Origin: Escherichia phage vB_EcoP-22664UKE3-2
Length of the DNA: 40,482 bases
Reading direction: 5' to 3' (one strand)
Sequence record: MZ234011.1
Shown here: piece after piece, positions 1 through 40,482 of the stretch
Layout of the letters: every line of letters begins with the position of its first letter
Numbering within the stretch: the stretch's first letter is position 1
Notes under the pieces: model-generated
Seen by the model: only the letters and a program-made list of their open reading frames with translations
Told to the model about the DNA's origin: nothing
Database searches by the model: none
Made by a program: the position numbers and the translations under genes

Positions 1-3000
1 ATGCAGGAACGAGAGGAGCGCTCTACGTGGTTCGGTTTCGGTGCGGCTACAGAAGCTGAAGTGAAGAACTCTATGGTCGGCGTGGCTATCCGCGCTGGTC
101 AGACCGAGGACTCACTTGATGTCATTGGCGATGTGTTCAACCCGACCCGCTGGAACAACCATAAGTGGTCTCGTGAGGAGCTAGACCAGATTCGTAACGC
201 TGGGGTTTTGCCTCAGTATTACGGAGTCATTACTGGTGGCTCTCCTCAGAACCTGACCGAGCTTATTAACTTGGCGCTTGAGAACCAGAAGTTGGACCAA
301 GAGAAGGCCAAGGCTGGGACTGGTGCTCAACTGGCGGCTGGTGTGATTGGTGCTGGCGTGGACCCTCTGACCTACGTTCCTATTGCTGGGCAGGTAGGTA
401 AAGGTGGTAAGCTAGTCAACAAGATGTTCACTGTGGCTGCTCAGTCTGGTGCTCTGGCTGGGGCATCCGAGATTGCTCGAACCTCAGTTGCTGGTGGGGA
501 CGCTCATGTTGCTGAAGCTATCCTTGGTGGCGCTCTCTTCGGTGGTGGCATGACTGCTATCGCTGATGGACTAGGCAGAGCCTTAGGTCGCAACACTAAT
601 GAGTTTGCTGGTCCAGCTACACGTTTGGAAGCTCGTGAGACAGCTCGTAACGTTGATGGTCAGGACCTGTCCCGTCTCCCTATTCAGGAAGGTGAGCAGA
701 CCTTTAGTCATCAAGGCGTTAAGTTCGCTGACGTTCCGAATGAGCCGGGAAGTGTACGATTAGAAGACGGTTCAATCCTGATTGGTGAGAACCCTCTGAA
801 CCCTAAGACACGTCAAGTCTTTGACGAAGTGATTGAGCCGGAACGTGCCGCTGCTGGTGTGAACCTTGGTGGACTTACCGAGATTGGCCTGAAGCTGCTT
901 CGGTCTGAGAACCCTGAGATTCGTGGAGTAGCTGCTGACTTAGTGCGTTCACCTACTGGTATGCAGTCTGGGGCCTCAGGTAAAATCGGGACAACTGCGT
1001 CAGACGTGTTCGAGAGACTTCGTTCTGTGGACCATCGGTTCTACAACGACATCGACGATGCGGTTACTGAGGCACTAAAGGACCCGTACTTCCAGACTGC
1101 ATTCTGGCGAGACTCTGGCGCATTCCGTCAGGACATCTACCAGCGTGTGTCTATGGCTATCGAAGATGGTAGCGGAAACCTGAAGGCTGAACTGACTCCG
1201 GGAGAACTGAAAGTCTATGACCTACTGAAGAACCAGTTCGACGCCAAGCGTGAGATGATGGAGAACCCAGCGATGTTTGGTCGTCCAGACGCTCAGTCTA
1301 TCTTTCCGGGTAGCCGCTTCAAGGGAACCTACGTCCCTCATGTGTATAGCAAACAGATGAAGGAGCTGTACATCAAGGAGCTTGGGAGTCCAGAGGCGTT
1401 GCAGGAGGCCATCAAGAAGTCATGGTTGACCAGCTATGCGTCTCGACCTGAAGTCAAGAAACGCGTGGACGAGGCACTTTTAGAGGCTGACCCTACGTTG
1501 ACTCCAGAAGGACTTGCGGCTGCGGTCGATAAGTACGCCAACGATAAGGCTTATGGTATCTCTCACACCGAGCAGTTCGAGCGTTCATCCGTAATGGAGG
1601 AGAACATCAACGGGCTGGTGGGTCTGGAGAACAACAGCTTCCTTGAGGCTCGTAACCTGTTCGATAGCGATATGTCAATCGTTCTTCCTAACGGTCAGAC
1701 CTTCAGTGTCAACAACCTGCGTGAGTGGGACATGGACAAGATTGTCCCGGCCTACAACCGTCGAGTTAATGGTGATATTGCTATCATGGCTGGTACAGGC
1801 AAGACCACGAAGGAAATGAAGGACTTAGTTGAGACCATGATGAACAAGGCTGGCGATGACGGAAAGTTGAAAGGTGAAGTATCTACCTTACGTGACACCC
1901 TGAAGATTCTCACTGGTCGTGCTCGACGTGATGGTGCTGATGATGCGGCCTTCGCTACCGTGATGCGCATGATGACAGACCTATCGTTCTTCGCTAAGAA
2001 TGCCTACATGGGTGTTCAGAACTTAACGGAGATTGGTGGTATGCTGGCTCGTGGTAACGTTCGTGCACTGCTACACGGAGTACCGATGTTCCGTGACCTA
2101 GCCTTCCGTAACAAGAAGGTCGGGGCCTCGGAGATTAAGGACCTGCATAATGTTATCTTCGGTAAAGAATTAGACGACTCAATCCGTCCGTCTAAACAGG
2201 ATGTTATCGACCGTCTGCGATCTTACAGTGACCTTAGTCGTGGTACAGCTACAGCTCTGGGGACTGCTAAGTATTACACTGGTGAACTTGTAGTACGCTC
2301 TCCGTTCACTAAAGTCCTCAACGGTACGACCAACTACCTGTTAGATGCTGGACGTCAAGGCTTCCTGTCTGACATAGTGGAGCATAGCCTGACTGGTAGT
2401 AAGCGTAAGTTCGATGACCGCTGGCTGAAGACCGCTGGTATATCTGACGAGCAGTGGAGTGGAATTAAGTCCCTAATCCGTGAGTCAGTGACTCGTGGGC
2501 CAGACGGGAAGTACACCATCAAGGATAAGAAGGCGTTCAGTCAGGACCCAAGGGCTATGGACCTGTGGCGTATGGGTGACACCATCGCTGACGAGACGTT
2601 ACTCCGGCCTCATAAGCTGTCAAACATGGACGCCAAGGCTTATGGTCCTCTCGCTAAGACTGTCCTTCAGTTTAAGAACTTCGTCATCAAGTCTATCAAT
2701 GGGAGAACCATGCGAACCTTCTATAACGCCACGAAGAACAACAGAGCGATTGACGCTGCACTGTCGACCGTGATGTCTATGGGTCTGGCTGGTATCTACT
2801 ACATGGCTCAGGCGCATGTCAAGGCTTATGCTATGCAGGATGGTCGAGACCGTGACTACCTTAAGCAAGCTCTGGACCCAACGATGATTGGCTATGCGGC
2901 CCTGTCCCGTAGTTCACATCTTGGTGGCCCACTTGGGGTAGCTAACATTCTGGGAGGCATCGCTGGATATGAGGACACTAAGATGCTCCGTTCGTCTATC

Positions 3001-3303
3001 CTACCTCGTTCTCCTACAGAGAAGCCTGAGCGTGCCATCGCGTATGGTGCAGCTACAAGTGACCCTGTGATGAATGTTGTTGGTAACTTCTTGGAGCAGG
3101 TTCCAGCTTTCGGATATGCTGCTAACGTTGGCGCTTCGGCTTACAACTTGGCTGGCTACCTCAAGGCTGATACTCGTGTCAACGAGCGTGACTACATGAC
3201 CGGGATGTATAATACGTTCCGTGAACTGGTTCCGAACGACCCCATTACCCAGAAGCTGCTGCTTGGAACGTTTGAGGAGCAAGGCATCCACATCAAGGAC
3301 TAA
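1..3303 (+). CDS. Internal virion protein D (T7 gp16), C-terminal 1100 aa; 5' part of the gene is at 39898..40482 (frame continuous across the window junction)
   Basis: Translation from base 1 (STWFGFGAATEAEV...TPTRWNNHKWSREELDQIR) aligns with an internal region of T7 gp16 as I recall it; combined length about 1295 aa matches gp16; position after gp15 and before the tail fibre. Confidence 0.9.
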   Translation: MQEREERSTWFGFGAATEAEVKNSMVGVAIRAGQTEDSLDVIGDVFNPTRWNNHKWSREELDQIRNAGVLPQYYGVITGGSPQNLTELINLALENQKLDQEKAKAGTGAQLAAGVIGAGVDPLTYVPIAGQVGKGGKLVNKMFTVAAQSGALAGASEIARTSVAGGDAHVAEAILGGALFGGGMTAIADGLGRALGRNTNEFAGPATRLEARETARNVDGQDLSRLPIQEGEQTFSHQGVKFADVPNEPGSVRLEDGSILIGENPLNPKTRQVFDEVIEPERAAAGVNLGGLTEIGLKLLRSENPEIRGVAADLVRSPTGMQSGASGKIGTTASDVFERLRSVDHRFYNDIDDAVTEALKDPYFQTAFWRDSGAFRQDIYQRVSMAIEDGSGNLKAELTPGELKVYDLLKNQFDAKREMMENPAMFGRPDAQSIFPGSRFKGTYVPHVYSKQMKELYIKELGSPEALQEAIKKSWLTSYASRPEVKKRVDEALLEADPTLTPEGLAAAVDKYANDKAYGISHTEQFERSSVMEENINGLVGLENNSFLEARNLFDSDMSIVLPNGQTFSVNNLREWDMDKIVPAYNRRVNGDIAIMAGTGKTTKEMKDLVETMMNKAGDDGKLKGEVSTLRDTLKILTGRARRDGADDAAFATVMRMMTDLSFFAKNAYMGVQNLTEIGGMLARGNVRALLHGVPMFRDLAFRNKKVGASEIKDLHNVIFGKELDDSIRPSKQDVIDRLRSYSDLSRGTATALGTAKYYTGELVVRSPFTKVLNGTTNYLLDAGRQGFLSDIVEHSLTGSKRKFDDRWLKTAGISDEQWSGIKSLIRESVTRGPDGKYTIKDKKAFSQDPRAMDLWRMGDTIADETLLRPHKLSNMDAKAYGPLAKTVLQFKNFVIKSINGRTMRTFYNATKNNRAIDAALSTVMSMGLAGIYYMAQAHVKAYAMQDGRDRDYLKQALDPTMIGYAALSRSSHLGGPLGVANILGGIAGYEDTKMLRSSILPRSPTEKPERAIAYGAATSDPVMNVVGNFLEQVPAFGYAANVGASAYNLAGYLKADTRVNERDYMTGMYNTFRELVPNDPITQKLLLGTFEEQGIHIKD

Positions 3304-3321
3304 ACTATCACTATAGGAAAC
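3299..3321 (+). promoter_or_regulatory. Phage RNAP promoter upstream of tail fibre gene (TAAACTATCACTATAGGAAA), predicted +1 near 3316
   Basis: Matches the window's recurrent 20-bp T7-type promoter core; overlaps the gp16 stop codon. Confidence 0.6.
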
Positions 3322-3367
3322 TGGAGGCGCTACCATAGGTCTCCATTTAAATCACAAAGGAGGCATA

Positions 3368-5899
3368 ATGTCCACGATTACACAATTCCCTTCAGGAAAC
3401 ACTCAGTACAGGATTGAGTTCGACTACCTAGCCAGAACGTTTGTTGTTGTTACGCTGGTGAATAGCTCTAACCCTACCCTGAACCGTGTACTGGAAGTTG
3501 GTCGAGATTACCGATTCCTTAATCCAACGATGATTGAGATGTTGGTTGACCAATCAGGTTTCGACATAGTTCGTATTCACCGTCAGACTGGAACTGACTT
3601 AGTGGTAGATTTCAGGAATGGCTCAGTGTTGACAGCTAGTGACCTGACCAATTCAGAGCTTCAGGCTATCCATATTGCAGAAGAAGGTCGAGACCAAACG
3701 GTTGACTTAGCGAAGGAATATGCCGATGCTGCTGGTAGCTCTGCTGGCAACGCTAAGGATAGCGAGGACGAAGCACGCCGAATCGCTGCGAGTATCAGGG
3801 AAGCTGGTCTAATTGGCTATATTACCCGTCGCTCCTTCGAGAAAGGCTACAACGTTACAACATGGAGCGAGGTCCTGCTATGGGAAGAGGATGGTGATTA
3901 TTACCGCTGGGATGGTACGCTTCCAAAGAACGTTCCTGCTGGTTCAACTCCTGAAACTTCCGGTGGGATTGGATTAGGTGCGTGGGTTAGTGTTGGTGAT
4001 GCTGCTTTAAGAAGTCAGATTTCAAACCCGGAAGGGGCAATACTCTACCCGGAATTGCAGATGGCAAGATGGCGTGATGAGGGTGATGTTCGAGGCTGGG
4101 GTGCTAAAGGGGATGGTGTAACAGATAGTACGGAGAATATAGCTGCTTCACTAAATTCTCAAAAAGCTGTCGTAGCATCAGAAGGTGTATTCTCTAGTTC
4201 TGGTATTAATAGTAATTACTGTAACTTAGACGGTAGAGGTAGTGGCGTGCTAAGTCACCGTTCCAGTACAGGTAACTACTTAGTATTTAACAATCCACGT
4301 ACAGGTCGCTTAAGTAATATTACGGTAGAAAGTAATAAGGCGACTGATACAACTCAGGGACATCAGGTATCTCTTGCCGGTGGAAGTGATGTTACTGTAA
4401 GTGACGTTAACTTCTCAAACGTTAAAGGTACTGGTTTCAGTTTAATCGCATACCCTAATGATGCGCCACCTGATGGACTTATGATTAAAGGCATTCGAGG
4501 TAGCTATTCCGGATATGCTACTAATAAGGTAGCAGGATGCGTACTTGCTGACTCATCAGTTAACTCCCTCATAGATAACGTCATTGCTAAGAACTACCCT
4601 CAGTTCGGAGCAGTAGAGTTGAAAGGTACAGCCCGTTACAACATAGTAAGTAATGTTATAGGGGCAGATTGCCAGCATGTAACTTACAACGGCACTGAAG
4701 GGCCAATAGCTCCTTCTAATAACCTTATCAAGGGGGTGATGGCTAATAACCCTAAGTATGCAGCGGTTGTTGCAGGCAAAGGAAGTACGAACTTAATCTC
4801 AGACGTGCTCGTAGATTACTCAACTTCTGATGCTAGGCAGGCTCATGGTGTTACCGTAGAAGGGTCTGATAACGTCATAAATAATGTGCTTATGTCAGGA
4901 TGTGATGCTACTAACTCTTTAGAACAAGGGCAGACTGCTACAATTGCACGCTTTATAGGTACAGCTAATAACAACTATGCGTCTGTATTTCCTAGCTACA
5001 GTGCTACAGGTGTTATTACTTTCGAATCCGGCTCTACCCGTAACTTCGTAGAGGTAAAGCACCCTGGAAGGAGGAACGACCTTCTCAGTTCTGCTAGTAC
5101 TATTGACGGTGCAGCTACTATTGACGGCACTAATAATAGTAACGTAGTGCACGCACCCGCCTTAGGGCAGTACATAGGTAGTATGTCAGGTAGGTTCGAA
5201 TGGCGGATTAAGTCCATGTCACTCCCTTCAGGCGTTCTTACTTCTGCTGATAAGTACAGAATGCTTGGGGATGGTGCTGTGTCATTAGCTGTAGGTGGTG
5301 GTGCATCTTCTCAAGTTCGACTATTTACTTCTGATGGTACTTCTCGGGGAGTATCACTCACCAACGGTAACGTGCGTCTTCCTACCAGTAGCACAGGTTA
5401 TTTGCAGTTAGGTTCTGATGCAATGACCCCAGATAGTACTAATACATACGCATTAGGTTCCGCAAGTAGAGCATGGTCTGGCGGTTTTACTCAATCAGCC
5501 TTCACTGTTGTCTCAGATGCTAGGGATAAAACAGAGCCTCTTAATATCTCAGATGCTTTACTGGATGCTTGGTCTGAAGTTGACTTTGTGCAGTTTCAGT
5601 ACTTGGACCGAATTGAGGAGAAGGGTGCAGACTCAGCTAGATGGCACTTCGGCATCATCGCTCAGCGAGCTAAGGAGGCCTTCGAACGTCACGGTATAGA
5701 TGCACATCGCTATGGCTTCCTGTGCTTCGACAATTGGGATGATGTATACGAGGAAGATGCCAATGGCTCTCGTAAACTGATTACACCAGCAGGTTCCCGC
5801 TACGGTATTCGTTACGAGGAAGTACTGATATTAGAGGCTGCGTTGATGCGGCGTACTATTAAGCGTATGCAGGAAGCATTAGCTGTTATGTCTAAGTGA
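3368..5899 (+). CDS. Tail fibre / tailspike (gp17-like): T7-type N-terminal adaptor + pectate-lyase-like beta-helix + C-terminal intramolecular chaperone (peptidase S74-like)
   Basis: N-terminal ~150 aa (YRIEFDYLARTFVVVTL...VDFRNGSVLTASDL...IHIAEEGRD) resembles the T7 gp17 N-domain; WGAKGDGVTDSTENIAA is a pectate-lyase-superfamily motif; C-terminus has SDARDK (Ser/Lys at i, i+5) followed by a chaperone-like domain; RBS AAGGAGG upstream. Confidence 0.85.
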   Translation: MSTITQFPSGNTQYRIEFDYLARTFVVVTLVNSSNPTLNRVLEVGRDYRFLNPTMIEMLVDQSGFDIVRIHRQTGTDLVVDFRNGSVLTASDLTNSELQAIHIAEEGRDQTVDLAKEYADAAGSSAGNAKDSEDEARRIAASIREAGLIGYITRRSFEKGYNVTTWSEVLLWEEDGDYYRWDGTLPKNVPAGSTPETSGGIGLGAWVSVGDAALRSQISNPEGAILYPELQMARWRDEGDVRGWGAKGDGVTDSTENIAASLNSQKAVVASEGVFSSSGINSNYCNLDGRGSGVLSHRSSTGNYLVFNNPRTGRLSNITVESNKATDTTQGHQVSLAGGSDVTVSDVNFSNVKGTGFSLIAYPNDAPPDGLMIKGIRGSYSGYATNKVAGCVLADSSVNSLIDNVIAKNYPQFGAVELKGTARYNIVSNVIGADCQHVTYNGTEGPIAPSNNLIKGVMANNPKYAAVVAGKGSTNLISDVLVDYSTSDARQAHGVTVEGSDNVINNVLMSGCDATNSLEQGQTATIARFIGTANNNYASVFPSYSATGVITFESGSTRNFVEVKHPGRRNDLLSSASTIDGAATIDGTNNSNVVHAPALGQYIGSMSGRFEWRIKSMSLPSGVLTSADKYRMLGDGAVSLAVGGGASSQVRLFTSDGTSRGVSLTNGNVRLPTSSTGYLQLGSDAMTPDSTNTYALGSASRAWSGGFTQSAFTVVSDARDKTEPLNISDALLDAWSEVDFVQFQYLDRIEEKGADSARWHFGIIAQRAKEAFERHGIDAHRYGFLCFDNWDDVYEEDANGSRKLITPAGSRYGIRYEEVLILEAALMRRTIKRMQEALAVMSK

Positions 5900-6082
5900 G
5901 TAATACTGGAAAGAATCGAAGCCAGACTTTCTGCTCTTGAACAGAAGTAATAAACAAACCATTTTGCCATTAAGTTGGTGGGGTAGATGTTAGAAGGTTG
6001 GTGTGGTATAGACTAACTACACGCTGACCAACGTAGGTAACAACTTTGGGTCACGGACGACCCGCTTTAAACTGGAGGTTTT

Positions 6083-6277
6083 ATGATTGAGTTAGACTTC
6101 AAGAATGAGGTCCTTAAAGCCTCTCCTATCGTCGGGACCGCTGCGGCTGATGGTGCCAGTCGGTTCTTCTTCGGACTTACACTGAACGAATGGTTCTACG
6201 TTGCAGCTATCGCGTACACCGTTGTCCAGATTGGTGTGCTAGTCTACAAAACGATTAAAGGAGGTGGTAAAACATGA
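6083..6277 (+). CDS. Holin (T7 gp17.5-like, class II)
   Basis: MIELDFKNEVLKASPIVGT...FFFGLTLNEWFYVAAIAYTVVQIG closely matches T7 gp17.5 as I recall it; RBS GGAGG upstream. Confidence 0.85.
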   Translation: MIELDFKNEVLKASPIVGTAAADGASRFFFGLTLNEWFYVAAIAYTVVQIGVLVYKTIKGGGKT

Positions 6278-6537
6278 CGCAGATGGACTTAGAGAAGTTC
6301 CTCTTGATGCTGGATACAGAACGTGCTCGACTCATGCTGCAAGACTTGCGGGATGACACTAAGCGTTCACCTCAGCTCTACAACGCCATTGAGAAACTGC
6401 TTGCTCGACACAACTTTGTGTTAAGCAAGGTGTCTGTGGACGAGAAGACGCTGGCGGATATGGAGGCCTTGAACGCAGAGTATGATAAGGTGCTCTCCGC
6501 TACGGAAGATAATGACACTGGATACGGAGTACAGTAA
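6274..6537 (+). CDS. Terminase small subunit (T7 gp18-like)
   Basis: FLLMLDTERARLMLQDL...RSPQLYNAIEKLLARHNF resembles T7 gp18; start overlaps the holin stop (ATGA). Confidence 0.8.
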   Translation: MTQMDLEKFLLMLDTERARLMLQDLRDDTKRSPQLYNAIEKLLARHNFVLSKVSVDEKTLADMEALNAEYDKVLSATEDNDTGYGVQ

Positions 6538-6540
6538 GCG

Positions 6541-6586
6541 TTAGACTCAAGGTCATTACTATATGTAGTGGCCTTTATGGTTAACA
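6541..6586 (+). promoter_or_regulatory. Conserved RNA hairpin, family 2 (AGACTCAAGGTCAT...GTGGCCTTTATGGTTAAC); putative RNase III processing site before gene 18.5
   Basis: One of three copies of the same motif (also about 16553 and 23779); stem AAGGUCA/UGGCCUU requires a G-U pair so works only as RNA; position corresponds to T7 R18.5. Confidence 0.4.
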
Positions 6587-6638
6587 CTAACTAGTGGAGG
6601 AGACTCTACGTGAAATCCGATAAACCGGGAGGGCAACT

Positions 6639-7082
6639 ATGCTCGAATTTTTAAAGAGAGCGGCTCCGTGGTTACTTGCAGCAGTGATGTTTGCTGGTGG
6701 CTACCACACCGCTAACAATAAGTGGGAGGCTAAGGTAAATGCAGAATACACCTCGAATCTTAAGGCATCGGAGGATACAAGGCTTGCTGTCCAAGCTGAA
6801 GTCAACAAAGTGTCCAAACGGTTTCAGGACGAAATGTCCTCGCTGGAAGGCAGCACTGACAGGATTATTGCTGACCTTCAGTCTGACAATAAGCGGCTGC
6901 GCATCCGAGTCAAACCTACGAGTGGAACCACGCAAAGTGACGGTCGATGCGTCATTGATGGTTACGCCGAACTTGACGAACGAGATGCTAAACGTCTTAT
7001 CTCCATCGGACTGAAAGGGGACGCTTGGATTAAAGCACTACAGGATACTATCCGCAAACTTCAACAAGACAAGGAGAAATGA
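6639..7082 (+). CDS. Rz-like i-spanin (T7 gp18.5-like)
   Basis: MLEFLKRAAPWLLAAVMFAGGYH... with RIIADLQSDNKRLRIRVKPT and DERDAKRLISIGLKGDAWIKALQDTIRKLQ matching T7 gp18.5; N-terminal TM segment. Confidence 0.85.
   Translation: MLEFLKRAAPWLLAAVMFAGGYHTANNKWEAKVNAEYTSNLKASEDTRLAVQAEVNKVSKRFQDEMSSLEGSTDRIIADLQSDNKRLRIRVKPTSGTTQSDGRCVIDGYAELDERDAKRLISIGLKGDAWIKALQDTIRKLQQDKEK
6739..7014 (+). CDS. Rz1-like o-spanin lipoprotein embedded in +1 frame of Rz (T7 gp18.7-like)
   Basis: Embedded ORF with lipobox LTISGCAS and C-terminus VDASLMVTPNLTNEMLNVLS resembling T7 gp18.7; exact start uncertain. Confidence 0.7.
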   Translation: MQNTPRILRHRRIQGLLSKLKSTKCPNGFRTKCPRWKAALTGLLLTFSLTISGCASESNLRVEPRKVTVDASLMVTPNLTNEMLNVLSPSD

Positions 7083-7519
7083 TGCTCAGTGATTCGTATT
7101 TCTATGATGAGTCCAGTAAGTCTGGCCTGAAGTCCCTGCGTTCTGGTAAGGATGTGGGGTGTGTGGGAAACCACGGGTATTATCAGGTAGGAACTCGACG
7201 TCATGGACTCCTGCTGGCCCATAGAGTCGTCTGGGAGCTAACCAACGGTCCTATACCAGAAGGGATGGAGATTGACCATATCGACCGCTGCCGGACTAAC
7301 AACAGGCTGGACAACCTCCGGCTAGTTACTTCAAGCGAGAACTCCTGCAACACCTCAGGACATTCTGACTCAAAGACTGGAGTTAAGAACATATCGTTCC
7401 ATCAGAATGGCTACGCTATCGAGGTCATGCGTAAGGGGGTCCGTATGCGAACAACACGTCCTACTTTAGAGGAGGCTATCTCTGTCCGGGACCTAATGCT
7501 GGAGGGACTCTATGTCTAA
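7079..7519 (+). CDS. HNH homing endonuclease
   Basis: [56 protein letters not shown] is a typical HNH motif; sits between Rz and large terminase where T7 has no gene; overlaps terminase start. Confidence 0.75.
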
Positions 7520-9278
7520 GAAAACACCTGCTGAAAGACAGGCTGAAATGACCCAAAGGATGAGGGACGACTTCGTGTTCTTCATCTTCGTTCTCTGGAA
7601 AGCGCTGAGCCTTCCGGTTCCAACCAGATGTCAGATAGATATGTGTAAGAAGCTGGCTGCTGGCGATAACCGACGCTTCATCCTTCAGGCGTTCCGAGGT
7701 ATTGGCAAATCGTTTCTGACCTGTGGTTTCGTGGTCTGGAAGCTATGGAACAACCCAGACTTGAAGTTCATGATTGTGTCGGCCTCAAAGGAACGAGCCG
7801 ATGCAAACTCCATCTTTATCAAGCGAATCATCGACCTCATGCCTCAGCTTCAGGAACTCAAACCTAAGCAGGGACAGCGAGATGCTGTTATCAGCTTCGA
7901 CGTTGGGCCAGCCAAGCCTGACCACTCACCTTCTGTTAAGTCAGTTGGTATCACTGGTCAGTTGACTGGTAGTCGTGCTGACATACTGATTGCCGATGAC
8001 GTGGAGGTTCCGAACAACTCAGCGACTCAGGCTGCACGAGACCGTCTGTCAGAGCTTGTGAAAGAGTTTGACGCTATCCTGAAGCCGGGAGGTACGATCA
8101 TCTATCTGGGTACTCCTCAGAACGAGATGACCCTGTACCGTGAGCTGGAAGGTCGTGGGTACATCACTACTATCTGGCCCGCTCGTTATCCACGCGATAA
8201 GAAGGACTGGCAGTCTTACGGCGACCGTCTTGCACCGATGCTTCAGGCAGAGCTTGAAGAGGACCCTGAGGCCTTCTACTGGCGTCCGACCGATGAAGTT
8301 CGATTCGACGATACTGACCTGAAGGAACGTGAGCTGTCCTACGGTAAAGCTGGCTTCGCTCTACAGTTCATGCTTAACCCTAACCTGAGTGATGCCGAGA
8401 AGTATCCTCTGAAGCTCCGTGACCTTATCGTAGCAGACTTGGACCCAGCGTCCAGCCCAATGGTCTACCAATGGTTACCGAACCCTCAGAACAAGCGTGA
8501 GGACGTTCCTAACGTTGGACTCATGGGTGACTCGTACCACACGTATCAGACTGTAGGTTCTGCCTTCAGTTCGTACACCCAGAAGATTCTGGTCATAGAC
8601 CCTAGTGGTCGTGGTAAGGATGAAACTGGCTATGCGGTACTATACCAGCTCAACGGCTACATCTTCGCTATGGAAGTTGGTGGCATGCGTGGTGGTTATG
8701 AAGACTCTACGCTGGAAGCCTTGGCTAAGATTGGTCGTAAGTGGAGGGTCAACGAATACGTCATTGAGGGTAACTTCGGTGATGGTATGTACCTTGAGCT
8801 ATTCAAGCCTGTAGCGGCCCGTATCCATCCTGCGGCTGTAACTGAAGTGAAGAGTAAGGGTCAGAAAGAACTACGCATCTGTGACGTTCTGGAGCCTATC
8901 ATGGGGTCTCACAGACTTATCGTTAACGCTGCTGCTATCGTCCAAGACTACCAGACAGCCTCTGACAAGGATGGTGTTCGTAATCCTATCTACTCTCTAT
9001 TCTATCAGATGACACGTATCTCTCGTGAGCGTGGAGCCTTGGCACACGATGACCGACTTGATGCGCTGGCTATCGGTGTACAGTTCTTCGTTGAGTCGAT
9101 GGCTAAGGATGCCAACAAAGGCGAACGTGAAGTCACTGAGGAATGGCTGGAGGAACAGATGGAGAACCCACGGAAAGGCTTCGAGTCCATCCACACTGAG
9201 TTCTGGGACAATGGGGTCCGGGTAACTCACGATACGGACGACGAGCTTGGACTAGGGTCATACGTTACGTTCCACTAG
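7512..9278 (+). CDS. Terminase large subunit (T7 gp19-like)
   Basis: 588 aa, same size and position as T7 gp19; Walker A-like GIGKSF motif near the N-terminus. Confidence 0.95.
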
Positions 9279-9287
9279 CTGAATGAA

Positions 9288-9336
9288 TAACTATAGGCGA
9301 AAACTGAATTAATACGCGGTTAGTAACCTATAGTTA
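9288..9336 (+). promoter_or_regulatory. Inverted repeat TAACTATAGG ... CCTATAGTTA (10-bp arms, 29-nt spacer) downstream of terminase
   Basis: Arms are exact reverse complements; lies in the non-coding right-end region. Confidence 0.5.
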
Positions 9337-9372
9337 CTACCAGTCTAACCTACTGTTTTACAAGGAGTTTGG

Positions 9373-9395
9373 ACTTAACTATCACTATAGGGAAG
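9373..9395 (+). promoter_or_regulatory. Phage RNAP promoter (CTTAACTATCACTATAGGGAAGA), phiOR-like position after gene 19
   Basis: Full match to the promoter core; position corresponds to T7 phiOR. Confidence 0.6.
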
Positions 9396-9573
9396 ACCCC
9401 CGGTTACTTATAGTATTACTGTAGTGAATATACATATGCAGACTTTATGCAAGACCTTAGGAGGCAGACTCCGAGTTCTTACCTAAGGCTTGCACCGATG
9501 GAAGGAGGTGATATTAATCATAATCCCTCCAATACAGATAGTCACCGACCATAGATACAGGAGGTATGTAGCA

Positions 9574-9747
9574 TATGGCAAAGACCAAAGCTGTACTTAA
9601 AGCTCTGGCGACCAATCGAGCTACATACAGGTTTCTTGCTGCTGTTCTACTTGCTGCTGGCGTTACTGCTGGAAGTCAGTGGGTCGGGTGGGTCGGGTGG
9701 GTCGGGTGGGTCGAGACTCTCGTATGTACTCTGGTCTCTCAGTGTAA
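9574..9747 (+). CDS. Small Cys-rich ORF (57 aa) containing an in-frame tandem repeat (VGR x4); possible gene 19.5 analogue
   Basis: Manual translation MAKTKAVLKSSGDQSSYIQVSCCCSTCCWRYCWKSVGRVGRVGRVGRDSRMYSGLSV; RBS CAGGAGG about 10 nt upstream. May be non-coding. Confidence 0.25.
9681..9713 (+). repeat. Tandem repeat, 9-bp unit GGGTCGGGT x ~3.7
   Basis: Directly visible: gggtcgggtgggtcgggtgggtcgggtgggtcg. Confidence 0.85.
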
Positions 9748-9980
9748 TTAACGCAATCATGGTAACGATTCATGAGCGGAAGACCTAAGGTCAGTACGTG
9801 GATAAAGACTCACTCTACTGACCTTAGCTACTGTAGTCAAGGACTTTAGGTAACACCTTAAGAGAAGCTCACTTAGGGTCATCCTACTTATTGGTCTATC
9901 CTAGTGTCGCCTGACCTACGGTCCTTGACCTACAGTGGCTGTGGTCTACAGTAGTGACGATGAGTTTTGGACCAAAAGTT

Positions 9981-10180
9981 TGAGACCACATCTCACAGTT
10001 CAAGAACTTCAAGTCTCCCCCATAGGCCTCTTTCAGTCCAGACCAAAGGCCCTACCCCAGTCTATCATAAGGTTGGACCGATGGTCAAGACTTCAGGTCA
10101 ACGATAGGTTGTGGCTATGGCTTAGGGAAGGACGATAGGTTGGGACTATGGGTCTGTCTTTGAGTCTCTATCTGTATCAG
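9981..10180 (+). repeat. Putative genome left end / terminal-repeat region (approximate boundaries)
   Basis: TCTCACAGT...TCTCCCCCATAGG resembles the T7 left-terminal sequence as I recall it; lies between the phiOR-like promoter and the host-promoter cluster. Confidence 0.35.
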
Positions 10181-10193
10181 ACCTTGAGTCACT

Positions 10194-10257
10194 ACCTACA
10201 GTCTAACTACCTACAGTCATCGACCATCGGTAATGCCGCTACCTACAGTCATCGACC
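10194..10257 (+). repeat. Short direct repeats ACCTACAGTC(ATCGACC) x3, analogous to the T7 end-proximal short repeat arrays
   Basis: ACCTACAGTC at 10194, 10209 and 10241; the last two extend to the 17-mer ACCTACAGTCATCGACC. Confidence 0.6.
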
Positions 10258-10376
10258 TACGGTTAATAGACACAAGGATATAGACTTAAGGTCTAATACA
10301 TGTTAGTCAAAGACTATATCCTCTTAGTCACTATGGGGCCGACGATAGCTTAATCAATATTATTTAAGATTACCTA

Positions 10377-10412
10377 TTGACTACAGGTCCAGACTATGGC
10401 TTAATATCTTCC
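10377..10412 (+). promoter_or_regulatory. Candidate host sigma70 early promoter (A1-like): TTGACT -35 with weak -10
   Basis: TTGACT at 10377-10382; a CTTAAT/TAATAT-like -10 follows at 17-19 nt; position matches the T7 A1-A3 cluster. Confidence 0.35.
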
Positions 10413-10517
10413 GTCAACACGACACGGCAACAACCGGATAGTGAAGACGCCGGGTCATCCCGGTTAAGTAGACAGCCTGATAAGTCATACGAACAACAGG
10501 CAGATGACAGAAAGTAG

Positions 10518-10547
10518 TTGACAAGATGTACCGACTTAAAGTAGTAT
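10518..10547 (+). promoter_or_regulatory. Host sigma70 early promoter (A3-like): TTGACA - 18 nt - TAGTAT
   Basis: TTGACAAGATGTACCGACTTAAAGTAGTATGTACCACATC closely parallels T7 A3 as I recall it, including the GTACCACAT start region. Confidence 0.5.
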
Positions 10548-10660
10548 GTACCACATCAACACGAAACAACGGTGACGACCAACACTGAAACGGTCTACCT
10601 GAAGTCCTCTGACTGAAGGGAATGCTCTTTAACAATCTGGATAAACTCTTAATGTGCGCC

Positions 10661-10723
10661 GACAGTGATTAACTACAGGGTCTTTGAGTCTACATCTGAA
10701 GGCCCTGACTGATAGTCACTAAC
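10661..10723 (+). promoter_or_regulatory. Repeated hairpin element, family 1 copy A (putative RNase III site before first early gene)
   Basis: AGTGATTAACTACAGG...CCTGACTGATAGTCACTAAC; imperfect inverted repeat; nearly identical to copy D at 12156. Confidence 0.5.
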
Positions 10724-10730
10724 TTAACGG

Positions 10731-10985
10731 ATGGACACTATGAAACACTTAAGCACAATCACTAATCGCAATGAAGTATTCGTGAACACTAAAGGTTATG
10801 CGTGGATTCAGCTTAAAGAGATGAGAGGAGCGCGTCACCGTGTGGTAGTTCGCAAGGTATCAAGCAAGCCGTTCAGCAACTACAGCGTAGATACTATGCG
10901 TATAGACAACGAGACTTACCTGATAGACTCGCAGATAACCGTGCGTCCTACAGCGGGCATCTCAGCTCCTTATTTCGCTAACTGA
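10731..10985 (+). CDS. Hypothetical early protein (84 aa, basic)
   Basis: ORF with RBS-like GGATGGA upstream; first gene after the host promoters; bracketed by family-1 hairpins; no similarity I can recognise. Confidence 0.6.
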   Translation: MDTMKHLSTITNRNEVFVNTKGYAWIQLKEMRGARHRVVVRKVSSKPFSNYSVDTMRIDNETYLIDSQITVRPTAGISAPYFAN

Positions 10986-11040
10986 GAGTGATTAACTACA
11001 GGTCGTTAGACTGATAGCGGCCTGACTGATAGTCACTAGC
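10985..11040 (+). promoter_or_regulatory. Repeated hairpin element, family 1 copy B (putative RNase III site)
   Basis: Same outer arms as copy A with inner variant GTCGTTAGACTGATAGCGGCC; near-identical to copy C. Confidence 0.5.
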
Positions 11041-11058
11041 AACCTAAGAGGATTCATT

Positions 11059-11337
11059 ATGAGACTGAACAAAGCTACAGCAGAAGCCTTTCGCAAGGAG
11101 CTTGAATCAAGATTATTGTGTGGAGTGGCGGAAGGAGCCGCTCGATATAAAGAGAATGGTCTAACGTTCAAGCGCTTTATGTGGGATTGCTATCACGGAG
11201 TGGGCCATAAAAAGTCGCAGGAAATAATCACCAGCAACAATGCGGAAGTGCAAGTGATAGGAGGATACATGGCTAACGTGAAGGATTCACACATAGAGAC
11301 AATGCTTAAGAATGCACTTAAAGATGTAGCCTACTAG
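11059..11337 (+). CDS. Hypothetical early protein (92 aa)
   Basis: ORF with RBS AAGAGGA upstream; between hairpin copies B and C; no recognisable similarity. Confidence 0.6.
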   Translation: MRLNKATAEAFRKELESRLLCGVAEGAARYKENGLTFKRFMWDCYHGVGHKKSQEIITSNNAEVQVIGGYMANVKDSHIETMLKNALKDVAY

Positions 11338-11388
11338 TGATTAACTACAGGTCGTTAGACTGATAGCGGCCTGACTGATAGTCACTAA
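11333..11388 (+). promoter_or_regulatory. Repeated hairpin element, family 1 copy C (putative RNase III site before ocr)
   Basis: Near-identical to copy B. Confidence 0.5.
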
Positions 11389-11417
11389 CACATAATTAAC
11401 TTTGAGAGGATATAACT

Positions 11418-11924
11418 ATGGAACGTAATGCTAACGCATACTATGAGCTGCTGGCTGCAACCGTTGAGGCATTTATCGAGCGTATTCAGTACGACCACCT
11501 GACTCAAGATGATGACTACAGCGATGCGCTGCATGAGGTCGTAGACGGTCAGGTTCCACACTATTACCACGAGATTTTTACGGTGATGGCTGCTGATGGT
11601 ATAGACCACGAGTTCGAAGACTCTGGGCTGATGCCTGAAACCAAGGACGTAACGCGTATCCTACAAGCTCGCATCTATGAGGCGCTTTATAACGATGTGT
11701 CTAATAGCTTGGATGTAGTCTGGTTTGAGGATGAAGAGGCAGAAGAAGAGGATGAATATTGGGTAGTTGACGCTAAAACAGGCGCAATAATTGTGCAAGC
11801 TGTAGCTCTTGAGGTCGCTACTGCATGTACCAAGGTTAACTATGCGGCAGGTCGCCACCTGAAGGTGGAAGACATCAATGATAACGTAGTGTTCGACCCT
11901 GCGGCTGAGGACTGCGAGCGATGA
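11418..11924 (+). CDS. ocr: Ocr-like anti-restriction DNA-mimic protein (T7 gp0.3 homologue), 168 aa with C-terminal extension
   Basis: [43 protein letters not shown] matches T7 Ocr ([43 protein letters not shown]) as I recall it; highly acidic. Confidence 0.85.
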
Positions 11925-12091
11925 TAACTTACGGTTTATGCCAGCACCACGTCACCAACGCCCGACTTATGGTCAAGACCGGGCGGTTAACCCATGATGA
12001 GACTATGCGTCTCCTGAAGGTGGTCTACAAGCGCCGCAAGCGCATACACGACAGTTTGCACGCTGAGGATAACCAACAATGCTCCAGATAA
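11921..12091 (+). CDS. Small hypothetical early ORF (56 aa)
   Basis: ATG overlaps the ocr stop (ATGA); manual translation [56 protein letters not shown]. Confidence 0.3.
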
Positions 12092-12155
12092 CTTATAGCA
12101 GCGAACAAGCGTTCTACGACGGGTGCTACGAGATGATGAAGCGCGATACTTGCTA

Positions 12156-12220
12156 GCGACAGTGATTAACTACAGGGTCTTTGAGTCTACATCTGAAGGC
12201 CCTGACTGATAGCCACTAAC
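12156..12220 (+). promoter_or_regulatory. Repeated hairpin element, family 1 copy D (putative RNase III site)
   Basis: One mismatch relative to copy A over about 60 bp. Confidence 0.5.
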
Positions 12221-12236
12221 AACTGAGAGGACAGAT

Positions 12237-12464
12237 ATGAACACAATCACTGGTGCCATAGCCAAAGGTTTTCGAGCAATTTTCAGTGAATCGCAAGAAG
12301 TATGCACCAATCATAAATTCGTACTTTCTTGCGTAGTAGGGGACGAGTTTGACGGATTCGATAAACTGGTGGTTTGCGACCATTGTGGACAAGAGGCTAT
12401 CCAACGCTCAAACGGTAAATTTGAATTAATAGACGATAGCCTTACAGAAGGAGACGGCGAGTAA
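12237..12464 (+). CDS. Hypothetical early protein (75 aa) with Cys pairs (possible zinc ribbon)
   Basis: RBS GAGAGGA upstream; two Cys pairs including CDHC. Confidence 0.5.
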   Translation: MNTITGAIAKGFRAIFSESQEVCTNHKFVLSCVVGDEFDGFDKLVVCDHCGQEAIQRSNGKFELIDDSLTEGDGE

Positions 12465-12596
12465 CCTAGATAAACAGGAGAGAACCAAATCGTAGCTTGA
12501 CCATAACGCTGACAGGTGGATACTGAGTGATAGACGAGAGGCCGTCGAATGATAGGTGGCCTCAAAGATTATCACTTGAATTAATAGGAGTTAACT

Positions 12597-12686
12597 ATGA
12601 GTGTGGGATATTGGGTCTGCCTAGCGCCAGTTATCTGGATGATAGGCTATGGGTTATACGACTGTATTAAACGGAAATCACTATGA
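12597..12686 (+). CDS. Small hydrophobic ORF (29 aa)
   Basis: RBS TAGGAG 6 nt upstream; MSVGYWVCLAPVIWMIGYGLYDCIKRKSL; N-terminus paralogous to the next ORF (IGYGL). Confidence 0.3.
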   Translation: MSVGYWVCLAPVIWMIGYGLYDCIKRKSL

Positions 12687-12880
12687 GTATTGCACTATTG
12701 ATAGCCATAGGCTATGGACTTATCGCATACGTGCTGGTGAGAGACATCAACAAGGCACGTAAAGTCTATAAATTCAACTATGTACGTATGGTCCGCTGGA
12801 CTGTACGTCAACCTAACGGACGATTCCTGCGCAATTTAGCGAACGTCTGGGATATAGCAACTCTTGGGAGCAAACTGTAA
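12683..12880 (+). CDS. Small membrane protein (65 aa)
   Basis: Start overlaps the previous stop (ATGA); N-terminal hydrophobic segment LLIAIGYGLIAYVLV then basic tail. Confidence 0.45.
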   Translation: MSIALLIAIGYGLIAYVLVRDINKARKVYKFNYVRMVRWTVRQPNGRFLRNLANVWDIATLGSKL

Positions 12881-13206
12881 TGAACAAGTCATACGGGATT
12901 AATCTGGTACACTCTATGGACGCAGAAATGAACATGTTAAGCCTACTGGCTACCGGGTATCGTCACGGAACGTCAAGTCACACCGCACGTCAACAGCAGG
13001 AGAGGGACCGTGTACTACAGGCGCGACTCCGGGCAGAGGGCCATAAGTCCGAACTGATGTGTCTGGCGTATGGCGGACGACCGATCACTGACGATGGTAA
13101 ACTTCTGGTATCAGGCTGGAAGGCGATAGACCAACGGTCAACCATCAAGCACACGACTCACGGTGACTTCAGCCATCTCCACGCTAACCCACTGATATGC
13201 AAGTGA
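12880..13206 (+). CDS. Hypothetical early protein (108 aa)
   Basis: ORF in the early region immediately upstream of the RNAP gene; no recognisable similarity. Confidence 0.5.
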   Translation: MNKSYGINLVHSMDAEMNMLSLLATGYRHGTSSHTARQQQERDRVLQARLRAEGHKSELMCLAYGGRPITDDGKLLVSGWKAIDQRSTIKHTTHGDFSHLHANPLICK

Positions 13207-13211
13207 TTATG

Positions 13212-13234
13212 ACTTAACTATCACTATAGGACTC
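13212..13234 (+). promoter_or_regulatory. Phage RNAP promoter immediately upstream of the RNAP gene (CTTAACTATCACTATAGGACTC)
   Basis: Full promoter core 70 nt upstream of the gene 1 start. Confidence 0.6.
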
Positions 13235-13303
13235 AAGGTCTAAGACTCCAAGTGAAAGACCAAAGAGACTTTAAGTGAAAGACTAATAACAAGGACTTTA
13301 AGT

Positions 13304-15985
13304 ATGAGCGTCATCTCTATTGACAAACACGACTTCTCTGATGTGTCGAACGCCATTGAGCCGTTTAACCTGCTGGCTGACCACTACGGGCAAGACCTTG
13401 CAGTCAAACAGCTTCAGCTTGAGCATGAGGCCTACACTGAAGGTGAGCGACGTTTCATCAAGAACCTTGAGCGTCAGACCGAGCGAGGGGAACTGGCAGA
13501 CAATCAGGTCGCCAAGCCTTTGATGCAGACTCTGGTTCCTAAGATTGCGCAAGCCGTCAAGGAGTGGCACGAAGGTCCAGACGGGAAGCTGTCAACCTCA
13601 CGTCCGAGCGTAGCGTTCACCATGTTAAGCACTGAAGAGAAGGCCGTCAAGGACCGCTCTCTTCGCATCTCCTGCGAGTCTGCTGCGGTTATCATACTGA
13701 AGGTCATCCTCTCCAAGCTGGTCAAGCCTGAAGGTATACCGATTACACCGATGGCCTCCGCGATAGGTCGCACACTTGAGGATGAAATCCGATTCGGTCG
13801 CATTCGTGACAAGGAGAAGGAGCACTTCAAGAAGGCGATAGCTGATAACCTGAACAAGAGAGCCGGGGCATCATACAAGAAAGCCTACATGCAAGCGGTC
13901 GAGACATCCATGCTGGAGCAAGGCCAACTAGAAGATGCGTGGGGAACTTGGAGTCCGACCGAGGCTGTCCACGTTGGAATCAAGATGCTGGAGATTGTCA
14001 TACAGTCAACACAACTGGTCGAGCTTAAGCGTTACGGTGCTGGCAATGCAGCGGCTGACGTTGAGATGGTCCACCTGTCAGACTTCTGGGTCAAGAAGAT
14101 GGCACAACGAGGATTCAGCCTTGCGGGTATCGCCCCAGTCTACCAGCCTTGCGTCGTTCCGCCTAAGCCGTGGACTGGTGTCGTAGGCGGTGGGTATTGG
14201 GCCAAAGGTCGAAGACCATTGCCACTGATTCGCTTAGGGTCTAAGTCTGCGGTAGCACGTTATGAAGACGTATACATGCCTGAAGTCTATGAAGCTGTGA
14301 ATATCATCCAGAATACACCTTGGAAAGTGAACAAGAAGGTATTGGACGTGGTGAACAGGGTCGAGAAGCTGAACAACACGCCTATTAATGACATCCCTCA
14401 GATGGAACCGCTGAAGCCTGAGGACTATGCTGGTGAAACCGAGGAGGAACTCAAGGCATGGAAGAAGGCTGCTGCTGGTATCTATCGCCGCGAGAAGGCC
14501 AGACAGTCACGCAGATTATCACTGAGCTTTATCGTTAACCAAGCAAACAAGTTCTCTCAGTTCAAGGCCATCTGGTTCCCGTACAACATGGATTGGCGAG
14601 GTCGTGTCTACGCTGTCCCGATGTTCAACCCTCAGGGTAACGACATGCAGAAGGGGCTCCTGACTCTGGCAGTCGGCAAGCCTATTGGTGCTGACGGTTT
14701 CAAATGGCTGAAGGTCCACGGTGCAAACTGTGCGGGTGTCGATAAAGTCACCTTCGATGAGCGCATCAAGTGGGTGGAAGACAACCACGAAAACATCATG
14801 GCTGCTGCTAAGGCACCGATGGATAGCATTGAGTGGTGGGGCAAGTTAGACTCTCCGTTCTGCTTCCTAGCGTTCTGCTTCGAGTATGCTGGCGTAATGC
14901 ACCACGGCTTGTCTTACTCCTGCTCGCTGCCGATAGCGTTCGATGGGTCCTGCTCTGGGATTCAGCACTTCAGCGCTATGCTTCGCGACCACATCGGTGG
15001 ACATGCAGTAAACCTGACGCCATCCGGTAAGGTCCAAGACATCTACCGCATCGTGTCTGACCGCATTGAGGAGGAGCTTAAAGTCCTACTGGTTAACGGT
15101 ACGGACAACGAGATGGTAACTCACGAGGACAAGAAAACTGGTGAGATTACCGAGCGTCTCAAGCTGGGGACACGAGAGCTTGCCCGTCAGTGGCTGACCT
15201 ACGGTATGTCACGAAAGGTCACTAAGCGTTCGGTCATGACTCTGGCCTACGGGTCGAAAGAGTACGGCTTCGCAGGCCAAGTTTACGAGGACATCGTGAT
15301 GCCAGCGATTGACTCAGGGTCTGGCGCTATGTTCACTGAACCAAGCCAAGCATCTCGCTTCATGGCTAAGATGATTTGGGAAGCTGTGAGTGTGACCGTA
15401 GTTGCTGCGGTTGACGCGATGAAATGGCTTCAGGGTGCTGCCAAGCTGCTTGCTGCTGAAGTGAAGGACAAGAAGACTGGAGAAATCCTGAAGCCTTGTC
15501 TTCCGGTACACTGGGTCACACCTGATGGTTTCCCTGTCTGGCAGGAATACCGAAAGAAGGACACCACTCGTCTGAACCTGATGTTCTTAGGGTCATTCAA
15601 CCTTCAGCCTACCGTCAACAAAGGCACGAAGAAAGAGCTGGACAAGCACAAGCAGGAGTCAGGCATTAGCCCGAACTTCGTCCACTCACAAGATGGTAGC
15701 CACCTCCGCAAGACTGTAGTCCACACGCACCGCAAATATGGCGTGATGTCATTCGCAGTGATTCACGATAGCTTCGGGACCATCCCGGCTGACGCTGAGT
15801 ATCTGTTCCGTGGAGTCCGTGAGACGATGGTCGAGACCTACCGCGACAACGATGTGCTGCTTGACTTCTACGAGCAGTTTGAATACCAGCTTCACGAGAG
15901 CCAGAGAGACAAGTTGCCTGAGCTTCCTAAGAAAGGTAAACTGAATATCGAAGACATCTTGTCTTCAGACTTTGCATTCGCTTAA
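13304..15985 (+). CDS. 1: DNA-directed RNA polymerase, single-subunit (T7 gp1-like)
   Basis: 893 aa; N-terminus DKHDFSDVSNAIEPFNLLADHYG...LEHEAYTEGERRF...ADNQVAKPL parallels T7 RNAP; C-terminal FAFA like T7. Confidence 0.97.
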   Translation: MSVISIDKHDFSDVSNAIEPFNLLADHYGQDLAVKQLQLEHEAYTEGERRFIKNLERQTERGELADNQVAKPLMQTLVPKIAQAVKEWHEGPDGKLSTSRPSVAFTMLSTEEKAVKDRSLRISCESAAVIILKVILSKLVKPEGIPITPMASAIGRTLEDEIRFGRIRDKEKEHFKKAIADNLNKRAGASYKKAYMQAVETSMLEQGQLEDAWGTWSPTEAVHVGIKMLEIVIQSTQLVELKRYGAGNAAADVEMVHLSDFWVKKMAQRGFSLAGIAPVYQPCVVPPKPWTGVVGGGYWAKGRRPLPLIRLGSKSAVARYEDVYMPEVYEAVNIIQNTPWKVNKKVLDVVNRVEKLNNTPINDIPQMEPLKPEDYAGETEEELKAWKKAAAGIYRREKARQSRRLSLSFIVNQANKFSQFKAIWFPYNMDWRGRVYAVPMFNPQGNDMQKGLLTLAVGKPIGADGFKWLKVHGANCAGVDKVTFDERIKWVEDNHENIMAAAKAPMDSIEWWGKLDSPFCFLAFCFEYAGVMHHGLSYSCSLPIAFDGSCSGIQHFSAMLRDHIGGHAVNLTPSGKVQDIYRIVSDRIEEELKVLLVNGTDNEMVTHEDKKTGEITERLKLGTRELARQWLTYGMSRKVTKRSVMTLAYGSKEYGFAGQVYEDIVMPAIDSGSGAMFTEPSQASRFMAKMIWEAVSVTVVAAVDAMKWLQGAAKLLAAEVKDKKTGEILKPCLPVHWVTPDGFPVWQEYRKKDTTRLNLMFLGSFNLQPTVNKGTKKELDKHKQESGISPNFVHSQDGSHLRKTVVHTHRKYGVMSFAVIHDSFGTIPADAEYLFRGVRETMVETYRDNDVLLDFYEQFEYQLHESQRDKLPELPKKGKLNIEDILSSDFAFA

Positions 15986-16000
15986 CAACAGGAGAAGTAT

Positions 16001-16231
16001 ATGTCAATGAAACTTGTAGCACACAACAGGGTATTCAACGATGGGTCGGGACGTTGCCATGTAGAGCTGACTTATAAGGATTTAATCATTCTCCGAGACA
16101 GATTACAGTCGGGTGTGACTGGGTGGATTCAACCTAACGAGTACAACCTTATAGCTTCGATTGATGAAGTTCTTAACGCGTGGATGGAAGACGAGCGCAT
16201 TCAGTATCCGTCATTCCCTCTAATTAGATAA
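16001..16231 (+). CDS. Hypothetical protein (76 aa)
   Basis: ORF with RBS CAGGAGAAG upstream, between RNAP and the phi1.1-like promoter. Confidence 0.5.
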   Translation: MSMKLVAHNRVFNDGSGRCHVELTYKDLIILRDRLQSGVTGWIQPNEYNLIASIDEVLNAWMEDERIQYPSFPLIR

Positions 16232-16241
16232 GGAGAGAGTT

Positions 16242-16457
16242 ATGAAATTTGCACACAAGCATACTGGCGTTAATGGTGGGACTCAAATCGTGACCGTAAC
16301 AGAACACAACGGCAAGGGTCTGGTGAAGACCACGGTCATCCCTACCGAGATGTCCAAGCAGCTTAACATCCCGTTCAAGACTCTTGTATATCTGGTCGAG
16401 TCCAGCCACGAGAAGTACCTGAAGGACGCAGTGTCCAAGCTGGAGCAGGCCAAATGA
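16242..16457 (+). CDS. Hypothetical protein (71 aa)
   Basis: ORF with RBS AAGGAGAG upstream. Confidence 0.5.
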   Translation: MKFAHKHTGVNGGTQIVTVTEHNGKGLVKTTVIPTEMSKQLNIPFKTLVYLVESSHEKYLKDAVSKLEQAK

Positions 16458-16532
16458 CAGACATACAGTTACTGGCCCTGTGGCTGGGAGCACTCGCAGT
16501 ATTCACTTTAATCCAACGCAGAAGAGGTTAAC

Positions 16533-16555
16533 CCTAAACTATCACTATAGGCTTA
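16533..16555 (+). promoter_or_regulatory. Phage RNAP promoter (CCTAAACTATCACTATAGGCTTA), phi1.1-like
   Basis: Full promoter core upstream of gene 1.1. Confidence 0.6.
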
Positions 16556-16598
16556 GACTCAAGGTCATGACTCAAAGTCGTGGCCTTCATGATTAACC
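16553..16598 (+). promoter_or_regulatory. Conserved RNA hairpin, family 2; putative RNase III site (R1.1-like)
   Basis: AGACTCAAGGTCAT...GTGGCCTTCATGATTAAC; same motif as at 6541 and 23779. Confidence 0.4.
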
Positions 16599-16628
16599 CT
16601 AAATAAACACTACTGGAGATTTAACCGT

Positions 16629-16808
16629 ATGTATCAGAACACTATCAACTTCGAGCGCATCCGTGAACGTCAGCAGACTGAAGGTTACATCCCTAAGGGC
16701 CGCAAGCTGAACAAGACTAAACGTGGCGGTGGTATCAAAGGCGCTTTCAGAAACGCTGAAGGTAAAGACTCTCTGGTCAACCAAGAGAAATACTTCGTAG
16801 GAGCATAA
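16629..16808 (+). CDS. gp1.1-like small basic protein (59 aa)
   Basis: Manual translation contains KGRKLNKTKR, matching T7 gp1.1 as I recall it. Confidence 0.6.
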   Translation: MYQNTINFERIRERQQTEGYIPKGRKLNKTKRGGGIKGAFRNAEGKDSLVNQEKYFVGA

Positions 16809-16812
16809 CTCT

Positions 16813-17076
16813 ATGGGCCGACTTTATAGTGGCAACATCAACGCTTTCAGAGCAGCGTGTAACAGGCTTTATCAGTTAGACTTCTGCGTGATACAGCAGG
16901 ACTGGTACGACGCGCATCTTCGGAAAGAGTGCATGAGACTTCAAGTCGAGGACCGAGCTGGTAACATCTTCGCGCTTGAGACCTTCGCACACTACGATGA
17001 AGACGTGCTGTATAATACCGCAACCGACTACCTCAACGGTCTCGCTGACCATCTCGACACATGGAGCAAAGAATAA
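16813..17076 (+). CDS. gp1.2-like protein (host dGTPase inhibitor homologue)
   Basis: MGRLYSGNINAFRAACNRLYQLDFCVIQQDWYDAHLRKECMRLQVEDRAGN parallels T7 gp1.2 (MGRLYSGNLAAFKAATNKLFQLD...). Confidence 0.85.
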   Translation: MGRLYSGNINAFRAACNRLYQLDFCVIQQDWYDAHLRKECMRLQVEDRAGNIFALETFAHYDEDVLYNTATDYLNGLADHLDTWSKE

Positions 17077-18164
17077 TGACAACTATCAAAACTAACCCTC
17101 ACCGCGCTGTAGATTACTCTGAGTCTGGAATTAAGAAGGCACTGGAAGCAGCCGGGTCTCTGGAAGCTGAAGTGAAGTACGATGGTGTGCGCCTGAACCT
17201 CCTGGTACTGCGTGAAGGTGAGACCTACTGGCTTAGCCGCGAGTCGAAACCTCTACCAGCCTTGGAGTGGATGAACTCTGAGTTAGGTAATGCGTGGACC
17301 CAAGCTGACTGGCGATGGTTCCTGCGTCAATCCGGCTACGAAGGTGTGGGCATGATGATTGATGGCGAGGTCATGGTCAAAGGTGTAGACTTCAACACCT
17401 CCTCAGGTCTCATCCGAACGAAGTGGCTCAAGCCTAACAACGAGGAGTTCGCTGAATACTATTCGCCGGCGACTGGTGGAAAGAAGCTCCCGTTCTGGGG
17501 ATCCCGGTCACGACTTCAGGTTGTGGTATATGGCGTTGTCGATATGACAACCATAGCAGACCCGAAAGCAGAAGGTCCTATCCATAGCGTAACCCGCCTG
17601 AAGGCTGAAGCTATCGTCCCTCTCCTCCAGAAATACTTCCCGGAAATCGACTGGGTTCTGTCTGAGTCACACACGGTCTATGACCTTGAGTCGCTCAACT
17701 CCCTGTACGAACAGAAGCGTCTGGAAGGACATGAGGGTCTGGTAGTCAAGGACCCACTGGGTAAGTACAAGCGTGGCAAGAAGTCTGGCATGTGGAAAAT
17801 GAAGCCTGAGGAGACCATCGACGGGACCGTGTGTGGCCTCGTGTGGGGGACTCCTGGTAAGGCTAACGAAGGTAAGGTCATCGGCTTTGAGGTTCTACTG
17901 GAGGATGGCATGGTGGTCAACGCCTGTGGTCTGACTGAAGAACAGAAGGACGAGTTTACGGCTAAGGTCAAGGAGGACACGCTTGCTGCGGTTGGCATCT
18001 TTGCGCCGTACGGCATTGGTGGTAACGAACCTTGCTTCGATAACCCATACGAAGGCTGGCAGTGTGAAGTCCTCTTCATGGAGAGGTTCCCTGATGGCTC
18101 CCTTCGTCACCCCAGCTTCAAGTGCTGGCGTGGAACCGAAGACAACCCAACGGTGAAGTCATGA
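17076..18164 (+). CDS. ATP-dependent DNA ligase (T7 gp1.3-like)
   Basis: IKTNP...EVKYDGVRLN (adenylation KxDG motif)...EGHEGLVVKDP...KRGKKSGMWKMKPE...SLRHPSF parallels T7 ligase; start chosen at the ATG overlapping the gp1.2 stop (the track ORF begins at 17061). Confidence 0.95.
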   Translation: MTTIKTNPHRAVDYSESGIKKALEAAGSLEAEVKYDGVRLNLLVLREGETYWLSRESKPLPALEWMNSELGNAWTQADWRWFLRQSGYEGVGMMIDGEVMVKGVDFNTSSGLIRTKWLKPNNEEFAEYYSPATGGKKLPFWGSRSRLQVVVYGVVDMTTIADPKAEGPIHSVTRLKAEAIVPLLQKYFPEIDWVLSESHTVYDLESLNSLYEQKRLEGHEGLVVKDPLGKYKRGKKSGMWKMKPEETIDGTVCGLVWGTPGKANEGKVIGFEVLLEDGMVVNACGLTEEQKDEFTAKVKEDTLAAVGIFAPYGIGGNEPCFDNPYEGWQCEVLFMERFPDGSLRHPSFKCWRGTEDNPTVKS

Positions 18165-18340
18165 GTACACAACTTTATATCAACATAGCAAGTGGTCAAC
18201 TCTACGCTGTGGTAAATGGCGAGCTGTGGTATCGTAAACTCAAGAAGTGGGCCAAGTCCTACTACGATGAAGAGACAATATCAACCATGAGTAATCGCTA
18301 CCGTAAGGCTGCTAAGGTGAACAACTTTAAGATGCGTTAA
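18161..18340 (+). CDS. Hypothetical protein (59 aa) at the gene 1.4 position
   Basis: ATG overlaps the ligase stop (ATGA); MSTQLYINIASGQLYAVVNGELWYRKLKKWAKSYY... Confidence 0.4.
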   Translation: MSTQLYINIASGQLYAVVNGELWYRKLKKWAKSYYDEETISTMSNRYRKAAKVNNFKMR

Positions 18341-18344
18341 CGTC

Positions 18345-18380
18345 AACCCAGTGGTCTTAGGACTGCTGGGTTTCTTTGCT
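18345..18380 (+). terminator. Putative early transcription terminator (TE-like) after the ligase region
   Basis: Hairpin CCCAGTGGT...ACTGCTGGG followed by TTTCTTTGCTT; position matches T7 TE downstream of gene 1.3. Confidence 0.45.
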
Positions 18381-18399
18381 TCTGGGCCACCAGCTAGAC

Positions 18400-18422
18400 C
18401 CTAAGCTATCACTATAGGACAA
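18400..18422 (+). promoter_or_regulatory. Phage RNAP promoter (CTAAGCTATCACTATAGGACAA)
   Basis: Promoter core with one upstream substitution. Confidence 0.55.
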
Positions 18423-18448
18423 CCCTAACCGACCAAAGGAGAAACCTT

Positions 18449-18703
18449 ATGTCTAAAAACTTAATGTTCAACCGATCTACTCGAAGCTTCCACCTGTCGC
18501 ATAGCCCATTCAGCTTCCATAAAGCTAATCAACCATTACCCCGCTTTGGTAAGACAGTGGCTCTGTCTCCAGCAGTTCATGCGCTAGTCACCCGCAAGTC
18601 TATGCTGAAGGCTATGGATAAAGAACAAGTTGATGTGCCTGTGGTCATTACAAAATGGCCTCGCATTAAGCTGGCACTTCTGGTAATTAAGGAGGCGCTC
18701 TGA
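18449..18703 (+). CDS. gp1.6-like protein (84 aa)
   Basis: RBS AAGGAGA upstream; C-terminal LSPAVHALVTRKSMLKAMDKEQVDVPVVITKWPRIKLALLVIKEAL resembles a T7 gene 1.5/1.6-region protein as I recall it. Confidence 0.5.
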   Translation: MSKNLMFNRSTRSFHLSHSPFSFHKANQPLPRFGKTVALSPAVHALVTRKSMLKAMDKEQVDVPVVITKWPRIKLALLVIKEAL

Positions 18704-19035
18704 TGACATACTGTGATAGCACCACATACTGTGAAGCGTGTAATGGTGACGACCGCTTCCCGCACGTTGGTAAACTTGTAGGTAACAAACTACAAGAAAT
18801 TGATGACGTCCGCAAGCCGTCCCACTATCAGGTCTTTGATAGCGTGGAATCCATTGAGATTATCGCACGGTCAATGACTGTGAGTGAGTTCCGTGGGTTC
18901 TGCATGGGTAACGTCCTGAAGTATCGACTCCGGGCTGGTAAGAAGTCCGAACTGGCTACTATGGAGAAGGACCTGAACAAAGCATCCTTCTATCAGAAGC
19001 TGTTCGACTTGCATAAAGGTAAGTGCTATGCTTAA
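18703..19035 (+). CDS. gp1.7-like protein (nucleotide kinase family), short 110-aa form
   Basis: KPSHYQVFDSVESIEIIARSMTVSEFRGFCMGNVLKYRLRAGKKSELATMEKDLNKASFYQKLFDLHKGKCYA matches the C-terminus of T7 gp1.7 as I recall it; N-terminal CEACNGDDRFPH also matches. Confidence 0.75.
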   Translation: MTYCDSTTYCEACNGDDRFPHVGKLVGNKLQEIDDVRKPSHYQVFDSVESIEIIARSMTVSEFRGFCMGNVLKYRLRAGKKSELATMEKDLNKASFYQKLFDLHKGKCYA

Positions 19036-19115
19036 TGATATTGTGTATTACTGTGTAGTATGCGCCGGAGTTGGAGCACTAATCCTTTTAATATATTGGG
19101 CCATAGAGGTGTAAT

Positions 19116-19214
19116 ATGGAAAAGCCGAGTGAGTGGTGCGAGCGTAAATTTGAGGAGACAGGTAACGTCGATTACCTTCAGCTCTACAACTTATGGAAGG
19201 AGCGTGGTCTATGA
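19116..19214 (+). CDS. Small ORF (32 aa) at the gene 1.8 position
   Basis: Stop overlaps the gp2 start; [32 protein letters not shown]. Confidence 0.3.
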
Positions 19215-19369
19215 CTGACGTAGAGAAGAAGTACATCGTGGAGCTTGAGGGTCGCATTCAGTCCTTCGAGGTTCCGGTGTACGCAAAGTCTCTTGAAGAG
19301 GCTACCCTGAAGTCCCAAGAGTATGAGGACGCTGGGTTTGTGGTCGGACGGATTCGCCCTGAGACCTAA
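19211..19369 (+). CDS. gp2-like inhibitor of host RNA polymerase (52 aa)
   Basis: Manual translation ...[35 protein letters not shown] matches T7 gp2 ([34 protein letters not shown]). Confidence 0.7.
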
Positions 19370-19387
19370 ACTATCACTGTAGGACAG
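19365..19387 (+). promoter_or_regulatory. Variant phage promoter (CTAAACTATCACTGTAGGACAG) upstream of gene 2.5
   Basis: Promoter core with A to G at -3; may be weaker. Confidence 0.4.
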
Positions 19388-19426
19388 ACGTCCAGTTCGT
19401 AACTTTAAATTAGGAGATTTACACCA

Positions 19427-20125
19427 ATGGCTAAAGAGCAACTGAAGACTTTCACCACTCCGGTAGCTGGTATCGTTGAGCCTTACGCATGGCTGAACAA
19501 AGCAGACACCAAGTTTAATGAACGTGGTGAGCATAAGGTTAACCTGACATTCGACCTGAGCAACCCGAAGGTCCGTAAGATGATTGATGTCTTACAGAAG
19601 ATTCACGACGATGCGTATGCGAAAGCACTCGCAGACCACGAGAAGAACCCACCTCAGGTTCAGCGTGGCAAGAAGCCTATTGAACCACGAGAGGGCGACA
19701 TGCCGTGGATTGAGAATGGTGACGGTACTGTTACCCTGAAGTTTAAATGCTTCGCGTCTTACCTGAAGGATGGTAAGTCAGAGCCTATCGTATTACGGTT
19801 CTACGACACCGATGCTAAGTTAATCCGTGACGTCCCGAATATTGGCGCTGGCTCCAAACTGAAGGTCAAGTTCAAAGTCCTGCCGTTCAAGTGGAACGCT
19901 GCGACTGGTGCAAGCGTTAAGCTCCAGCTTGAGTCCTGCCTTCTGGTAGAACTGAAGGAGTGGAAAGGTGATGGTACTGGTGGCGATGGCGGCTGGGGTG
20001 ATGATGAAGACCTCGGTACTGGCTACAAAGCATCAACCGATGGTGACTTCGGGTCTGATGACTTCGGTGACGATGGTTACGAAGGTGGTGACGACTCCAA
20101 CTCTGGTGGCGATTACGACTTCTAA
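19427..20125 (+). CDS. Single-stranded DNA-binding protein (T7 gp2.5-like)
   Basis: EPYAWLNKAD...RGKKPIEPREGDMPWIENGDGTVTLKFKCFASY...GAGSKLKVKFKVLPFKWNAATGASVKLQLES plus acidic C-terminus ending DYDF, as in T7 gp2.5. Confidence 0.95.
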   Translation: MAKEQLKTFTTPVAGIVEPYAWLNKADTKFNERGEHKVNLTFDLSNPKVRKMIDVLQKIHDDAYAKALADHEKNPPQVQRGKKPIEPREGDMPWIENGDGTVTLKFKCFASYLKDGKSEPIVLRFYDTDAKLIRDVPNIGAGSKLKVKFKVLPFKWNAATGASVKLQLESCLLVELKEWKGDGTGGDGGWGDDEDLGTGYKASTDGDFGSDDFGDDGYEGGDDSNSGGDYDF

Positions 20126-20577
20126 TGGCCCAATGGTCTGCAAAACGGGGGCACTCTGTGGGTGCCTACCGCTCTGGACTTGAAGCCAAGAACCAGCAGT
20201 GGCTGGAACAGAACGGCGTCAAAGCGGAGTACGAAAGCCATTATATCAACTATGTGATTCCGGCTTCCGACCACAAGTACACACCAGATTTTATCCTTCC
20301 CAACGGTATCATCGTGGAGACCAAAGGTATCTTCGATAGTGATGACCGTAAGAAGCACCTTCTGGTACGAGAACAGCACCCAGAGTTAGACATCCGGTTC
20401 GTGTTCTCAAGTTCCCGCTCCAAGCTATACAAAGGGTCTCCGACCACGTATGGCGCATGGTGCGAAAAGAACGGCTATAAGTATGCCGATAAGTTCATCC
20501 CGGTTGAGTGGCTCCGAGAGGCGACTGTACGTCTGCCTTCAGGTATACTCATCCCCAAGAAGAAAGGAGTTAAGTGA
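20125..20577 (+). CDS. Endonuclease I, Holliday-junction resolvase (T7 gp3-like)
   Basis: GAYRSGLEAKN...YVIPASDHKYTPDFILPNGIIVETKGIFDSDDRKKHLLVREQHPELDIRFVFSSSRSKLYKGSPTTYG closely parallels T7 gp3. Confidence 0.95.
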   Translation: MAQWSAKRGHSVGAYRSGLEAKNQQWLEQNGVKAEYESHYINYVIPASDHKYTPDFILPNGIIVETKGIFDSDDRKKHLLVREQHPELDIRFVFSSSRSKLYKGSPTTYGAWCEKNGYKYADKFIPVEWLREATVRLPSGILIPKKKGVK

Positions 20578-21068
20578 TGAGCAAGAAGTTTAAACTGTTA
20601 GTAGATGCGCATGGCTGGCCTAGTGGGACTATAGTTACCAAGTGTGAGAATGACCCCGTACCAGATTCAAGAATGACCCTAGTTGAGTGCCAGACTCCAG
20701 GCGCATACAAACATGGGTCTAACGGCTGCAATACTCAGCCTGAGGGTATGTGGGGAGCATGGGTCCTTAATTGGAAACTTGAGGAAATCAAGCCGGAAGA
20801 GAAACTCACTGGTGTCCAAACCACTCAAGTCCTGCCAGCTTCGAGCGTACCGCCTGTGACTTTGAAGCGTGAAATCCTGACCATCGACAAGATTGGTGTA
20901 GGCCAGACGTTCATCGTCCATGGAAAGCCTGAAGAAGTTTACGTGAAGATTAGCAACTCACACGTCTTCAACCATAAGCATCTCCAGATGCACACCACGG
21001 ACGCACAACGCTTCATCCAGCACCTGAATCTGGTTGTCGTAAAATTGGTGGTGTACAATGGTAAGTAA
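20574..21068 (+). CDS. Hypothetical protein (164 aa) between endonuclease I and lysozyme
   Basis: Start overlaps the gp3 stop; four Cys; T7 has no gene here. Confidence 0.55.
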   Translation: MMSKKFKLLVDAHGWPSGTIVTKCENDPVPDSRMTLVECQTPGAYKHGSNGCNTQPEGMWGAWVLNWKLEEIKPEEKLTGVQTTQVLPASSVPPVTLKREILTIDKIGVGQTFIVHGKPEEVYVKISNSHVFNHKHLQMHTTDAQRFIQHLNLVVVKLVVYNGK

Positions 21069-21516
21069 GGTACAGTTCAATCCACGGTCCCGGACCGACG
21101 CTATCTTCATTCACTGTTCGGCTACCAAGCCAGAGATGGACATCGGGGTAGAGACCATCCGTATGTGGCACAAGCAGCAAGGCTGGCTGGACGTAGGCTA
21201 CCACTTTATCATCAAGCGCGATGGTACTGTGGAAGAGGGACGCCCTGTCAATGTCGTAGGGTCACACGTTAAGGACTGGAACTCACGGTCTGTAGGCGTC
21301 TGCCTTGTAGGTGGAATTGACGCTAAGGGCAAGTTTGAAGCTAACTTCACTCCAGCCCAGATGAACTCCCTGCGCAACAAGCTGGCTGACCTGAAGGACT
21401 TGTATCCTCAGGCAGAAATCAAGGCTCACCACGATGTAGCACCAAAGGCTTGCCCAAGTTTCGACTTGCAGCGCTGGCTTAACACTAACGAACTGGTCAC
21501 TTCCGACCGAGGCTAA
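21058..21516 (+). CDS. Lysozyme / N-acetylmuramoyl-L-alanine amidase (T7 gp3.5-like)
   Basis: DAIFIHCSATKPEMDIGVETIRMWHKQQGWLDVGYHFIIKRDGTVEEGR...HHDVAPKACPSFDLQRWLNTNELVTSDRG is near-identical in motif structure to T7 lysozyme. Confidence 0.95.
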   Translation: MVSKVQFNPRSRTDAIFIHCSATKPEMDIGVETIRMWHKQQGWLDVGYHFIIKRDGTVEEGRPVNVVGSHVKDWNSRSVGVCLVGGIDAKGKFEANFTPAQMNSLRNKLADLKDLYPQAEIKAHHDVAPKACPSFDLQRWLNTNELVTSDRG

Positions 21517-21530
21517 TAAGGAGAATTAAC

Positions 21531-21743
21531 ATGATTAAACTTATTGAATTTCTGGGTCGTCTGGTTGTGCGTGGCTATTCTCGTGCTGCGAGTGTGGAAC
21601 GAAAAGTCGCATCTGCTGCGGCTAAAGGTGCGGAAGCGGCTGCTGCGGAAGCGGATAGTCTGCGCATCAAGTCTCTGGACGCTGGCCTACGTGCCAAAGG
21701 TCTTGACAAGAAAGCCGAGCAACTGAAAGGCTTCTTCAGCTAA
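21531..21743 (+). CDS. Hypothetical protein (70 aa), Ala/Lys-rich
   Basis: ORF with RBS AAGGAGA upstream. Confidence 0.5.
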   Translation: MIKLIEFLGRLVVRGYSRAASVERKVASAAAKGAEAAAAEADSLRIKSLDAGLRAKGLDKKAEQLKGFFS

Positions 21744-21761
21744 ACTATCACCTTAGGGATG
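21739..21761 (+). promoter_or_regulatory. Degenerate promoter-like sequence (CTAAACTATCACCTTAGGGATG)
   Basis: Upstream half matches the promoter core but -4/-3 are changed (CACCTTAGGG vs CACTATAGGG); activity doubtful. Confidence 0.3.
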
Positions 21762-21806
21762 AGACCACGGGTCTTGTCCCTTTGTTCGCATTTGAGATTA
21801 AGAAAT

Positions 21807-21885
21807 GTCTCCATAGCTCAAACGGTAGAGCGGCGGGTCGTGATGGCCTATTGCGATTAGGGTTCGAATCCCCGTGGAGACGCCA
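21807..21885 (+). tRNA. tRNA-like element (degenerate; possible pseudo-tRNA or tRNA-like structure)
   Basis: Perfect 7-bp acceptor stem GTCTCCA/TGGAGAC, D-arm GCTC-AAACGGTA-GAGC, canonical T-loop TTCGAAT in GGTTCGAATCC, discriminator G then CCA; I could not fold a clean anticodon stem and the middle is about 3 nt long. Confidence 0.35.
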
Positions 21886-21896
21886 CTAAGGAGTGA

Positions 21897-23776
<1,880 letters not shown>

Positions 23777-23778
23777 GT

Positions 23779-23823
23779 CTAGACTCAAGGTCATTCATAG
23801 CGAGTGGCCTTTATGATTAGACT
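23779..23823 (+). promoter_or_regulatory. Conserved RNA hairpin, family 2; putative RNase III site upstream of DNA polymerase
   Basis: AGACTCAAGGTCAT...GTGGCCTTTATGATTAG; third copy of the motif. Confidence 0.4.
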
Positions 23824-23840
23824 AAAGCGGAGGATTAACC

Positions 23841-26012
23841 ATGTTTGACCTTAAGAGTATCTGGGGTTCTGACATCGAGACCAACGGTCTCCTTGATACA
23901 GTCTCCCAGTTTCACTGTGGGGTCCTGATTAACGCCGAGTCGAATGAGACCCTTAAGTATGGGGTAGCTCCGATGGTCGGTATCGTCGGCGGCTTCAAAG
24001 AGTATGTTCATAAAGTGGAAGAGATTGCCGCATCACCTGATGGTATGCTGGTATTCCATAACGGTATCAACTATGACGTCCCGGCTATAGACAAGCTGAA
24101 GCGTTTGTACTTTGGGAAACGCTTTAACTTCCCGAAACATAAGATGATTGATACCTTGGTGCTGGGACGCTTGATGTATCCAAACATTAAGTTCTCAGAC
24201 ATGGGCGCGGTGAAAGCTGGTCGTCTGCCACCTAAGATGATGGGACGCCAGTCTCTTGAGGCTTGGGGCTATCGTCTCGGTGAGATGAAAGGTGAGTACA
24301 AACACGATTACGTTGCCAAGTGCAAGGCTGAAGGTATCGAATATAAGGCTGGGGACGAATGGTTGTTCCCGTCTCAGGAGATGCTGGACTATAACGTTCA
24401 AGACGTTGTGGTCACACTGGCGTTGTTCAAGAAGTTCCTGACTGACAAGTATTACTTCCAGTCTGAACAGTTCGCTTTCGACCAGATTTATGCGTTGCGT
24501 CTGGAACATGATGCTGCGTGGACCTGTGCGAAGATGGAGCGTAATGGCTATCCGATGAACACCGAGATGGTCGAAGGCTTATATCGTGAACTCACTGTCA
24601 AACGAGCAGAGTTGCTGGACAAGCTGCGTTCGACTTTCGGTAGCTGGTACGCACCAAAGGGAGGCAAGGAGTTCTTCAGGCATCCACGGACAGGTAAGGA
24701 CCTTCCGAAGTATCCGAGGGTCGTGTATCCTAAGGTCGGTGGCATCTTTAAGAAGCCGAAGAACAAAGCTCAACGCTTAGGTCTTGAACCTTGTGAACGC
24801 GATACGCGAGACACGATGGAAGGAGCACCATTCACGCCAATCACTTACGTTGAGTTTAATCCGGGAAGCGGAGACCACTTAGCGAAAGTCCTGATGGAGC
24901 GTGGCTGGGAGCCTGTTGACTTCACTGACACCGGGAAACCTGTAGTCGATGACGAGACGTTGGAACACGTTAAGTTACCAGACGCAGAGGCTCAGGCTTG
25001 CGTAGAGCTGGTCCGTGAGTATCTGGTAGTCCAGAAGCGCATCGGTCAGGCGGCTGAAGGTAAGAACGCATGGTTGAAACTTGTAGGTCCAGACGGACGT
25101 ATGCACGGCTCAATAAACCCATGCGGGGCAGTAACCGGACGTGCGACCCATAGTTCACCAAACATGGCTCAGGTCCCGGCTAACGGTGCTCCATATGGTG
25201 AGACTTGCCGTGGTGCTTTCGGTGCAGCGTGGAACAAGAAGGACGGTAAGCCAGACCCTTGGATTCAAGTTGGTGTGGATGCCTCAGGTCTTGAGCTTCG
25301 TTGTCTTGGGAACAGAGCGGCTCCGTTTGATGGTGGTGCATATGCGAAGACTGTGGTAGAAGGTGACATCCACTGGGCCAACGCAGTAAACGCTGGGTTA
25401 GCACCTAACGTCCAACGCGATAAGTCTAACCACGACCATGAGGCTTTCCGTAACAACGCTAAGACGTTCATCTACGCGTTCCTGTATGGTGCAGGGGCCG
25501 CTAAGATTGGACTGATAGTAGGCGGTGGTAAGAAGGAAGGTTCAGCGCTCATGAAGAAATTCATTGAGGGTACACCAGCTATCAAGGACCTCAGGGAAGC
25601 TGTAAGTAATACGTTAATCTCAGACTCTAAGTGGGTGGACGGAGAGAACATCGTTAAATGGAAACGCCGTTGGTTGCGTGGACTCGATGGTCGCCGTATA
25701 CACATACGGTCTCCACACTCAGCACTGAACGCATTACTTCAAGGTGATGGTGCGGTAGTATGTAAGCACTGGATTGTTGAGACTGAACGTATGCTCGAAG
25801 AGGCCGGGTATGTCCACGGCTGGGAAGGAGACTTTGCGTACATGGCATGGGTCCACGACGAATTGCAGATTGCAGCTCGGAACATGGAGATTGCCGAAGA
25901 TATTCGCAGGATTGCTCAACTTGCTATGCGTAAGGTGGGTGAGTTCTATAACTTTAAATGTGTCCTTGATACTGAAGGTAAGCTTGGACCAACTTGGAAG
26001 GAGTGTCACTAA
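23841..26012 (+). CDS. DNA polymerase (T7 gp5-like, family A)
   Basis: 723 aa; exonuclease motif DIETNG, FHNG..YDVPA, polymerase motifs (DASGLELRC, KTFIYAFLYGAG, WVHDE), C-terminus DTEGKLGPTWKECH, all parallel to T7 DNAP. Confidence 0.97.
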   Translation: MFDLKSIWGSDIETNGLLDTVSQFHCGVLINAESNETLKYGVAPMVGIVGGFKEYVHKVEEIAASPDGMLVFHNGINYDVPAIDKLKRLYFGKRFNFPKHKMIDTLVLGRLMYPNIKFSDMGAVKAGRLPPKMMGRQSLEAWGYRLGEMKGEYKHDYVAKCKAEGIEYKAGDEWLFPSQEMLDYNVQDVVVTLALFKKFLTDKYYFQSEQFAFDQIYALRLEHDAAWTCAKMERNGYPMNTEMVEGLYRELTVKRAELLDKLRSTFGSWYAPKGGKEFFRHPRTGKDLPKYPRVVYPKVGGIFKKPKNKAQRLGLEPCERDTRDTMEGAPFTPITYVEFNPGSGDHLAKVLMERGWEPVDFTDTGKPVVDDETLEHVKLPDAEAQACVELVREYLVVQKRIGQAAEGKNAWLKLVGPDGRMHGSINPCGAVTGRATHSSPNMAQVPANGAPYGETCRGAFGAAWNKKDGKPDPWIQVGVDASGLELRCLGNRAAPFDGGAYAKTVVEGDIHWANAVNAGLAPNVQRDKSNHDHEAFRNNAKTFIYAFLYGAGAAKIGLIVGGGKKEGSALMKKFIEGTPAIKDLREAVSNTLISDSKWVDGENIVKWKRRWLRGLDGRRIHIRSPHSALNALLQGDGAVVCKHWIVETERMLEEAGYVHGWEGDFAYMAWVHDELQIAARNMEIAEDIRRIAQLAMRKVGEFYNFKCVLDTEGKLGPTWKECH

Positions 26013-26296
26013 TGGCTATTACTAAACGTATTCGTGTGAGTTTTGATCTGAAGATGGTTGCTAACTCAAAGGAAGAAGATACCATGTGTCGCCAACTGGC
26101 TGATATGACTAAAGCCTACGCTGAGGGTGAGAAGCTGGATGGTCTTCAGTTGGCTCTGGTCAAAACCGCAATCGAGTCAGGCCCTGAGTCTGCCCTTGAA
26201 ATTGCCCTCAAGAAGACCATCAAGGAGAAGCTGGTAGACGACTTTGGTTATGGCCAGTTCGGAGTATCTAACCTGCGATTCGAGGTCAAGCAATGA
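26012..26296 (+). CDS. gp5.5-like protein
   Basis: MAITKRIRVSFDL...GLQLALVKTAIESGPES resembles T7 gp5.5 as I recall it; ATG overlaps the polymerase stop (TAATG). Confidence 0.55.
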   Translation: MAITKRIRVSFDLKMVANSKEEDTMCRQLADMTKAYAEGEKLDGLQLALVKTAIESGPESALEIALKKTIKEKLVDDFGYGQFGVSNLRFEVKQ

Positions 26297-26502
26297 GTGA
26301 ATACTTACGGGTCCTAGCGGCCCTTAAGTCCTGCCCGAAGACCTTCCAGTCCAACTATGTGCGCAACAACGCTGCACTTGTGGCTGAGGCTGCGAGTCGT
26401 GGACATCTAAGCTGCCTGTCTATGGATGGGCGTAACAACGGTGCGTGGGAGATTACCGCTGCTGGCACCAAGTTCCTGAACCAACACGGAGGATGCCTGT
26501 GA
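26293..26502 (+). CDS. gp5.7-like protein
   Basis: MSEYLRVLAALKSCPKTFQSNYVRNNAALVAEAASRGHLSCLS...GAWEITAAGTKFL is nearly identical to T7 gp5.7 as I recall it. Confidence 0.8.
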   Translation: MSEYLRVLAALKSCPKTFQSNYVRNNAALVAEAASRGHLSCLSMDGRNNGAWEITAAGTKFLNQHGGCL

Positions 26503-27365
26503 GCGAAAAGAAAATAGCTCTGGTGCTAGACGGTGACTACTTAGTGTTCTCTTCTATGGCTGCTGCCGAGGACGAGACAGACTGGGGTGATGGCATATGG
26601 ACCCTTATCTGCGACCATGAGAAGGCTCGTCGTATCCTTGAGAACACCATCGCTGAAATCGTTAAGAAGCGTAAGGCGTGGAAAGACGCTAAGATTGTGA
26701 TGTGCTTTACTGACGATAACAACTGGCGTAAGGACGTGCTACCTACCTATAAGGCCAATCGTAAAGGTTCCCGCAAGCCTGTAGGTTACAAGAAGTTCGT
26801 AGCCGAAGTGATGGCTGACCCACGGTTCAACAGCTTCCTGCGTCCTACGCTTGAAGGTGATGACTGTATGGGCATCATCGGGACCAGACCTCAGATTGTC
26901 GGCTGTGACCATGCGGTTCTGGTATCCTGCGATAAGGACTTCAAGACCATCCCGAACTGTGAGTTCTTCTGGTTAACCACTGGTGAAATCCTGAGTCATA
27001 CGACTGCTGAGGCAGACTACTGGCACATGGAGCAAACCATCAAGGGTGACACTACAGATGGATACGGTGGCATTCCGGGGATGGGTGAGGACACCACTCG
27101 TGCGTTCCTTGACGAGCCGTACTACTTCGTGCAGGAGAGCCGTGAGCTTAAGACTGGTAAGAACAAAGGCCAGATTAAGACTGAGTGGAAGAAGTATCCA
27201 AAGCGTGAAGACATGACGCTGTGGGACTGCATGGTGACTCTGGCTGCTAAAGCGGGGATGACCGAGGAGGAACTTCTGGTCCAAGCTCAGGTAGCTCGTA
27301 TTTGTCGAGCCTCTGACTACGACCCTAAGTCAAAGGAGGTCATCCTGTGGACACCATCCATGTAA
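26493..27365 (+). CDS. 5'-3' exonuclease (T7 gp6-like)
   Basis: LVLDGDYLVF...YKANRK...KPVGY...CDKDFKTIPNC...TIKGDTTDGYGGIPG...WDC...AKAGMTEEEL parallels T7 gp6; start codon ambiguous (ATG 26493 or GTG 26499). Confidence 0.93.
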   Translation: MPVSEKKIALVLDGDYLVFSSMAAAEDETDWGDGIWTLICDHEKARRILENTIAEIVKKRKAWKDAKIVMCFTDDNNWRKDVLPTYKANRKGSRKPVGYKKFVAEVMADPRFNSFLRPTLEGDDCMGIIGTRPQIVGCDHAVLVSCDKDFKTIPNCEFFWLTTGEILSHTTAEADYWHMEQTIKGDTTDGYGGIPGMGEDTTRAFLDEPYYFVQESRELKTGKNKGQIKTEWKKYPKREDMTLWDCMVTLAAKAGMTEEELLVQAQVARICRASDYDPKSKEVILWTPSM

Positions 27366-27371
27366 TTTACT

Positions 27372-27392
27372 GGGCCGGACTTCTGGCCCTTT
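27372..27392 (+). terminator. Weak hairpin after gene 6 (GGGCCGGACTTCTGGCCC + TTT)
   Basis: GC-rich stem directly visible with a short T tract; function uncertain. Confidence 0.25.
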
Positions 27393-27491
27393 ACTGCATG
27401 TACAAGTGGTTCGGGTCGAACAACCGCCCTAAACACTGAGTCTAACCGATAGTCATATCCTATCAATCCAACAGTCATCCATAGGTGAAAT

Positions 27492-27514
27492 ACTAAACTA
27501 TCACTATAGGGACT
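27492..27514 (+). promoter_or_regulatory. Phage RNAP promoter (ACTAAACTATCACTATAGGGACT), phi6.5-like
   Basis: Full promoter core. Confidence 0.6.
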
Positions 27515-27575
27515 TTAGGACCTAAGATATGACTATAAGATAGACTTTAGTCTTAACTTAAAGAGGAGATTCAAG

Positions 27576-27848
27576 ATGGCGATTAATGCTATTGAAAACG
27601 TTGTTAAGCAGTTACAGGAAGAAAGACTTGATGTCCCTAACATCTCCCAGTCTGCCATCCAGTTCCTGCACGTACTGTTCAACGCAAGCTACGCTGAGAA
27701 GATGGGAGCTATCAGTCTCCTCAAGCAGCAGGGCTACAGCGATGCGTTCATTGCTGGGTTCATCAAGGGTCTCCAGTATTGTTCTGACACTCTCGACTCT
27801 GCGATTGCTATGCGTCGTGAGCTGAAAGATACCGTTCAGTTCGATTAA
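27576..27848 (+). CDS. Hypothetical protein at the gene 6.5 position (90 aa)
   Basis: ORF with RBS AAGAGGAG upstream. Confidence 0.5.
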   Translation: MAINAIENVVKQLQEERLDVPNISQSAIQFLHVLFNASYAEKMGAISLLKQQGYSDAFIAGFIKGLQYCSDTLDSAIAMRRELKDTVQFD

Positions 27849-27862
27849 CTGTAGGAGGGACT

Positions 27863-28087
27863 ATGTGTTTCAGTCCAAAGATTAGCACTCCGAAGCCTTC
27901 GGTCCAAGCACCTGAACCAGCACCTCTGAGTGAGGAAGTTGCGTCAGTTGACATCGGGGCTGAATCGGATGTGGACACCAACGAGACCAAAGGTATCAAA
28001 GACCTGAAGGTCAAGAAGGAGTCTGCACCTAAAGATAAATCGTCAGTGAGTCGCGCCATGCGAGCCTCTGGCGTAAACATGGGGTAA
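27863..28087 (+). CDS. gp6.7-like virion protein
   Basis: MCFSPKISTPKP...EPAPLSEEVASV parallels T7 gp6.7 (MCFSPKIKTPK...VEPAPLTQEVSSV). Confidence 0.75.
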   Translation: MCFSPKISTPKPSVQAPEPAPLSEEVASVDIGAESDVDTNETKGIKDLKVKKESAPKDKSSVSRAMRASGVNMG

Positions 28088-28091
28088 GACA

Positions 28092-28496
28092 ATGCTACCA
28101 TATCTCAACTCACGCGAAGGTCGCCACATGTGCGCCTGTCGCCTCTGGGAAGACGGGCAGTATAACTTCAAGTCATTCGAGGACTTCAAGGCTCATACTT
28201 ACCGTATGGCTGACGAGTTCGAAGGTGAAGAGTACACAATCTACGATGTCTCAGGTCAACCAGTAGCGTATCTCTACATGCTGGCTACCGCATCTTGGCA
28301 CCGACCGACTCCCGGTCTTGACCTTTCAATCGTCGCTATTCGTAGTGACTCTCAGTCCTCCCGCAAGGTTCTTGAGACTGTCAGGCACATCATAAACGAA
28401 GAATGCAAGCGTTGGGGTCTTGGCTGGTATTCTCGTGTCAAGCATGTTTCCGGGTCGGTAGACATCGTAACAACTAAGGAGATTAACCGTGGGTAA
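28092..28496 (+). CDS. gp7-like protein (by position and size)
   Basis: 134-aa ORF between gp6.7 and gp7.3; T7 gp7 is of similar size. Confidence 0.55.
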   Translation: MLPYLNSREGRHMCACRLWEDGQYNFKSFEDFKAHTYRMADEFEGEEYTIYDVSGQPVAYLYMLATASWHRPTPGLDLSIVAIRSDSQSSRKVLETVRHIINEECKRWGLGWYSRVKHVSGSVDIVTTKEINRG

Positions 28497-28737
28497 ATCA
28501 ATCAGTAAGGCTTTCAAGAAAGTGGTGAACAATGCGTTGGGGACCGTTGGTCTAGGTAAGGACGATGCGCCTAAGGTTGTTGAGGCTCAGACCCCAGCAG
28601 CACCAGTGGAAGTACCGAACGACAAAGTGGAGGATGTGGATACTGAAACAACCGCATCTGACGAGAAGAAAGTGAAGCGTTCCGGTAAGCGTAGCCTTCA
28701 GGTCTCTCGTACCTCTGGTGGCGGTATTTCTATTTAA
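28489..28737 (+). CDS. gp7.3-like tail-associated protein
   Basis: N-terminus MGKSISKAFKKVVNN and C-terminus KRSLQVSRTSGGGISI parallel T7 gp7.3 (…KSLSVARSSGGGINI). Confidence 0.75.
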   Translation: MGKSISKAFKKVVNNALGTVGLGKDDAPKVVEAQTPAAPVEVPNDKVEDVDTETTASDEKKVKRSGKRSLQVSRTSGGGISI

Positions 28738-28748
28738 GGAGGTGACGA

Positions 28749-30317
28749 ATGGCTGAACGTGAAGGGTTCGCTGCTGAAGGAGCCAAAGCGGTCTATGACC
28801 GACTGAAGAACGGTAGACAGCCATATGAGACACGCGCTCAGAACTGTGCTGCTGTCACTATCCCGTCACTGTTTCCTAAGGAGTCCGACAACTCGTCTAC
28901 TGAGTACACCACTCCGTGGCAAGCTGTGGGTGCTCGCTGCTTGAACAACTTGGCTGCGAAGCTGATGTTGGCATTATTCCCTCAGTCACCGTGGATGCGA
29001 CTTACAGTCTCCGAATATGAGGCAAAGACCTTGAGTCAGGACTCAGAGGCGGCTGCTCGTGTTGATGAAGGGCTGGCTATGGTCGAGCGTGTGTTGATGG
29101 CTTACATGGAGACTAACAGTTTCCGTGTCCCATTATTCGAGGCGCTGAAGCAGCTTATCGTCTCAGGTAACTGCCTGCTCTACATCCCTCCTCCAGAACA
29201 AGGAACCTACAGTCCTATGCGAATGTACCGCTTAGTGTCCTACGTTGTTCAACGTGATGCTTTCGGTAACATCTTACAGATTGTGACTCTCGACAAGGTA
29301 GCGTTTAGTGCTCTACCGGAAGACGTGAAGTCTCAACTCAACGCAGACGACTATGAGCCTGACACCGAGCTTGAAGTGTATACGCACATCTACCGTCAGG
29401 ACGACGAGTATCTGCGCTACGAGGAAGTGGAAGGCATTGAGGTGACAGGTACCGATGGTTCCTACCCGCTGACTGCATGTCCATACATCCCGGTACGAAT
29501 GGTTCGACTGGATGGTGAAGACTACGGTCGTTCTTACTGCGAGGAGTATCTGGGTGACCTCAACTCGCTGGAGACGATTACAGAAGCTATCACAAAAATG
29601 GCTAAGGTAGCCTCCAAGGTGGTGGGCCTCGTTAACCCGAACGGTATCACGCAACCTAGACGTCTGAACAAGGCGGCTACAGGTGAGTTCGTGGCTGGTC
29701 GAGTTGAGGACATCAACTTCCTGCAACTGACGAAAGGTCAGGACTTTACGATTGCTAAGTCGGTGGCTGACGCTATCGAGCAACGTTTAGGCTGGGCCTT
29801 CCTTCTTAATAGTGCTGTTCAGCGTAATGCCGAGCGTGTCACTGCTGAAGAGATTCGTTATGTTGCTGGCGAACTGGAGGCGACCTTAGGTGGCGTGTAC
29901 TCAGTACAGTCACAAGAGCTTCAGTTGCCTATCGTCCGTGTGCTGATGAACCAACTTCAGTCTGCTGGCATGATTCCAGACCTTCCGAAAGAAGCGGTAG
30001 AGCCTACGGTCTCCACTGGTCTGGAAGCGTTAGGTCGTGGTCAGGACTTAGAGAAGCTGACTCAGGCAGTCAACATGATGACCGGGCTACAGCCTCTACA
30101 ACAGGACCCAGACATTAACTTGCCTACACTGAAGCTGCGACTGCTGAATGCCTTAGGCATTGACACCGCTGGTCTGCTACTGACTCAGGACGAGAAGTTG
30201 CAACGCATGGCTGAACAATCCGCTCAAGGAGCTGTGGTCAATGGTGCGTCTGCTGCTGGTGCTAACATGGGTGCTGCTGTGGGTCAGGGAGCTGGTGAGG
30301 ACATGGCTCAAGCCTAA
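28749..30317 (+). CDS. Head-to-tail connector / portal protein (T7 gp8-like)
   Basis: VYDRLKNGRQPYETRAQNCAAVTIPSLFPKESDNSSTEYTTPWQAVGARCLNNLAAKLMLALFP... is co-linear with T7 gp8. Confidence 0.97.
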   Translation: MAEREGFAAEGAKAVYDRLKNGRQPYETRAQNCAAVTIPSLFPKESDNSSTEYTTPWQAVGARCLNNLAAKLMLALFPQSPWMRLTVSEYEAKTLSQDSEAAARVDEGLAMVERVLMAYMETNSFRVPLFEALKQLIVSGNCLLYIPPPEQGTYSPMRMYRLVSYVVQRDAFGNILQIVTLDKVAFSALPEDVKSQLNADDYEPDTELEVYTHIYRQDDEYLRYEEVEGIEVTGTDGSYPLTACPYIPVRMVRLDGEDYGRSYCEEYLGDLNSLETITEAITKMAKVASKVVGLVNPNGITQPRRLNKAATGEFVAGRVEDINFLQLTKGQDFTIAKSVADAIEQRLGWAFLLNSAVQRNAERVTAEEIRYVAGELEATLGGVYSVQSQELQLPIVRVLMNQLQSAGMIPDLPKEAVEPTVSTGLEALGRGQDLEKLTQAVNMMTGLQPLQQDPDINLPTLKLRLLNALGIDTAGLLLTQDEKLQRMAEQSAQGAVVNGASAAGANMGAAVGQGAGEDMAQA

Positions 30318-30335
30318 ACTATCACTATAGGAACA
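30313..30335 (+). promoter_or_regulatory. Phage RNAP promoter (CCTAAACTATCACTATAGGAACA), phi9-like
   Basis: Full promoter core overlapping the end of gene 8. Confidence 0.6.
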
Positions 30336-30406
30336 ACGTCTGGTCTACAATTTGTAGGTTTCTAGTCCAGTTGTTCCTACCATTTCAATCAAAGGAGAAT
30401 GACTCA

Positions 30407-31291
30407 ATGTCTCAATCAGTTTATGCCGAGTTCGGCGTTAGCTCTAATGCAATCACTGGTTCCGTTGAGGACCTGAACGAACACCAGAAGTCTATGCTTG
30501 AACAGGACGTAGCTGTTCGTGATGGCGATGACGCTATTACCTTCAAGCAACTGGAAGCCGAAAACGAAGAGGCGACCGAAGAAGACGAGAACGTCGAAGA
30601 GACGGAGGGTGCTGAAGACAACGAGTCCGATGACGAAGAGTCTGAGACCGATGGTGAGCAGCCTGAGTTCATTGAACTGGGTGATGCACCGAAAGAGCTG
30701 ACCGAAAGTGTCACCGCTCTGGATGAAAACGAAGCTGCATTTGACGACATGGTGTCTTCCGCTGTAGAAGCTGGCAAGGTCACTGCTGATGAAATTACCG
30801 CTATCAAGGCTGAATACGCCAAGGACGGTAAGCTGTCTGACGCATCCTACGCTAAGTTGCAGGAAGCAGGTTACACCAAGCGTTTCGTAGATTCGTTTGT
30901 CCGTGGTCAGGAAGCTCTGGCTGAACAGTATGCTGCTGGAGTGGTTCGCTACGCTGGTGGAGCTGAACAGTTTAACCGCATTCTGTCTCACCTTGAGTCA
31001 ACCGACCCGTCAACTCGTGAGGCACTGGAAGCTGCTATCGTTCGTAAGGACATTTCGACTACCAAAGCTCTGCTGAATCTGGCTGGCAAGACTCTGGGTA
31101 AAGCTGTTGGTGTTAAACCTCAGCGTACCATCACCACTCAGGCTAAACCTGTGGTCGCACCTAAGGCTCCTCAGACCGAAGCATTCAGCTCCAAGGCTGA
31201 CATGATTAAGGCTATGAGTGACCCGCGATACCTTCGTGACGCTAAGTACACGATGGAAGTACGCGCTAAGGTAGCTGCCTCAAGCCTGTAG
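30407..31291 (+). CDS. Capsid assembly scaffolding protein (T7 gp9-like)
   Basis: Acidic protein; VYAEFGVSSNA...VAVRDGDDAI...SYAKLQEAGYTKRFVDSFVRGQEALAEQY...MIKAMSDPRY parallels T7 gp9; RBS AAGGAG 9 nt upstream (the track ORF starts earlier at 30371). Confidence 0.9.
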   Translation: MSQSVYAEFGVSSNAITGSVEDLNEHQKSMLEQDVAVRDGDDAITFKQLEAENEEATEEDENVEETEGAEDNESDDEESETDGEQPEFIELGDAPKELTESVTALDENEAAFDDMVSSAVEAGKVTADEITAIKAEYAKDGKLSDASYAKLQEAGYTKRFVDSFVRGQEALAEQYAAGVVRYAGGAEQFNRILSHLESTDPSTREALEAAIVRKDISTTKALLNLAGKTLGKAVGVKPQRTITTQAKPVVAPKAPQTEAFSSKADMIKAMSDPRYLRDAKYTMEVRAKVAASSL

Positions 31292-31292
31292 G

Positions 31293-31315
31293 ACTAAACT
31301 ATCACTATAGGGAGA
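31293..31315 (+). promoter_or_regulatory. Phage RNAP promoter upstream of major capsid gene (CTAAACTATCACTATAGGGAGACC), phi10-like
   Basis: Closest match to the strong-promoter core CACTATAGGGAGA. Confidence 0.7.
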
Positions 31316-31417
31316 CCAAGAGACAGACTCAAGGTTTCCCTATTACTTCAGTCCATACGGATTGGGCGTACAGTAAGTAATAAACTTTATCTTTCAATTG
31401 AATAGGAGAATTATCAT

Positions 31418-32467
31418 ATGGCAAACGTTCCGGGTCAGAAAGTTGGTACAGACCAAGGTAAAGGCAAATCTGGTTCCGACGCTCTGGCGTTGTTCCTGAA
31501 GGTCTTTGCTGGTGAAGTCCTGACCGCATTCACTCGCCGCTCTGTAACTGCTGACAAGCATATTGTCCGTACCATTCAGAACGGTAAGTCTGCTCAGTTC
31601 CCGGTCATGGGACGCACCTCTGGGGTGTATCTGGCTCCGGGTGAGCGACTGTCCGATAAGCGTAAAGGTATCAAACATACCGAGAAAGTGATTACCATTG
31701 ATGGTCTGCTGACTGCCGATGTGATGATTTTCGACATTGAAGACGCGATGAACCACTATGACGTGGCTGGCGAGTACTCCAACCAGTTGGGCGAAGCTCT
31801 GGCTATCGCTGCCGATGGTGCGGTACTGGCTGAGATGGCTATTCTGTGTAACCTACCGGCTGCATCTGATGAAAACATCGCTGGTCTTGGCAAAGCGTCT
31901 GTGCTGGAAGTTGGTACTAAAGCAGACCTGAACACTCCGGCTAAGCTGGGTGAAGCAATCATCGGTCAACTGACCATTGCTCGTGCGAAGCTGACATCCA
32001 ACTACGTTCCTGCTGGCGACCGTTACTTCTACACCACGCCGGACAACTACTCTGCAATCCTCGCGGCTCTGATGCCGAACGCTGCTAACTATGCTGCGCT
32101 GATTGACCCAGAGACTGGTAACATCCGTAACGTAATGGGCTTCGTGGTTGTTGAAGTTCCACACTTGACTCAGGGTGGTGCTGGGGAAACTCGTGGTGCC
32201 GATGGTATCACTATTGCGACTGGTCAGAAGCACGCCTTCCCAGCTACTGCTACTGGTGATGTTAAAGTTGCTCTGGACAACGTTGTGGGCCTGTTCTCTC
32301 ACCGTTCTGCTGTAGGTACTGTTAAGCTGCGTGACTTGGCGCTGGAACGTGACCGTGACGTCGATGCTCAGGGCGACCTGATTGTTGGTAAGTACGCTAT
32401 GGGTCACGGTGGTCTGCGTCCAGAAGCAGCAGGCGCACTGGTTTTCACAGCGGCGTCAGCGGGTTAA
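31418..32467 (+). CDS. Major capsid protein 10A (T7 gp10A-like)
   Basis: TDQGKGKSGSDALALFLKVFAGEVLTAFTRRSV...KSAQFPVMGRT...KHTEKVITIDGLLTADVMIFDIEDAMNHYDV...ALMPNAANYAALIDPE...HRSAVGTVKLRDLALER...KYAMGHGGLRPEAAGA is co-linear with T7 10A. Confidence 0.97.
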   Translation: MANVPGQKVGTDQGKGKSGSDALALFLKVFAGEVLTAFTRRSVTADKHIVRTIQNGKSAQFPVMGRTSGVYLAPGERLSDKRKGIKHTEKVITIDGLLTADVMIFDIEDAMNHYDVAGEYSNQLGEALAIAADGAVLAEMAILCNLPAASDENIAGLGKASVLEVGTKADLNTPAKLGEAIIGQLTIARAKLTSNYVPAGDRYFYTTPDNYSAILAALMPNAANYAALIDPETGNIRNVMGFVVVEVPHLTQGGAGETRGADGITIATGQKHAFPATATGDVKVALDNVVGLFSHRSAVGTVKLRDLALERDRDVDAQGDLIVGKYAMGHGGLRPEAAGALVFTAASAG

Positions 32468-32730
32468 CGACCTTTAAGGCCCTCTCTACAGAGGGTCCTA
32501 CCTTAGAGACGTATAGTTCTACGGTGGGAACCAGCCTGAAGGTTGACTTCCCTGAGCTTTCAGATGTGACCGATTGGTCGCTGCTTGAGGTGACTACGCC
32601 TGATGGTGTTAGCTACTCCCGTAGAACCAACAGTCTCTACTTCAAGGCCACCTCTGGCGTGGAAGGTCTGGTGATTGTTGGGTATGACGGTACGCCTGTG
32701 CGTTCCTTCAACGTATCTTTCACAAACTAA
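31418..32730 (+). CDS. Minor capsid protein 10B via programmed -1 frameshift at slippery GGTTTTC (32440-32446)
   Basis: Slippery heptamer G GTT TTC lies 8 codons before the 10A stop; the -1 frame is open from there to a stop at 32728-32730, adding about 95 aa. Confidence 0.6.
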
Positions 32731-32734
32731 TTGA

Positions 32735-32776
32735 AACCCCTTGGGTGCCTTCGGGTGCTTGAGGGGTTTTTTTTTG
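32735..32776 (+). terminator. Rho-independent terminator (Tphi-like) after the capsid gene
   Basis: 13-bp stem CCCCTTGGGTGCC/GGTGCTTGAGGGG with UUCG tetraloop followed by T9; resembles T7 Tphi. Confidence 0.8.
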
Positions 32777-32790
32777 CTTAAGGAGGGACT

Positions 32791-32886
32791 ATGTTCCTTA
32801 TTTACACAGGGTTAGCACTATTCGTCTTATTCTGGGCGTACCTGCTGCCCAGCTCACCGTCTAGCCCTATGACCGCTAAGGAGTAA
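32791..32886 (+). CDS. Small hydrophobic ORF (31 aa) between the terminator and gene 11
   Basis: Strong RBS AAGGAGGG 5 nt upstream; MFLIYTGLALFVLFWAYLLPSSPSSPMTAKE; its stop overlaps the gene 11 RBS. Confidence 0.25.
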   Translation: MFLIYTGLALFVLFWAYLLPSSPSSPMTAKE

Positions 32887-32890
32887 ACCT

Positions 32891-33457
32891 ATGTCTCAAT
32901 ACATTCCACTTAATGCTAACGATGACTTAGATGCCATCAACGATATGTTAGCTGCTATTGGTGAACCAGCAGTCCTACAGCTTGACGAAGGTAACGCTGA
33001 CGTCTCGAACGCTCAACGTATCCTGCATCGTGTTAATCGTCAGGTCCAAGCTAAAGGCTGGAACTTTAACATCAACGAAGCTGCTGTCCTGACGCCTGAT
33101 GTCCAAGACAACAGGATTCGATTCCTGCCGTCTTACCTTCGGGTCATGACTGCTGGGGCCACCAGCTACTACAGCAACATGGGTGGATACCTATACGACC
33201 TGTCCACTCAGTCAACCACTTTCACCGACCCTATAACGGTAGAGCTTGTTGAGATGAAACCGTTCTCGGAGATGCCTGTGGTATTCAGGGACTACATCGT
33301 TACCAAGGCCAGCCGTGAGTTCAACGCTAAGTTCTTCGGTAGCCCAGAGTCTGAACTGTACCTTCGTGAGCAGGAATCAGAACTCTATCAGCAGGTCATG
33401 GAATACGAGATGGACACTGGTCGCTACAACATGATGTCCGACATCGGGAGGGACTAA
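32891..33457 (+). CDS. Tail tubular protein A (T7 gp11-like)
   Basis: DAINDMLAAIGEP...NAQRILHRVNRQVQAKGWNFNINE...FRDYIVTKASREFNAKFFGSPE...MEYEMDTGRYNM parallels T7 gp11. Confidence 0.95.
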   Translation: MSQYIPLNANDDLDAINDMLAAIGEPAVLQLDEGNADVSNAQRILHRVNRQVQAKGWNFNINEAAVLTPDVQDNRIRFLPSYLRVMTAGATSYYSNMGGYLYDLSTQSTTFTDPITVELVEMKPFSEMPVVFRDYIVTKASREFNAKFFGSPESELYLREQESELYQQVMEYEMDTGRYNMMSDIGRD

Positions 33458-33684
33458 TGGCTAGTCACAACCTGAAGATTCACCGCCAGCACTTTGGTCC
33501 GGTACAACTAGGTCTAAAGACAGCAGAGCTGAGACTTAACGACCGGGACTTTAAGGTTGGCGACTGGCTTATCCTGAATGAGTGGGACAACGGGTATACT
33601 GGACAACAGGTAGCACGTAAGGTTGTCCACATTGCTGACGTTGGGGACATCGCTGATGGATACGTCATAATGAGTATGATTTAA
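33457..33684 (+). CDS. Small ASCH/PUA-like (DUF3850-type) protein inserted between gp11 and gp12
   Basis: 75 aa; pattern LKIHRQHFGPVQLGLKTAELRLNDRDFKVGDWLILNEW resembles small ASCH-fold proteins from memory; T7 has no gene here. Confidence 0.55.
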   Translation: MASHNLKIHRQHFGPVQLGLKTAELRLNDRDFKVGDWLILNEWDNGYTGQQVARKVVHIADVGDIADGYVIMSMI

Positions 33685-33693
33685 GGAGGGCAT

Positions 33694-36051
33694 ATGCCAC
33701 TAATTACACAATCAATCAAGAACCTTAAAGGTGGCATTAGCCAACAGCCTGACATACTGAGGTTCTCAGACCAAGGCGAGGAGCAAGTTAACTGCTGGTC
33801 ATCAGAGAGTGATGGCCTCCAGAAGCGTCCACCTACAGTCTTCAAGCGACGTCTTAACATCGACGTTGGGAGCAACCCTAAGTTCCACCTGATTAACCGT
33901 GATGAGCAGGAGCAGTATTACATCGTGTTCAACGGGTCCAACATTCAGGTAGTTGACTTGAGTGGTAATCAATACTCAGTTTCCGGTGCGGTAGATTACG
34001 TTAAGTCGTCCAACCCGCGAGATGACATACGTGTCGTTACCGTTGCAGACTATACGTTCATCGTGAACCGTAAGGTTGTCGTTAAAGGTGGAAGCGAGAA
34101 GTCACACTCTGGTTATAATCGTAAAGCTCGTGCTTTAATTAACCTGCGTGGTGGACAGTATGGTCGCACCCTTAAGGTAGGAATCAACGGAGGCGTTAAG
34201 GTTTCGCATAAGCTGCCAGCAGGTAATGATGCCGAGAATGACCCACCTAAGGTGGATGCTCAGGCCATCGGTGCAGCTCTGAGAGACCTTCTTGTTGCTG
34301 CCTATCCTACCTTCACGTTCGACCTTGGGTCTGGCTTCCTGCTAATCACAGCTCCTTCAGGGACCGACATTAACTCAGTGGAGACTGAGGATGGATACGC
34401 TAACCAGCTAATCAGCCCAGTCCTCGACACGGTGCAAACAATCTCTAAGTTGCCTCTTGCGGCTCCAAATGGGTACATCATTAAGATTCAAGGTGAGACC
34501 AACAGTAGCGCCGATGAGTATTACGTGATGTATGACTCCAACACTAAGACGTGGAAGGAGACAGTAGAGCCGGGAGTGGTCACTGGGTTTGATAACACCA
34601 CAATGCCACATGCTCTGGTTAGACAATCTGACGGCTCCTTTGAGTTCAAGACTCTGGACTGGTCCAAGCGTGGTGCTGGTAATGATGACACAAACCCTAT
34701 GCCTAGCTTCGTGAATGCCACGATTAACGATGTGTTCTTCTACAGGAACAGGCTGGGGTTCTTGTCAGGTGAGAACGTAATCATGAGCCGTTCAGCCAGC
34801 TACTTTGCGTTCTTCCCTAAGAGTGTGGCGACACTGAGTGATGATGACCCTATTGATGTAGCTGTAAGTCACCCTCGAATCTCAATCCTTAAGTATGCCG
34901 TTCCGTTTAGCGAGCAGCTACTACTTTGGTCTGATGAGGTTCAGTTCGTGATGACAAGCTCTGGGGTGCTTACCTCGAAGTCTATCCAGCTTGATGTAGG
35001 CTCAGAGTTTGCCTTAGGAGATAATGCCAGACCGTTCGCTGTAGGACGCTCAGTCTTCTTCTCAGCGCCTCGTGGGTCATTCACCAGCATTAAGCGATAC
35101 TTCGCTGTAGCAGATGTGTCTGACGTGAAGGATGTCGATGATACCACTGGTCACGTACTGTCCTATATCCCTAACGGGGTGTTTGACATTCAAGGTACAG
35201 GGACTGAGAACTACATCTGCGTCAACTCTACAGGTGCATACAACCGAATCTACATCTATAAGTTCTTGTTTAAGGACGGCGTACAGCTTCAAGCCTCTTG
35301 GTCGCACTGGGAGTTCCCTAAAGCTGATAAGATTCTGGCGTCTGCTTCGATTGGCTCTACCATGTTCATTGTTCGTCAGCACCAAGGCGGCGCGGACCTT
35401 GAGCACCTTAAGTTTATCAAGGAGGCAACCGACTTTCCGTTAGAGCCATATAGACTCCACGTTGACTCCAAGGTGTCTATGGTAATACCAATTGGCTCAT
35501 ACAACGTTGACACCTATAAGACTACGGTTGACATTGGTTCTGCTTATGGTGGAAACGCTCCGTCTCCCGGTCGGTACTATCTTATTGACAGTCAGGGTGC
35601 CTACGTGGACCTTGGTGAATTGACAGACATCTCAACTGTGGCTATACTAAATGGCGATTGGTCAGGACGTACAGTGTTCATAGGACGGTCTTATCTGATG
35701 TCCTACAAGTTCTCACGGTTCCTGATTAAGATTGAAGACGATAGCGGCACTCAGTCTGAAGACACTGGTCGTCTACAACTTCGTCGGGCTTGGGTCAACT
35801 ACAAGGACACTGGCGCTCTTAGACTCATTGTCAGAAACGGTGAGCGGGAGTTCGTGAATACCTTTAATGGGTACACCCTTGGTCAGCAGACCATTGGGAC
35901 TACCAACATTGGTGACGGTCAGTATCGCTTCGCTATGAATGGTAACGCATTAACCACGAGTCTAACCTTAGAGTCAGATTATCCTACCCCAGTGTCCATC
36001 GTTGGCTGTGGCTGGGAGGCGTCATACGCTAAGAAAGCTCGTTCCGTCTAA
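33694..36051 (+). CDS. Tail tubular protein B (T7 gp12-like)
   Basis: ITQSIKNLKGGISQQPDILRFSDQG...LQKRPP...HLINRDEQEQYY...MPHALVR...SFVNATINDVFFYRNRLGFLSGENVIMSR...LQLRRAWVNYKDTG...GCGWE is co-linear with T7 gp12. Confidence 0.97.
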   Translation: MPLITQSIKNLKGGISQQPDILRFSDQGEEQVNCWSSESDGLQKRPPTVFKRRLNIDVGSNPKFHLINRDEQEQYYIVFNGSNIQVVDLSGNQYSVSGAVDYVKSSNPRDDIRVVTVADYTFIVNRKVVVKGGSEKSHSGYNRKARALINLRGGQYGRTLKVGINGGVKVSHKLPAGNDAENDPPKVDAQAIGAALRDLLVAAYPTFTFDLGSGFLLITAPSGTDINSVETEDGYANQLISPVLDTVQTISKLPLAAPNGYIIKIQGETNSSADEYYVMYDSNTKTWKETVEPGVVTGFDNTTMPHALVRQSDGSFEFKTLDWSKRGAGNDDTNPMPSFVNATINDVFFYRNRLGFLSGENVIMSRSASYFAFFPKSVATLSDDDPIDVAVSHPRISILKYAVPFSEQLLLWSDEVQFVMTSSGVLTSKSIQLDVGSEFALGDNARPFAVGRSVFFSAPRGSFTSIKRYFAVADVSDVKDVDDTTGHVLSYIPNGVFDIQGTGTENYICVNSTGAYNRIYIYKFLFKDGVQLQASWSHWEFPKADKILASASIGSTMFIVRQHQGGADLEHLKFIKEATDFPLEPYRLHVDSKVSMVIPIGSYNVDTYKTTVDIGSAYGGNAPSPGRYYLIDSQGAYVDLGELTDISTVAILNGDWSGRTVFIGRSYLMSYKFSRFLIKIEDDSGTQSEDTGRLQLRRAWVNYKDTGALRLIVRNGEREFVNTFNGYTLGQQTIGTTNIGDGQYRFAMNGNALTTSLTLESDYPTPVSIVGCGWEASYAKKARSV

Positions 36052-36075
36052 CTTATTGAAGGGCCTATAGATTTA

Positions 36076-36098
36076 CCTTAACTATCACTATAGGGACT
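36076..36098 (+). promoter_or_regulatory. Phage RNAP promoter (CCTTAACTATCACTATAGGGACT), phi13-like, nested inside an inverted repeat
   Basis: Full promoter core; flanked by AGGGCCTATAG (36060-36070) and CTATAGGCCCT (36097-36107). Confidence 0.6.
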
Positions 36099-36127
36099 AT
36101 AGGCCCTTAAGGTTATAAGGAGACTTT

Positions 36128-36598
36128 ATGTATATTCGCAAGGCTACGGAACCAGATGTCCACTACTTTCTGTGGCATCTTTCAGCAGATGATGTTAATG
36201 AATGCAAAGCAAACTACGGGTCAACCGTGGGTCTCTCAGAGAGACTGCTTAAGCACCTATCTCCATCATCTGTGGTTTTAACGAACGGTGTAGGTGAAGT
36301 GTTTGCCTATGGTGGAAACCAAGGGGATAACGTATGGTTCTTGACTTCTGGTCTGGTCTACAAGCTGGGGCCTAAAGAGAAGCGAGAGTTCATAAAGTGT
36401 ATCTCTGAGTACAGGGACTTAATGTTAGACCAATACGGGACCATCTGGAACTACGTGTGGTCAGGCAATAAGTCTCACATTAAATTCTTGAAGTTGCTTG
36501 GCGCTAAATTCCATGATGATTGGACTGTAAGCCCGGTAACTGGTGAGCGTTTTCAACTATTCACTATCTCTAAGGAGGACGTATGTGCGAGCCAGTAA
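36128..36598 (+). CDS. Internal virion protein A (gp13-like, by position)
   Basis: 156-aa ORF between the phi13-like promoter and gp14; RBS AAGGAGA upstream. Confidence 0.6.
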   Translation: MYIRKATEPDVHYFLWHLSADDVNECKANYGSTVGLSERLLKHLSPSSVVLTNGVGEVFAYGGNQGDNVWFLTSGLVYKLGPKEKREFIKCISEYRDLMLDQYGTIWNYVWSGNKSHIKFLKLLGAKFHDDWTVSPVTGERFQLFTISKEDVCASQ

Positions 36599-37170
36599 GT
36601 ATCGGCATGGGTATTATGGCTGTAGCTGGTGCCGCTATGTCCGCTTCTAGTCAGGCCAAAGCTGAGGGTGCTGCTATCGACGCTCAGAACCGTCAGGCTC
36701 AGGAGATGGTTAAGCAGATGAACTACTCTGACGCCAACCTGAAGATGCAGGAGCGAGACCTGAAGGAGCAGCAGATGGCTGAACTGACAGAGACCACGTT
36801 AAACGGTATCCGCAATCAGGGTATGGTCCGAGCTGCGGTAGCTGAGTCCGGTCTGGAAGGTAACTCTATGGACAGGATTGAACGTCAAGTCGCGGGAGAC
36901 ACAGTCAAGGAGAGAGCCGGGATTACCGAAAGCTACAACCGTGACTATGCGGCTATCTTCGGGAACCGTATCGCCAACATTGAGAACACCAAGTCTGCTA
37001 TCCGTGGTCAAGGTAAAATCATCAAGACCAGCCCACTAGCTCATGCACTTAATGTTGCTAACGCCGGGATGCAAGGGTACGCTGCTGGCAAGTCAATATC
37101 TGGGGCATCAAGCTCCGGTGGTGCCGCACCGATTAGTGCTGCTAAAGGCACACCTACAGGTCATAGCTAA
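36583..37170 (+). CDS. Internal virion protein B (T7 gp14-like)
   Basis: 195 aa; SMDRIERQVAGDTVKERAGITESYNRDYAAIFGN and C-terminal AAKGTPTG parallel T7 gp14. Confidence 0.85.
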   Translation: MCEPVSIGMGIMAVAGAAMSASSQAKAEGAAIDAQNRQAQEMVKQMNYSDANLKMQERDLKEQQMAELTETTLNGIRNQGMVRAAVAESGLEGNSMDRIERQVAGDTVKERAGITESYNRDYAAIFGNRIANIENTKSAIRGQGKIIKTSPLAHALNVANAGMQGYAAGKSISGASSSGGAAPISAAKGTPTGHS

Positions 37171-37181
37171 GAGGAGGACTA

Positions 37182-39464
37182 ATGGCTAGTAATATTGAAT
37201 CAGCTCTGGCTAATCGGACTATGGGTCGTGGCAGGGCTCCGGGTAAAACTATCGCCGTCAACTATCAAGCAGCCAGCGTTCAGGCTCCAACTGGTGACTC
37301 AGGTCTTGCTCGGGCGTTAACCAACTTCGTTGAGTCTGGTACTGGATTATACAAGCAGTTCAAAGACGAGGAGAAGACACGGGCCGACGAGCGGTCTAAC
37401 GAGATTATCCGTAAGCTGACACCTCAGCAAAGACGTGAGGCTATCCAGAACGGTACATTGCTGTATCAGGATGACCCTTACGCTATGGAAGCACTTCGAG
37501 TCAAGACGGGCCGTAACGCTGCCTTTGCGGTTGATGACGAGATTAACGTTAAGATTCAGAACGGTGAGTTCCGTACACGTCAGGACATGGAAGAGTATCG
37601 CCACCAGAGACTTCAGGACGCCGCTAAGTCCTATGCTGAAGAGGCGGGTATTAACCCTACCGACGAGTTCTTCCAGCGCGGGTTCAACGATAACATCACA
37701 GACCGAAACATCGCTATCTATGGGTCTTTCAATAAGTATTTCAGCAAGCAGTCTGAAGAGACAGCAATGTTGAACACTCGTATTGAGATGAACTCGTTCC
37801 TTAACGATGGGGACCTGATGCGTTCGCCTGAGTCTGGAAAGACCTTCATGGCCTACCTTCGGGATGGACTGACGACTGCTGCTATCCCTTCTGACCAGCG
37901 AGCACGAGAGGTAATCACCCAGACGGTCCGTGACGCAATCCAGAAGTCAGGAGGCTCAAGCTTCCTACAGCAAGTCCGTGGCGAGCGTATCACCCTTAAC
38001 GGTATTGATGCTACCATCGAAGAGATTGTAGGCCCTGACGTCTTCAATGCTGCTGTGGTTGAGGCTCAAGGTACCGAGTACAAGTTGGTGGCTAAGTATC
38101 AGGAAGACTTATCGTTAGGCGTTCAGTCTGCGATTCTTCAGGACGACCCAACCATCGGTCTGGCCCAGATTCAGAAACTCAAGGAGCAGAACAACCTGCT
38201 TCAGCCGGGGGAAGAACTCACGCCTCAGCGTCAGATGCTTATTAATGCCGAAGCCAGCTTACTGGAAGCGGTCAAGCGTAAGTCTGCTGAACAGGCGAAG
38301 GAGAACACTAAGTTAATCCAGACTCAGAACAAGCAACTGGTCATCGACCAAGTGTATCAGCGACGTCTGGCTGGGGACAACGTGTCCACCAACTATGAGG
38401 ACCTTCCGGTCTCTGAAGCTACAGGAGAGTTCAAGCGTTCAGACATGAACAACTATGCGTCTGCAAAGCTACAGCAGATTGACCAGATGGACATCCCTGA
38501 GGCTGCTAAGGACGCTCAGAAGGTGGCATTGTTAAGAGCTGACACTAACAACGGTCCGTTCCGTAATGCATTCCAGACGCTTACTCAGGACGCTGCTGGT
38601 GAGTGGCAAGCTGCGGTCATCCGTGGACAGTACGACCCAGACAAGATGCAACGCTTCGAGTCTCTTCGTCGTGCCTACACTCAGGACCCTTCAAGTTTTG
38701 CTGCTCTGTATCCTGACCAAGCTCAGTTGTTCTCTACGTTCGACCAGATGGACAAGATGGGTCTGGACCCTCAGACGATGATTGAAGCTGATAAGCAAGC
38801 TGCAAGTCAAAGCCGTGAGATGCGCATGGAGTCAGACAAGGCGTGGCAGGAGCTGAAGAACGACTCCAAGAACACCCAGTTGTCTCGCCTCCCAACGTCT
38901 CTGGACTCAAGTGCTCGTAAGGTATGGGACTCATGGTACTACCGTACAGGTAACGCTGATGCTGCAACTCAGCAGACTCAACGATGGCTGAATGAAAATA
39001 CCGTAACGTTCCAGTCTGAAGGTTCTGACGGTAAGTCCATCGGCATGGTGTCAAAGCACCAGCTTATGGTCGGGGATAACCCAGAGTCGTGGCAGGTTGG
39101 TCGAGACATTATCGACACCGCTCGTAAGCAGCTCATTAAGGCCAACCCTTGGGTAGTGAACTCTCAGTTGTCCGTTGTTGAACAGAACGGCTCTATCTTC
39201 CTCCAAGACGCTACAGGGACTATTCGTATTCGCTACGATAAAGAACTTGTAGGTAAACTCTACCGCGAACAACAGCAGAAGGCACAAGATGCCGCATACG
39301 CTCAGGCAGAACGTGACGCTAACAAGCGAGCGCGTATCGTCAGGACTAAAACTGCTGGTGACAAACGTCGAGCTGACCGAGAGGCCAACATCGAGAAGCG
39401 CGGAGGGATGTACAATGACGTCTCATTGGAGGGTATCGCAAACGTACTAATCGGTAAGGAGTAA
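37182..39464 (+). CDS. Internal virion protein C (T7 gp15-like)
   Basis: 760-aa ORF at the gp15 position and size; RBS AGAGGAGG upstream. Confidence 0.9.
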   Translation: MASNIESALANRTMGRGRAPGKTIAVNYQAASVQAPTGDSGLARALTNFVESGTGLYKQFKDEEKTRADERSNEIIRKLTPQQRREAIQNGTLLYQDDPYAMEALRVKTGRNAAFAVDDEINVKIQNGEFRTRQDMEEYRHQRLQDAAKSYAEEAGINPTDEFFQRGFNDNITDRNIAIYGSFNKYFSKQSEETAMLNTRIEMNSFLNDGDLMRSPESGKTFMAYLRDGLTTAAIPSDQRAREVITQTVRDAIQKSGGSSFLQQVRGERITLNGIDATIEEIVGPDVFNAAVVEAQGTEYKLVAKYQEDLSLGVQSAILQDDPTIGLAQIQKLKEQNNLLQPGEELTPQRQMLINAEASLLEAVKRKSAEQAKENTKLIQTQNKQLVIDQVYQRRLAGDNVSTNYEDLPVSEATGEFKRSDMNNYASAKLQQIDQMDIPEAAKDAQKVALLRADTNNGPFRNAFQTLTQDAAGEWQAAVIRGQYDPDKMQRFESLRRAYTQDPSSFAALYPDQAQLFSTFDQMDKMGLDPQTMIEADKQAASQSREMRMESDKAWQELKNDSKNTQLSRLPTSLDSSARKVWDSWYYRTGNADAATQQTQRWLNENTVTFQSEGSDGKSIGMVSKHQLMVGDNPESWQVGRDIIDTARKQLIKANPWVVNSQLSVVEQNGSIFLQDATGTIRIRYDKELVGKLYREQQQKAQDAAYAQAERDANKRARIVRTKTAGDKRRADREANIEKRGGMYNDVSLEGIANVLIGKE

Positions 39465-39466
39465 AC

Positions 39467-39916
39467 ATGAAGAACGGGACAGCCAGTGAGAGACTGGCAG
39501 AACTGTCAGTAGCTGAAGAGTCTGGCTGTATCCGATTCACAGGCCACTTAGACGGAGAAGGATACGGAAGGATAATGGTGGCTAGGGTTAAGTATATGGC
39601 ACATCGTCTCTCCTACTCCATAAATAAGGGGCCAATACCAGATGGCTATGTTGTTAGGCATAAATGTGATAATCCATCATGCATAAATCCTGAACACCTT
39701 GAAGTAGGAACGCAGGCTGACAACATTGCAGATAAGGTATCCAGAGGCCGACAGGCAAGAGGTAGTGGAGCAGGCAGAGCTATACTGACAGAGGAATCTG
39801 TTAGGGAAATACGCTCCAGTCCATTAAAAGTATCTGAGCTTTCCACCTTATACGGGGTAAGCGTCGTTTCCATACGAAATATATTGAGGAGAAAGACATG
39901 GCAACACGTGGCGTAA
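39467..39916 (+). CDS. HNH homing endonuclease inserted between gp15 and gp16
   Basis: GCIRFTGHLDGEGYGRIMVARVKYMAHRLSYSINKGPIPDGYVVRHKCDNPSCINPEHLEVGTQADN is a classical HNH motif; overlaps the gp16 start by 19 nt. Confidence 0.8.
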   Translation: MKNGTASERLAELSVAEESGCIRFTGHLDGEGYGRIMVARVKYMAHRLSYSINKGPIPDGYVVRHKCDNPSCINPEHLEVGTQADNIADKVSRGRQARGSGAGRAILTEESVREIRSSPLKVSELSTLYGVSVVSIRNILRRKTWQHVA

Positions 39917-40482
39917 GGAACGCAAATCCGGGCAATATCCGTAAGTCCAAAGACCAGTGGGAAGGTGCTATAGGCGATGATGGTGCATTCGTTATCTTCG
40001 ACAGTCCTGAATCTGGGGTCCGAGCATTAGCGAAAAACCTTCAAAGCTACGGTCGCCAAGGTTATGACTCTATCGAGAAGATTATCAACAGATGGGCACC
40101 TCCGAGCGAGAACGACACTCAGTCCTACATCGACTCGGTTGTATCTGCTACTGGTATTCCTGCAACTCAAAGTCTCGACCTATCTGACCCTGACACCCTG
40201 TCTTCTCTGGCACAAGCTATCAGCTTCCATGAGACAGGCTCACGGTACGACCCTGAAGTCTATCAGAAGGGAGTCGCACGGGCACTCAACGGCATTAGCC
40301 CAAAGACTCCACCAGTAAGCGCTAACGTATTTGACGCACTCACGGAAGGACTCAAGTCTAAACCTAAAGTAGCTCTGGGTGAGAACCTTCCGACCGCTGC
40401 TGGTCTTAACATTGAGGGTCAAGCACCTGAAGCTCCCAACGAATCGTTCGGTGAGATGTTCTATAAGTCTACTGGCGAGACC
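39898..40482 (+). CDS. Internal virion protein D (gp16), N-terminal 195 aa; continues in frame at window position 1
   Basis: ORF runs off the window end with no stop; its last residues (...FGEMFYKSTGET) and the first residues of the window (MQEREERSTWFGF...) are contiguous relative to T7 gp16 (...WETHGETLDEYNSRSTFFGF). Confidence 0.85.
   Translation, partial: MATRGVRNANPGNIRKSKDQWEGAIGDDGAFVIFDSPESGVRALAKNLQSYGRQGYDSIEKIINRWAPPSENDTQSYIDSVVSATGIPATQSLDLSDPDTLSSLAQAISFHETGSRYDPEVYQKGVARALNGISPKTPPVSANVFDALTEGLKSKPKVALGENLPTAAGLNIEGQAPEAPNESFGEMFYKSTGET

Follow-up and report, generated by a model that had tools for sequence, protein, structure and literature searches.

The DNA that we analysed, sequence record MZ234011.1 of Escherichia phage vB_EcoP-22664UKE3-2 (40,482 nucleotides, hereafter the window), is very probably the full unique sequence of a K1F-like Kayfunavirus (Studiervirinae, Autographiviridae), written in circular form and cut midway through gene 16, its true ends lying about 10 kb inward. 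The junction between the last and first bases is seamless, the terminal repeat is present as a single internal copy, the sequence is colinear with phage K1F, and nine sister records open identically. A sequence-only reading had already proposed a complete genome that is rotated so that gp16 spans the window junction, and the joined open reading frame (ORF), its homologues, and the colinearity with K1F bear this out. Its further proposal, a circularised assembly opened inside gene 16 and away from the physical termini, agrees with the seamless junction and the single internal repeat copy.

The gene complement is that of a T7-like phage, with a T7-type RNA polymerase and a single coding strand on which the genes follow the T7 order. 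Using tblastn with 36 T7 proteins, we obtained matches for 31, each as a single plus-strand HSP, and once the sequence is rotated their order is that of T7; the non-essential genes 0.7, 1.1, 5.5, 7, and 19.5 had no match among the 36 proteins queried. Each essential T7 gene had exactly one match, as expected from the earlier statement that every T7 core gene occurs once. The listed minus-strand ORFs all lie within longer plus-strand ORFs. Gene 1, the single-subunit T7-type RNA polymerase gene, lies at 13304..15985 (plus strand, as are all genes given here; tblastn match to T7 gp1 residues 1-883 at 63% identity). Gene 19, encoding the terminase large subunit (7512..9278), is 64% identical to T7 gp19 by tblastn and is annotated as such in sister records, and gene 15, which encodes an internal virion protein and precedes gene 16 (37182..39464), rests on a T7 match and sister annotation. 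Gene 0.3 (ocr; 11418..11924) was identified by Pfam PF08684 (E=3.5e-30) and a T7 match, and the gene 17 tailspike, which comes after gene 16 (3368..5899), by Pfam and PHROGs. Between genes 15 and 16 lies an HNH homing endonuclease ORF (39467..39916; Pfam HNH_3, E=1.2e-13; phrog_6254), whose 3' end shares 19 nt with the start of gene 16. There are ten matches to the T7-like phage promoter TAAMYWATCACTRTAGGR, all on the plus strand, versus 0 expected in shuffles, and a phage promoter at 3301-3318 shares bases with the stop codon of gp16.

The ICTV guideline for a genus is about 70% nucleotide similarity over the genome. Approximately 34.7 kb of 40.66 kb aligned to K1F at 88-96% identity, or roughly 79% overall as a rough sum of HSPs, and the nearest records are classified as Kayfunavirus. 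The window also carries a tRNA-like insert, which had no match in complete E. coli genomes and has an unexceptional whole-molecule fold energy (z = -1.2); a literature search for Kayfunavirus paired with tRNA-Thr found none.

By homology, the physical left end of the virion DNA would lie at 9991, where the window reads TCTCACAGT..., the start common to T7, K1F, SH3, Peacock, and ECG4. These first 9 bases are invariant between T7 and the window, and the Peacock, ECG4, LS2, and LS3 records start exactly at window position 9991. From this point runs a predicted direct terminal repeat (9991..10169, no strand assigned), bordered by K1F-type unique sequence of the right end on one side and of the left end on the other, the arrangement of a concatemer junction. 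The unique right end (9279..9990, plus strand) follows gene 19, the final large gene of the genome in its physical orientation, and closes with ...GAGACCACA, as in K1F, SH3, Peacock, and ECG4. Within it, a phage promoter (9375-9392) takes the phiOR position and a small ORF (9576-9752) that of gene 19.5. The unique left end (10170..11417, plus strand) is an early region with small ORFs, repeated hairpins resembling RNase III sites, and a predicted sigma-70-like promoter at 10518-10547 (TTGACA-18-TAGTAT), and gene 0.3 is the first conserved early gene beyond it. A sigma-70 scan of 9279-11420 gave 7 sites versus 3.6 expected, of which that promoter was the one strong site; on its own, this excess is weak evidence.

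The right boundary of the repeat depends on the relative used: 10168 by the K1F record, 10169 by Peacock and by the T7-homologous position, and 10174 by SH3. We therefore give the repeat as a predicted 178-184 bp, with a right boundary uncertain by 6 nt. Both ends of the K1F record carry an exact 178-bp repeat, and those of the SH3 record an exact repeat of 184 bp that is annotated. The SH3 ends were determined by primer sequencing directly on phage DNA, in a study that cites the K1F repeat as 179 bp (PMC4925675), and the 179-bp Peacock repeat was derived from PhageTerm. The exact virion ends of the window are predicted from homology to such phages with determined ends. A candidate terminus placed earlier at 9981-10180 was essentially right, given that homology points to 9991 and 10168-10174. 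We found no second repeat copy in the window, in which the longest direct repeat is 64 nt. With a single copy in the record, the unique sequence is complete but the second terminal repeat of the virion DNA is missing. Since that one copy sits at a concatemer-type junction, the virion DNA should be about 40,660 bp long. When the window was rotated to 9991 and one extra repeat copy was added, it aligned colinearly with K1F 1-39704, end to end.

A genome packaged by the headful mechanism, circularly permuted and with no fixed terminus, would likewise leave one copy of the repeat and an assembly path that closes into a circle, and any opening point would then be equally valid. We consider this very unlikely. 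The terminase is T7 gp19-like, at the 64% identity given above; the repeat, flanks included, shares 93% identity with that of K1F, which is located at both record ends; fixed ends have been measured in the relatives SH3 and Peacock; and four records start at the very base of the predicted end.

Opening the sequence elsewhere than at these ends divides gene 16. An ORF preceded by a GAGGAG Shine-Dalgarno sequence runs from the native ATG at 39898 to base 40482, exactly 585 nt or 195 codons, and forms the 5' part of the gene (39898..40482, plus strand; supported by the ORF, phrog_873, and PDB 9vvp_L). Base 1 is the first base of codon 196 (ATG, Met196), and the 3' part, encoding the gp16 body, continues through codon 1295 to the stop (1..3303, plus strand; 1100 codons plus stop; supported by phrog_342, PDB, and tblastn). 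When both ends were joined in silico and translated over the junction, as the sequence-only reading had proposed, the frame stayed open and gave an ORF of 3888 nt encoding 1295 amino acids with one terminal stop. The product is identical to K1F gp16 (also 1295 amino acids) at 1250 of 1295 positions (96.5%) with zero gaps, and the junction falls between T195 and M196. The solved chain 9vvp_L (1295 amino acids) matches the window tail with residues 1-195 and the window head with residues 196-1295. In a PDB sequence search the body also matched the T7 gp16 structure 7eyb_I over residues 220-1314, and it covers positions 214-1229 of 1235 in the phrog_342 profile. A protein of about 1300 amino acids between genes 15 and 17 with a T7-homologous body identifies gp16 as internal virion protein D, an ejectosome component.

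The claim that the frames are contiguous relative to T7 gp16 stands for the body of the protein but not for its start. T7 gp16 residues 152-1315 gave one tblastn HSP that runs over the junction from window position 40270 to 3300 at 53% identity. The first approximately 150 residues did not align, and the N-terminal arrangement is of the K1F type. The first 195 amino acids match phrog_873 "endolysin" (E=1.9e-52) and the PDB endolysin 7q47_A (E=3.9e-13). A Pfam search of both gp16 parts, the N-terminal 195 amino acids included, found no family. Thus, a T7-type N-terminal lytic transglycosylase (SLT) domain was not found, with T7 residues 1-151 unaligned and no Pfam family assigned. The N-terminal domain is probably still a cell wall hydrolase, of another family than that of T7.

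Position 1 is an ATG, and sister records annotate a CDS at 1..3303, which would fit Met196 being a genuine second start whose 1100-amino-acid product is a real, separate protein. This is highly improbable, because Met196 has no Shine-Dalgarno sequence before it (...CTGGCGAGACC|ATG), in contrast to 39898 with its GAGGAG; the frame is open and conserved over the junction; the solved homologue is one 1295-amino-acid chain; and the corresponding T7 position is Leu. Taken as one proposition, we hold it very doubtful that the virion ends lie elsewhere than about 9991/10169, through a moved packaging site or permuted ends, or that translation truly starts internally at Met196 and yields a gp16 body lacking the hydrolase domain.

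At the DNA level, a 2353-nt stretch spanning the junction aligned in a single piece, with 100% coverage, in at least 15 phage records opened elsewhere. In OZ035821.1, the best record, 2353 query bases align to 2353 record bases, base for base, and we therefore conclude that no bases are missing or duplicated at the junction. The record is written linearly, and the sisters are deposited as linear "complete genome" entries from the same base, as they would be if the window ends were real, either as an incomplete linear contig or as true virion termini inside gene 16. The probability of this is minute: both window ends abut to the base in those homologues, and a conserved T7-type terminus and repeat sit at 9991-10169. 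Furthermore, we know of no T7-like phage with a virion end inside an essential gene that lacks a repeat there. SPAdes contigs from circular paths frequently carry k-mer overlaps that need trimming by hand. SPAdes was used for this series (PMC8614997), yet an imperfect circularisation, in which such trimming lost or duplicated a few bases at 40482/1, is effectively refuted and has next to no probability given the base-for-base and gapless K1F alignments and the finding that the window ends share no suffix-prefix overlap, the trace expected of an assembler k-mer overlap, with neither end duplicated elsewhere in the window.

The same opening recurs in related deposits. Nine GenBank MZ2340xx sisters (vB_EcoP-PM129, PM131, PM137, PM139, 101120B2, 101120B1-2, 22664BS1, 101118UKE1, and 101136BS1) begin and end at the same bases as the window. 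They are 95-99% identical to it, are opened at Met196 of gp16, and have the terminal repeat region internal, as in the window. Their lengths and some of their inserts are not those of the window: PM131, for instance, is missing the HNH gene found in the window between genes 15 and 16 and has 2 copies of a 9-nt repeat versus about 4 in the window. Because the nine sisters have an identical first and last base, the opening point is not a random assembler cut but reflects rotation to an internal ATG, done on purpose or inherited. The series originates from Loose et al. 2021 (PMC8614997), who used Nextera, MiSeq, SPAdes, and Prokka and never mention terminal repeats.

These results suggest a route to the deposited form. 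The virion DNA would be linear, beginning at 9991, running through 40482 into base 1 and on to 9990, and closing with a second repeat of about 179 bp (9991-10169). Short-read assembly very probably merged the two repeat copies into a circular path, which was then written linearly from the internal ATG (Met196) of gene 16, leaving codons 1-195 at the record end and codons 196-1295 at the record start. The likely cause of the choice of Met196, although we offer it as conjecture, is a gene caller that forbids genes running off contig ends and so called the truncated ORF, after which all genomes would have been rotated to that first CDS. Opening within gene 16 is a record-keeping artefact, common in short-read phage assembly, and adds no new biology.

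The cost lies in annotation, as had been anticipated from the sequence. PM131 gives gp16 as CDS 1..3303 and leaves the final 589 nt of the record without any feature, as 101118UKE1 does with its final 566 nt. The 5' part of gp16 has thus dropped out of the CDS annotation in these two records, which we inspected from the series, and with it the 195-amino-acid N-terminal domain. The truncated 1100-amino-acid CDS of PM131 is nevertheless named "peptidoglycan lytic exotransglycosylase." The ORFs annotated in PM131 at 10036-10269 and 10279-10437, on or beside the predicted repeat, are doubtful. Such records would mislead comparisons of gp16 domains, genome length, terminal repeats, and synteny. For curation, gene 16 should be given as join(39898..40482,1..3303); alternatively, the record should start at 9991 and gain a repeat of about 179 bp at its right end. 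The relevance is limited to curation, and the phage biology is unchanged.

The closest reference is K1F (NC_007456), the type member of Kayfunavirus, which has the gene order of the window and is colinear with it throughout; about 35 of the 40.7 kb align, and the K1F terminal repeat is 93% identical to that of the window and has the same flanks. The K1F record starts at the physical left end and includes both repeat copies, whereas the window is rotated and has one. Extra HNH genes (7079-7519 and 39467-39916), extra early ORFs, and the tRNA-like insert are present in the window and absent from K1F. In turn, the K1F DNA polymerase gene is interrupted by an HNH gene that the window lacks, and the receptor-binding part of the tailspike differs, with K1F having an endosialidase. 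T7 (NC_001604) shares the left-terminal bases TCTCACAGT and a homologous right repeat boundary. However, its repeat is 160 bp, versus 178-184 bp predicted for the window, and the first approximately 150 residues of its gp16 have no counterpart in the window, where an endolysin-like domain replaces them.

Collapsed terminal repeats together with mid-genome linearisation have been described in short-read assemblies of T7-like phages, the przondoviruses (PMC10438801). Nextera libraries do not capture physical ends, and PhageTerm may fail on them (PMC10438801); the libraries of the sister series were Nextera (PMC8614997). Unlike the artefact described there, the opening point here is common to a whole deposited series and falls at an internal ATG, and because of this coincidence the rotation artefact has spread into the CDS annotation.

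The closest records to this genome were Escherichia phages of the genus Kayfunavirus (identity up to 98.8%). We queried 36 T7 proteins and found 31, each once, on the plus strand and in T7 order: RNA polymerase, ligase, SSB, endonuclease I, lysozyme, primase/helicase, DNA polymerase and exonuclease, as well as portal, scaffold, capsid, gp11-17, holin, both terminase subunits and Rz, are in this set. The queried proteins without a match were 0.7, 1.1, 5.5, 7 and 19.5, all five non-essential, in agreement with the sequence-only reading that every T7 core gene is present once. The phage-promoter consensus TAAMYWATCACTRTAGGR had 10 matches in the window, with none expected.

To place the physical ends, we used the terminal repeats of related phages. 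Exact repeats stand at both ends of the records of K1F, the Kayfunavirus type member (178 bp), and SH3 (184 bp, annotated), the SH3 ends having been established by primer sequencing on phage DNA (PMC4925675). The Peacock repeat is 179 bp, from PhageTerm, and that of T7 is 160 bp. The homologous repeat in the window starts at 9991, which is exactly base 1 of the Peacock, ECG4, LS2 and LS3 records, and its first nine bases, TCTCACAGT, are unchanged from T7 to the window. Its right boundary falls at 10168 by the K1F record, at 10169 by Peacock and the T7-homologous position, and at 10174 by SH3. Upstream lies ...GAGACCACA, the right-end unique sequence of K1F, SH3, Peacock and ECG4, and downstream lies TATCTGTATCAGACC..., the left-end unique sequence; judged by homology, the pieces follow one another in the order expected of a concatemer junction. 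Direct repeats within the window reach at most 64 nt, so the terminal repeat is there as a single copy. Rotated to 9991 and given one further repeat copy, the window comes to 40,660 bp and is colinear with K1F bases 1-39704. The breaks are at two HNH genes, at some early ORFs, in the receptor-binding part of the tailspike and in the polymerase region, which in K1F carries an HNH gene of its own. Because of the repeat position and this colinearity, the candidate terminus proposed earlier at 9981-10180 was essentially right, homology giving 9991 to 10168-10174. The terminase is of T7 type, the repeat is conserved and ends that were measured in relatives are fixed, all of which makes headful packaging with permuted ends very improbable.

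Short reiterated motifs, CTACCTACAGTC and GACCTACAGT (family D6), occur on both sides of the repeat (10195-10265 and 9915-9965), and we take them to recall the short repeat arrays flanking the T7 terminal repeat. In the sister record PM131 (MZ234045.1), 'hypothetical protein' CDSs at 10036-10269 and 10279-10437 lie on or beside the predicted repeat and the adjoining short-repeat region (window ~9991-10300); such calls in sister records are probably spurious, covering noncoding terminal DNA.

The window itself is opened inside gene 16. The 5' part of the gene (39898-40482, plus strand) has an ATG start with GAGGAG upstream and runs exactly 195 codons to the final base, and the 3' part (1-3303, plus strand) has an ATG at base 1 and 1100 codons. 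The match of the base-1 ORF to the phrog_342 profile begins only at position 214 of 1235, and that ORF is therefore truncated. Joining the ends in silico, a check that had been proposed, gave 3888 nt encoding 1295 amino acids with one stop, at the terminus. The joined protein aligned with K1F gp16, also 1295 amino acids, at 1250/1295 identities and zero gaps, which places the junction between T195 and M196. T7 gp16 residues 152-1315 formed one tblastn HSP from window 40270 to 3300, crossing the junction, so that the two frames are contiguous relative to T7 gp16, as had been claimed, though only for the gp16 body from T7 residue 152 onward. In PDB chain 9vvp_L (1295 amino acids), residues 1-195 correspond to the window tail and 196-1295 to its head. 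Furthermore, the 2353 nt spanning the junction gave a single full-coverage alignment in 15 phage records whose opening lies at another point (in OZ035821.1, 2353 bases on either side), and no suffix-prefix identity was found between the window ends. By these alignments and the lack of end identity, the junction is seamless to the base and the in-frame fit of the two gp16 pieces is not chance. The two pieces join without a gap, the solved homologue is one chain and no Shine-Dalgarno sequence precedes base 1; a genuine start at Met196 is therefore very improbable. On the same evidence, real ends at the window limits and imperfect circularisation at 40482/1 can both be practically dismissed.

Gp16 residues 1-195 resemble cell wall hydrolases (phrog_873 'endolysin,' E=1.9e-52; PDB endolysin 7q47_A, E=3.9e-13) and also match phrog_7182 'tail injection transglycosylase'; a Pfam search of these 195 residues found no family. 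The T7 N-terminal domain is different, its gp16 residues 1-151 giving no tblastn alignment to the window, and K1F has the same type of arrangement as the window. PM131 gives gp16 as CDS 1..3303 (1100 amino acids) under the name 'peptidoglycan lytic exotransglycosylase,' and its final 589 nt carry no feature, as is true of the final 566 nt of 101118UKE1. The 195 residues lost from annotation are the hydrolase-like part of gp16. The finding is of use for correcting this record and its nine sisters in curation.

Nine MZ2340xx records match the window from their own base 1 to their own last base, so the opening point is not a random assembler cut. The series was made with Nextera libraries, MiSeq, SPAdes and Prokka, and its source paper nowhere mentions terminal repeats (PMC8614997). 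For short-read assemblies of T7-like phages, terminal-repeat collapse and mid-genome linearisation are described as routine (PMC10438801). The terminase-repeat-early region is one internal stretch in at least 32 phage-collection records, and the layout is thus common. Apart from codon 1, the 5' fragment of gene 16 has a single in-frame start, codon 187. The gene caller in Prokka treats contig ends as closed; were a contig to break immediately ahead of codon 196, the CDS called would begin at Met196, and the whole series may have been rotated to it. We infer that this could be the reason for the opening at Met196. Taken together, the seamless junction and single internal repeat copy bear out the proposal of a circularised assembly opened inside gene 16, not at the physical termini. 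The split gene comes from how the sequence was recorded and not from the phage itself, and features of this sort are well known.

Several further features were noted in the window. An insert of ~89 nt, flanked by TAAGAA and TAAGGA and lacking in K1F, holds a tRNA-like element (21807-21885, plus strand; Rfam tRNA 36.7 bits versus a gathering score of 29; ARAGORN tRNA-Thr(cgt)) between a promoter-like phage site (21739-21766) and the gene 4 start (21900). Its 7-bp acceptor stem is perfect, the D arm and T loop are canonical and CCA is encoded; the anticodon region is abnormal and overlong. The insert is present in about 34 of 179 matching records, and in phage pO91 both partners of one acceptor-stem pair are changed (U-A to C-G), with CTTT in place of CGTG as the 'anticodon.' It is annotated as tRNA-Thr or tRNA-OTHER in a few records and in neither of the two sister records listed; we found no match in E. 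coli and no paper in a literature search. Because tRNAs are unusual in T7-like coliphages, the insert, instead of being a working tRNA, may serve as a processing signal or be a small mobile element.

A small ORF (9576-9752) in the position of gene 19.5 contains, in frame, 3.9 perfect tandem copies of the 9-nt unit GTGGGTCGG (9679-9713, plus strand), ~280 nt ahead of the terminal repeat. The number of copies is 2 in PM131, Peacock, ECG4 and SH3, so the window shows an expansion by 18 nt (6 amino acids). Repeated 53- to 64-nt intergenic elements (D3-D5) lie between early genes and near genes 18.5 and 1.1 (10660-10723, 10987-11041, 11336-11390, 12157-12220, 12526-12580, 6541-6593 and 16553-16605). 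The six that were folded (all but 12526-12580) form stable hairpins (z-scores -2.5 to -6), several with an internal loop, which we take to resemble T7 RNase III processing sites.

Two HNH homing-endonuclease genes, both on the plus strand, lie between genes 18.5 and 19 (7079-7519; Pfam HNH_3, E=1.8e-21) and between genes 15 and 16 (39467-39916; HNH_3, E=1.2e-13), the latter sharing 19 nt with the start of gene 16. K1F has neither at these sites; the gene between 15 and 16 is absent from PM131 and present in 101118UKE1, CR44b and others. The gene 17 tailspike (3368-5899, plus strand) combines a T7 tail-fibre N-terminal adaptor, a TSP1/Gp66 N-domain, a middle with a weak pectate-lyase-like match and a C-terminal Peptidase_S74 chaperone domain. 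Since its receptor-binding part gave no alignment to the K1F endosialidase, the tailspike likely targets a surface polysaccharide different from that of K1F.

Follow-up and report, generated by a model that had tools for sequence, protein, structure and literature searches.

The window, that is, the whole stretch of 40,482 bp that was analysed, is the complete genome of a Kayfunavirus, a K1F-like relative of T7, namely Escherichia phage vB_EcoP-22664UKE3-2 (MZ234011.1), and shares 99% identity with the Kayfunaviruses 101120B2 and PM129. We examined its gene 17, an open reading frame on the plus strand (positions 3368–5899) that starts with ATG and encodes a precursor of 843 amino acids and 90.4 kDa. 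Gene 16 (1–3303) precedes it, and genes for the holin, the small terminase, Rz and the large terminase follow; it thus occupies the gene 17 slot within a T7-like late operon, with the gene order of K1F. A phage promoter and a ribosome-binding site lie upstream. The promoter motif occurs nine times in the window, always on the plus strand, as compared with 0.03 copies expected from shuffled sequences. The features of the locus are as follows.

3304–3321, plus strand: phage RNA-polymerase promoter ACTATCACTATAGGAAAC, an exact consensus copy, 47 nt upstream of the gene 17 ATG
3357–3363, plus strand: ribosome-binding site AAGGAGG, read from the sequence, 4 nt upstream of the ATG at 3368
3368–5899, plus strand: putative K5-lyase tailspike precursor (gene 17), matched over its full length by PDB 9vvr_A, and by phrog_14895
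3368–3832, plus strand: T7 gp17-type tail-attachment (anchor) domain and Ala-rich helical neck, residues 1–155 (PF03906, 7boz/8dsp, K1F gp17)
3833–4000, plus strand: Tail_spike_N (TSP1/Gp66, T4 gp10-like) domain, residues 156–211 (Pfam PF18668)
4001–4096, plus strand: Kayfunavirus-type linker, residues 212–243, part of the K1F-like segment
4097–4132, plus strand: WGAKGDGVTDST motif, the module joint, residues 244–255 (blastn junction; motif in K1F gp17 and KflA)
4133–5512, plus strand: predicted K5 (heparosan) lyase beta-helix and then a triple-beta-helix stalk (about residues 640–715), residues 256–715 (KflA identity, 2x3h)
5513–5896, plus strand: intramolecular chaperone and autoprotease (Peptidase_S74), 14.8 kDa, residues 716–843 (PF13884, 3gud, 3gw6)
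5513–5515, plus strand: predicted catalytic Ser716, aligned with S911 of endoNF
5528–5530, plus strand: predicted catalytic Lys721, aligned with K916 of endoNF
5902–5950, plus strand: dead remnant of the 3′ end of a K1F-type endosialidase gene (…LERIEARLSALEQK-stop), 49 nt, a 3′ recombination scar

The gene 17 product corresponds to a known tailspike

The product aligned without gaps, from residue 1 to residue 843, to the 843-residue 'Tail spike protein' of PDB 9vvr (chain A; E 0, 1811 bits), with an identity of ~96% as counted from the alignment. The two proteins are equal in length and domain order and differ by about 30 scattered substitutions, most of them within the lyase domain; they are effectively the same protein, the deposited one presumably coming from a sister phage. 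The entry contains 18 chains, which amount to six trimers. A literature text search for '9VVR' returned unrelated papers only and none on that entry. Among protein families, phrog_14895 ('tail spike protein') matched residues 209–843 with 1297.7 bits, and a search of NCBIfam with the protein returned no family model. Given their E values (5e-14 for the S74 profile, 1.4e-288 for 2x3h and 0 for 9vvr), the domain and homologue matches are not due to chance.

The source paper of 22664UKE3-2, which belongs to a phage collection for the therapy of E. coli urinary tract infection (UTI), annotates this gene, CDS 002, as 'K5 lyase', and most deposited relatives label it 'hypothetical protein'. Judged from these matches, the product would be an already-known K5 (heparosan) lyase, an ordinary protein whose structure has already been solved. 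The sequence-only reading, which had described a chimeric tailspike, was essentially right in substance, but what it described is a known enzyme and not a new one.

The N-terminal part is of the K1F type

The Pfam model Phage_T7_tail (PF03906) matched residues 10–115 (E 1.9e-15) with 57.4 bits against a cut-off of 25.2; here and below, the gathering scores of the Pfam models were used as the cut-offs for a profile match. The T7 gp17 structures 7boz and 8dsp aligned to residues 6–116 (7boz, E 8e-16). The proposed resemblance of the first ~150 residues to the T7 tail fibre is thus real, but it extends over a shorter region than had been supposed. The next domain, Tail_spike_N (PF18668; residues 156–211, E 3.2e-19, 69.2 bits against a cut-off of 25), had been overlooked, although the three modules that had been proposed are all present and the protein is demonstrably chimeric. 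PDB entries 4oj5, 5w6h and 9occ matched residues 149–263. The Tail_spike_N domain is also found in K1F gp17, to which residues 1–263 are 94% identical. Across residues 206–243, which include the linker, the identity was 100% with ZG49 and 87% with the lyase of the Gamaleyavirus UE-S5b, as compared with only 10.5% with KflA of coliphage K5A.

The central domain is a close homologue of the K5 lyase KflA

The WGAKGDGVTDST motif had been taken as a pectate-lyase signature. It is indeed present at residues 244–255, but it cannot by itself prove a beta-helix, since the K1F endosialidase, whose fold is a beta-propeller, contains WGAKGDGVTD as well; the motif therefore marks the module joint rather than the fold. 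The profile search that had been suggested as a check came out negative, as PF12708 (Pect-lyase_RHGA_epim; residues 241–353, E 0.0096) scored 16.2 bits, under its gathering score of 27. The K1F endosialidase was similarly sub-threshold against this model, with 18.2 bits contributed by the motif alone (residues 244–263). Since the Pfam pectate-lyase test formally fails, the fold was established via a solved homologue instead. Residues 256–715 are identical to K5A KflA at 442 of 460 positions (96.1%; 18 substitutions), and the crystallised KflA (PDB 2x3h, 'K5 lyase') matched residues 242–716 with an E value of 1.4e-288. This identity bears out the earlier proposal of a beta-helix polysaccharide lyase in the middle of the protein. 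According to the literature, KflA is a trimeric K5 lyase with a beta-helical fold, in which the central helix gives way to a triple-stranded beta-helix or beta-prism; the corresponding stalk region of the gene 17 product aligned to residues 843–910 of the K1F endosialidase, endoNF. At 96% identity to 2x3h, the gene 17 product most probably inherits its fold, a trimer of right-handed single-stranded parallel beta-helices, and its enzymatic activity, K5 specificity, cleavage and trimeric state are likewise expected by homology.

Among beta-helix tailspikes with the same N-terminal cap motif, hydrolases are numerous. It could accordingly be argued that the central domain is a depolymerase of the glycoside hydrolase type and not a lyase, given that WGAKGDGVTD and a weak PF12708 match are common to hydrolase tailspikes and occur even in the K1F endosialidase. 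However, KflA has been characterised as a lyase, and the catalytic region shares 96% identity with it; we regard a hydrolase as next to inconceivable.

More room is left for a KflA-type spike whose substrate has been shifted or broadened by substitutions, such that the host capsule would be of another type than K5, or of other types besides K5. The 18 positions at which residues 256–715 depart from KflA could be read in this way, as could the comparison with the sibling 101120B2: of 18 differences, 16 lie within the lyase domain, and residues 1–255 contain none. The reported plaquing ranges also differ, 22664UKE3-2 covering 61% of UTI isolates and 101120B2 34%. Against this, the remainder of the genome also differs by ~1% between the siblings and includes an extra HNH gene, so that the difference in plaquing range may have its cause outside the spike. 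Given the frequencies of capsule types, 61% is a wider range than expected for a strictly K5-specific phage. Nevertheless, a protein that is 96% identical to an enzyme of established specificity normally keeps its substrate, and we consider a changed specificity improbable.

The gp10-like domain raised the question of a second spike. A branched two-spike system was ruled out, as the genome has no second spike gene: all open reading frames of at least 120 amino acids belong to the standard T7-like gene set, with no further tailspike gene among them, and nothing but the 49-nt remnant lies between gene 17 and the holin gene. The gp10-like domain is nevertheless conserved at 94% in Kayfunavirus spikes, although no second spike is encoded. 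Conceivably, but in our estimate very doubtfully, it is a latent docking platform for a tailspike supplied in trans, either by a co-infecting phage or as a prophage K5 lyase such as ElmA. Latent docking, if it occurs, would widen the host range transiently and could help to explain the unusually broad plaquing range.

The C-terminal domain carries a predicted self-cleavage site

Pfam Peptidase_S74 (PF13884) matched residues 716–776 (E 5e-14) with 52.8 bits against a cut-off of 22, and the C-terminal domain was also matched by PDB 3gud (E 2.5e-22) and 3gw6 (E 6.7e-19). The self-processing domain that had been proposed from an SDARDK motif, with the S74 profile as its check, is supported on both counts. 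SDARDK occupies residues 716–721 (nucleotides 5513–5530), and S716 and K721 align with S911 and K916 of endoNF, the catalytic dyad required for cleavage. Although the pattern S-x4-K occurs four times in the protein, only S716/K721 falls inside the S74 domain, and this Ser/Lys dyad is invariant in all six Kayfunavirus relatives examined. Residues 716–843 are 94.5% identical to K5A KflA, with the SDARxK cleavage motif in both proteins. K5 lyases are among the four phage protein families known to have a C-terminal intramolecular chaperone domain, and the K1-5 lyase is made as a 67 kDa protein that matures to 52 kDa.

The serine that had been placed near position 5512 is encoded at 5513–5515. A released domain beginning at this residue agrees with the data on T5 pb1 and K1F, in which the cleaved bond is N-terminal to the Ser, but an ambiguity of one residue remains, because in the model of phi29 gp12 the mature protein ends with the Ser, and the chain of 2x3h ends at the residue equal to S716. 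The released fragment may thus start at Ser716 or one residue later. In the known systems, an Arg from the preceding triple beta-helix (R897 in endoNF, R1250 in T5) completes the active site. The gene 17 product has R701 in a conserved LGxxSxR stretch, offset by one residue from endoNF R897 in the ungapped alignment; KflA is arranged alike.

This offset, together with the sequence of 9vvr being given at its full 843 residues, could be taken to mean that the C-terminal domain stays uncleaved and serves the mature spike as a receptor-binding knob at its distal end. The length of a deposited sequence is, however, uninformative as to which residues were resolved. Moreover, the dyad is intact as well as invariant in the six relatives, the K1-5 lyase undergoes maturation, and the crystallised KflA chain stops at the Ser. 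We consider retention of the domain highly unlikely and favour its removal by self-cleavage.

Junctions and a remnant point to a cassette exchange

By blastn, positions 3301–4126 are K1F-like (96.1%), positions 4121–5903 are K5A kflA-like (95.8%), and positions 5902–6098 are again 95.5% identical to the end of K1F gene 17 and the intergenic region. The junctions therefore lie at 4121–4126 on the 5′ side and at 5902/5903 on the 3′ side. The counterparts of the WGAKGDGVTDST motif are WGAKGDGVTDDT in K1F gp17 and FGAAGDATTDDT in KflA. The 5′ crossover maps to nucleotides 4121–4126, within the motif. We propose that, in a K1F-like gene 17, the endosialidase part gave way to a kflA cassette of the K5A type, with the 5′ crossover in the shared GAxGDxxTD motif and the 3′ crossover 213 nt short of the endosialidase gene's end. 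The 49-nt sequence beyond gene 17 is what is left of that gene, and the same remnant is found at successive stages of decay in relatives. Expression of the in-frame remnant by read-through of the TGA codon was considered but given little weight, as the chaperone domain, which is shed, would gain only ~17 residues, and the parts of the remnant that have been deleted vary among relatives. With its junctions and decaying remnant, the locus offers a clean and datable case of a T7-like phage exchanging a cassette at a short conserved motif and so switching from the K1 to the K5 capsule.

Discussion

The analysis established the domain composition of the gene 17 product and its homologies, the aligned dyad, the junctions and the remnant. 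We hold with high confidence that gene 17 encodes a homotrimeric K5-lyase tailspike that arose by cassette exchange and combines a T7-type anchor, a gp10-like spacer, a KflA beta-helix and a self-cleaving chaperone. In the mechanism that we propose, each tail would carry six such homotrimers. Residues 1–155 would plug the trimer into the tail, as in T7 gp17, and residues 156–243 would form the gp10-like spacer domain and the linker. The KflA-type right-handed beta-helix (residues 256–715) would bind the E. coli K5 capsule (heparosan, GlcA-GlcNAc repeats) and cut it by beta-elimination, allowing the phage to tunnel to the outer membrane. Residues 716–843 would drive trimerisation of the stalk and then remove themselves via Ser716/Lys721, such that processing would yield a mature spike of ~75.6 kDa and a released fragment of ~14.8 kDa. 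The model predicts a K5-capsulated host, which is of relevance to the UTI therapy collection. The chief value of the locus lies in annotation and illustration, as a well-characterised capsule lyase with solved structures is mostly deposited as a 'hypothetical protein'; current understanding of the system is unchanged.

Among known systems, KflA of coliphage K5A (Y10025, PDB 2x3h) and its K1-5/Vectrevirus orthologues (gp46) match gene 17 in the lyase beta-helix, the stalk and the S74 chaperone. KflA, however, has 632 residues and attaches by a short N-terminus to a separate adapter protein (gp37 in K1-5), whereas in gene 17 the cassette is fused directly to a 255-residue K1F-type anchor, gp10-like domain and linker; the N-terminal 40-odd residues of KflA are unrelated to gene 17, as reflected in the low identity over residues 206–243. 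K1F gp17 (endoNF), from the type Kayfunavirus, has the overall plan in common with gene 17, namely an anchor, a catalytic part, a triple-beta-helix stalk and an S74 chaperone, and is likewise flanked by genes 16 and 17.5. Its catalytic part, in contrast, is a beta-propeller sialidase for the K1 capsule (Pfam End_beta_propel and others) where gene 17 has the K5 lyase beta-helix, and the stalk-plus-chaperone parts are only 29% identical.

The K5 lyases of the Gamaleyaviruses (N4-like, Schitoviridae) UE-S5b, UE-S5a, UE-M3 and UE-M6 match nucleotides 3982–5909 of the window at 93% identity. The common stretch covers the Kayfunavirus-type linker and the joint (residues 206–255), the lyase and the chaperone, whereas the N-terminus of these proteins is not T7-like and their gene adjoins an endosialidase gene in a 74-kb genome. 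The same cassette, with the Kayfunavirus linker included, has moved into an N4-like phage family. Finally, in G7C (gp66/gp63.1) and the Klebsiella KP32 group A phages, the first spike has a tail anchor and a T4 gp10-like domain before the depolymerase, as does gene 17. These branched systems comprise two spikes and the 22664UKE3-2 genome encodes one; since it has no second tailspike gene, its arrangement is that of the single-spike T7/K1F type.

A tailspike of the K5-lyase type

Gene 17 was found exactly where the sequence-only reading had placed a chimeric receptor-binding protein, and the Ser of its SDARDK motif, put near 5512 by that reading, is encoded at 5513-5515. The gene follows a ribosome-binding site and an exact copy of a promoter motif that recurs in the window; the core of this motif, ACTATCACTATAGG, occurs nine times, always on the + strand, compared with 0.03 occurrences expected by chance.

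Gene 17, its signals and its motifs
3368..5899, + strand: gene 17 ORF, 843 aa
3357-3363, + strand: ribosome-binding site AAGGAGG
3304-3321, + strand: phage promoter before gene 17
3304, 9378, 13217, 18405, 19370, 27497, 30318, 31298 and 36081, + strand: copies of the promoter core
4097-4132 (aa 244-255), + strand: motif WGAKGDGVTDST, referred to below as the WGAKGDGVTD motif
5513-5530 (aa 716-721), + strand: motif SDARDK

We judged Pfam matches of the protein against the curated cut-offs, and three domains lay above them.

Pfam domains of the tailspike protein
aa 10-115: Phage_T7_tail, E 1.9e-15
aa 156-211: Tail_spike_N (TSP1/Gp66 type), E 3.2e-19
aa 716-776: Peptidase_S74, E 5e-14

The profile search thus recovered the self-cleaving chaperone of the sequence-only reading as Peptidase_S74, but not its pectate-lyase-like domain, as PF12708 scored 16.2 bits on the tailspike, below the Pfam cut-off of 27; Tail_spike_N had been left out of that reading. 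With these corrections its interpretation is supported. The protein is already known and its structure already solved. It gives a gap-free, full-length alignment with PDB 9vvr_A ('Tail spike protein', 843 aa), from an entry of 18 chains, and aa 209-843 match phrog_14895 ('tail spike protein', 1297.7 bits, PHROGs). Residues 242-716 match PDB 2x3h ('K5 lyase', E 1.4e-288), whose chain ends at the Ser equivalent to S716. Identity to KflA, the K5 lyase of coliphage K5A, is 96.1% over aa 256-715 and 94.5% over aa 716-843. KflA, whose substrate is the GlcA-GlcNAc polymer that makes up the K5 capsule, is described as a trimeric beta-helical lyase with a triple-stranded beta-helix or prism after the central helix.

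The C-terminal chaperone

The Ser-Lys dyad reported to be needed for self-cleavage of the K1F endosialidase (endoNF), S911 and K916, is matched in the alignment by S716 and K721. Four families of phage proteins are known to contain this chaperone domain, K5 lyases among them. The stretch LGSASRAWSGGFTQSAFTVVSDARDKT was invariant in all six relatives compared. In endoNF the third active-site residue, R897, is contributed by the triple beta-helix; R701 is the candidate counterpart here, one position off in the ungapped alignment, and KflA is arranged alike.

T5 pb1 is cleaved between Thr1263 and Ser1264, which leaves the Ser on the chaperone, as is also reported for K1F. Because of these two cases, the better-supported option is that the released domain would start at Ser716, as the sequence-only reading predicted, with an uncertainty of one residue because in the model of phi29 gp12 the mature protein ends with the Ser. 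The precursor has a predicted mass of 90.4 kDa, which processing would divide into 75.6 kDa (aa 1-715) and 14.8 kDa (aa 716-843); for the K1-5 lyase, processing from 67 kDa to a mature 52 kDa has been reported.

A conserved joint between modules

The sequence-only reading had taken the WGAKGDGVTD motif as a pectate-lyase signature marking a beta-helix. The first 263 residues of the tailspike are, however, 94% identical to K1F gp17, motif included (there WGAKGDGVTDDT), and the catalytic part that follows in this K1-specific endosialidase phage is a beta-propeller sialidase (Pfam End_beta_propel and related models). In K1F gp17, the PF12708 match is confined to the motif's 20 residues. Since a beta-propeller enzyme carries the motif and PF12708 touches nothing else, the motif is no proof of a beta-helix; judged from these alignments, it is a conserved joint that links the attachment module to whichever catalytic module comes next.

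Recombination junctions and an endosialidase remnant

At the nucleotide level, K1F-like sequence (3301-4126, 96.1%) gives way to K5A kflA-like sequence (4121-5903, 95.8%) and then returns (5902-6098, 95.5%). These boundaries place the 5′ crossover within the codons of the WGAKGDGVTD motif. Directly 3′ of the lyase TGA, in the same reading frame, lies the leftover end of an endosialidase gene, followed by a normal intergenic region as far as the holin gene.

Remnant
5902-5950, + strand: dead remnant of the end of a K1F-type endosialidase gene, 49 nt, encoding …LERIEARLSALEQK-stop

The relatives retain differing parts of one 213-nt remnant, forming a decay series. The sibling phage 101120B2 has all 213 nt, labelled there as a 54-aa 'tail fiber protein'; in Midid, R1, IME177, PDP21P1 and ZG49 just the first ~40 nt are left, with an identical left boundary; and in the window and SHAK7854 just the last 48 nt survive. 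In the window lineage, the alignment and sequence show the pentamer ACTGG flanking the deletion. The series fits a single ancestral event in which a kflA cassette replaced an endosialidase cassette, after which independent deletions would have occurred; the direction follows from K1F, where the sequence that is non-functional here still belongs to a working gene.

The K5-lyase gene of ZG49 (NC_047777, 2501-5741) has a partial internal duplication, either genuine or an artefact of assembly. The gene contains window nt 4707-5416 in two copies and is thereby split into two ORFs, one of 686 aa that lacks the chaperone domain and one of 386 aa that has it. In the 'UNVERIFIED' record of vB_EcoM_SHAK7854 (OR594182), the feature table appears to be ~2.57 kb out of register with the sequence, the 2532-nt tailspike-gene match lying under features named holin, terminase and others and a 2532-nt 'tail spike' feature lying upstream of it.

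Genome context and siblings

The window holds an entire T7-like genome that shares 99% identity with the Escherichia phages vB_EcoP-PM129 and vB_EcoP-101120B2, members of the genus Kayfunavirus. In the paper describing its collection, CDS 002 is already called 'K5 lyase', and the isolation host is reported as a urinary E. coli, O25b and presumably ST131. Circular permutation of the record divides gene 16 between the two window ends: the gene starts at 39898 and crosses the ends, so the ORF at 1-3303 is incomplete. The two parts (195 + 1100) give 1295 aa, the length of K1F gp16; relatives annotate a transglycosylase or endolysin-domain protein.

Gene 16 and HNH_3 endonuclease genes
39898-40482 then 1-3303, + strand: gene 16 (internal virion protein), ATG start, open 195-codon frame running on
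7079-7519, + strand: HNH_3 homing endonuclease gene, 146 aa (Pfam E 1.8e-21)
39467-39916, + strand: second HNH_3 endonuclease gene, 149 aa (Pfam E 1.2e-13)

The first endonuclease gene lies between the Rz-like spanin and large terminase genes, a position at which K1F has no gene. The second is inserted between genes 15 and 16, overlapping the gene 16 start by 19 nt; its absence from 101120B2 makes up most of the length difference in that region. The tailspikes of these two siblings differ at 18 amino acids, 16 of which fall in the lyase domain (window 4133-5512), with aa 1-255 identical; of the codon differences, 18 are non-synonymous and 20 synonymous. The collection paper describes point mutations that built up in gene 17 during phage breeding, and plaquing ranges of 61% for 22664UKE3-2 versus 34% for 101120B2.

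Proposed mechanism and comparison with known spikes

The sequence comparisons above show the domain make-up, the homologies, the dyad and the recombination history; activity, specificity and cleavage are inferred here from homologues 94-96% identical. The gp17-type anchor would fix six trimers on the tail, a count drawn from T7 and from the chains in 9vvr. The beta-helix would bind the K5 capsule and cleave it by beta-elimination, giving the phage access to the cell surface. The C-terminal domain would nucleate the triple beta-helix as the spike assembles and then cut itself off.

Tail_spike_N is a T4 gp10-like module, and in G7C and Klebsiella KP32-group phages a second tailspike docks on such a domain. 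We found no second spike gene in the window genome: all ORFs of at least 120 aa are members of the standard T7-like set, and the stretch from gene 17 to the holin gene holds only the remnant. K1F also has the domain. The arrangement is therefore the simple single-spike one of T7 and K1F, in which Tail_spike_N most likely serves as a structural spacer.

The lyase cassette of gene 17 also occurs in the 74-kb, N4-like Gamaleyavirus UE-S5b and its relatives, which match window nt 3982-5909 at 93% identity and have an unrelated N-terminus before it. In UE-S5b (PP301341, 3564-5918) it includes the linker of Kayfunavirus type (window protein aa 206-255), suggesting that an already chimeric gene was transferred across families. 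In these phages an endosialidase gene adjoins the lyase gene, a pairing that suggests a dual K1/K5 spike set.

Follow-up and report, generated by a model that had tools for sequence, protein, structure and literature searches.

An HNH_3 gene between the Rz and large terminase genes of Escherichia phage vB_EcoP-22664UKE3-2, predicted to encode a free-standing homing endonuclease

Phage T7 has no gene between gene 18.5 and the large terminase gene 19, as the earlier note on this DNA had stated; gene 18.5 ends at 37348 and gene 19 starts at 37370, leaving only a 21-bp gap. In Escherichia phage vB_EcoP-22664UKE3-2 (MZ234011.1) the same junction is occupied by an open reading frame for an HNH protein, which raises the question of what such a gene does beside the terminase. 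It could be a packaging accessory, whose product cuts concatemers together with the large terminase (TerL) as HK97 gp74-type proteins do in cos phages, or a mobile gene, and both readings had been proposed. Our analysis of the whole stretch of 40,482 nucleotides, called the window here, indicates that the ORF is very probably a free-standing homing endonuclease gene, HNH_3 and I-HmuI-like, with predicted activity. A mobile insertion marked by a homing endonuclease, one of the two proposals, finds support in the sporadic presence of the gene, the empty sites and scars at the locus, a tract common to Citrobacter phage CR8, an ectopic copy in Citrobacter phage NS1 and the I-HmuI-like sequence and fold.

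The HNH gene and its reading signals

The window is a complete genome of about 40.5 kb, in a permuted order as compared with the T7 convention. It begins exactly at the gene-16 start codon and has gene 15 and a second HNH gene at its end, and the records of the MZ234022 group share this permuted layout. Over 3.4 kb around the locus it shows 97.5% identity to Escherichia phage vB_EcoP-101120B1-2 and its siblings (Autographiviridae, Studiervirinae, Kayfunavirus). The features of the locus and of the second HNH gene are:

6083..6277, holin gene, preceding Rz
6274..6537, small terminase gene (gp18), preceding Rz
6639..7082, + strand, Rz i-spanin gene, gene 18.5-like, the left flank (PHROG 1327, E 7e-61)
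6739..7014, + strand, embedded Rz1 o-spanin frame with the lipobox LTISGC, in the +1 frame inside Rz
7069..7732, + strand, recently exchanged tract (6 mismatches in 664 bp against CR8, 99.1% identity)
7071..7076, + strand, Shine-Dalgarno AAGGAG serving the HNH start at 7082, read directly from the sequence
7079..7519, + strand, HNH_3 gene, putative free-standing homing endonuclease (146 aa; 145 aa if the ATG at 7082 is used)
7214..7345, + strand, HNH beta-beta-alpha-metal nuclease core (residues 46-89)
7376..7501, + strand, C-terminal module of three strands and a helix with an AP2/ERF-like fold (residues about 100-141)
7501..7506, + strand, Shine-Dalgarno GGAGGG for gene 19, within the 3' end of the HNH ORF
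7512..7577, + strand, HNH-linked first 22 terminase codons, which travel with the HNH gene and are unlike those of the class-A empty alleles described below
7512..9278, + strand, T7-type large terminase gene (gene 19), the right flank (588 aa; PF22530, E 1.3e-37)
39467..39916, + strand, second free-standing HNH_3 gene (149 aa; PF13392, E 1.2e-13, with a weak zf-His_Me_endon match)

Pfam, PHROG and the coordinates agree with the earlier description of the ORF at 7079-7519 as an HNH endonuclease gene that lies between Rz and TerL and overlaps TerL. The second ATG, at 7082, is the likelier start because AAGGAG lies 5 nt upstream of it and the homologues begin with MLSD; the GenBank annotation and the homologues likewise start the protein there, giving 145 aa. 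The homologous AAGGAGG of HNH-less alleles is the Shine-Dalgarno of the terminase start codon. On the left, the Rz stop TGA (7080-7082) overlaps the first HNH ATG at 7079 in the sequence ATGA, and Rz ends in QQDKEK here versus QQDKEVTH in the empty-site alleles. The Rz1 o-spanin frame inside Rz is the equivalent of gene 18.7 and is annotated so in CR8 and Penshu1. On the right, gene 19 is intact, and the HNH gene does not interrupt the terminase ORF; the gene-19 ATG falls 8 nt within the HNH ORF (ATGTCTAA), and TerL matches PHROG 38 (E 4.5e-131). The HNH gene showed no foreign base composition, with a GC content of 50.8% versus 49.8% for the window.

Protein family, catalytic residues and fold

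HNH_3 (PF13392) was the only Pfam match of the protein; it spans profile positions 2-45 of 46 and scores 75.9 bits (cut-off 24.8; E 1.8e-21). PHROG 99, 'HNH endonuclease', matched with E 7.5e-45, and chance can be dismissed as the source of these matches. The catalytic pair D66-H67 is encoded at 7274-7279 and is followed by N79 and N88. In the alignment with the PDB sequence of I-HmuI (1U3E) these residues fall on D74, H75, N87 and N96, so the catalytic residues, whose absence was to have refuted the proposal, are all present. The I-HmuI structure of Shen et al. from 2004 reportedly assigns D74, H75, N87 and N96 the roles of metal ligand, general base and two motif asparagines. Across 31 aligned homologues, H48, D66, H67, L80, R81 and N91 were invariant, and N75, N79 and N88 were conserved in at least 90%. 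The AlphaFold2 model built on this alignment was confident (mean pLDDT 88.6) and I-HmuI-like in fold. Residues 1-95 comprise a beta-sheet region for DNA contact and, after it, the beta-beta-alpha-metal HNH nuclease, and the C-terminal AP2-like module is presumed to be a DNA-binding domain.

The protein is under purifying selection, with a dN/dS of 0.09-0.24 against four other alleles and 0.05 against the NS1 copy. No CxxC or CxxH motif was found in its translation, in which the only cysteines, C28, C71 and C90, are isolated. HNH proteins of the HK97 gp74 type carry a CxxC/CxxH zinc site (Xu & Gupta 2013, PMC3592412); the absence of such a site and the membership of a different HNH family from that of gp74 argue against a partner of the terminase.

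A tblastn search of the window found no close paralogue of the HNH protein, only a weak match of 22 residues at 39596-39661. This match was rejected as a close paralogue, since Pfam assigned it to the distantly related second HNH_3 gene. The latter comes after gene 15 (37182..39464) and before gene 16 (1..3303 after wrap-around) and is as sporadic as the first gene: its region was fully covered in 16 of 204 related records, most of which lack about 450 bp, and it is missing even from the closest relatives of the phage. Its counterpart in CR44b is annotated as '7.7C HNH endonuclease'.

Patchy occurrence, empty sites and horizontal transfer

The 3.4 kb surrounding the gene are common to 726 phage records (megablast). 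The HNH ORF was found at a coverage of at least 80% in only 39 records (92-99.8% identity), and a sister allele about 71% identical was present in about 15-20 further ones. Protein homologues with E<=1e-20 occurred in 57 of 50,697 records, 39 of them with at least 90% identity, 15 with 60-80% and three lower. Among 80 IMG/VR loci retrieved with a terminase, three had an HNH gene directly upstream of TerL; where TerL was at least 89% identical in amino acids, two of the eight loci carried the sister allele and six were empty, with Rz abutting TerL. Presence and absence are polymorphic at a fixed site among close relatives. The comparison of related genomes that had been recommended shows that the gene is not universal in the lineage; most relatives lack it, even some whose TerL is about 98% identical.

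The MZ234022 group (vB_EcoP-101120B1-2 / PM129-139) has a 100% identical protein annotated as 'HNH homing endonuclease', and gene 3.8A of Citrobacter phage CR8 (NC_023548, Caroctavirus), an 'HNH endonuclease', is 98.6% identical in amino acids; in both, the position between Rz and gene 19 and both overlaps are the same as here. The sister allele (CR44b, Hafnia phage Ca/yong1) lies at the same site with about 65% amino acid identity, and its HNH 3' end and gene-19 5' end are identical to those of the window. The HNH gene of these GenBank relatives differs in no material way from that of the window. In the paper on Hafnia phage Ca/yong1, the sister allele is placed at this locus, its two overlaps are noted and it is named a homing endonuclease gene (PMC8861465). 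The gene is annotated in dozens of Kayfunavirus and Caroctavirus genomes and discussed in one paper, and the arrangement is less unexpected than the earlier note had claimed.

All homologues of at least 60% identity whose flanks were examined, or whose terminase was annotated under the match, lie immediately upstream of a T7-type TerL, and the NS1 copy is the only close one found elsewhere. In all three public contigs examined, whose homologues are 60-81% identical, the 8-nt overlap with TerL is the same as in the window, and the adjacency to TerL persists even where the upstream neighbour is not Rz. A relative of the same length and 43% identity overlaps and precedes the DNA ligase gene 1.3 in other T7-like phages. 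Two further records may be mentioned here. The Logan contig from SRR23684453 (L161, 4701-5225), from a more distant T7-like phage, has HNH_3 genes on both sides of TerL, namely a homologue of 144 aa upstream and an HNH_3 gene of 174 aa immediately downstream. The record OR786095.1, 'Staphylococcus phage MBBL139' (39,989 bp, labelled as an S. aureus phage), is 87% identical to the Kayfunavirus region and carries the same HNH gene at 98.6% identity; its host label is probably wrong, or the sample contaminated.

Empty junctions were found in L071, L072, L076, ST1749, NS1 and IME177, and they fall into two classes. In class A, comprising the first five, the Rz stop overlaps a TTG terminase start directly after AAGGAGG, and the first 21-22 or so terminase codons (LSKDLVARQELMTARMKADFV) differ strongly from those of the window, beyond which the genes are 92-98% identical. 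Class B, comprising IME177 and several Kayfunavirus metagenome genomes, has a window-like terminase 5' end with neither HNH gene nor remnant. We considered the 22 'HNH-type' codons as a target-immunity allele confined to HNH-carrying phages and rejected this in its strict form, as IME177, Emlis, Bia and others have these codons without HNH gene or scar. The 'HNH-type' terminase 5' end is not strictly diagnostic of the element because HNH-less phages of the IME177 type carry it.

Deletion scars are seen in Ro45lw and Penshu1, which keep 18-23 nt from the beginning and 29-57 nt from the end of the sister HNH allele. The deletions are of about 366 and 385 bp with different end-points, that of Penshu1 lies between GGACC repeats, and both scars retain the gene-19 GGAGGG segment. 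Judged from their end-points, these scars are independent losses, and they resemble the spontaneous 397-bp deletion that occurs in stocks of Hafnia phage Ca (PMC8861465). In the record of vB_HpaA_yong1 (L155, MK610268) the HNH gene is shifted out of frame at about 290-330 by one additional base, a T in CCGTTTAGG that L069 lacks; this is either a sequencing error or a real pseudogene. The record annotates only a 'homing endonuclease' of 45 aa and the paper lists an ORF of 143 aa. Because of this frameshift the published end-points of the 397-bp deletion are not exactly reproducible from the record. The Rz/gene-19 junction seems to be a hot spot for accessory cargo in general. In CLB_P1 (L002, KC109329, 1590-2381) an unrelated ORF of 263 aa, gp18.8, annotated as a 'putative protease', lies at the junction, and gaps of 650-740 bp are seen there in the IMG/VR loci L083 and L090.

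Comparison with CR8 showed a transfer between genera with co-conversion of the neighbouring terminase sequence. From 7079 to 7700 the identity to CR8 is 98-100%, versus 69% (holin gene), 54% (gp18), 64% (Rz) and 70-77% (distal two-thirds of TerL) elsewhere, so that the element is more alike between the two genomes than its flanks are. At single-base resolution the left edge is sharp at 7069 and the right edge is gradual, over 7733-7835. The exchanged tract consists of the HNH gene and about 220 bp of co-converted gene-19 5' end. Salmonella phage PRF-SP2 shows the same pattern more weakly (Rz 60-72%, HNH 98%, TerL 92-96%). This distribution of identity bears the signature of a cassette that moved recently and co-converted the beginning of gene 19. 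Over most of their length the window allele and the sister allele agree in only about 60% of nucleotides, but identity is 98-100% in the final 51 nt of the HNH gene and in the 69 nt with which gene 19 begins. The alignments of empty sites and the shape of the co-conversion tract were searched for the cleavage site and gave no decisive position; the cut could lie at the junction or in the first 200-300 bp of gene 19.

Citrobacter phage NS1 (L163, MN715150.2, Kayfunavirus) carries an intact HNH copy of 96% identity between gene 17 and the holin gene, and its own Rz/TerL junction is empty, of class A. The transposed segment corresponds to window positions of about 7080-7562 and includes the first 50 nt or so of gene 19. 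The cassette (1640-2302) has imperfect direct repeats of about 75-90 bp at its two ends (1640-1713 and 2215-2302), which could be a target duplication or a repeated intergenic or terminator element. The NS1 and window copies differ by 35 synonymous and 7 non-synonymous changes, and the resulting low dN/dS therefore indicates that the protein stays under selection when it is unlinked from the terminase gene.

Proposed mode of spread, rival readings and known systems

We infer an enzymatic activity, be it a nick or a double-strand cut, and a target sequence from analogy with characterized endonucleases. An HNH-carrying phage and an HNH-less relative would co-infect, and the enzyme would nick or cut the HNH-less genome near the Rz/gene-19 junction, as I-HmuI, MobE and the Seg enzymes suggest. 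Recombinational repair would then be templated by the HNH-carrying genome and would copy the HNH gene together with adjacent gene-19 sequence into the recipient. The element lies exactly at the initiation region of the terminase. It takes the former terminase ribosome-binding site for its own start and provides the terminase with another ribosome-binding site, another ATG and some 22 codons in place of the old ones, so that the essential terminase gene stays expressed. Both overlaps and the constant 3' end of the scars are explained by an element that took, and replaced, the translation signals of the terminase.

A selfish element may also have turned useful to its host phage, by improving terminase expression or packaging, by disabling gene 19 of co-infecting HNH-less relatives (marker exclusion), or both; carriers would then be fitter or more competitive than homing by itself would make them. 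We regard this as unlikely. If true, it would explain the 8-nt TerL overlap in the three contigs, the strong purifying selection and the plaque split seen with Hafnia phage Ca, where complete genomes made up more than 98% in large plaques and deleted ones more than 98% in small plaques (PMC8861465). That split hints that the gene or its DNA adds to fitness, and the TerL adjacency of all close homologues likewise leaves slight room for a secondary benefit. The plaque data, however, stem from a single study that used no defined mutant, and damage to terminase translation by that deletion could equally account for them. The inserted DNA does provide the terminase with its ribosome-binding site, ATG and coupling, and exactly that segment is kept in both scars; the near-identity of the last 51 nt of HNH and the first 69 nt of TerL between otherwise divergent alleles, and the low dN/dS, point the same way. 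Most relatives, however, do without the gene.

It is very improbable that the gene is an inactive remnant, whose product cuts nothing and which persists because its removal would disturb terminase expression. Homing endonuclease genes commonly degenerate after fixation, and deletions and the frameshifted yong1 copy are seen at this locus, but the window ORF is intact with every catalytic residue in place, selection is purifying across the alleles including the ectopic one of NS1, and the 99%-identical tract common to another genus indicates recent spread.

Cos-associated HNH nickases occur, according to Kala et al. 2014 as cited in PMC8861465, in cos phages with a Terminase_1-type TerL. A packaging accessory, as had also been suggested for the present gene, is the least credible reading and can be set aside: the position immediately upstream of TerL with translational overlap, the TerL adjacency of every homologue of at least 60% identity with its context examined, which a functional partnership also predicts, and the plaque-size correlation in Hafnia phage Ca (PMC8861465) would all suit it, but the phage is a T7-like Kayfunavirus and not of the cos type, its TerL matches PF22530 (T7 RNaseH-like) and weakly Terminase_6N with no match to Terminase_1, the HNH family is not that of gp74, the protein lacks the zinc site, and plaque-forming relatives with nearly the same TerL lack the gene.

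The reading as a homing endonuclease gene has some practical consequences. The gene should be labelled a free-standing HNH homing endonuclease and not a packaging factor, and the adjoining 5' end of gene 19 should be seen as belonging to the recombining cassette. In the engineering of Kayfunavirus phages for therapy, the gene can probably be dispensed with as long as the ribosome-binding site of the terminase in its 3' end is kept. The locus offers a tidy natural example of the homing-endonuclease life cycle, with invasion, co-conversion, an ectopic jump and deletion scars, and would suit homing crosses; beyond correct annotation it carries little weight.

As compared to known systems, the HK97 gp74 type is likewise a small phage HNH protein encoded beside the terminase genes, but it is conserved and required, whereas the window gene is sporadic. 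I-HmuI, the nicking enzyme of Bacillus phage SPO1, was the only significant PDB match in both sequence and fold. The two proteins, which are no more than about 22-24% identical, have in common an N-terminal beta-sheet region followed by an HNH core with D-H...N...N. The I-HmuI gene lies within a group I intron and its protein ends in helices and a helix-turn-helix, whereas the window gene is free-standing and its protein has the AP2-like module instead. The free-standing MobE and SegB-G of T4-like phages show 'intronless homing' (PMC2988022, PMC2790892), and for them homing was demonstrated by experiment. They belong to a different phage family, and the Seg proteins are of the GIY-YIG type; the likeness lies in the presumed mode of working and not in sequence. 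Like MobE and the Seg genes, the HNH_3 gene of the window is an intergenic endonuclease gene beside a conserved essential gene, would find its target in the neighbouring gene of endonuclease-less relatives, is patchy in its occurrence and has co-converted flanking markers.

Follow-up and report, generated by a model that had tools for sequence, protein, structure and literature searches.

The region 9279–10730 of the record MZ234011.1 (Escherichia phage vB_EcoP-22664UKE3-2; the whole stretch of 40,482 nucleotides analysed here is called the window) is very probably the concatemer junction of a K1F-like phage, where the assembler circularised a linear genome and merged the terminal repeats of both its ends into a single copy. 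Comparison with relatives supports placing the physical ends and the collapsed 179-bp repeat at 9991–10169. The features are as follows (here and below a slash marks a boundary):

9991..10169, plus strand: predicted terminal repeat, 179 bp, one collapsed copy, by homology to the repeats of relatives
9991 and 10169: predicted left and right genome ends, with boundaries A/TCTCACAGT and ...GAGTCTCT/ATCTGT, respectively

The region matches 387 phage records, the best of them at 95.9% over the full length, and nearly all matching records are K1F-like phages of the genus Kayfunavirus in the T7 family. The nucleotide identity between Kayfunavirus records and four sampled segments of the window is 92–100%, and by this similarity the phage is assigned to Kayfunavirus (K1F-like, T7 family). 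The ORF at 13304–15985 (893 aa) aligns where the relatives have an annotated RNA polymerase gene.

The last 600 and the first 600 bases of the window, when joined, are colinear with gene 16 of PH1061, with no gaps over 1199 bases. The 195-codon ORF at 39898–40482 has no stop codon, and its reading frame resumes at base 1. Since the gene 16 alignment is gapless and the ORF continues in frame across the boundary, the window represents a circularly permuted, closed genome, opened within gene 16 and cut in frame, and its edges are not physical ends. This agrees with the first-pass annotation, which had placed the genome ends inside the window rather than at its boundaries.

The repeat 9991–10169 occurs once in the window, as is expected of an assembly in which both terminal copies were collapsed (PMC5000459). 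It starts with TCTCACAGT at 9991, and its first bases are the same in T7, K1F, SH3, SH4, Peacock and EPr2. The stretch TCTCACAGT...CCCCCATAGG, noted earlier for its resemblance to the T7 left terminus, does coincide with T7 positions 1–35 at 28 of 35 positions, the first 9 bases included, barring one extra base. At the right end, ...GAGTCTCT directly precedes ATCTGT, and the same end is seen in T7, T3 and several relatives with determined ends. The identity to the repeats of relatives is 96.1% for Peacock, 93.3% for K1F, 89.6% for EPr2, 86.3% for SH3, 77.3% for SH4 and 60.4% for T7. Both boundaries are common to the window, T7 and the records ending exactly there. The limits 9991 and 10169, and hence the length of 179 bp, follow from applying to the window the boundary rule that the repeat extends from TCTCACAG to the base before ATCTGT. 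The initial proposal of a collapsed repeat around 9981–10180 thus pointed to the right region, while its exact limits were about 10 bp off on each side. The recognition of a T7-type concatemer junction stands, as the repeat is homologous to defined terminal repeats and both its boundaries match those of T7.

The ends of several relatives are known by other means. The ends of the Citrobacter phages SH3, SH4 and SH5 (also Kayfunaviruses) were determined by run-off Sanger sequencing of virion DNA, yielding repeats of 183, 190 and 190 bp (PMC4925675), and the SH3 and SH4 records begin at the base equivalent to window position 9991. So does the Peacock record (MK903279), in which positions 1–179 are annotated as a PhageTerm-predicted repeat, and the annotated 179-bp repeat of EPr2 has the same start base. 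In the K1F record (NC_007456), both ends consist of an exact 178-bp repeat, beginning with TCTCACAGTT and ending with ...GAGTCTC; the K1F repeat is quoted as 179 bp (Scholl & Merril 2005, as cited in PMC4925675). The boundary rule yields 160 bp for T7 and 190 bp for a 40,387-bp contig, the latter equal to the 190-bp repeat derived from read starts in the 40,387-bp phage IME-SF2 (PMC3896407). The read-start termini of T3 obey the same rule (PMC3896407).

At the right end the deposited relatives vary by 1–5 bp, the repeat being 178 bp in the K1F record and 184 bp in SH3. It is conceivable, if unlikely, that our phage shares the left end, but has its right end shifted by a few bases (to 10168 or 10173–10174, for instance), or by more owing to a lineage-specific change. 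This would be in line with the shorter K1F repeat, with the annotated SH3 repeat that ends with ...GAGTCTCTATCT, and with three contigs (L021, L024 and L037) that end at other positions. However, the repeats of T7, SH4, Peacock and EPr2 all end with ...CT right before ATCTGT, five database contigs stop at the equivalent of 10169, and the published lengths for K1F (179 bp) and SH4 (190 bp) fit the boundary rule (PMC4925675). Moreover, run-off sequencing, in which an A is added by the polymerase, leaves an uncertainty that covers a difference of 1 bp (PMC4925675). We retain 10169 as the predicted right end.

The right edge of the repeat coincides with a motif known from T7:

10169..10176, plus strand: T7 class II pause-like signal, TATCTGTA, at the right edge of the repeat

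The class II pause motif consists of a strictly conserved ATCTGTT with A, C or T in front of it (10.64898/2026.02.12.705533). The T7 junction contains the only natural class II pause/termination signal for T7 RNA polymerase (10.64898/2026.02.12.705533), and pausing of the polymerase there starts packaging (10.64898/2026.02.12.705533, PMC3276506). Near the genome ends of T7, the only positions that proved essential are those of the insertions at 142 and 162, next to where the repeat ends on the right (PMC11482910). The sequence (C/T)ATCTGT at the right boundary is retained in all twelve aligned relatives and in T7; the window has ATCTGTA, matching ATCTGTT of T7 at 6 of 7 bases. Class II-like motifs are not enriched in the window (11 found, 8.6 expected), and three copies of ATCTGTT on the plus strand lie within genes. 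Since the count is not above chance, the functional weight of the motif comes only from its conserved position. Pausing of the polymerase at ATCTGTA, suggested by analogy with T7, is a weak and unproven link.

To the left of the repeat we find the genes and the promoter expected from T7:

7512..9278, plus strand: terminase large subunit, gene 19 homologue, 588 aa (phrog_38, E = 4.5e-131)
9373..9395, plus strand: phiOR-like phage RNA polymerase promoter, positions –17 to +6, ACTTAACTATCACTATAGGGAAG, with the +1 G at 9390
9405..9445, unstranded: AT-rich stretch downstream of the promoter, GC content 26.8% vs. 49.8% in the window
9575..9751, plus strand: gp19.5-like small ORF, 58 aa (phrog_2193, E = 1.4e-20)

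Peacock, K1F and Pipis carry the annotation of terminase large subunit for their homologues of the first of these genes. The promoter core CACTATAGGGA at 9383–9393 is one of six matches in the window, with 0.66 expected. A position weight matrix constructed from these matches yields 11 sites, all on the plus strand, and the site at 9370–9393 is among the best, with the score of 35.6. Hence the phiOR-like promoter described earlier between the terminase stop codon and the host promoters is confirmed, with transcription predicted to start at 9390. It lies 112 nt past the terminase stop codon, and T7 phiOR lies 99 nt past the gene 19 stop codon. The promoter followed by the AT-rich stretch has the layout of a T7-type origin, and the origin function may be similar here. 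In T7, phiOR is described as the replication origin needed for plasmid packaging, and a plasmid with the phiOR origin and the concatemer junction as being replicated and packaged (10.1101/2024.04.20.590424, PMC13236587, both with reference to Chung & Hinkle 1990). The gp19.5-like ORF holds a 9-bp tandem repeat at 9679–9713, and its stop codon is 240 bp ahead of the terminal repeat, the same distance as in T7. Overall, the terminase gene, and then the phage promoter and gene 19.5, are all situated to the left of the repeat with the spacing matching that of T7.

An additional element is situated between the terminase gene and the promoter:

9288..9336, plus strand: conserved stem-loop, a 10-bp outer stem and a short inner stem, just 3' of the terminase stop codon

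The 10-bp inverted repeat reported here by the first-pass annotation is present, with arms 9288–9297 and 9327–9336 of 10 nt each, 100% complementary and 29 nt apart. The RNA fold has the energy of –15.8 kcal/mol (z = –3.05 relative to shuffles). In an alignment of 16 relatives, five of the ten outer pairs show two-sided changes (such as AACTATAGG/CCTATAGTT, AACTATGGG/CCCATAGTT and ATACCTACGCA/TGCGTTAGGTAT), and 90.6% of the cells pair; by our reading, two sequences scored as unpaired do pair after a shift by one column. When the partner columns are slid, pairing falls to 18–48%, and the covariation score of the stem is reached by none of 500 shuffles. All one-sided changes produce G·U on the plus strand (and an A·C mismatch on the other strand), which favours an RNA rather than a DNA structure. 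The more distant relatives CR44b, L034, T7 and the T3-like phages have unrelated stem-loops in the same slot.

The Rfam scan of 9000–11200 matched no family at E ≤ 1, and no intrinsic terminator was found in the same interval. A class I terminator was considered and rejected, as no terminator was called and the structure has no U-run. The 5' arm shares TAACTAYAGG with four hairpins of the early region that resemble T7 RNase III sites; having two stems with an internal loop, the structure is by its shape a candidate RNase III site. The stem-loop clearly has a function, although not as a DNA hairpin that forms a genome end. Our best guess is that it serves as an RNA processing or 3'-stabilising hairpin on late transcripts.

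A second inverted repeat is situated between gene 19.5 and the terminal repeat:

9785..9827, unstranded: perfect 12-bp inverted repeat with a 19-nt loop, CTAAGGTCAGTA / TACTGACCTTAG

Its arms (9785–9796 and 9816–9827) are invariant in all Kayfunavirus loci, the loop being variable, and the z-score of the DNA fold is –3.71; with arms invariant within the genus, conservation of the structure and of the sequence are inseparable. The centre of this repeat is 182–195 bp left of the terminal repeat in all loci but one (L018, 155 bp), the distance in the window being 185 bp. T7 has an imperfect palindrome at 39568–39608, centred 189.5 bp left of its repeat, and T3-like contigs have a homologous AGGGAT...ATCCCT pair 206.5 bp left of the repeat. 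Chung, Nardone and Hinkle (1990) reportedly located a hairpin intermediate of T7 some 190 bp to the left of the junction. Of the two inverted repeats, 9785–9827 has the corresponding position, between gene 19.5 and the terminal repeat, and 9288–9336 does not. By analogy with T7, 9785–9827 is the best candidate for a T7-type hairpin or nick site used in duplication of the terminal repeat, and it should be treated as a lead.

The arms of the hairpin repeat differ among the K1F-like, T7 and T3-like groups. It is possible, although we consider it only tentatively, that two elements are conserved across T7-, T3- and K1F-like phages despite differing sequences, namely, a hairpin-forming repeat left of the terminal repeat and a covarying RNA stem-loop between terminase and phiOR. 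If so, the near-fixed hairpin distance would provide comparative support for the old, never settled model of hairpin-primed duplication of the repeat.

These observations bear on the claim that the inverted repeat 9288–9336 is a DNA hairpin forming the right genome end. In favour of this claim, the perfect 10-bp inverted repeat lies in non-coding DNA of the right-end region, and the processing of T7 concatemers is reported to involve a hairpin-ended intermediate (PMC4281155, with reference to the T7 packaging papers of Chung and Hinkle). However, 9288–9336 directly follows the terminase stop codon, upstream of phiOR and 655–703 bp left of the terminal repeat, its one-sided substitutions provide an RNA signal, and the positional counterpart of the T7 palindrome is 9785–9827. 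Hence this role of 9288–9336, assigned by the first-pass annotation, is very improbable and has to be abandoned. Headful packaging of a permuted genome, or ends at some other place with the likeness to the T7 terminus being merely inherited sequence, has an almost negligible chance: while the ends here are placed by homology and many deposited relatives are permuted records, the terminase is of the T7 type, relatives with 77–96% identical repeats have fixed ends at this place by three independent methods, namely, run-off sequencing, PhageTerm and read-start frequencies (PMC4925675, PMC3896407), and both boundary sequences are conserved as far as T7.

For the T7-type junction with the repeat at 9991–10169, the following sequence of events may be proposed. 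The DNA in the virion would begin at 9991 and extend rightwards round the circle as far as 10169, with 9991–10169 present at both ends and a genome length of about 40,482 + 179 = 40,661 bp. Replication would produce head-to-tail concatemers with one repeat copy shared between adjacent genomes. The phage RNA polymerase, having initiated at the phiOR-like promoter (+1 at 9390) or at late promoters further upstream, would transcribe across the repeat and, as in T7, might pause at TATCTGT on its right edge and recruit the terminase–prohead complex. As judged from the relatives, the cuts would be made at A/TCTCACAG (between 9990 and 9991) and at GAGTCTCT/ATCTGT (between 10169 and 10170), the chemistry of cutting being modelled on T7. 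The repeat would be duplicated, again as in relatives, through local synthesis of DNA, for which the inverted repeat 9785–9827, about 185 bp to the left, is the probable priming site. The stem-loop 9288–9336 is a separate element, most probably an RNA structure where the terminase message ends.

Short repeats and a conserved block are observed around the terminal repeat:

9915..9936, plus strand: left-flank short repeats CCTACGG and CCTACAG, two copies, looser heptamer pattern
9960..9990, unstranded: conserved block abutting the left-end cut, ATGAGTTTTGGACCAAAAGTTTGAGACCACA, a candidate terminase recognition sequence
10195..10263, plus strand: right-flank array of five CCTACAG-type heptamers spaced by 14–18 bp, looser heptamer pattern

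The motif ACCTACAGT, with at most one mismatch, occurs 39 times in the window, with 11.7 expected. Six plus-strand copies flank the repeat, two on the left (9914 and 9928) and four on the right (10194, 10209, 10241 and 10255), and none is inside 9991–10169. At the window-wide rate, about 0.17 heptamers would be expected in 70 bp, compared to the five seen in the right array; in relatives this array has 3–9 copies. Thus, the short direct-repeat arrays noted previously are indeed seen, as heptamers on both sides of 9991–10169. The left-flank repeats correspond to the T7 short repeat array on the right-end side of its repeat, and the right-flank array corresponds to the one just right of the T7 left terminal repeat.

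The conservation of the block 9960–9990 is 0.89 across 12 relatives, some of which are only about 50% identical overall, and T7 and T3-like sequences have ACCA..AAAA.T.TGA at the same place. An 8-bp inverted repeat near the left cut (9940–9947 and 9983–9990) is matched at only 7 of 8 positions in K1F, and other pairings replace it in some relatives. On both counts it was rejected as a defined element. One more repeat family, with copies at 10156–10174 and 10680–10698, was set aside as a coincidence, the second copy being situated within a hairpin similar to an RNase III site.

To the right there are two host promoters:

10377..10405, plus strand: host promoter homologous to T7 A1 (TTGACT, 17 nt, CTTAAT; aligns with T7 A1)
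10518..10547, plus strand: T7 A3-like host promoter (TTGACA, 18 nt, TAGTAT; aligns with T7 A3)

The A3-like promoter matches the consensus at 10 of 12 positions. The A1-like promoter was not called by the consensus scan; the transcribed sequence downstream of it is conserved. When searching for an equivalent of phiOL, the position weight matrix produced no phage promoter between 9394 and 13208. A partial promoter match at 10328–10343 was discarded as phiOL, as it is not conserved in K1F or Peacock.

The elements follow one another as at the T7 junction: terminase, the phiOR-like promoter with the AT-rich stretch, gene 19.5, short repeats in the non-coding stretch, the terminal repeat, the ATCTGT motif, the heptamer array, and the host promoters. 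Further similarities to T7 are the identical first nine bases of the repeat (TCTCACAGT), the right boundary ...CT/ATCTGT, the palindrome about 185–190 bp left of the repeat, and the heptamer arrays on the flanks of the latter. On the other hand, the T7 repeat is 160 bp, whereas here it is 179 bp and 60% identical; the T7 heptamer is CCTAAAG, in about 12 copies with the period of 13 bp, whereas here it is CCTACAG, in five copies at 14–18 bp; the pause motif is ATCTGTT in T7 and ATCTGTA here; the equivalents of phiOL and A2 are absent here; and the promoter consensus (CTAAACTATCACTATAGGGA) differs from that of T7.

K1F, the type phage of Kayfunavirus, is much closer. Its repeat is 93.3% identical with both boundaries the same, and the post-terminase stem-loop, the promoter, gp19.5 and the inverted repeat of the 9785 type are all the same. 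K1F differs in having one more small ORF, located between gene 19.5 and the inverted repeat, seven right-flank heptamers compared to five here, and two fewer 9-bp copies in gp19.5. The Peacock repeat is also 179 bp (96.1% identical), the start of its record corresponding to 9991, and the SH3–SH5 repeats reach 183–190 bp through internal insertions and deletions (PMC4925675). The layout is that of a textbook T7/K1F concatemer junction, already described, and the differences from T7 are quantitative or typical for the lineage. Only two points are mildly new, both of them comparative: the stem-loop that covaries behind the terminase gene, and the inverted repeat whose position some 185 bp left of the terminal repeat is conserved.

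The analysis is of practical, not conceptual, value: the opening of the record should be moved to 9991, with the 179-bp direct terminal repeat annotated and a predicted length of about 40,661 bp, and the record boundary should no longer divide gene 16. Small "hypothetical protein" ORFs called across the junction in related records warrant scepticism. Several sister records (MZ2340xx) open at the same base as the window.

To the right of the terminal repeat, the interval 10170–10730 of the window contains neither a phiOL-type phage promoter nor, in the alignment with T7, a counterpart of the host promoter A2. T7 has both, and its A2-bearing stretch is aligned opposite a gap in the window. The phage RNA polymerase gene (13304–15985) is preceded, at a distance of 72 nt, by a strong phage-type promoter, with identity of at least 95% at this stretch in more than 150 records. 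Hence the polymerase could transcribe its own gene from this promoter, and in this the window's gene would differ from gene 1 of T7.

Features of the window, by coordinates
39898–40482 and 1–300: two parts of gene 16, whose product is an internal virion protein containing a lytic transglycosylase domain
9679–9713: 9-bp tandem repeat GTGGGTCGG, 3.9 copies, within the gp19.5-like ORF
9935–10138: mechanical ORF, 67 aa, and 10148–10306: mechanical ORF, 52 aa; together they cover parts of the terminal repeat, its right edge included
10664–10719 and 10987–11037: sites with the motif TAACTACAGG, further copies of which are at 11342 and 12167
13209–13232: phage-type promoter CTTAACTATCACTATAGG, matrix score 30.6 (matrix built on the window's own phage promoter matches)

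The motif TAACTACAGG is common to four intergenic sites of the early region. Two of the four were folded, and both yield stable hairpins interrupted by an internal loop (z = −3.2 for the motif at 10670 and −4.5 for the one at 10993), resembling the RNase III processing sites of T7.

To the left of the terminal repeat, the array of 9-bp repeats, encoding the peptide WVGWVGWVGWVE, is an in-frame expansion in the small gp19.5-like protein, which is probably membrane-associated. K1F and Peacock have two copies fewer, and the extra copies of the window are shared by only about one in twelve aligned relatives. Separately, four of the compared loci (L004, that is, K1F, and L028, L035 and L038) have about 90 bp extra between gene 19.5 and the inverted repeat corresponding to that at 9785–9827 in the window. 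This stretch, absent from the window and aligned at about position 9778, contains a small ORF that has a ribosome-binding-like GGAGG in front of it.

Among the deposited records, the terminal-repeat stretch occurs in four to five copies in the loci L008 and L009 (OM256482 EPr2) and in PP328844, because these records carry a duplication of about 500 bp of the junction at either end. The repeats annotated in these records are at 1–179, 501–679, 40583–40761 and 41083–41261, and their multiplicity looks like an artefact of record construction. Sister records annotate up to six "hypothetical proteins" over the non-coding junction; these, as well as the mechanical ORFs, are probably over-calls. In the window, gene 16 is cut by the record boundary, with 195 codons at the end and the remainder continuing in frame from base 1. 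The sister records MZ2340xx start at the identical base, and gene 16 is annotated there only as a truncated portion.

What the first reader, a model, noticed from the sequence alone, without database searches (positions are those of the whole stretch)
9574..9747. 9-bp tandem repeat (GGGTCGGGT x ~3.7) inside a small Cys-rich ORF downstream of the phiOR-like promoter
The repeat at 9681-9713 is in frame within a 57-aa ORF that has a plausible RBS and encodes VGRVGRVGRVGR preceded by a Cys cluster (CCCSTCCWRYC). In-frame tandem repeats are slippage-prone, so copy number may vary between isolates; alternatively the repeat is a cis-acting DNA element near the genome end.
Basis: seen in the sequence. 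Interest (0 to 1): 0.5.

Follow-up and report, generated by a model that had tools for sequence, protein, structure and literature searches.

The report
Slippage-expanded repeat in phage gene 19.5
The 9-base repeat is a rare, slippage-made length variant inside gene 19.5, the last small membrane-protein gene of a T7-like phage. Following it up showed that this part of the gene appears to be read in a second, shifted reading frame that nobody has described.

Summary
The repeat is real: 9679-9713, period 9, 3.9 perfect copies. The true ORF is 9575-9751, 58 aa, and the "Cys-rich VGRVGR" peptide comes from a frame closed by TAA at 9598-9600.

The window is a permuted Kayfunavirus (K1F-like) genome. 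The ORF is gene 19.5 (NCBIfam T7_gp19.5, 59 bits against a cut-off of 33). It lies after the terminase gene and the phiOR promoter, 278 bp before the terminal repeat.

All 220 GenBank and 25 IMG/VR relatives carry 2 units. Rare metagenome alleles carry 1 or 3. Only this window carries 4. So this is replication slippage in coding DNA, not a hypervariable locus or a cis element. The insertion breaks a spacing held by 59 of 63 family sequences and creates the window's only G-quadruplex motif.

Unexpected result: downstream of a conserved UUU_C in the TYRFL motif, substitutions in Kayfunavirus are synonymous in the +1 frame (24 syn:16 non, P=2e-5), not the annotated frame (9:33). The coding signal runs 12 codons past the annotated stop. 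The +1 frame is open in all 10 UUU_C clades and in 1 of 9 others. There the repeat encodes a Gly/Ser loop between two hydrophobic helices. Translation of this frame is inferred, not shown.

The parts
9375..9393 (+). phiOR-like phage RNA polymerase promoter that drives gene 19.5
   Evidence: One mismatch to the K1F-type consensus. It is one of 11 such sites in the window against 0.02 expected. The homologous sites are annotated as promoter in ASO2B and as phiOR in EcoDS1.
9560..9566 (+). Shine-Dalgarno AGGAGGT, 8 nt before the ATG
   Evidence: Read directly from the sequence. The 9560-9580 bin has only 2 variable columns among 30 relatives, against 10-21 in the flanking bins.
9575..9751 (+). 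Gene 19.5 in the annotated frame: 58 aa here, 52 aa in relatives
   Evidence: ORF list. phrog_2193 E=1.4e-20. NCBIfam NF040465 T7_gp19.5 59.1 bits against a cut-off of 33. Annotated gp19.5 in EcoDS1 and CR44b.
9632..9635 (+). TTT_C (UUU_C) in the conserved TYRFL motif, the candidate +1 ribosomal frameshift site (inferred)
   Evidence: TTT_C is present in every clade whose +1 frame is open. Clade-level Fisher p=1.2e-4, and TTT is only 20% of Phe codons in this genome. UUU_Ynn is described as especially prone to +1 frameshifting in bacteria (PMC5009743).
9633..9788 (+). +1-frame coding stretch (FLLLFYLLLALLLEVSGSGGSGGSGGSRLSYVLWSLSVINAIMVTIHERKT, stop 9786-9788), which overlaps gene 19.5 and runs 37 nt past its stop
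   Evidence: Open in all Kayfunavirus relatives. Substitutions are synonymous in this frame, 24:16, P=2e-5. pN/pS is 0.23 against 1.38 for the annotated frame. Codon periodicity continues past the annotated stop and conservation collapses after 9788.
9679..9713 (+). The 9-bp tandem repeat, 3.9 perfect copies. It reads (WVG)n in the annotated frame and a Gly/Ser run (SGSGGSGGSGGS) in the +1 frame, and carries seven GGG tracts
   Evidence: TRF. Allele series of 1, 2, 3 and 4 units. It is the only (G3N1-7)x4 motif in the window on either strand.
9991..10169 (.). Terminal repeat of the phage genome, present as a single copy in this permuted assembly (context only)
   Evidence: 95% identical to the annotated 178-bp terminal repeat of EcoDS1.

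Best explanation
The array is a slipped-strand expansion of a short direct repeat that relatives carry as two units (GTGGGTCGG-GTGGGTCGA). It lies inside gene 19.5, the last gene of a K1F-like T7-group phage. The gene is transcribed from phiOR and translated from a strong SD/ATG.

Shown:
- The gene identity and the allele series of 1, 2, 3 and 4 units.
- The rarity of every state other than 2 units.
- The invariant length of this part of the protein across the family.

Because the unit is 9 bp, copy-number changes never break a reading frame. They add or remove three residues.
- In the annotated frame, the window's two extra units add WVGWVG next to the conserved Glu and Cys-pair tail. That lengthens a spacing that is otherwise fixed.
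- In the +1 frame, they add six Gly/Ser residues (GGSGGS) to the loop between two hydrophobic helices. Extra length should be easy to tolerate there.

Inferred, about 55% likely: the +1 frame is the one selection acts on here. Ribosomes that start at ATG 9575 slip +1 at UUU_C (9632-9635). They would make a 70-aa product in this phage (64 aa in relatives) with a basic N-terminus, two hydrophobic helices and a basic C-terminus. That architecture resembles a small two-helix holin and fits the published T7 genetics that tie gene 19.5 to lysis timing.

Overall, the 4-unit allele is most likely a recent, neutral or mildly harmful length variant of a non-essential gene. It is not a regulatory switch and not a packaging signal.
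For: Gene identity. phrog_2193, with T7 gp19.5 in the same family. NCBIfam T7_gp19.5 equivalog above cut-off. Position after the terminase gene and phiOR and before the terminal repeat.

Slippage.
- DNA alleles with 1 unit (L036, L037; 97.6% identical contigs from two samples), 2 units (majority), 3 units (L034, L035) and 4 units (window), all in register.
- 220 of 220 GenBank records have 2 units.
- The exact 58-aa protein is not on record.
- The copies are perfect, which fits a recent event.

Coding, not a cis element. The gene with its SD is an island of conservation, with 1-3 variable columns per 20 against 10-21 in the flanks. The repeat is lost in the divergent relative L033 and in T7.

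Length constraint. The Tyr-to-Cys spacing is 27 residues in 59 of 63 unique family sequences. The only exceptions are the repeat alleles and one frameshifted contig. There are no gaps in that stretch of alignment A2.

+1 frame.
- Open in all 10 UUU_C clade representatives, although synonymous recoding keeps it open with only P=0.03-0.28 each. It is open in 1 of 9 controls, against 0.55 expected.
- Kayfunavirus zone B: annotated frame 9 syn:33 non; +1 frame 24:16, P=2e-5. The control clade shows the reverse.
- pN/pS in Kayfunavirus is 1.38 (annotated frame) against 0.23 (+1). In T3-like phages it is 0.74 against 0.20. In the control clade it is 0.23 against 1.17.
- The third-position signal continues in the 10 codons after the annotated stop (5, 2, 9 variable columns of 10 each), and conservation ends at the +1 stop.
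- The antisense alternative is excluded by stops in that frame.
- AlphaFold2 gives the +1 peptide as helix-loop-helix, with the repeat as the loop, pLDDT 82.

Literature. T7 gp19.5 is a non-essential, predicted membrane protein tied to lysis timing (PMC2680503; PMC8365609). Its deletion gives small plaques (PMC12153263). It is the most abundant late transcript (PMC6938266).
Against: - No reads are available, so an assembly or sequencing artefact for the two extra units cannot be excluded. The 4-unit allele is seen only here.
- Nothing shows that the +1 frame is translated. UUU_Y sites on their own usually shift at low efficiency (my recollection, not checked here), and no stimulator was identified.
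- In the T7 clade both frames look equally constrained, pN/pS 0.60 and 0.53.
- In the L067 clade the stretch past the annotated stop has no coding periodicity.
- The annotated frame is conserved across the whole family (invariant Cys pair, fixed stop position). It is probably functional too, in which case the insertion may be damaging rather than neutral.
- Sequences within clades are not independent, so the P values are optimistic.
- The AlphaFold2 run on the +1 peptide used a single sequence, and hydrophobic peptides often give confident helices.
Confidence: 0.8

Rival explanations
1. Only the annotated frame matters. (WVG)n sits at the outer end of the single transmembrane helix of gp19.5, and copy number adaptively tunes helix length and hence lysis timing.
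For: - The annotated frame has the strong SD/ATG and a curated family model.
- One TM helix is predicted for the CR44b orthologue (annotation seen).
- T7 mutations A24D and E38G in this protein change lysis time (PMC2680503), and E38G recurred independently (PMC8365609).
- The repeat abuts the homologous Glu.
Against: - Within Kayfunavirus the annotated frame shows no excess of synonymous change in this region (9:33; pN/pS 1.38).
- Copy number is fixed at 2 in all 220 GenBank and 25 IMG/VR relatives.
- The spacing is invariant across the family. That argues against length being a tuned variable.
Confidence: 0.2
2. The repeat is a cis-acting DNA element for packaging or concatemer processing near the right genome end.
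For: It lies between phiOR and the terminal repeat, the region that carries packaging signals in T7 (Pac made of PacB and PacC; PMC9860248). The central part of the gene is unusually conserved at the DNA level.
Against: - The array is 278 bp upstream of the terminal repeat.
- The unit is found nowhere else in the genome.
- It is not conserved in L033 or T7.
- The DNA-level conservation has a three-base periodicity that a second reading frame explains.
- Viable relatives carry 1, 2 or 3 units.
- No structure beyond chance (z=+0.46).
Confidence: 0.03
3. The expansion matters because it creates a G-quadruplex on the non-template strand and in the mRNA. Seven GGG tracts with 1-2 nt loops would slow phage RNA polymerase or ribosomes downstream of phiOR.
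For: It is the only (G3N1-7)x4 motif in 40.5 kb on either strand. The 2-unit allele has only three tracts and no motif, and the 3-unit allele has five. Gene 19.5 is very heavily transcribed late in T7 (PMC6938266).
Against: Shuffled sequence gives about one such motif start per genome, so its presence is not statistically unusual. The motif is a by-product of a unit already fixed for coding reasons. Quadruplex formation and any effect are untested. ViennaRNA does not model quadruplexes here.
Confidence: 0.1
4. The two extra units are an assembly or sequencing artefact, and the phage really has 2 units.
For: The 4-unit allele is unique among more than 245 relatives, and the exact protein is absent from a 15-billion-protein collection. 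Other records of this gene show obvious indel errors (P0033, P0049).
Against: The array is only 35 bp, shorter than any modern read, so collapse or expansion during assembly is unlikely (inference). The insertion is exactly two perfect units. Independent 1- and 3-unit alleles show that the site does slip in nature.
Confidence: 0.07

Closest known systems
T7 gene 19.5 protein (NCBIfam NF040465 T7_gp19.5; phrog_2193)
   Same: Same family by HMM and the same genome position: last gene, after gene 19 and phiOR. It shares the basic N-terminus, the R-x-T-Y-R-F-L motif, a hydrophobic stretch and a C-terminal Cys pair.
   Different: The window's copy is 58 aa and carries six extra residues in a segment whose length is otherwise invariant. 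Pfam DUF5465, built on the T7-type C-terminus, hits T7 but does not hit Kayfunavirus proteins.
UUU_Y +1 ribosomal frameshift sites (Yersinia YopN-TyeA; influenza A PA-X UCC_UUU_CGU), as reviewed in PMC5009743
   Same: A UUU_C tetranucleotide sits exactly where the selection signal switches frame. An open, conserved +1 frame lies downstream. UUU is the minority Phe codon in this genome.
   Different: No trans-frame protein has been observed, and no stimulatory element was identified. Independent initiation at TTG 9636 is not formally excluded, although T3-like phages lack that TTG.
Small two-helix (class II) holins and two-product holin/antiholin genes
   Same: The predicted trans-frame product is 64-70 aa with two hydrophobic helices, a short turn and charged ends. 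T7 genetics link gene 19.5 to holin-like lysis timing (PMC2680503). One gene would give two membrane products.
   Different: No holin HMM is matched significantly: best E=0.73 for the annotated-frame protein, none at E<=1 among the trans-frame hits, and no Pfam hit. The gene is not next to the lysis genes. The second product would arise by frameshift, not by dual starts. No functional data exist.
T7 and T3 gene 10A/10B, two products by -1 frameshifting in the same phage group
   Same: One gene of a T7-group phage yields a second protein with a new C-terminus from another frame (PMC5009743).
   Different: The direction is +1, not -1, and the shift site is of a different type. Here the shifted frame overlaps most of the gene instead of extending it, and it is uncharacterised.
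Slippage or recombination between short direct repeats in T7 DNA (my recollection of Pierce, Kong and Masker 1991; not checked here)
   Same: Gain and loss of whole units between 8-9-bp direct repeats gives a 1, 2, 3, 4 allele series in register.
   Different: That work scored deletions in engineered constructs. This is a natural in-frame expansion.

Membership tests
T7 gp19.5 family (NF040465 / phrog_2193) | HMM score above the curated cut-off | tested here: met
   NF040465 gives 59.1 bits against a cut-off of 33. The 2-unit allele gives 74 bits and T7 gives 87.5. phrog_2193 E=1.4e-20.
T7 gp19.5 family (NF040465 / phrog_2193) | Position: last gene, downstream of terminase gene 19 and promoter phiOR, upstream of the right terminal repeat | tested here: met
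   Terminase gene at 7512-9278, promoter at 9375-9393, terminal repeat at 9991-10169. T7 and EcoDS1 have the same layout.
T7 gp19.5 family (NF040465 / phrog_2193) | Fixed architecture: R-x-T-Y-R-F-L motif, then 27 residues from the Tyr to the first Cys of the C-terminal Cys pair | tested here: not met
   The motif is present, but the spacing is 33 in the window against 27 in 59 of 63 unique family sequences. The difference is exactly the two extra repeat units. This is an allele-level deviation, not grounds for exclusion.
Pfam DUF5465 (PF17553) | Match to the 19-residue C-terminal model | tested here: not met
   T7 gp19.5 matches at E=6.5e-11. Neither the window protein nor the 2-unit Kayfunavirus protein gives a hit at E<=10.
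Programmed +1 ribosomal frameshifting at UUU_Y | Shift-prone UUU_Y tetranucleotide at the frame junction | tested here: met
   TTT_C at 9632-9635, conserved in T7, T3-like, Kayfunavirus and seven other clades. The motif's propensity is taken from PMC5009743.
Programmed +1 ribosomal frameshifting at UUU_Y | Downstream +1 frame open and under purifying selection, more than the overlap alone explains | tested here: met
   Open in 10 of 10 UUU_C clades against 1 of 9 others, p=1.2e-4. Synonymous excess in +1 of 24:16, P=2e-5. pN/pS 0.23 against 1.38. The signal continues past the annotated stop. It is weaker in the T7 clade.
Programmed +1 ribosomal frameshifting at UUU_Y | Trans-frame protein detected, and frameshift efficiency measured | not testable with these tools
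   Needs mass spectrometry, tagged constructs, reporters or Ribo-seq. No paper on a gene 19.5 frameshift was found.
Holins (class II, two transmembrane helices) | Sequence membership in a known holin family | tested here: not met
   Only chance-level PHROG holin hits for the annotated-frame proteins: E=0.73 for the window protein and 0.032 for T7 gp19.5. The trans-frame products hit no holin family at E<=1 and no Pfam family.
Holins (class II, two transmembrane helices) | Small protein with two membrane helices, a turn and charged ends, which controls lysis timing | tested here: inconclusive
   The helix-loop-helix comes from a single-sequence AlphaFold2 model, pLDDT 82. The lysis link comes only from T7 genetics on the gene as a whole.
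Contingency (phase-variable) simple-sequence loci | Copy number differs frequently among close relatives, and unit length shifts the frame to switch expression | tested here: not met
   2 units in all 220 GenBank and 25 IMG/VR relatives. The unit is 9 bp, so every whole-unit change preserves the frame.
Canonical G-quadruplex motif | Four or more G3 tracts with loops of 1-7 nt | tested here: met
   Seven tracts between 9681 and 9710. It is the only such motif in the window and is absent from the 2-unit allele. Folding into a quadruplex was not testable.
T7-type packaging or terminal cis elements | Lies in or next to the terminal repeat and is conserved as DNA across relatives | tested here: not met
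   278 bp upstream of the terminal repeat. Not conserved in L033 or T7.

The most novel reading that the evidence does not exclude
Gene 19.5 of T7-group phages (T7, T3-like, K1F-like and others) is a dual-coding gene. Ribosomes slip +1 at the UUU_C inside the conserved TYRFL motif. They then make a previously unrecognised protein of about 55-70 aa with two hydrophobic helices, whose C-terminal two-thirds is read in the +1 frame and ends beyond the annotated stop. This trans-frame product, rather than or as well as annotated gp19.5, would be the long-suspected second holin-like lysis-timing factor. The tandem repeat then encodes its Gly/Ser inter-helix loop.
Probability: 0.5. Interest if true: 0.8.

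Novelty: new member of a known kind. Interest (0 to 1): 0.6.

Why it matters
On its own the repeat is a minor point. It is a rare length allele of a small, non-essential phage gene. It is still useful as a natural test of how much extra length that protein tolerates.

The larger value is what the comparison exposed. T7 is one of the best-studied genomes, yet gene 19.5 is still of unknown function. It is also the most abundant late transcript, it affects plaque size, and it repeatedly turns up in lysis-evolution experiments.

A conserved second reading frame accessed at UUU_C would:
- add a new recoding event to the T7 group;
- explain why the TYRFL motif is so strongly conserved;
- require the published A24D and E38G mutants to be re-read, because they change both frames;
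- give a concrete, testable candidate for the missing holin-like activity.

It also warns that engineered "silent" recoding or deletion of gene 19.5 in synthetic T7 genomes may hit a hidden product.

Tried and rejected
- **tblastn.** The 58-aa protein against the phage collection returned nothing, although 220 records match at the DNA level. Low-complexity masking is the likely cause. I used DNA searches and HMMs instead.
- **Exact-pattern scan.** An IMG/VR scan for three or more units found only two unrelated Gly/Ser-coding contigs.
- **Synthetic queries.** 1- and 3-unit queries against GenBank gave no gap-free hit.
- **pacB literature.** Searches for pacB and M-hairpin coordinates gave no usable positions.
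- **Structure of the annotated-frame protein.** AlphaFold2 with a 17-sequence alignment was low confidence, pLDDT 59.7, and was not used.
- **RNA element.** No Rfam match, no RNA structure beyond shuffles and no terminator-like site in 9280-10200.
- **Protein families.** No Pfam hit for the +1 or trans-frame products, and no significant holin hit in PHROGs.
- **Antisense ORF.** An antisense ORF that shares wobble positions with the +1 frame was considered as the source of the periodicity. It was rejected because that frame carries stops inside the region in T7, T3-like, L067, L072, L088 and L090.
- **Internal TTG start.** Initiation at TTG 9636 is less likely than frameshifting. T3-like phages have TCG there, and an internal start would not explain the link with TTT rather than TTC.
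- **Saturated comparison.** Cross-clade Nei-Gojobori values were saturated, so within-clade analyses replaced them.
Full report
**1. What is in the sequence**

Tandem Repeats Finder reports a perfect period-9 array at 9679-9713, with 3.9 copies, 100% matches and consensus GTGGGTCGG. The 9-mer occurs nowhere else in the 40.5-kb window. The array is therefore real and far beyond chance.

The ORF around it is 9575-9751, 58 aa: MAKTKAVLKALATNRATYRFLAAVLLAAGVTAGSQWVGWVGWVGWVETLVCTLVSQCN. A Shine-Dalgarno AGGAGGT precedes it at 9560-9566, 8 nt before the ATG.

The quoted peptide (CCCSTCCWRYC...VGRVGRVGRVGR) is the -1/+2 frame, which TAA at 9598-9600 closes. In the annotated frame the repeat reads (WVG)3WV.

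**2. Context**

The region matches 221 phage records at 80-99% identity, and every record I opened belongs to Kayfunavirus, the K1F-like genus of Studiervirinae.
- The terminase large subunit gene ends at 9278.
- A K1F-type phage promoter lies at 9375-9393. It is one of 11 in the window against 0.02 expected, and it corresponds to phiOR of EcoDS1.
- The 178-bp terminal repeat of EcoDS1 maps to 9991-10169.

The window is therefore a permuted whole genome with one copy of the terminal repeat. The array lies 278 bp upstream of that repeat.

**3. Identity of the gene**

- The ORF matches phrog_2193 at E=1.4e-20. T7 gp19.5 falls in the same family at E=4.5e-25.
- It passes the curated NCBIfam equivalog NF040465 "T7_gp19.5" with 59.1 bits against a cut-off of 33. 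The 2-unit allele scores 74 bits.
- Pfam DUF5465 matches only the T7-type C-terminus.

The literature gives this picture of T7 gp19.5:
- It is non-essential and predicted to span the membrane.
- It acquired A24D and E38G in lysis-recovery evolution experiments, and it was proposed as a second holin-like factor (PMC2680503). E38G recurred independently (PMC8365609).
- Its clean deletion gives small plaques (PMC12153263).
- It is the most abundant T7 transcript late in infection (PMC6938266).

**4. Copy number across relatives**

Relatives encode a 52-aa protein with WVGWV, which corresponds to two units, GTGGGTCGG-GTGGGTCGA.

| Source | Result |
|---|---|
| GenBank, synthetic 2-unit query | Covers at least 80% of the query in all 220 records; all but two of the 60 listed rows have equal query and record spans, and neither exception lies at the repeat |
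| GenBank, synthetic 1-, 3- and 4-unit queries | No gap-free match |
| IMG/VR | All 25 relatives have two units |
| 5.8-billion-cluster protein collection | Rare 55-aa protein with 3 units, on two assemblies identical over 3.3 kb |
| Same collection | Rare 49-aa protein with 1 unit, on two contigs 97.6% identical |

In both rare alleles the DNA confirms whole-unit differences in register. The exact 58-aa protein is not on record.

So the site slips, but two units is the overwhelmingly fixed state, and the 4-unit allele is unique to this genome. Other in-frame indels and frameshift variants also occur in this repetitive gene (P0022, P0029, P0030, P0031). Some of these are probably sequencing errors.

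**5. Constraint on length**

A profile search of 1.84 billion representatives, together with IMG/VR loci, recovered distant family members. The alignment has no gap between the invariant Arg/Tyr of the TYRFL motif and the first C-terminal Cys.

Across 63 unique sequences, the Tyr-to-Cys distance is 27 residues in 59. The only exceptions are the 1-, 3- and 4-unit alleles (24, 30 and 33 residues) and one frameshifted contig. The window's insertion therefore breaks the most rigid feature of the family.

**6. Is it a cis element?**

No.
- The SD plus gene is an island of conservation, with 1-3 variable columns per 20 against 10-21 in the flanking intergenic DNA.
- The repeat itself is lost in the divergent relative L033 (WAGKL) and in T7 (DLSSL).
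- The unit is not reused elsewhere.
- The RNA has no structure beyond shuffles, z=+0.46.
- Rfam finds nothing.

**7. An unexpected second frame**

The codon table of relatives showed almost no third-position change from codon 20 onward. First-position changes were frequent instead. Those first positions are the wobble positions of the +1 frame.

That +1 frame is open in every Kayfunavirus sequence, from before the gene to a stop at 9786-9788, which is 37 nt beyond the annotated stop. Its peptide is highly conserved...FLLLFYLLLALLLEVSGSGGSRLSYVLW[SC]LSV[IV]NA[IV]MVTI[HN]E...

I split the gene into four zones:
- Zone A: codons up to 19.
- Zone B: codon 21 to the annotated stop.
- Zone C: the annotated stop to the +1 stop.
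- Zone D: the sequence after the +1 stop.

*Variable columns by codon position in Kayfunavirus (33 unique sequences)*

| Zone | Position 1 | Position 2 | Position 3 | Columns per position | Positions numbered in |
|---|---|---|---|---|---|
| A | 3 | 1 | 9 | 16 | annotated frame |
| B | 17 | 8 | 9 | 32 | annotated frame |
| C | 5 | 2 | 9 | 10 | +1 frame |
| D | 12 | 11 | 12 | 12 | phase set by the +1 stop (non-coding) |

Position 1 of the annotated frame is position 3 of the +1 frame. In zone D almost every column varies.

*Single-site changes against the consensus*

| Clade and zone | Frame | Synonymous | Non-synonymous | P for synonymous excess |
|---|---|---|---|---|
| Kayfunavirus, A | annotated | 13 | 2 | 5e-6 |
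| Kayfunavirus, B | annotated | 9 | 33 | 0.84 |
| Kayfunavirus, B | +1 | 24 | 16 | 2e-5 |
| Control (TTC at the motif), B | annotated | 36 | 21 | 3e-8 |
| Control (TTC at the motif), B | +1 | 15 | 41 | not significant |

*Within-clade pN/pS in zone B*

| Clade | Annotated frame | +1 frame |
|---|---|---|
| Kayfunavirus | 1.38 | 0.23 |
| T3-like | 0.74 | 0.20 |
| T7 clade | 0.60 | 0.53 |
| Control | 0.23 | 1.17 |

**8. Link to a shift-prone site**

Across the family, the +1 frame is open past the annotated stop in all clades whose TYRFL motif is encoded ...TTT CTN. These are T7, T3-like, Kayfunavirus and seven others. It is open in only 1 of 9 representatives that have TTC or CTC there. Clade-level Fisher p=1.2e-4.

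If each protein is randomly recoded with synonymous codons, the +1 frame stays open with P=0.03-0.28. All ten are open, and the controls match expectation.

TTT is the minority Phe codon in this genome, 57 against 230 TTC. UUU_Ynn is described as especially prone to +1 frameshifting in bacteria, and it is the proposed site for YopN-TyeA (PMC5009743).

An antisense ORF that shares wobble positions is excluded by stops in most clades. A PHROG of unknown function, phrog_30163, matches the +1 peptides of T3-like phages (E=2e-19) and of T7 (E=1.5e-8). So ORF callers have met this frame before. I found no paper describing it.

**9. What the repeat means under this reading**

In the +1 frame the array encodes SGSGGSGGSGGS. 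A single-sequence AlphaFold2 model of the +1 peptide gives helix 2-17, loop 18-25 and helix 26-50, with pLDDT 82.

The inferred trans-frame product is MAKTKAVLKALATNRATYRF|LLLFYLLLALLLEVSGSGGSGGSGGSRLSYVLWSLSVINAIMVTIHERKT. It has a basic N-terminus, two hydrophobic helices and a basic C-terminus. That resembles a small two-helix holin, but no holin HMM supports membership.

A Gly/Ser loop should tolerate six extra residues. That offers a reason why such alleles survive, even though they distort the annotated-frame protein.

**10. Side effect**

The four units create seven GGG tracts with 1-2 nt loops. This is the only canonical G-quadruplex motif on either strand of the window, and it is absent from the 2-unit allele. 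It lies on the non-template strand of a very highly transcribed gene. Whether it folds or matters is untested.

**11. Verdict**

The repeat, the promoter and the RBS are right. The ORF frame and the peptide are wrong.
The site slips, but variation is rare, and it is not a cis element.
- The array is best explained as a recent two-unit slippage expansion in gene 19.5 (confidence 0.8).
- The more interesting result is comparative evidence for a conserved +1-frame product of gene 19.5 in T7-group phages (about 0.5). This is inferred from substitution patterns and ORF conservation only, and it needs direct detection.

Noticed in passing
window 9632-9788 (also T7 locus L008 around 938-1058): A conserved +1 reading frame overlaps gene 19.5 from the TTT_C of the TYRFL motif to a stop 19-37 nt beyond the annotated stop. 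It carries the purifying-selection signal in Kayfunavirus and T3-like phages and is open only in clades that have TTT_C.
   Followed up: yes
window 9871-9903: A second, imperfect tandem repeat (period 17, 2.1 copies, 83% matches) lies between gene 19.5 and the terminal repeat. T7 is said to carry short repeat arrays beside its terminal repeat in this region (my recollection).
   Followed up: no
window 9991-10169: The terminal repeat is present once, so the window is a circularly permuted assembly of a linear genome. The physical ends are near 9991 (left) and 10169 (right).
   Followed up: partly
window about 9450-9506 (L001 571-627): A hairpin between phiOR and gene 19.5 is annotated as a rho-independent terminator in phage ASO2B. 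The simple terminator scan here found none. Its role upstream of such a highly expressed gene is unclear.
   Followed up: partly
L003 and L004, downstream of the position that corresponds to window about 9785: Some relatives (Seyj3-1, FFK3, vB_EcoP_F) are about 80 bp longer across this region. The alignment places the extra columns in the 9760-9780 bin, and their +1 ORFs end one codon early (HEMR, HERR). This suggests the insertion sits at about the +1 stop, which would fit that stop being a functional boundary.
   Followed up: partly
P0049 (Enterobacter phage 03_vB_Eclo_IJM) and P0050 (28-kb metagenome contig): These alleles carry a single-base indel early in gene 19.5 that puts the normal ATG directly in phase with the +1 frame, giving a 63-64-aa single ORF. 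They may be natural 'pre-shifted' genes or sequencing errors. A sister record, P0033, shows compensating frameshifts typical of errors.
   Followed up: partly
P0022, P0029, P0009, P0015 (K1F), P0030, P0031: Other indel alleles occur in the repetitive GCTGCTG... part of the gene: +5 aa (AAVLL duplication), -4 aa, -1 aa, and +1 aa in K1F. Two frameshift variants lie at the G-rich repeat, so the whole central part of the gene is slippage-prone.
   Followed up: no
GenBank KX669227 / NC_047777 (phage ZG49), record positions 95-253 and about 39985-40143: The record carries gene 19.5 at both ends, which means about 600 bp of redundancy. This looks like an assembly overlap rather than the true terminal repeat of about 178 bp.
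   Followed up: no
T7 gene 19.5 codons 24 and 38 (L008): The published adaptive mutations A24D and E38G also change the +1 frame, to Pro-to-Thr and Ser-to-Gly (my own translation). Their phenotypes therefore cannot be assigned to the annotated protein alone.
   Followed up: partly

Follow-up and report, generated by a model that had tools for sequence, protein, structure and literature searches.

Two small genes with a probable host-directed accessory role precede the anti-restriction gene ocr in the early region of the coliphage genome analysed here, and they are embedded in the RNase III-punctuated early-mRNA architecture that is general among T7-like phages. The window, that is the whole 40,482-nt stretch of DNA under analysis, is a Kayfunavirus genome (K1F-like, T7 family). 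We estimate the probability of this reading, architecture and host-directed role together, at about 0.7. As for the kind of role, strain-specific counter-defence is favoured over general host shut-off. The two genes have already been deposited as hypothetical proteins; they are well-founded candidates, not a discovery.

Two accessory genes ahead of ocr

As listed in Table 1, gene 1 and gene 2 are placed between a putative sigma-70-type promoter and ocr. The promoter-like site is the best consensus match within 9300-13400 and the last one upstream of the early genes. In T7 the host promoters A1-A3 are followed by gene 0.3, in agreement with the initial annotation, which had described two extra ORFs of 84 and 92 aa before ocr. 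Both ORFs are in place and the length of 92 aa holds, but the 84-aa ORF is really 81 aa long. Its first ATG (10731) does give 84 aa, while the homologues, including the annotated K1F gene 0.2, begin with MKHLS, which sets the start at ATG 10740. The downstream ocr product consists of the Ocr domain followed by a C-terminal extension of about 52 aa and has a pI of 4.08.

Table 1. Early-region features of the window (CM, covariance model)
Feature	Position	Strand	Evidence
Putative sigma-70-type host promoter, TTGACA-18-TAGTAT	10518..10547	+	consensus at 10/12 positions
Hairpin 1, long-loop variant	10664-10721; CM span 10660..10728	+	CM 68 bits, E = 3.5e-12; fold -23.2 kcal/mol, z = -2.7
Gene 1, K1F gene 0.2 family, 81 aa	10740..10985	+	PHROG 10124, E = 1.1e-38, whole profile
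Hairpin 2	10987-11041; CM span 10983..11045	+	CM 78.8 bits; fold z = -4.5
Gene 2, PHROG 9817 family, 92 aa	11059..11337	+	E = 7.5e-27
Hairpin 3	11336-11390; CM span 11332..11394	+	CM 77.9 bits; fold z = -5.3
ocr (gene 0.3), 168 aa	11418..11924	+	Pfam ocr E = 3.5e-30, residues 8-95; PHROG 2568
Hairpin 4	12157..12225	+	CM 66 bits; direct-repeat family D2
Hairpin 5	12522..12584	+	CM 60.9 bits; nearest in sequence to T7 R0.5

Gene 1 and gene 2 are real genes. The dN/dS values of 0.1-0.5 indicate purifying selection on both (for gene 1, 0.17-0.56 in comparisons with close relatives and 0.07-0.08 when the relatives are distant), and both ORFs are conserved across genera at identities as low as 35-50%. 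Contrary to the initial annotation, which recognised no similarity for either protein, relatives do exist, namely K1F gp0.2/PHROG 10124 for gene 1 and PHROG 9817 for gene 2. Its word "unknown" also overstates the novelty, since the K1F reference record lists ORF1 under the name of gene 0.2. The gene 1 product shares 94% identity with K1F gp0.2 (YP_424910) and is strongly basic (pI 10.1, charge +5.7); its AF2 model is predicted to be all-beta with six strands, at a moderate pLDDT of 75.6. The gene 2 product aligns over its full length (residues 1-92 with positions 1-93 of 94 in PHROG 9817), has a pI of 8.95 and is predicted to be mainly helical, its structure model being moderate as well (pLDDT 67.9).

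Profile searches, structure prediction and Foldseek, a line of checking that the initial annotation had proposed, yielded no function for either protein. No annotated family or known fold was found among PHROGs, Pfam, NCBIfam, PDB sequences and the PDB/BFVD folds, and PADLOC gave no match; gene 1 in particular matched nothing in PDB or Pfam. Profile searches against all PDB sequences returned nothing below E 0.3, Foldseek against BFVD returned uncharacterised small phage proteins only, and Pfam scans of each member of both family alignments gave nothing consistent. DUF5680 was rejected, since it reached E = 0.08 at best and in 4 of 20 members. Within these collections, neither protein resembles known anti-defence, anti-restriction or host-takeover proteins, be it in sequence, profile or fold. 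In the literature searched, no paper mentions K1F gp0.2, PHROG 10124 or PHROG 9817, and none yielded expression data on this phage or on related ones.

The gene 1 profile was also searched by HMMER against 1.84 billion representative sequences and gave 15 matches. Thirteen of them are small proteins of 65-88 aa; the others are an 1147-aa amidase bearing five SH3_5 repeats and a 189-aa protein whose C-terminus carries no annotation. The amidase serves as a lead only, because a single weak match of 33 residues recurs in several copies and so inflates its score. A weak local likeness of gene 1 to SH3-type barrels was noticed; neither a Pfam SH3_5 match nor an SH3-barrel fold match was obtained, and gene 1 was not accepted as a bacterial SH3 (SH3_5) domain.

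Both genes are accessory and occupy a variable slot that also houses ocr. Of about 220 records that encode a K1F-like RNA polymerase, some 70 (~32%) contain gene 1 and 17 (~8%) contain gene 2; in one Salmonella Kayfunavirus the slot is filled by other genes. Among the Kayfunaviruses, T147_P5, AN24_P4 and AN17_P1 have gene 2, and LI10_P1 and LM33_P1 lack it. Homologues of gene 1 occur, without hairpins, in the early regions of the unrelated Gamaleyavirus (N4-like) and Phapecoctavirus, while in Przondovirus a homologue again stands directly before ocr.

RNase III-type hairpins and exchange of modules

Judged by alignment, the hairpins are homologous to R0.3, R0.5 and R1, which are RNase III sites of T7. 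In their shared structure an internal loop separates a lower stem of 8 bp from an upper stem of 9 bp, and the consensus has 18 pairs. Across 45 homologous sites, 96.8% of the cells pair and 14 of the 18 pairs show compensatory double changes, compared with a pairing of 30-42% in slid controls. The covariance model scores the five window hairpins at 61-79 bits, with E values of about 1e-12 to 1e-14 for hairpins 1-3, far beyond chance. It also recovers T7 R1.1, a site outside the training set, at 32.7 bits, and R1.3 weakly. All 45 matches are located on the gene strand and between ORFs. Rfam holds no family for these hairpins. Intrinsic terminators were rejected as their identity, given that no U-tract follows the stems and that 9300-13400 contains 0 terminator-like sites against 2.3 in shuffles.

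Hairpin 1 occupies the position of T7 R0.3; hairpins 2 and 3, which flank gene 2, are 98% identical over 55 nt. Hairpin 1 has both arms in common with these two and is 98% identical to hairpin 4 (12157-12220), which closes the ocr segment. The stop codon of gene 1 adjoins the 5' arm of hairpin 2, and the TAG stop of gene 2 falls inside the 5' arm of hairpin 3. Three hairpins flank the two ORFs with copies of one element, as the initial annotation had noticed; its assignment of them to the RNase III type gains support from the T7-site homology and the covarying structure, and its description of each ORF as an independent cistron is likewise supported, in the sense of a processing unit of its own. 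Its term "cassette", if a dedicated system was meant, goes too far, for the same hairpins bound all early genes here and in T7. Early mRNAs of T7-like phages are generally organised by hairpin bracketing of this sort, which is no special cassette device; RNA punctuation by RNase III sites is textbook T7 biology.

According to the scheme that we propose, gene 1 and gene 2 would be dispensable class I (early) genes. Host RNA polymerase would start from left-end sigma-70 promoters and produce one long early transcript, in which host RNase III would make one cut per hairpin on the 3' side of the internal loop. By homology, the cuts are predicted after 10710 (hairpin 1), 11027 (hairpin 2) and 11376 (hairpin 3), with T7 cleavage coordinates that we take to be those of Dunn & Studier 1983. 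They would release mRNAs of 317 nt for gene 1 and 349 nt for gene 2, each with its own leader and Shine-Dalgarno sequence at the start and a presumably protective 3' stem-loop at the end. An mRNA is stabilised when RNase III cleaves once and the resulting 3' end stays folded (PMC6993053).

The early gene modules are mobile. With R for a hairpin and g1 and g2 for the two genes, the order is R-g1-R-g2-R-ocr in the window and in LS2 (where the middle hairpin is degenerate, 17 bits), R-g2-R-g1-R-ocr in Vec13, R-g2-R-ocr in TM1, R-g1-R-ocr in K1F and LM33_P1, and R-ocr-0.4-R-g2-R in AP10, in which gene 2 follows ocr. The tandem of gene 1 and gene 2 is a minority arrangement, which the window shares with the PM129 group and LS2/ECG4/Peacock. 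Whatever hairpin precedes a gene, the leader of that gene stays with it. Phage 101120B2 is 99.3% identical to the window over the shared sequence of 10300-12600, and precisely at the place of gene 2 it shows a tandem pair of empty hairpins, exactly 294 nt being absent. Since the arms are common to all hairpins, these may also serve as homology patches for the gain, loss and reordering of modules, although recombination could instead use flanking identical sequence. Among bred phages (PM), gene 2 is present in each of the four isolates that were sequenced.

The unit of leader, ORF and hairpin, of about 300-350 nt, passes from phage to phage as a whole. Nature may thus offer a portable format in which accessory genes could be added to, or removed from, engineered T7-like phages.

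Possible roles of the two products

The two products are small, basic, stand-alone proteins without an enzymatic signature, and each would most likely bind and neutralise one host component early in infection. An Ocr/ArdA-type DNA mimic is excluded for both, as neither matches Pfam ocr and both are basic. Homology to housekeeping early proteins, which the initial annotation had regarded as evidence against an anti-defence function, was searched for and not found, so the anti-defence hypothesis survives, although unconfirmed.

An anti-defence role is plausible from position and patchy distribution. In its specific form, one or both proteins would inhibit a particular defence system (for example RM, BREX, retrons or Gabija) and form an anti-defence island with ocr; we hold this as a tentative possibility. 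The two genes lie directly ahead of ocr, where they would be the first expressed, and the adjacency of gene 1 and ocr recurs in Przondovirus. They are patchily spread, phages of 99% identity differing by a recent gain or loss, and gene 1 has been transferred across phage families. Between ocr and the RNA polymerase gene, the window has no gene for the gp0.7 kinase, the protein with which T7 broadly counters defences (PMC13645617), and the presence of gene 2 in all four bred isolates points the same way. Against this stand the missing homology to known anti-defence proteins and the basic character of both products, which removes the DNA-mimic mechanism. Homologues were found neither on plasmids (tblastn) nor in complete E. 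coli genomes (blastn); the leading regions of plasmids are reported to be rich in anti-defence genes. Moreover, the bred phages, which have gene 2 on the gene-2-less 101120B2 backbone, did not gain a wider host range than their ancestors, a comparison that is confounded, and in a matrix of 96 phages and 403 strains defence systems explained little of the host range.

Alternatively, both products might be general takeover factors directed at a housekeeping target of the host, for instance RNA polymerase, a nuclease, the nucleoid, the cytoskeleton or the division machinery. T7 offers gp0.4, gp0.6, gp2 and gp5.5 as examples of takeover proteins, and its class I/II inhibitors are comparable in size and early expression to gene 1 and gene 2. 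The strongly basic, beta-rich and weakly SH3-like product of gene 1 would fit the binding of nucleic acid or of an acidic host protein, and gene 1 is found in three phage families with only the host in common. However, such functions tend to be conserved throughout a genus, whereas these genes reach the low frequencies given above, and gene 2 differs in presence between 99%-identical phages. T7 early proteins show no homology to either gene. A general takeover function is likewise a tentative possibility, slightly less likely than the specific anti-defence form.

A more extensive reading combines several of these elements. The near-identical RNase III hairpins would double as portable recombination linkers, the T7-like early region would be an exchangeable array of leader-ORF-hairpin units, each with a single gene, in which the tandem hairpins of 101120B2 represent a vacant slot, and both proteins would inhibit E. 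coli defence systems yet to be assigned, for example an Ocr-sensing one. Taken as a whole, it is unlikely.

Still less probable is a role in phage-phage competition or superinfection exclusion, or in neutralising an Ocr-sensing host system, an anti-anti-restriction back-up of the kind of PARIS, Ronin or EcoR22I. Gene 1 does tightly adjoin ocr in two genera, and wild E. coli strains commonly carry abortive systems that Ocr triggers (bioRxiv 10.1101/2023.04.06.535777). In contrast, the N4-like and Phapecoctavirus loci of gene 1 have no ocr annotated among the neighbours, and gene 2 of AP10 is separated from ocr by gene 0.4 and a hairpin.

That the ORFs are spurious, or the hairpins intrinsic terminators or a REP/MITE-type mobile repeat, is hardly credible: the ORFs are short and lack functional annotation and five hairpin copies crowd into 2 kb, but both ORFs are under purifying selection and conserved across genera, the stems have no U-tract and no terminator-like match was found, the hairpins share homology with RNase III sites mapped in T7 and their model finds the untrained R1.1, every copy lies on the transcribed strand between cistrons, and complete E. 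coli genomes gave no blastn match to the region.

Counter-defence by one of the two proteins, the favoured direction, would have a practical consequence if true. It would define a new inhibitor family that does not act by DNA mimicry and that already circulates in therapeutic-type coliphages and Klebsiella phages.

Comparison with known systems

The closest counterpart of gene 1 is K1F gene 0.2, which has the same position and shows no difference in kind; the families of both genes, PHROG 10124 and PHROG 9817, are annotated merely as hypothetical. Like the two genes, Ocr (T7 gp0.3) is a small stand-alone product of the same early variable slot and among the first expressed. Unlike them, it has a pI of 4.1 and a charge of -30, and they have no sequence or fold similarity to it.

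The counter-defence genes in phage accessory regions and "morons" (Silas et al. 2023; Hendrix-type mosaics) resemble gene 1 and gene 2 in being small, patchy and fast in turnover, in lying next to a known counter-defence gene and in passing between phages that are not related. The screen of 200 accessory genes by Silas et al. included neither gene. The present modules differ from morons in having no promoter or terminator of their own, being bounded by RNA-processing sites inside one operon.

The T7 sites R0.3, R0.5, R1 and R1.1 have arms homologous in sequence to the window hairpins (AGTGAT.AAC...GAT.ATCACT). As in the window, they form two helices with an asymmetric internal loop and are found on the transcribed strand in the gaps between cistrons, and in both phages the first hairpin stands between the host promoters and the first gene. 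The window is denser in such sites than T7, with five predicted in 1.9 kb, and its units are single genes of 81 and 92 aa, whereas T7 segments hold 1-3 genes each. Unlike those of T7, the hairpin copies of the window are 98% identical and thereby constitute direct repeats of 55-64 nt that are able to recombine.

Coding status and surroundings of the two early genes

The window covers the entire genome in circularly permuted form: past the end of the large terminase gene (9278) come the genome ends and then the early region, which extends rightward as far as the RNA polymerase gene (13304). Its segment 10300-12600 shares 99.9% identity with Escherichia phages vB_EcoP-PM129, PM131, PM137 and PM139, and 93-97% identity with many other genomes of Kayfunavirus, the K1F-like branch of Autographiviridae/Studiervirinae.

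Features of the early region and related elements (hairpins numbered in order)
Feature	Position	Strand	Remark
Sigma-70 consensus TTGACA-18-TAGTAT	10518-10547		strong match; presumed transcription
Hairpin 1	10664-10721		
Gene 1	10731/10740-10985	+	ORF
Hairpin 2	10987-11041		
Gene 2	11059-11337	+	ORF
Hairpin 3	11336-11390		
ocr	11418-11924	+	Pfam ocr 3.5e-30; PHROG 2568
Hairpin 4	12157-12220		fourth copy
Hairpin 5	12522-12584		fifth copy
Further RNase III-type site	6533-6596		48.8 bits
Further RNase III-type site	16545-16608		32.3 bits
Further RNase III-type site	23771-23831		34.9 bits
Tandem array of a 9-nt unit	9679-9713		perfect
52-nt copy	9340-9391		by the left end
52-nt copy	13179-13230		immediately 5' of the RNA polymerase gene

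Two ORFs ahead of ocr, as proposed in the initial annotation, were indeed found, and its statement that 0.3 is the first T7 gene past the host promoters was correct on the T7 record, where these are A1-A3. The length of 84 aa given for gene 1 holds when counted from the first ATG (10731). However, every gene 1 homologue, annotated K1F gene 0.2 included, begins with MKHLS, and the likely start is therefore ATG 10740 with a product of 81 aa. Both ORFs had also been called unknown; they do belong to families without functional annotation (PHROG 10124 and PHROG 9817, respectively), but gene 1 is the annotated K1F gene 0.2 (94% identity).

Judged from their sequences, both are real genes. For gene 1, pairwise dN/dS among close relatives was 0.17-0.56, and for gene 2 it was 0.12-0.24; distant pairs with dS still measurable gave 0.07-0.18. 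Homologues of both remain full length even at 35-50% identity. The PHROG 9817 relatives of gene 2 measure 88-95 aa in 83 of 86 protein clusters, and the long contigs bearing them are ~38-45 kb.

The ocr product of the window has 168 aa, with ~52 additional C-terminal residues (117-168, mildly acidic) past the Pfam ocr domain; K1F ocr is likewise extended, while those of Vec13, TM1 and LS2 have ~110 aa and no extension. The interval from ocr to the RNA polymerase gene (11924-13304) contained only small ORFs (PHROGs 5058, 32657, 2385 and 7066); a protein kinase of the gp0.7 type and a shut-off gene were both lacking. Such a kinase is present in the Przondovirus relative. Ser/Thr/Tyr account for 22% of gene 1, and depletion of these residues has been reported for early proteins of kinase-encoding Autographiviridae. 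The tandem array repeats GTGGGTCGG in non-coding DNA of the left-end region, directly past the terminase gene and close to the genome ends. The two 52-nt copies are 79% identical, each terminates in GACTTAACTATCACTATAGG, and they look like phage RNA polymerase promoters.

Hairpins and predicted processing

The hairpins said to flank both ORFs were found in three copies, with folding energies (z -2.7 to -5.3) well under those of shuffles. Hairpins 2 and 3 are 98% identical; hairpin 1 shares their arms, differs in its longer upper stem and loop, and is 98% identical to hairpin 4. The window hairpins align directly to T7 R0.3, R0.5 and R1, with the common pattern AGTGAT.AAC...CAAGG/CAGG...GGCCT...GAT.ATCACT. 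RNAalifold gave two helices, the lower of 8 bp and the upper of 9 bp, separated by an asymmetric internal loop, with compensatory changes in 9 of 18 pairs.

A covariance model built on ten sites scored the five window hairpins at 61-79 bits and recovered T7 R1.1 (5845-5905) at 32.7 bits and T7 R1.3 weakly, both outside its training set; 100% of its matches fell on the gene strand. In an alignment of 45 sites drawn from 13 sources, pairing is kept in 96.8% of cells and double changes occur in 14 of 18 pairs, against a pairing of just 30-42% when, as a control, the partner column was shifted by 1-3 positions; this alignment, being fitted to the model, is biased towards structure, but the margin over the controls is large. 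The label 'RNase III-like' is thus borne out by homology to the T7 sites, covarying structure and recovery of the untrained R1.1. No terminator-like U-tract was found across 9300-13400, and no Rfam family covers these hairpins. The three further sites detected by the model are presumably counterparts of later T7 sites.

Cleavage of T7 RNA by RNase III is reported to fall after U890, U1468 and U3138 (Dunn and Studier 1983), and these positions fit the T7 site sequences. Alignment to them would place cuts after 10710, 11027 and 11376, releasing a 317-nt and a 349-nt mRNA, both predicted to have a leader and Shine-Dalgarno sequence of their own and a 3' stem-loop. A single RNase III cut leaving a folded 3' end stabilises a message (PMC6993053). 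We infer early transcription, RNase III cleavage and mRNA stabilisation in this phage.

Gain, loss and exchange of the gene units

Among ~220 phage records with a K1F-like RNA polymerase gene, close copies of gene 1 occur in 70 and of gene 2 in 17; hence both are accessory. With R denoting a hairpin, the order is R-g1-R-g2-R-ocr in the window and LS2, R-g2-R-g1-R-ocr in Vec13, R-g2-R-ocr in TM1, and R-g1-R-ocr in K1F, LM33_P1 and 101120B1-2. AP10 (Apdecimavirus) has R-ocr-0.4-R-g2-R, in which the hairpin 3' of gene 2 is K1F-type and the remaining ones T7-type. The leader travels with each gene (CAACCTAAGAGGATTCATTATG for gene 2), and the type of the preceding hairpin is set by position. In one Salmonella Typhi Kayfunavirus the slot is filled by PHROG 336 and PHROG 11084 genes, without ocr. 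The middle hairpin of LS2 (1020-1082 of locus L008, MN518894.2) shows many changes to C and scores only 17 bits, reflecting either decay of the site or an artefact of sequencing.

Phage 101120B2, 99.3% identical across the sequence it has in common with 10300-12600, lacks exactly 11042-11335 (294 nt, the gene 2 unit) and carries two complete 55-nt hairpins back to back (1184-1300 of its locus, MZ234023, corresponding to window 10983-11394). A crossover between two hairpins would reduce them to a single copy, whereas 101120B2 has two. In a comparison over 9800-12810, the laboratory-bred PM129-139 match 101120B2, their backbone according to the source paper (PMC8614997), at all flanking SNPs and additionally hold the 294-nt unit. 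Gene 2 was present in 4 of 4 sequenced bred isolates and in none of the published ancestors examined, a pattern that a sweep, a founder effect or a mixed stock could explain. We are confident that both early genes are accessory, that each occupies a separate segment bounded by RNase III sites, and that T7-like phages exchange them as modules.

Hairpins 1 and 4 also form 64-nt direct repeats (10660-10723 and 12157-12220, 98% identical) around the whole gene 1-gene 2-ocr block, and a single recombination event between these repeats would remove the anti-restriction module.

Possible functions and relation to known systems

Neither gene had an annotated match in Pfam, NCBIfam or PADLOC, nor any match in a profile search of PDB sequences. 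The structure model of gene 2 was weak (pLDDT 67.9, pTM 0.44) and gave generic helical matches only. A complete HMMER search against 1.84 billion representatives returned 15 relatives of gene 1; in P0135 (189 aa), the sole multi-domain relative found, a gene 1-like domain at the N-terminus is followed by a C-terminal half (~110 aa) that carries no annotation. A cell-wall amidase with repeated SH3_5 domains matches gene 1 over a 30-residue local similarity (hhalign probability 65%), and Pfam SH3_5 matched no member of the gene 1 family; the resemblance may serve only as a lead. A DNA-mimic mechanism is excluded by the pI values (10.1 for gene 1 and 8.95 for gene 2, versus 4.1 for Ocr). The 200-gene accessory screen of Silas et al. 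included neither gene, and our literature search found no paper naming PHROG 10124/K1F gp0.2 or PHROG 9817.

Homologues of gene 1 also occur as the first gene of Przondovirus (Klebsiella), hairpin-flanked and immediately 5' of ocr, in the early region of N4-like Gamaleyavirus between two RNAP II subunit genes, and inside an array of small genes without known function in Phapecoctavirus; the latter two loci lack hairpins. These groups differ in genome size and gene layout but have enterobacterial hosts in common, which supports, circumstantially, a host-directed function. It is reasonable to infer that both proteins are directed at the host.

Anti-defence is the leading guess and no more than a guess, with a probability of roughly one in three. 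It agrees with the position beside ocr, the fast gain and loss, the transfer across phage families and the absence from this phage of gp0.7 kinase, a broad anti-defence factor of T7 (PMC13645617). On the other hand, the proteins resemble nothing known, 72,556 plasmids held no homologue of either gene, bred phages bearing gene 2 had no host-range gain (a confounded comparison), and in one large matrix defence systems account for little of the overall host range of E. coli phages. The main rival, that the proteins are general host takeover factors, is only slightly less probable. At the DNA level, neither gene occurred in 5,426 complete E. coli genomes.

Database records already list the products of both genes as hypothetical proteins, the K1F reference record has an annotation for gene 0.2, and RNA punctuation by hairpins is classical. 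The two hairpin-bracketed genes had been proposed as a candidate anti-defence cassette. Hairpins 4 and 5 delimit the ocr segment and the following small gene, and the T7 early region is punctuated by the same hairpin type. Bracketing is therefore ordinary T7-group biology and not peculiar to these two genes; the shuffling of the modules and the two empty hairpins in tandem are a modest addition to it.

What the first reader, a model, noticed from the sequence alone, without database searches (positions are those of the whole stretch)
10661..12220. Four copies of a ~60-bp hairpin element punctuate the early operon; copies A and D are near-identical direct repeats 1.5 kb apart
Elements at 10661, 10985, 11333 and 12156 share outer arms AGTGATTAACTACAGG / CCTGACTGATAGTCACTA and fall into two subtypes (A/D and B/C) differing only in the inner loop. 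They match the role of T7 RNase III sites separating early mRNAs, but their near-identity also makes them substrates for homologous recombination that would delete or exchange the ocr-containing block between A and D, a possible cassette-shuffling mechanism.
Basis: partly seen in the sequence, partly recalled or inferred. Interest (0 to 1): 0.6.

Follow-up and report, generated by a model that had tools for sequence, protein, structure and literature searches.

The report
RNase III hairpins flank swappable genes
Five copies of a ~55-base RNA hairpin in this T7-like coliphage are almost certainly host RNase III cutting sites that separate the early messages, and relatives show that small early genes are gained, lost and reordered exactly at these hairpins.

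Summary
Four near-identical hairpins lie at 10664, 10987, 11336 and 12161. The window is a whole K1F-like (Kayfunavirus) genome, probably vB_EcoP-22664UKE3-2.

A covariance model built only from these hairpins recovers the T7 early RNase III sites and the four annotated T3 RNase III stem-loops, with no other hit at E<1. The two-helix fold shows strong covariation. They are ordinary T7-group RNase III processing sites; cleavage itself is inferred.

The recombination idea is partly supported.
- 34 relatives show 24 hairpin/gene arrangements.
- g84 and g92 occur in swapped order, with breakpoints inside the hairpins.
- One relative lacks g92 through a clean 349-bp deletion that leaves one hairpin.
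- Sequence distances are uncoupled across hairpins.
- Lab-bred phages (PM129 group) differ from their backbone parent by exactly the 294-bp g92 cassette between two hairpins.

The specific A×D deletion of the ocr block was found nowhere. D plus g75 arose by illegitimate capture of a siphophage gene into a split gene, not by hairpin homology.

This parallels the PeSL cassettes of T4-type phages. It is known biology with a modestly new twist.

The parts
10518..10547 (+). sigma-70-type early promoter candidate (TTGACA-18-TAGTAT) upstream of hairpin A
   Evidence: Best promoter-like site in 9300-17500, 10 of 12 matches. The position matches the T7/T3 A promoters.
10664..10720 (+). Hairpin A (type a), in the position of T7/T3 R0.3. 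Predicted RNase III cut between 10710 and 10711.
   Evidence: (71.7 bits). The cut position is inferred by alignment to the T7 motif CCUUUAU^GAU (plus remembered Dunn & Studier coordinates).
10731..10985 (+). g84 cassette gene (K1F gp0.2 homologue, phrog_10124, function unknown). The likely start is the second ATG, at 10740.
   Evidence: Present or absent, and in variable position, among relatives.
10987..11037 (+). Hairpin B (type c). Predicted cut between 11027 and 11028.
   Evidence: z -4.6; 79.8 bits.
11059..11337 (+). g92 cassette gene (phrog_9817, function unknown). Its TAG stop codon overlaps the first 2 nt of hairpin C.
   Evidence: Absent from L003/L004 as an exact hairpin-to-hairpin unit.
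11336..11386 (+). Hairpin C (type c, identical to B). Predicted cut between 11376 and 11377.
   Evidence: z -5.1; 78.2 bits.
11418..11924 (+). ocr (gene 0.3) anti-restriction gene
   Evidence: phrog_2568, E 4e-54; annotated as Ocr in relatives.
11921..12091 (+). gp0.35-like small gene (F2, phrog_5058)
12079..12156 (+). 5' fragment (25 codons) of gene F4, which is 41 aa and intact in other Kayfunaviruses. It is cut off by the D-g75 insertion.
   Evidence: Alignment with intact F4 of L035, L009 and L017.
12161..12217 (+). Hairpin D (type a, a copy of A with one mismatch). Predicted cut between 12207 and 12208.
   Evidence: 70.1 bits. Relatives LM33_P1, PSK1 and SHAK7854 have a type-d hairpin at this position.
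12237..12464 (+). g75 cassette gene (phrog_32657, Cys-rich, function unknown), captured from a Kagunavirus-type siphophage
   Evidence: 88-93% aa identity in Kagunavirus phages. Nucleotide homology to phage XY1 runs from the SD (about 12225) to the vestigial start of XY1's next gene (about 12490).
12494..12526 (+). 3' remnant of the split F4 gene (encodes ...SLTITLTGGY*). Its TGA stop codon overlaps the first nt of hairpin E.
12526..12576 (+). Predicted cut between 12566 and 12567.
   Evidence: z -4.6; 67.8 bits. Its lower stem is identical to that of T7 and AP10 R0.5.
16545..16604 (+). Diverged family member after the RNA polymerase gene (R1.1-like)
   Evidence: 23.7 bits, E 0.003; z -4.4; it precedes ORF 16629-16808.
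23771..23827 (+). Diverged family member downstream of the 566-aa ORF that ends at 23600
   Evidence: 20.9 bits; z -4.5; ORF coordinates.
6533..6592 (+). Diverged family member in the late region, about 0.9 kb upstream of the large terminase ORF (7512-9278)
   Evidence: 33.9 bits, E 1e-5; z -4.7.

Best explanation
The elements are host RNase III processing sites in the polycistronic early mRNA of a K1F-like T7-family phage.

How the RNA site works. Each folds into an 8-bp lower stem, an asymmetric internal loop (4 nt on the 5' side, 5 nt on the 3' side) and a 10-12-bp upper stem. By homology with T7 it is cut once, on the 3' side of the internal loop (..CCUGACU^GAUAGUCACU..). The upstream message keeps the hairpin at its 3' end. 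The downstream message starts about 10 nt before its own leader and Shine-Dalgarno sequence.

How the DNA repeat works. Function holds most of the 51-57 nt nearly constant, so the sites are also dispersed direct repeats. These repeats serve as portable homology ('linkers'). Recombination between non-allelic hairpins, or between the hairpins of co-infecting relatives, deletes, inserts, swaps or reorders the leader+ORF units between them. Reading frames and expression signals are not damaged.

Shown here: the fold and its covariation; homology to T7/T3 sites; coincidence of rearrangement breakpoints with hairpins; cassette gain in bred progeny.

Inferred: cleavage by RNase III; the enzymology of the recombination (the T7-type homologous recombination system).
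For: RNase III identity
- Model R1 was built only from Kayfunavirus hairpins. Its five best hits in the first 7 kb of T7 are 1425-1482, 850-904, 5845-5901, 3098-3152 and 6410-6456.
- The remembered Dunn & Studier cleavage coordinates 890, 1468 and 5887 each fall at UUUAU^GAU inside these hits.
- In T3, the only four hits with E<1 coincide with the annotated stem_loops 'RNase III recognition site' R0.3, R0.5, R1.1 and R1.
- On 74 distinct hairpins, 95% of cells pair, against 27-53% with slid partners. Eleven of 18 pairs show compensatory changes. Frequent G-U pairs point to selection on the + strand RNA.

Linker role
- 34 relatives show 24 arrangements, with 2-5 hairpins each.
- The window has [a]-g84-[c]-g92-[c]-ocr; L007 has [a]-g92-[c]-g84-[c]-ocr. 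Each gene keeps its own leader and its last 4 nt.
- L003 equals the window minus exactly 349 bp. It keeps one hairpin with B's left flank and C's right flank, and has only 4 other differences in 3 kb.
- The same F4 3' end, whose stop codon overlaps the hairpin, is joined to hairpin types b, g, d and e.
- Gene adjacencies that contain a hairpin are variable on both sides in 22 of 24 cases, against 8 of 24 without a hairpin (Fisher p = 6e-5).
- Pairwise distances of adjacent segments correlate at r = 0.03-0.28 across hairpins. Without a hairpin, three of four junctions give r = 0.62-0.80.
- Arm types and upper-stem types occur in reticulate combinations.
- The g92 homologue of Yersinia phage AP10, a different genus, is also hairpin-flanked and is followed by a type-c hairpin.
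- Bred phages PM129/131/137/139 carry the 101120B2 allele at every informative SNP from 8984 to 13175, but also carry the 294-bp g92 cassette between B2's two hairpins. The breeding design is described in PMC8614997.
Against: - No experimental cleavage data exist for this phage.
- Hairpin-containing junctions are also simply gene boundaries, so selection for intact units would enrich breakpoints there.
- The samples are few, related, and partly chosen for diversity.
- Mosaic breakpoints between the window and its closest relative L031 lie inside ocr (about 11829-11919) and inside the gene at about 12691-12727, not at hairpins.
- One junction without a hairpin is also unlinked (postE|F1, r = 0.13).
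- Cassette variation occurs downstream of E without hairpins (F16, F9, F18).
- g75 sits away from any hairpin in L037.
- The D-g75 unit entered by illegitimate recombination into F4.
- For PM129, the parents are identical in the flanks, so crossovers need not have been in the hairpins. PM129's cassette differs from the window's at 11039 and 11135, so a pre-existing variant in the B2 stock cannot be excluded.
Confidence: 0.65

Rival explanations
1. The hairpins are RNase III sites and nothing more. Rearrangements arise by ordinary homologous recombination in flanking genes or by illegitimate events. Breakpoints look concentrated at hairpins only because selection keeps intact gene-plus-signal units. 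The identity of the outer arms is maintained by RNA function, for example re-pairing of the ends of processed mRNAs.
For: - Breakpoints inside genes.
- The D-g75 unit was inserted by SD microhomology into the F4 coding sequence.
- Hairpin-free variation downstream of E.
- The predicted processed g92 mRNA pairs its 5' end with the 5' arm of the next hairpin. This gives a functional reason for identical arms.
- Hairpins are more conserved than neighbouring genes even across genera.
Against: - The exact 349-bp deletion leaves one chimeric hairpin.
- The order swap of g84 and g92 has both breakpoints inside 51-57-nt hairpins.
- One gene end is joined in register to four hairpin types.
- Arm and upper-stem types combine reticulately.
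- These in-register junctions are what homologous exchange within the repeat predicts. They are hard to obtain repeatedly by illegitimate events.
Confidence: 0.25
2. The hairpins are recombination sites of an active, site-specific cassette system (integron attC-like or IS200/IS605-like hairpin recognition) rather than passive homology.
For: - They are imperfect hairpins with conserved outer arms and a variable centre, bounding single-ORF cassettes.
- Cassette edges are very precise.
- 101120B2 carries two hairpins in tandem, 4 nt apart, with no gene between them. Simple homologous exchange does not explain this.
Against: - No recombinase is visible in the annotated early regions, and the phages are reported devoid of lysogeny genes (PMC8614997).
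- All copies are on one strand and intergenic within one operon.
- G-U-rich covariation indicates RNA-level selection.
- The model recovers bona fide RNase III sites of T7 and T3.
- The element is absent from 5,426 complete E. coli genomes and from the Kagunavirus loci that carry g75.
Confidence: 0.03
3. The hairpins are transcription terminators or attenuators, or operators for a DNA- or RNA-binding regulator.
For: They are stable stem-loops between genes.
Against: - No U-tract follows them. Zero terminator-like sites were found in 9300-17500, against 5.0 expected by chance.
- The internal-loop architecture and sequence match RNase III sites.
Confidence: 0.02

Closest known systems
T7 and T3 early RNase III processing sites (R0.3, R0.5, R1, R1.1, R1.3)
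   Same: - Same two-helix hairpin with an asymmetric internal loop.
- Same conserved motifs (AGYGAU..ACU.AGG / CCU...GAU..UCACU).
- Same intergenic position in the sigma-70-transcribed early operon, just upstream of SD sequences.
- The model built here finds them specifically.
- E has the same lower stem as T7 R0.5, and A occupies the R0.3 position.
   Different: - More copies lie upstream of gene 1: five here, against three in T7 and T3.
- The 3' internal-loop sequence is CCUGACU or CCUCAAA instead of CCUUUAU.
- There is no R1-type site in front of gene 1; a phage-promoter-like repeat sits there instead (family D5).
- Cleavage has not been shown for this phage.
PeSL (promoter-early stem-loop) mobile regulatory cassettes of T4-type phages (Arbiol et al. 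2010, PMC2839356; Comeau et al. 2014, PMC4122927)
   Same: - A repeated, conserved intergenic regulatory motif flanks small non-essential genes of unknown function.
- A gene flanked by two motifs in one phage is replaced by a single motif in a close relative.
- The proposed mechanism is homologous exchange between motifs, which moves genes together with their expression signals.
   Different: - The motif here is an RNA-processing site, not a promoter plus terminator.
- It is about 55 nt rather than about 100 nt.
- It lies in a T7-type phage with a single early operon.
- Mini-circles were not looked for.
Conserved 'linker'/boundary sequences of the modular theory of phage evolution (Botstein; lambdoid phages). 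This comparison rests on my own knowledge.
   Same: Short conserved sequences at module boundaries allow exchange between otherwise diverged genomes. T7 ocr and T3 SAMase are unrelated genes in the same R0.3-R0.5 slot.
   Different: Here the linker has an identified primary function (RNase III processing) that explains why it is conserved.
Integron attC sites and gene cassettes
   Same: Imperfect hairpins with conserved outer arms and a variable centre bound promoterless single-ORF cassettes in a variable order.
   Different: There is no integrase. Selection acts on the RNA fold. The elements are homologous to RNase III sites. The resemblance is one of layout only.

Membership tests
T7-group early RNase III processing sites | Hairpin of about 50-60 nt with two helices (about 8 bp and 10-12 bp) separated by an asymmetric internal loop | tested here: met
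   Folds of A, B, C and E, and of three further copies. The consensus structure is 95% paired over 74 distinct sequences. D's lower stem is weakened by one A.C mismatch.
T7-group early RNase III processing sites | Sequence-and-structure homology to mapped or annotated RNase III sites of T7 and T3 | tested here: met
   The five best R1 hits in T7 1-7000 lie at the R0.5, R0.3, R1.1, R1 and R1.3 positions (T7 coordinates from memory). The only four hits with E<1 in T3 1-7000 coincide with the annotated RNase III stem_loops. Alignment.
T7-group early RNase III processing sites | Intergenic, on the coding strand of the host-RNA-polymerase-transcribed early operon, just upstream of an SD sequence and start codon | tested here: met
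T7-group early RNase III processing sites | Structure maintained by compensatory change at the RNA level | tested here: met
   Eleven of 18 pairs change on both sides; many G-U pairs; slid controls pair at 27-53% against 95%. The alignment was fitted to the model, which biases the count somewhat.
T7-group early RNase III processing sites | Cleavage by E. coli RNase III in vivo or in vitro | not testable with these tools
   Cut sites after 10710, 11027, 11376, 12207 and 12566 are predicted by alignment only.
PeSL-type mobile regulatory cassettes | Repeated conserved intergenic motif flanking variable small ORFs, with a single (chimeric) motif in relatives that lack the ORF | tested here: met
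   Window against L003: a 349-bp deletion that leaves one hairpin with B's left flank and C's right flank. Arrangement maps.
PeSL-type mobile regulatory cassettes | Motif made of a strong sigma-70 early promoter plus a stem-loop terminator | tested here: not met
   No promoter consensus lies within the hairpins, and no terminator-like site was found in 9300-17500. This is therefore not a PeSL, only an analogue.
PeSL-type mobile regulatory cassettes | Excised mini-circles carrying one motif plus the ORF | not testable with these tools
   Needs outward-facing PCR or raw reads.
Integron attC cassette system | Tyrosine recombinase (IntI) acting on the hairpins | tested here: inconclusive
   No recombinase appears among the annotated early-region genes of relatives. 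The authors report no lysogeny genes (PMC8614997). The whole window was not scanned protein by protein.

The most novel reading that the evidence does not exclude
RNase III hairpins may be the T7 group's general cassette-exchange linkers.
- The conserved outer arms would be held identical by two RNA functions: RNase III recognition, and re-pairing of the 5' and 3' ends of each processed mRNA.
- This would give all Studiervirinae a shared set of roughly 50-nt crossover points.
- Leader+ORF units, largely anti-defence and host-takeover genes, would be exchanged through them within and between genera.
- The exchange would be fast enough to be seen in 20 laboratory passages.
Probability: 0.35. Interest if true: 0.7.

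Novelty: new variant of a known kind. Interest (0 to 1): 0.5.

Why it matters
The RNase III sites themselves are textbook T7 biology. The added point is that an RNA-processing signal also marks the DNA boundaries at which early genes are exchanged. That would explain why the early, anti-defence region of T7-like phages is so variable: 24 arrangements in 34 genomes.

It also gives a concrete example of the 'conserved linker' idea of modular phage evolution, in which the linker's own function explains its conservation.

For phage engineering and breeding it suggests natural, expression-neutral insertion points. It also flags g92, gained by all four sequenced bred Kayfunavirus progeny, as a candidate fitness gene.

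Tried and rejected
- Rfam at gathering thresholds has no family for the hairpins. Its only hit is a tRNA.
- Terminator reading: no terminator-like sites.
- Host repeat or MITE reading: no match in 5,426 complete E. coli genomes.
- A x D deletion: a synthetic junction (A's left flank + hairpin + D's right flank) found no contiguous match among 213 matching phage records.
- An exact-pattern scan for the same junction in IMG/VR and JGI metagenomes gave 3 hits. All were the ordinary [a]-ocr arrangement, because the leader AACAACTGAGAGG is shared. The pattern was therefore not specific and gave no evidence of deletion.
- I checked whether g75 travels with a hairpin in Kagunavirus siphophages. It does not.
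- I looked for other genomes with tandem hairpins. Only 101120B2 has them, and no microhomology explains the arrangement.
- Literature searches for RNase III sites as recombination points in K1F/T7-like phages found nothing. The library lacks most older subscription papers, so prior statements cannot be excluded. The K1F genome paper and Kong & Masker 1994 could not be read.
- The feature table of SHAK7854 (L031) is offset from its sequence, so I ignored it and re-derived the positions.
- MZ234011 is not in the searchable collection. The identity of the window with 22664UKE3-2 therefore rests on the equal length (40482 bp) and on its closest relatives.
Full report
WHAT THE WINDOW IS

The 40,482-bp window is a complete, circularly permuted genome of a K1F-like T7-family coliphage (genus Kayfunavirus). 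Region 10400-13300 is 99.8% identical to phages vB_EcoP-PM129/131/137/139 and 99.3-99.5% identical to vB_EcoP-101120B2 and 101120B1-2. Table 1 of Loose et al. 2021 (PMC8614997) lists one Kayfunavirus of exactly 40,482 bp, 22664UKE3-2 (MZ234011). That accession is absent from the searchable collection. The window is therefore very probably that phage.

The finding lies between the terminal-repeat and early-promoter region and the RNA polymerase gene (13304-15985). This is the early operon, transcribed by the host polymerase. A strong sigma-70-like promoter lies at 10518-10547.

THE OBSERVATION

The two-arm pattern matches exactly four times, with none in 100 shuffles. A (10664-10720) and D (12161-12217) are 98% identical over 64 nt. 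B (10987-11037) and C (11336-11386) are identical.

It is only about 60% identical but folds the same way through compensatory substitutions. A covariance model adds three weaker members at 6533-6592, 16545-16604 and 23771-23827.

The layout is:
A - g84 - B - g92 - C - ocr - gp0.35-like - F4 fragment - D - g75 - F4 remnant - E - small genes - RNA polymerase.

WHAT THE ELEMENTS ARE

Each hairpin folds into an 8-bp lower stem, an asymmetric internal loop and a 10-12-bp upper stem. I built a covariance model from the five window copies and the three K1F copies only.

- In the first 7 kb of T7, its five best hits are 1425-1482, 850-904, 5845-5901, 3098-3152 and 6410-6456. From my own knowledge of Dunn & Studier 1983, the early RNase III cuts are at 1468, 890, 5887, 3138 and 6448. 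The first three fall at the same U^G of CCUUUAU^GAU in the aligned hits.
- The T3 record annotates stem_loops as 'RNase III recognition site' R0.3, R0.5, R1, R1.1 and R1.3. The model's only four hits with E<1 in that 7 kb coincide with four of them.
- On 74 distinct hairpins from 26 phage loci plus the window, 95% of cells pair. With the partner slid, 27-53% pair. Eleven of 18 pairs show double changes, and G-U pairs are frequent, which points to selection on the + strand RNA.
- The elements are not terminators, not a host repeat, and not in Rfam.

I conclude with high confidence that they are RNase III processing sites. E is the orthologue of R0.5, with an identical lower stem, and A stands in the R0.3 position. 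By alignment the cuts should fall after 10710, 11027, 11376, 12207 and 12566. Cleavage itself is inferred.

THE RECOMBINATION IDEA: SUPPORTING EVIDENCE

I mapped hairpins and ORF families in the early regions of 34 relatives. Twenty-one came from IMG/VR and the rest from GenBank.

- Arrangements. The hairpin-bounded part shows 24 different arrangements, with 2 to 5 hairpins per genome.
- Order swap. The window reads [a]AACT-g84-TGAG[c]AGCA-g92-TACT[c]AACA-ocr. L007 reads [a]AACA-g92-TACT[c]AACT-g84-TGAG[c]AACA-ocr. The same two leader+ORF units are in swapped order, and every breakpoint lies inside a hairpin.
- Clean deletion. L003 (101120B1-2) equals the window minus exactly 349 bp. It keeps one hairpin with B's left flank and C's right flank, and has only four other differences in 3 kb.
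- Interchangeable slots. The slot before ocr can hold g84, g92, F25 or nothing. The slot before E can hold g75 or F17.
- One gene end, four hairpin types. The 3' end of F4, whose stop codon overlaps the first hairpin base, is joined in register to hairpin types b, g, d and e in different genomes.
- Reticulation. Arm types and upper-stem types combine in a reticulate way.
- Variable junctions. Gene adjacencies that contain a hairpin are variable on both sides in 22 of 24 cases, against 8 of 24 without a hairpin (p = 6e-5). These cases are not phylogenetically independent.
- Linkage. Pairwise distances of neighbouring segments are nearly uncorrelated across hairpins (r = 0.28, 0.03, 0.08). Without a hairpin they correlate at 0.62, 0.74 and 0.80, with one exception at 0.13.
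- Other genera. In Yersinia phage AP10 the g92 homologue (60% aa identity) is again flanked by hairpins. It is followed by a type-c hairpin very similar to the window's B/C copies in alignment, and the TAG stop codon overlaps the hairpin in the same way.

A LABORATORY CASE

Loose et al. bred a cocktail of 22664UKE3-2, 101120B2 and a Vectrevirus for 20 rounds. They reported progeny with a 101120B2 backbone. The progeny genomes (40,193 bp) exceed 101120B2 (39,899 bp) by 294 bp.

PM129 carries the 101120B2 allele at every informative SNP from 8984 to 13175. It nevertheless contains the 294-bp g92 cassette (window 11042-11335), exactly between the two tandem hairpins of 101120B2. It even keeps the 101120B2 base at 11039, two nt after the hairpin. 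This places the left joint at the 3' edge of the hairpin homology.

Two caveats apply. The parental flanks are identical, so the right joint is unresolved. PM129's cassette also has one extra SNP (11135), so a pre-existing g92+ variant in the 101120B2 stock cannot be excluded.

- The predicted A x D deletion of the ocr block was not found. A synthetic junction query gave no contiguous match among 213 matching phage records. The pattern scans of IMG/VR and metagenomes returned only ordinary [a]-ocr genomes.
- The A/D identity is lineage-specific. Of the 40 records listed from 410 matches, 8 show a second matching place. LM33_P1, PSK1 and SHAK7854 have a type-d hairpin at the D position.
- D-g75 did not arrive by hairpin homology. 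In the window, gene F4 is split: its first 25 codons precede D and its last 10 codons precede E.
- The g75 tract is homologous at the nucleotide level to Kagunavirus siphophages. The homology runs from the Shine-Dalgarno sequence to the vestigial start of the siphophage's next gene. Those loci carry no hairpin.
- D plus its leader AACAACTGAGAGG equals the [a]-ocr leader of 'minimal' Kayfunaviruses. D therefore looks like a reused first hairpin and leader, fused at the SD to a captured gene.
- Mosaic breakpoints against the closest relative, L031, lie inside genes. Variation also occurs downstream of E without hairpins.

The hairpins are thus preferred sites of exchange, not exclusive ones.

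COMPARISON WITH KNOWN SYSTEMS

As RNA elements these are members of the T7/T3 RNase III site family. All testable defining features are met, and cleavage is untested.

As recombination linkers they work like the PeSL cassettes of T4-type phages. There, a gene flanked by two motifs in one phage is replaced by a single motif in a close relative, and exchange between motifs shuffles genes (PMC2839356). They are not PeSLs, because they contain neither a promoter nor a terminator.

[quoted passage not shown] 1979 and Kong & Masker 1994, as cited in PMC5630979). I found no paper that states RNase III sites are cassette boundaries in T7-like phages. The library lacks most of the older literature, so priority is uncertain.

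VERDICT

The cassette-shuffling reading is supported in general form but not for the specific A x D event. The result is ordinary in kind. The comparative and bred-phage evidence for linker-mediated exchange adds moderate interest.

Noticed in passing
window 21807-21885 (+): A tRNA-Thr(CGU)-like gene lies in the gap between ORFs 21531-21743 and 21900-23600. Both Rfam (36.7 bits) and ARAGORN find it. It is present in 33 phage records and annotated as a tRNA in a few of them. This is unusual for T7-like phages.
   Followed up: partly
L004 (MZ234023, 101120B2) 1088-1193: Two identical type-c hairpins stand in tandem, 4 nt apart, with no gene between them. This is unique among GenBank phages. No microhomology explains it, either as a duplication or as a g92 deletion.
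   Followed up: partly
window 11042-11335; PM129 (L045) 2142-2438: All four sequenced bred Kayfunavirus progeny of Loose et al. 2021 gained the g92 cassette, with one shared Gly>Glu change (11135). g92 may therefore have been selected during breeding on the UPEC panel. Its function is unknown (phrog_9817, no Pfam hit).
   Followed up: partly
window 12225-12490; L028 (Kagunavirus XY1) 2480-2755: g75 is shared at 88-93% aa identity between podoviral Kayfunaviruses and siphoviral Kagunaviruses. The podovirus copy retains the RBS and the mutated start of the siphovirus's next gene, which suggests transfer from the siphovirus to the podovirus.
   Followed up: yes
window 11028-11376: The predicted processed g92 mRNA pairs its 5' end (the 3' arm of B) with the 5' arm of C, in both the MFE and the centroid fold. 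Identical lower stems would give every processed early mRNA complementary ends.
   Followed up: no
window 9340-9391 and 13179-13230: A 52-nt direct repeat (79% identical) ends in GACTTAACTATCACTATAGG, which resembles a phage RNA polymerase promoter (my own reading, not tested here). The second copy sits just upstream of the RNA polymerase gene, where T7 and T3 have the R1 RNase III site (family D5).
   Followed up: no
window 9679-9713 and 10101-10263: A perfect 9-nt tandem repeat (GTGGGTCGG; the three 17-nt copies at 9-bp spacing span about four units) and arrays of 20-25-nt imperfect repeats lie in the non-coding stretch upstream of the early promoter. 101120B2 and PM129 have two fewer 9-nt units.
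   Followed up: no
window 10156-10198, compared with 10680-10698 and 12177-12195: The upper stem and loop of hairpins A and D (GTCTTTGAGTCTACATCTG) resembles short repeats in the upstream non-coding region at 89% identity. This hints at where the type-a upper stem came from (family D4).
   Followed up: no
L016, L019, L022-L025 (type f/i) and L020, L021, L027 (type h), first hairpin: In some Kayfunaviruses the first hairpin carries an insertion of about 30 nt in its apical loop (e.g. CCGCGAGACGGGCTTGACTTGAGCG), giving 87-89-nt elements.
   Followed up: no
L031 (OR594182, SHAK7854): In this UNVERIFIED record the feature coordinates are offset by about 2.5 kb from the sequence. For example, g92 lies under a feature labelled RNA polymerase.
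   Followed up: yes
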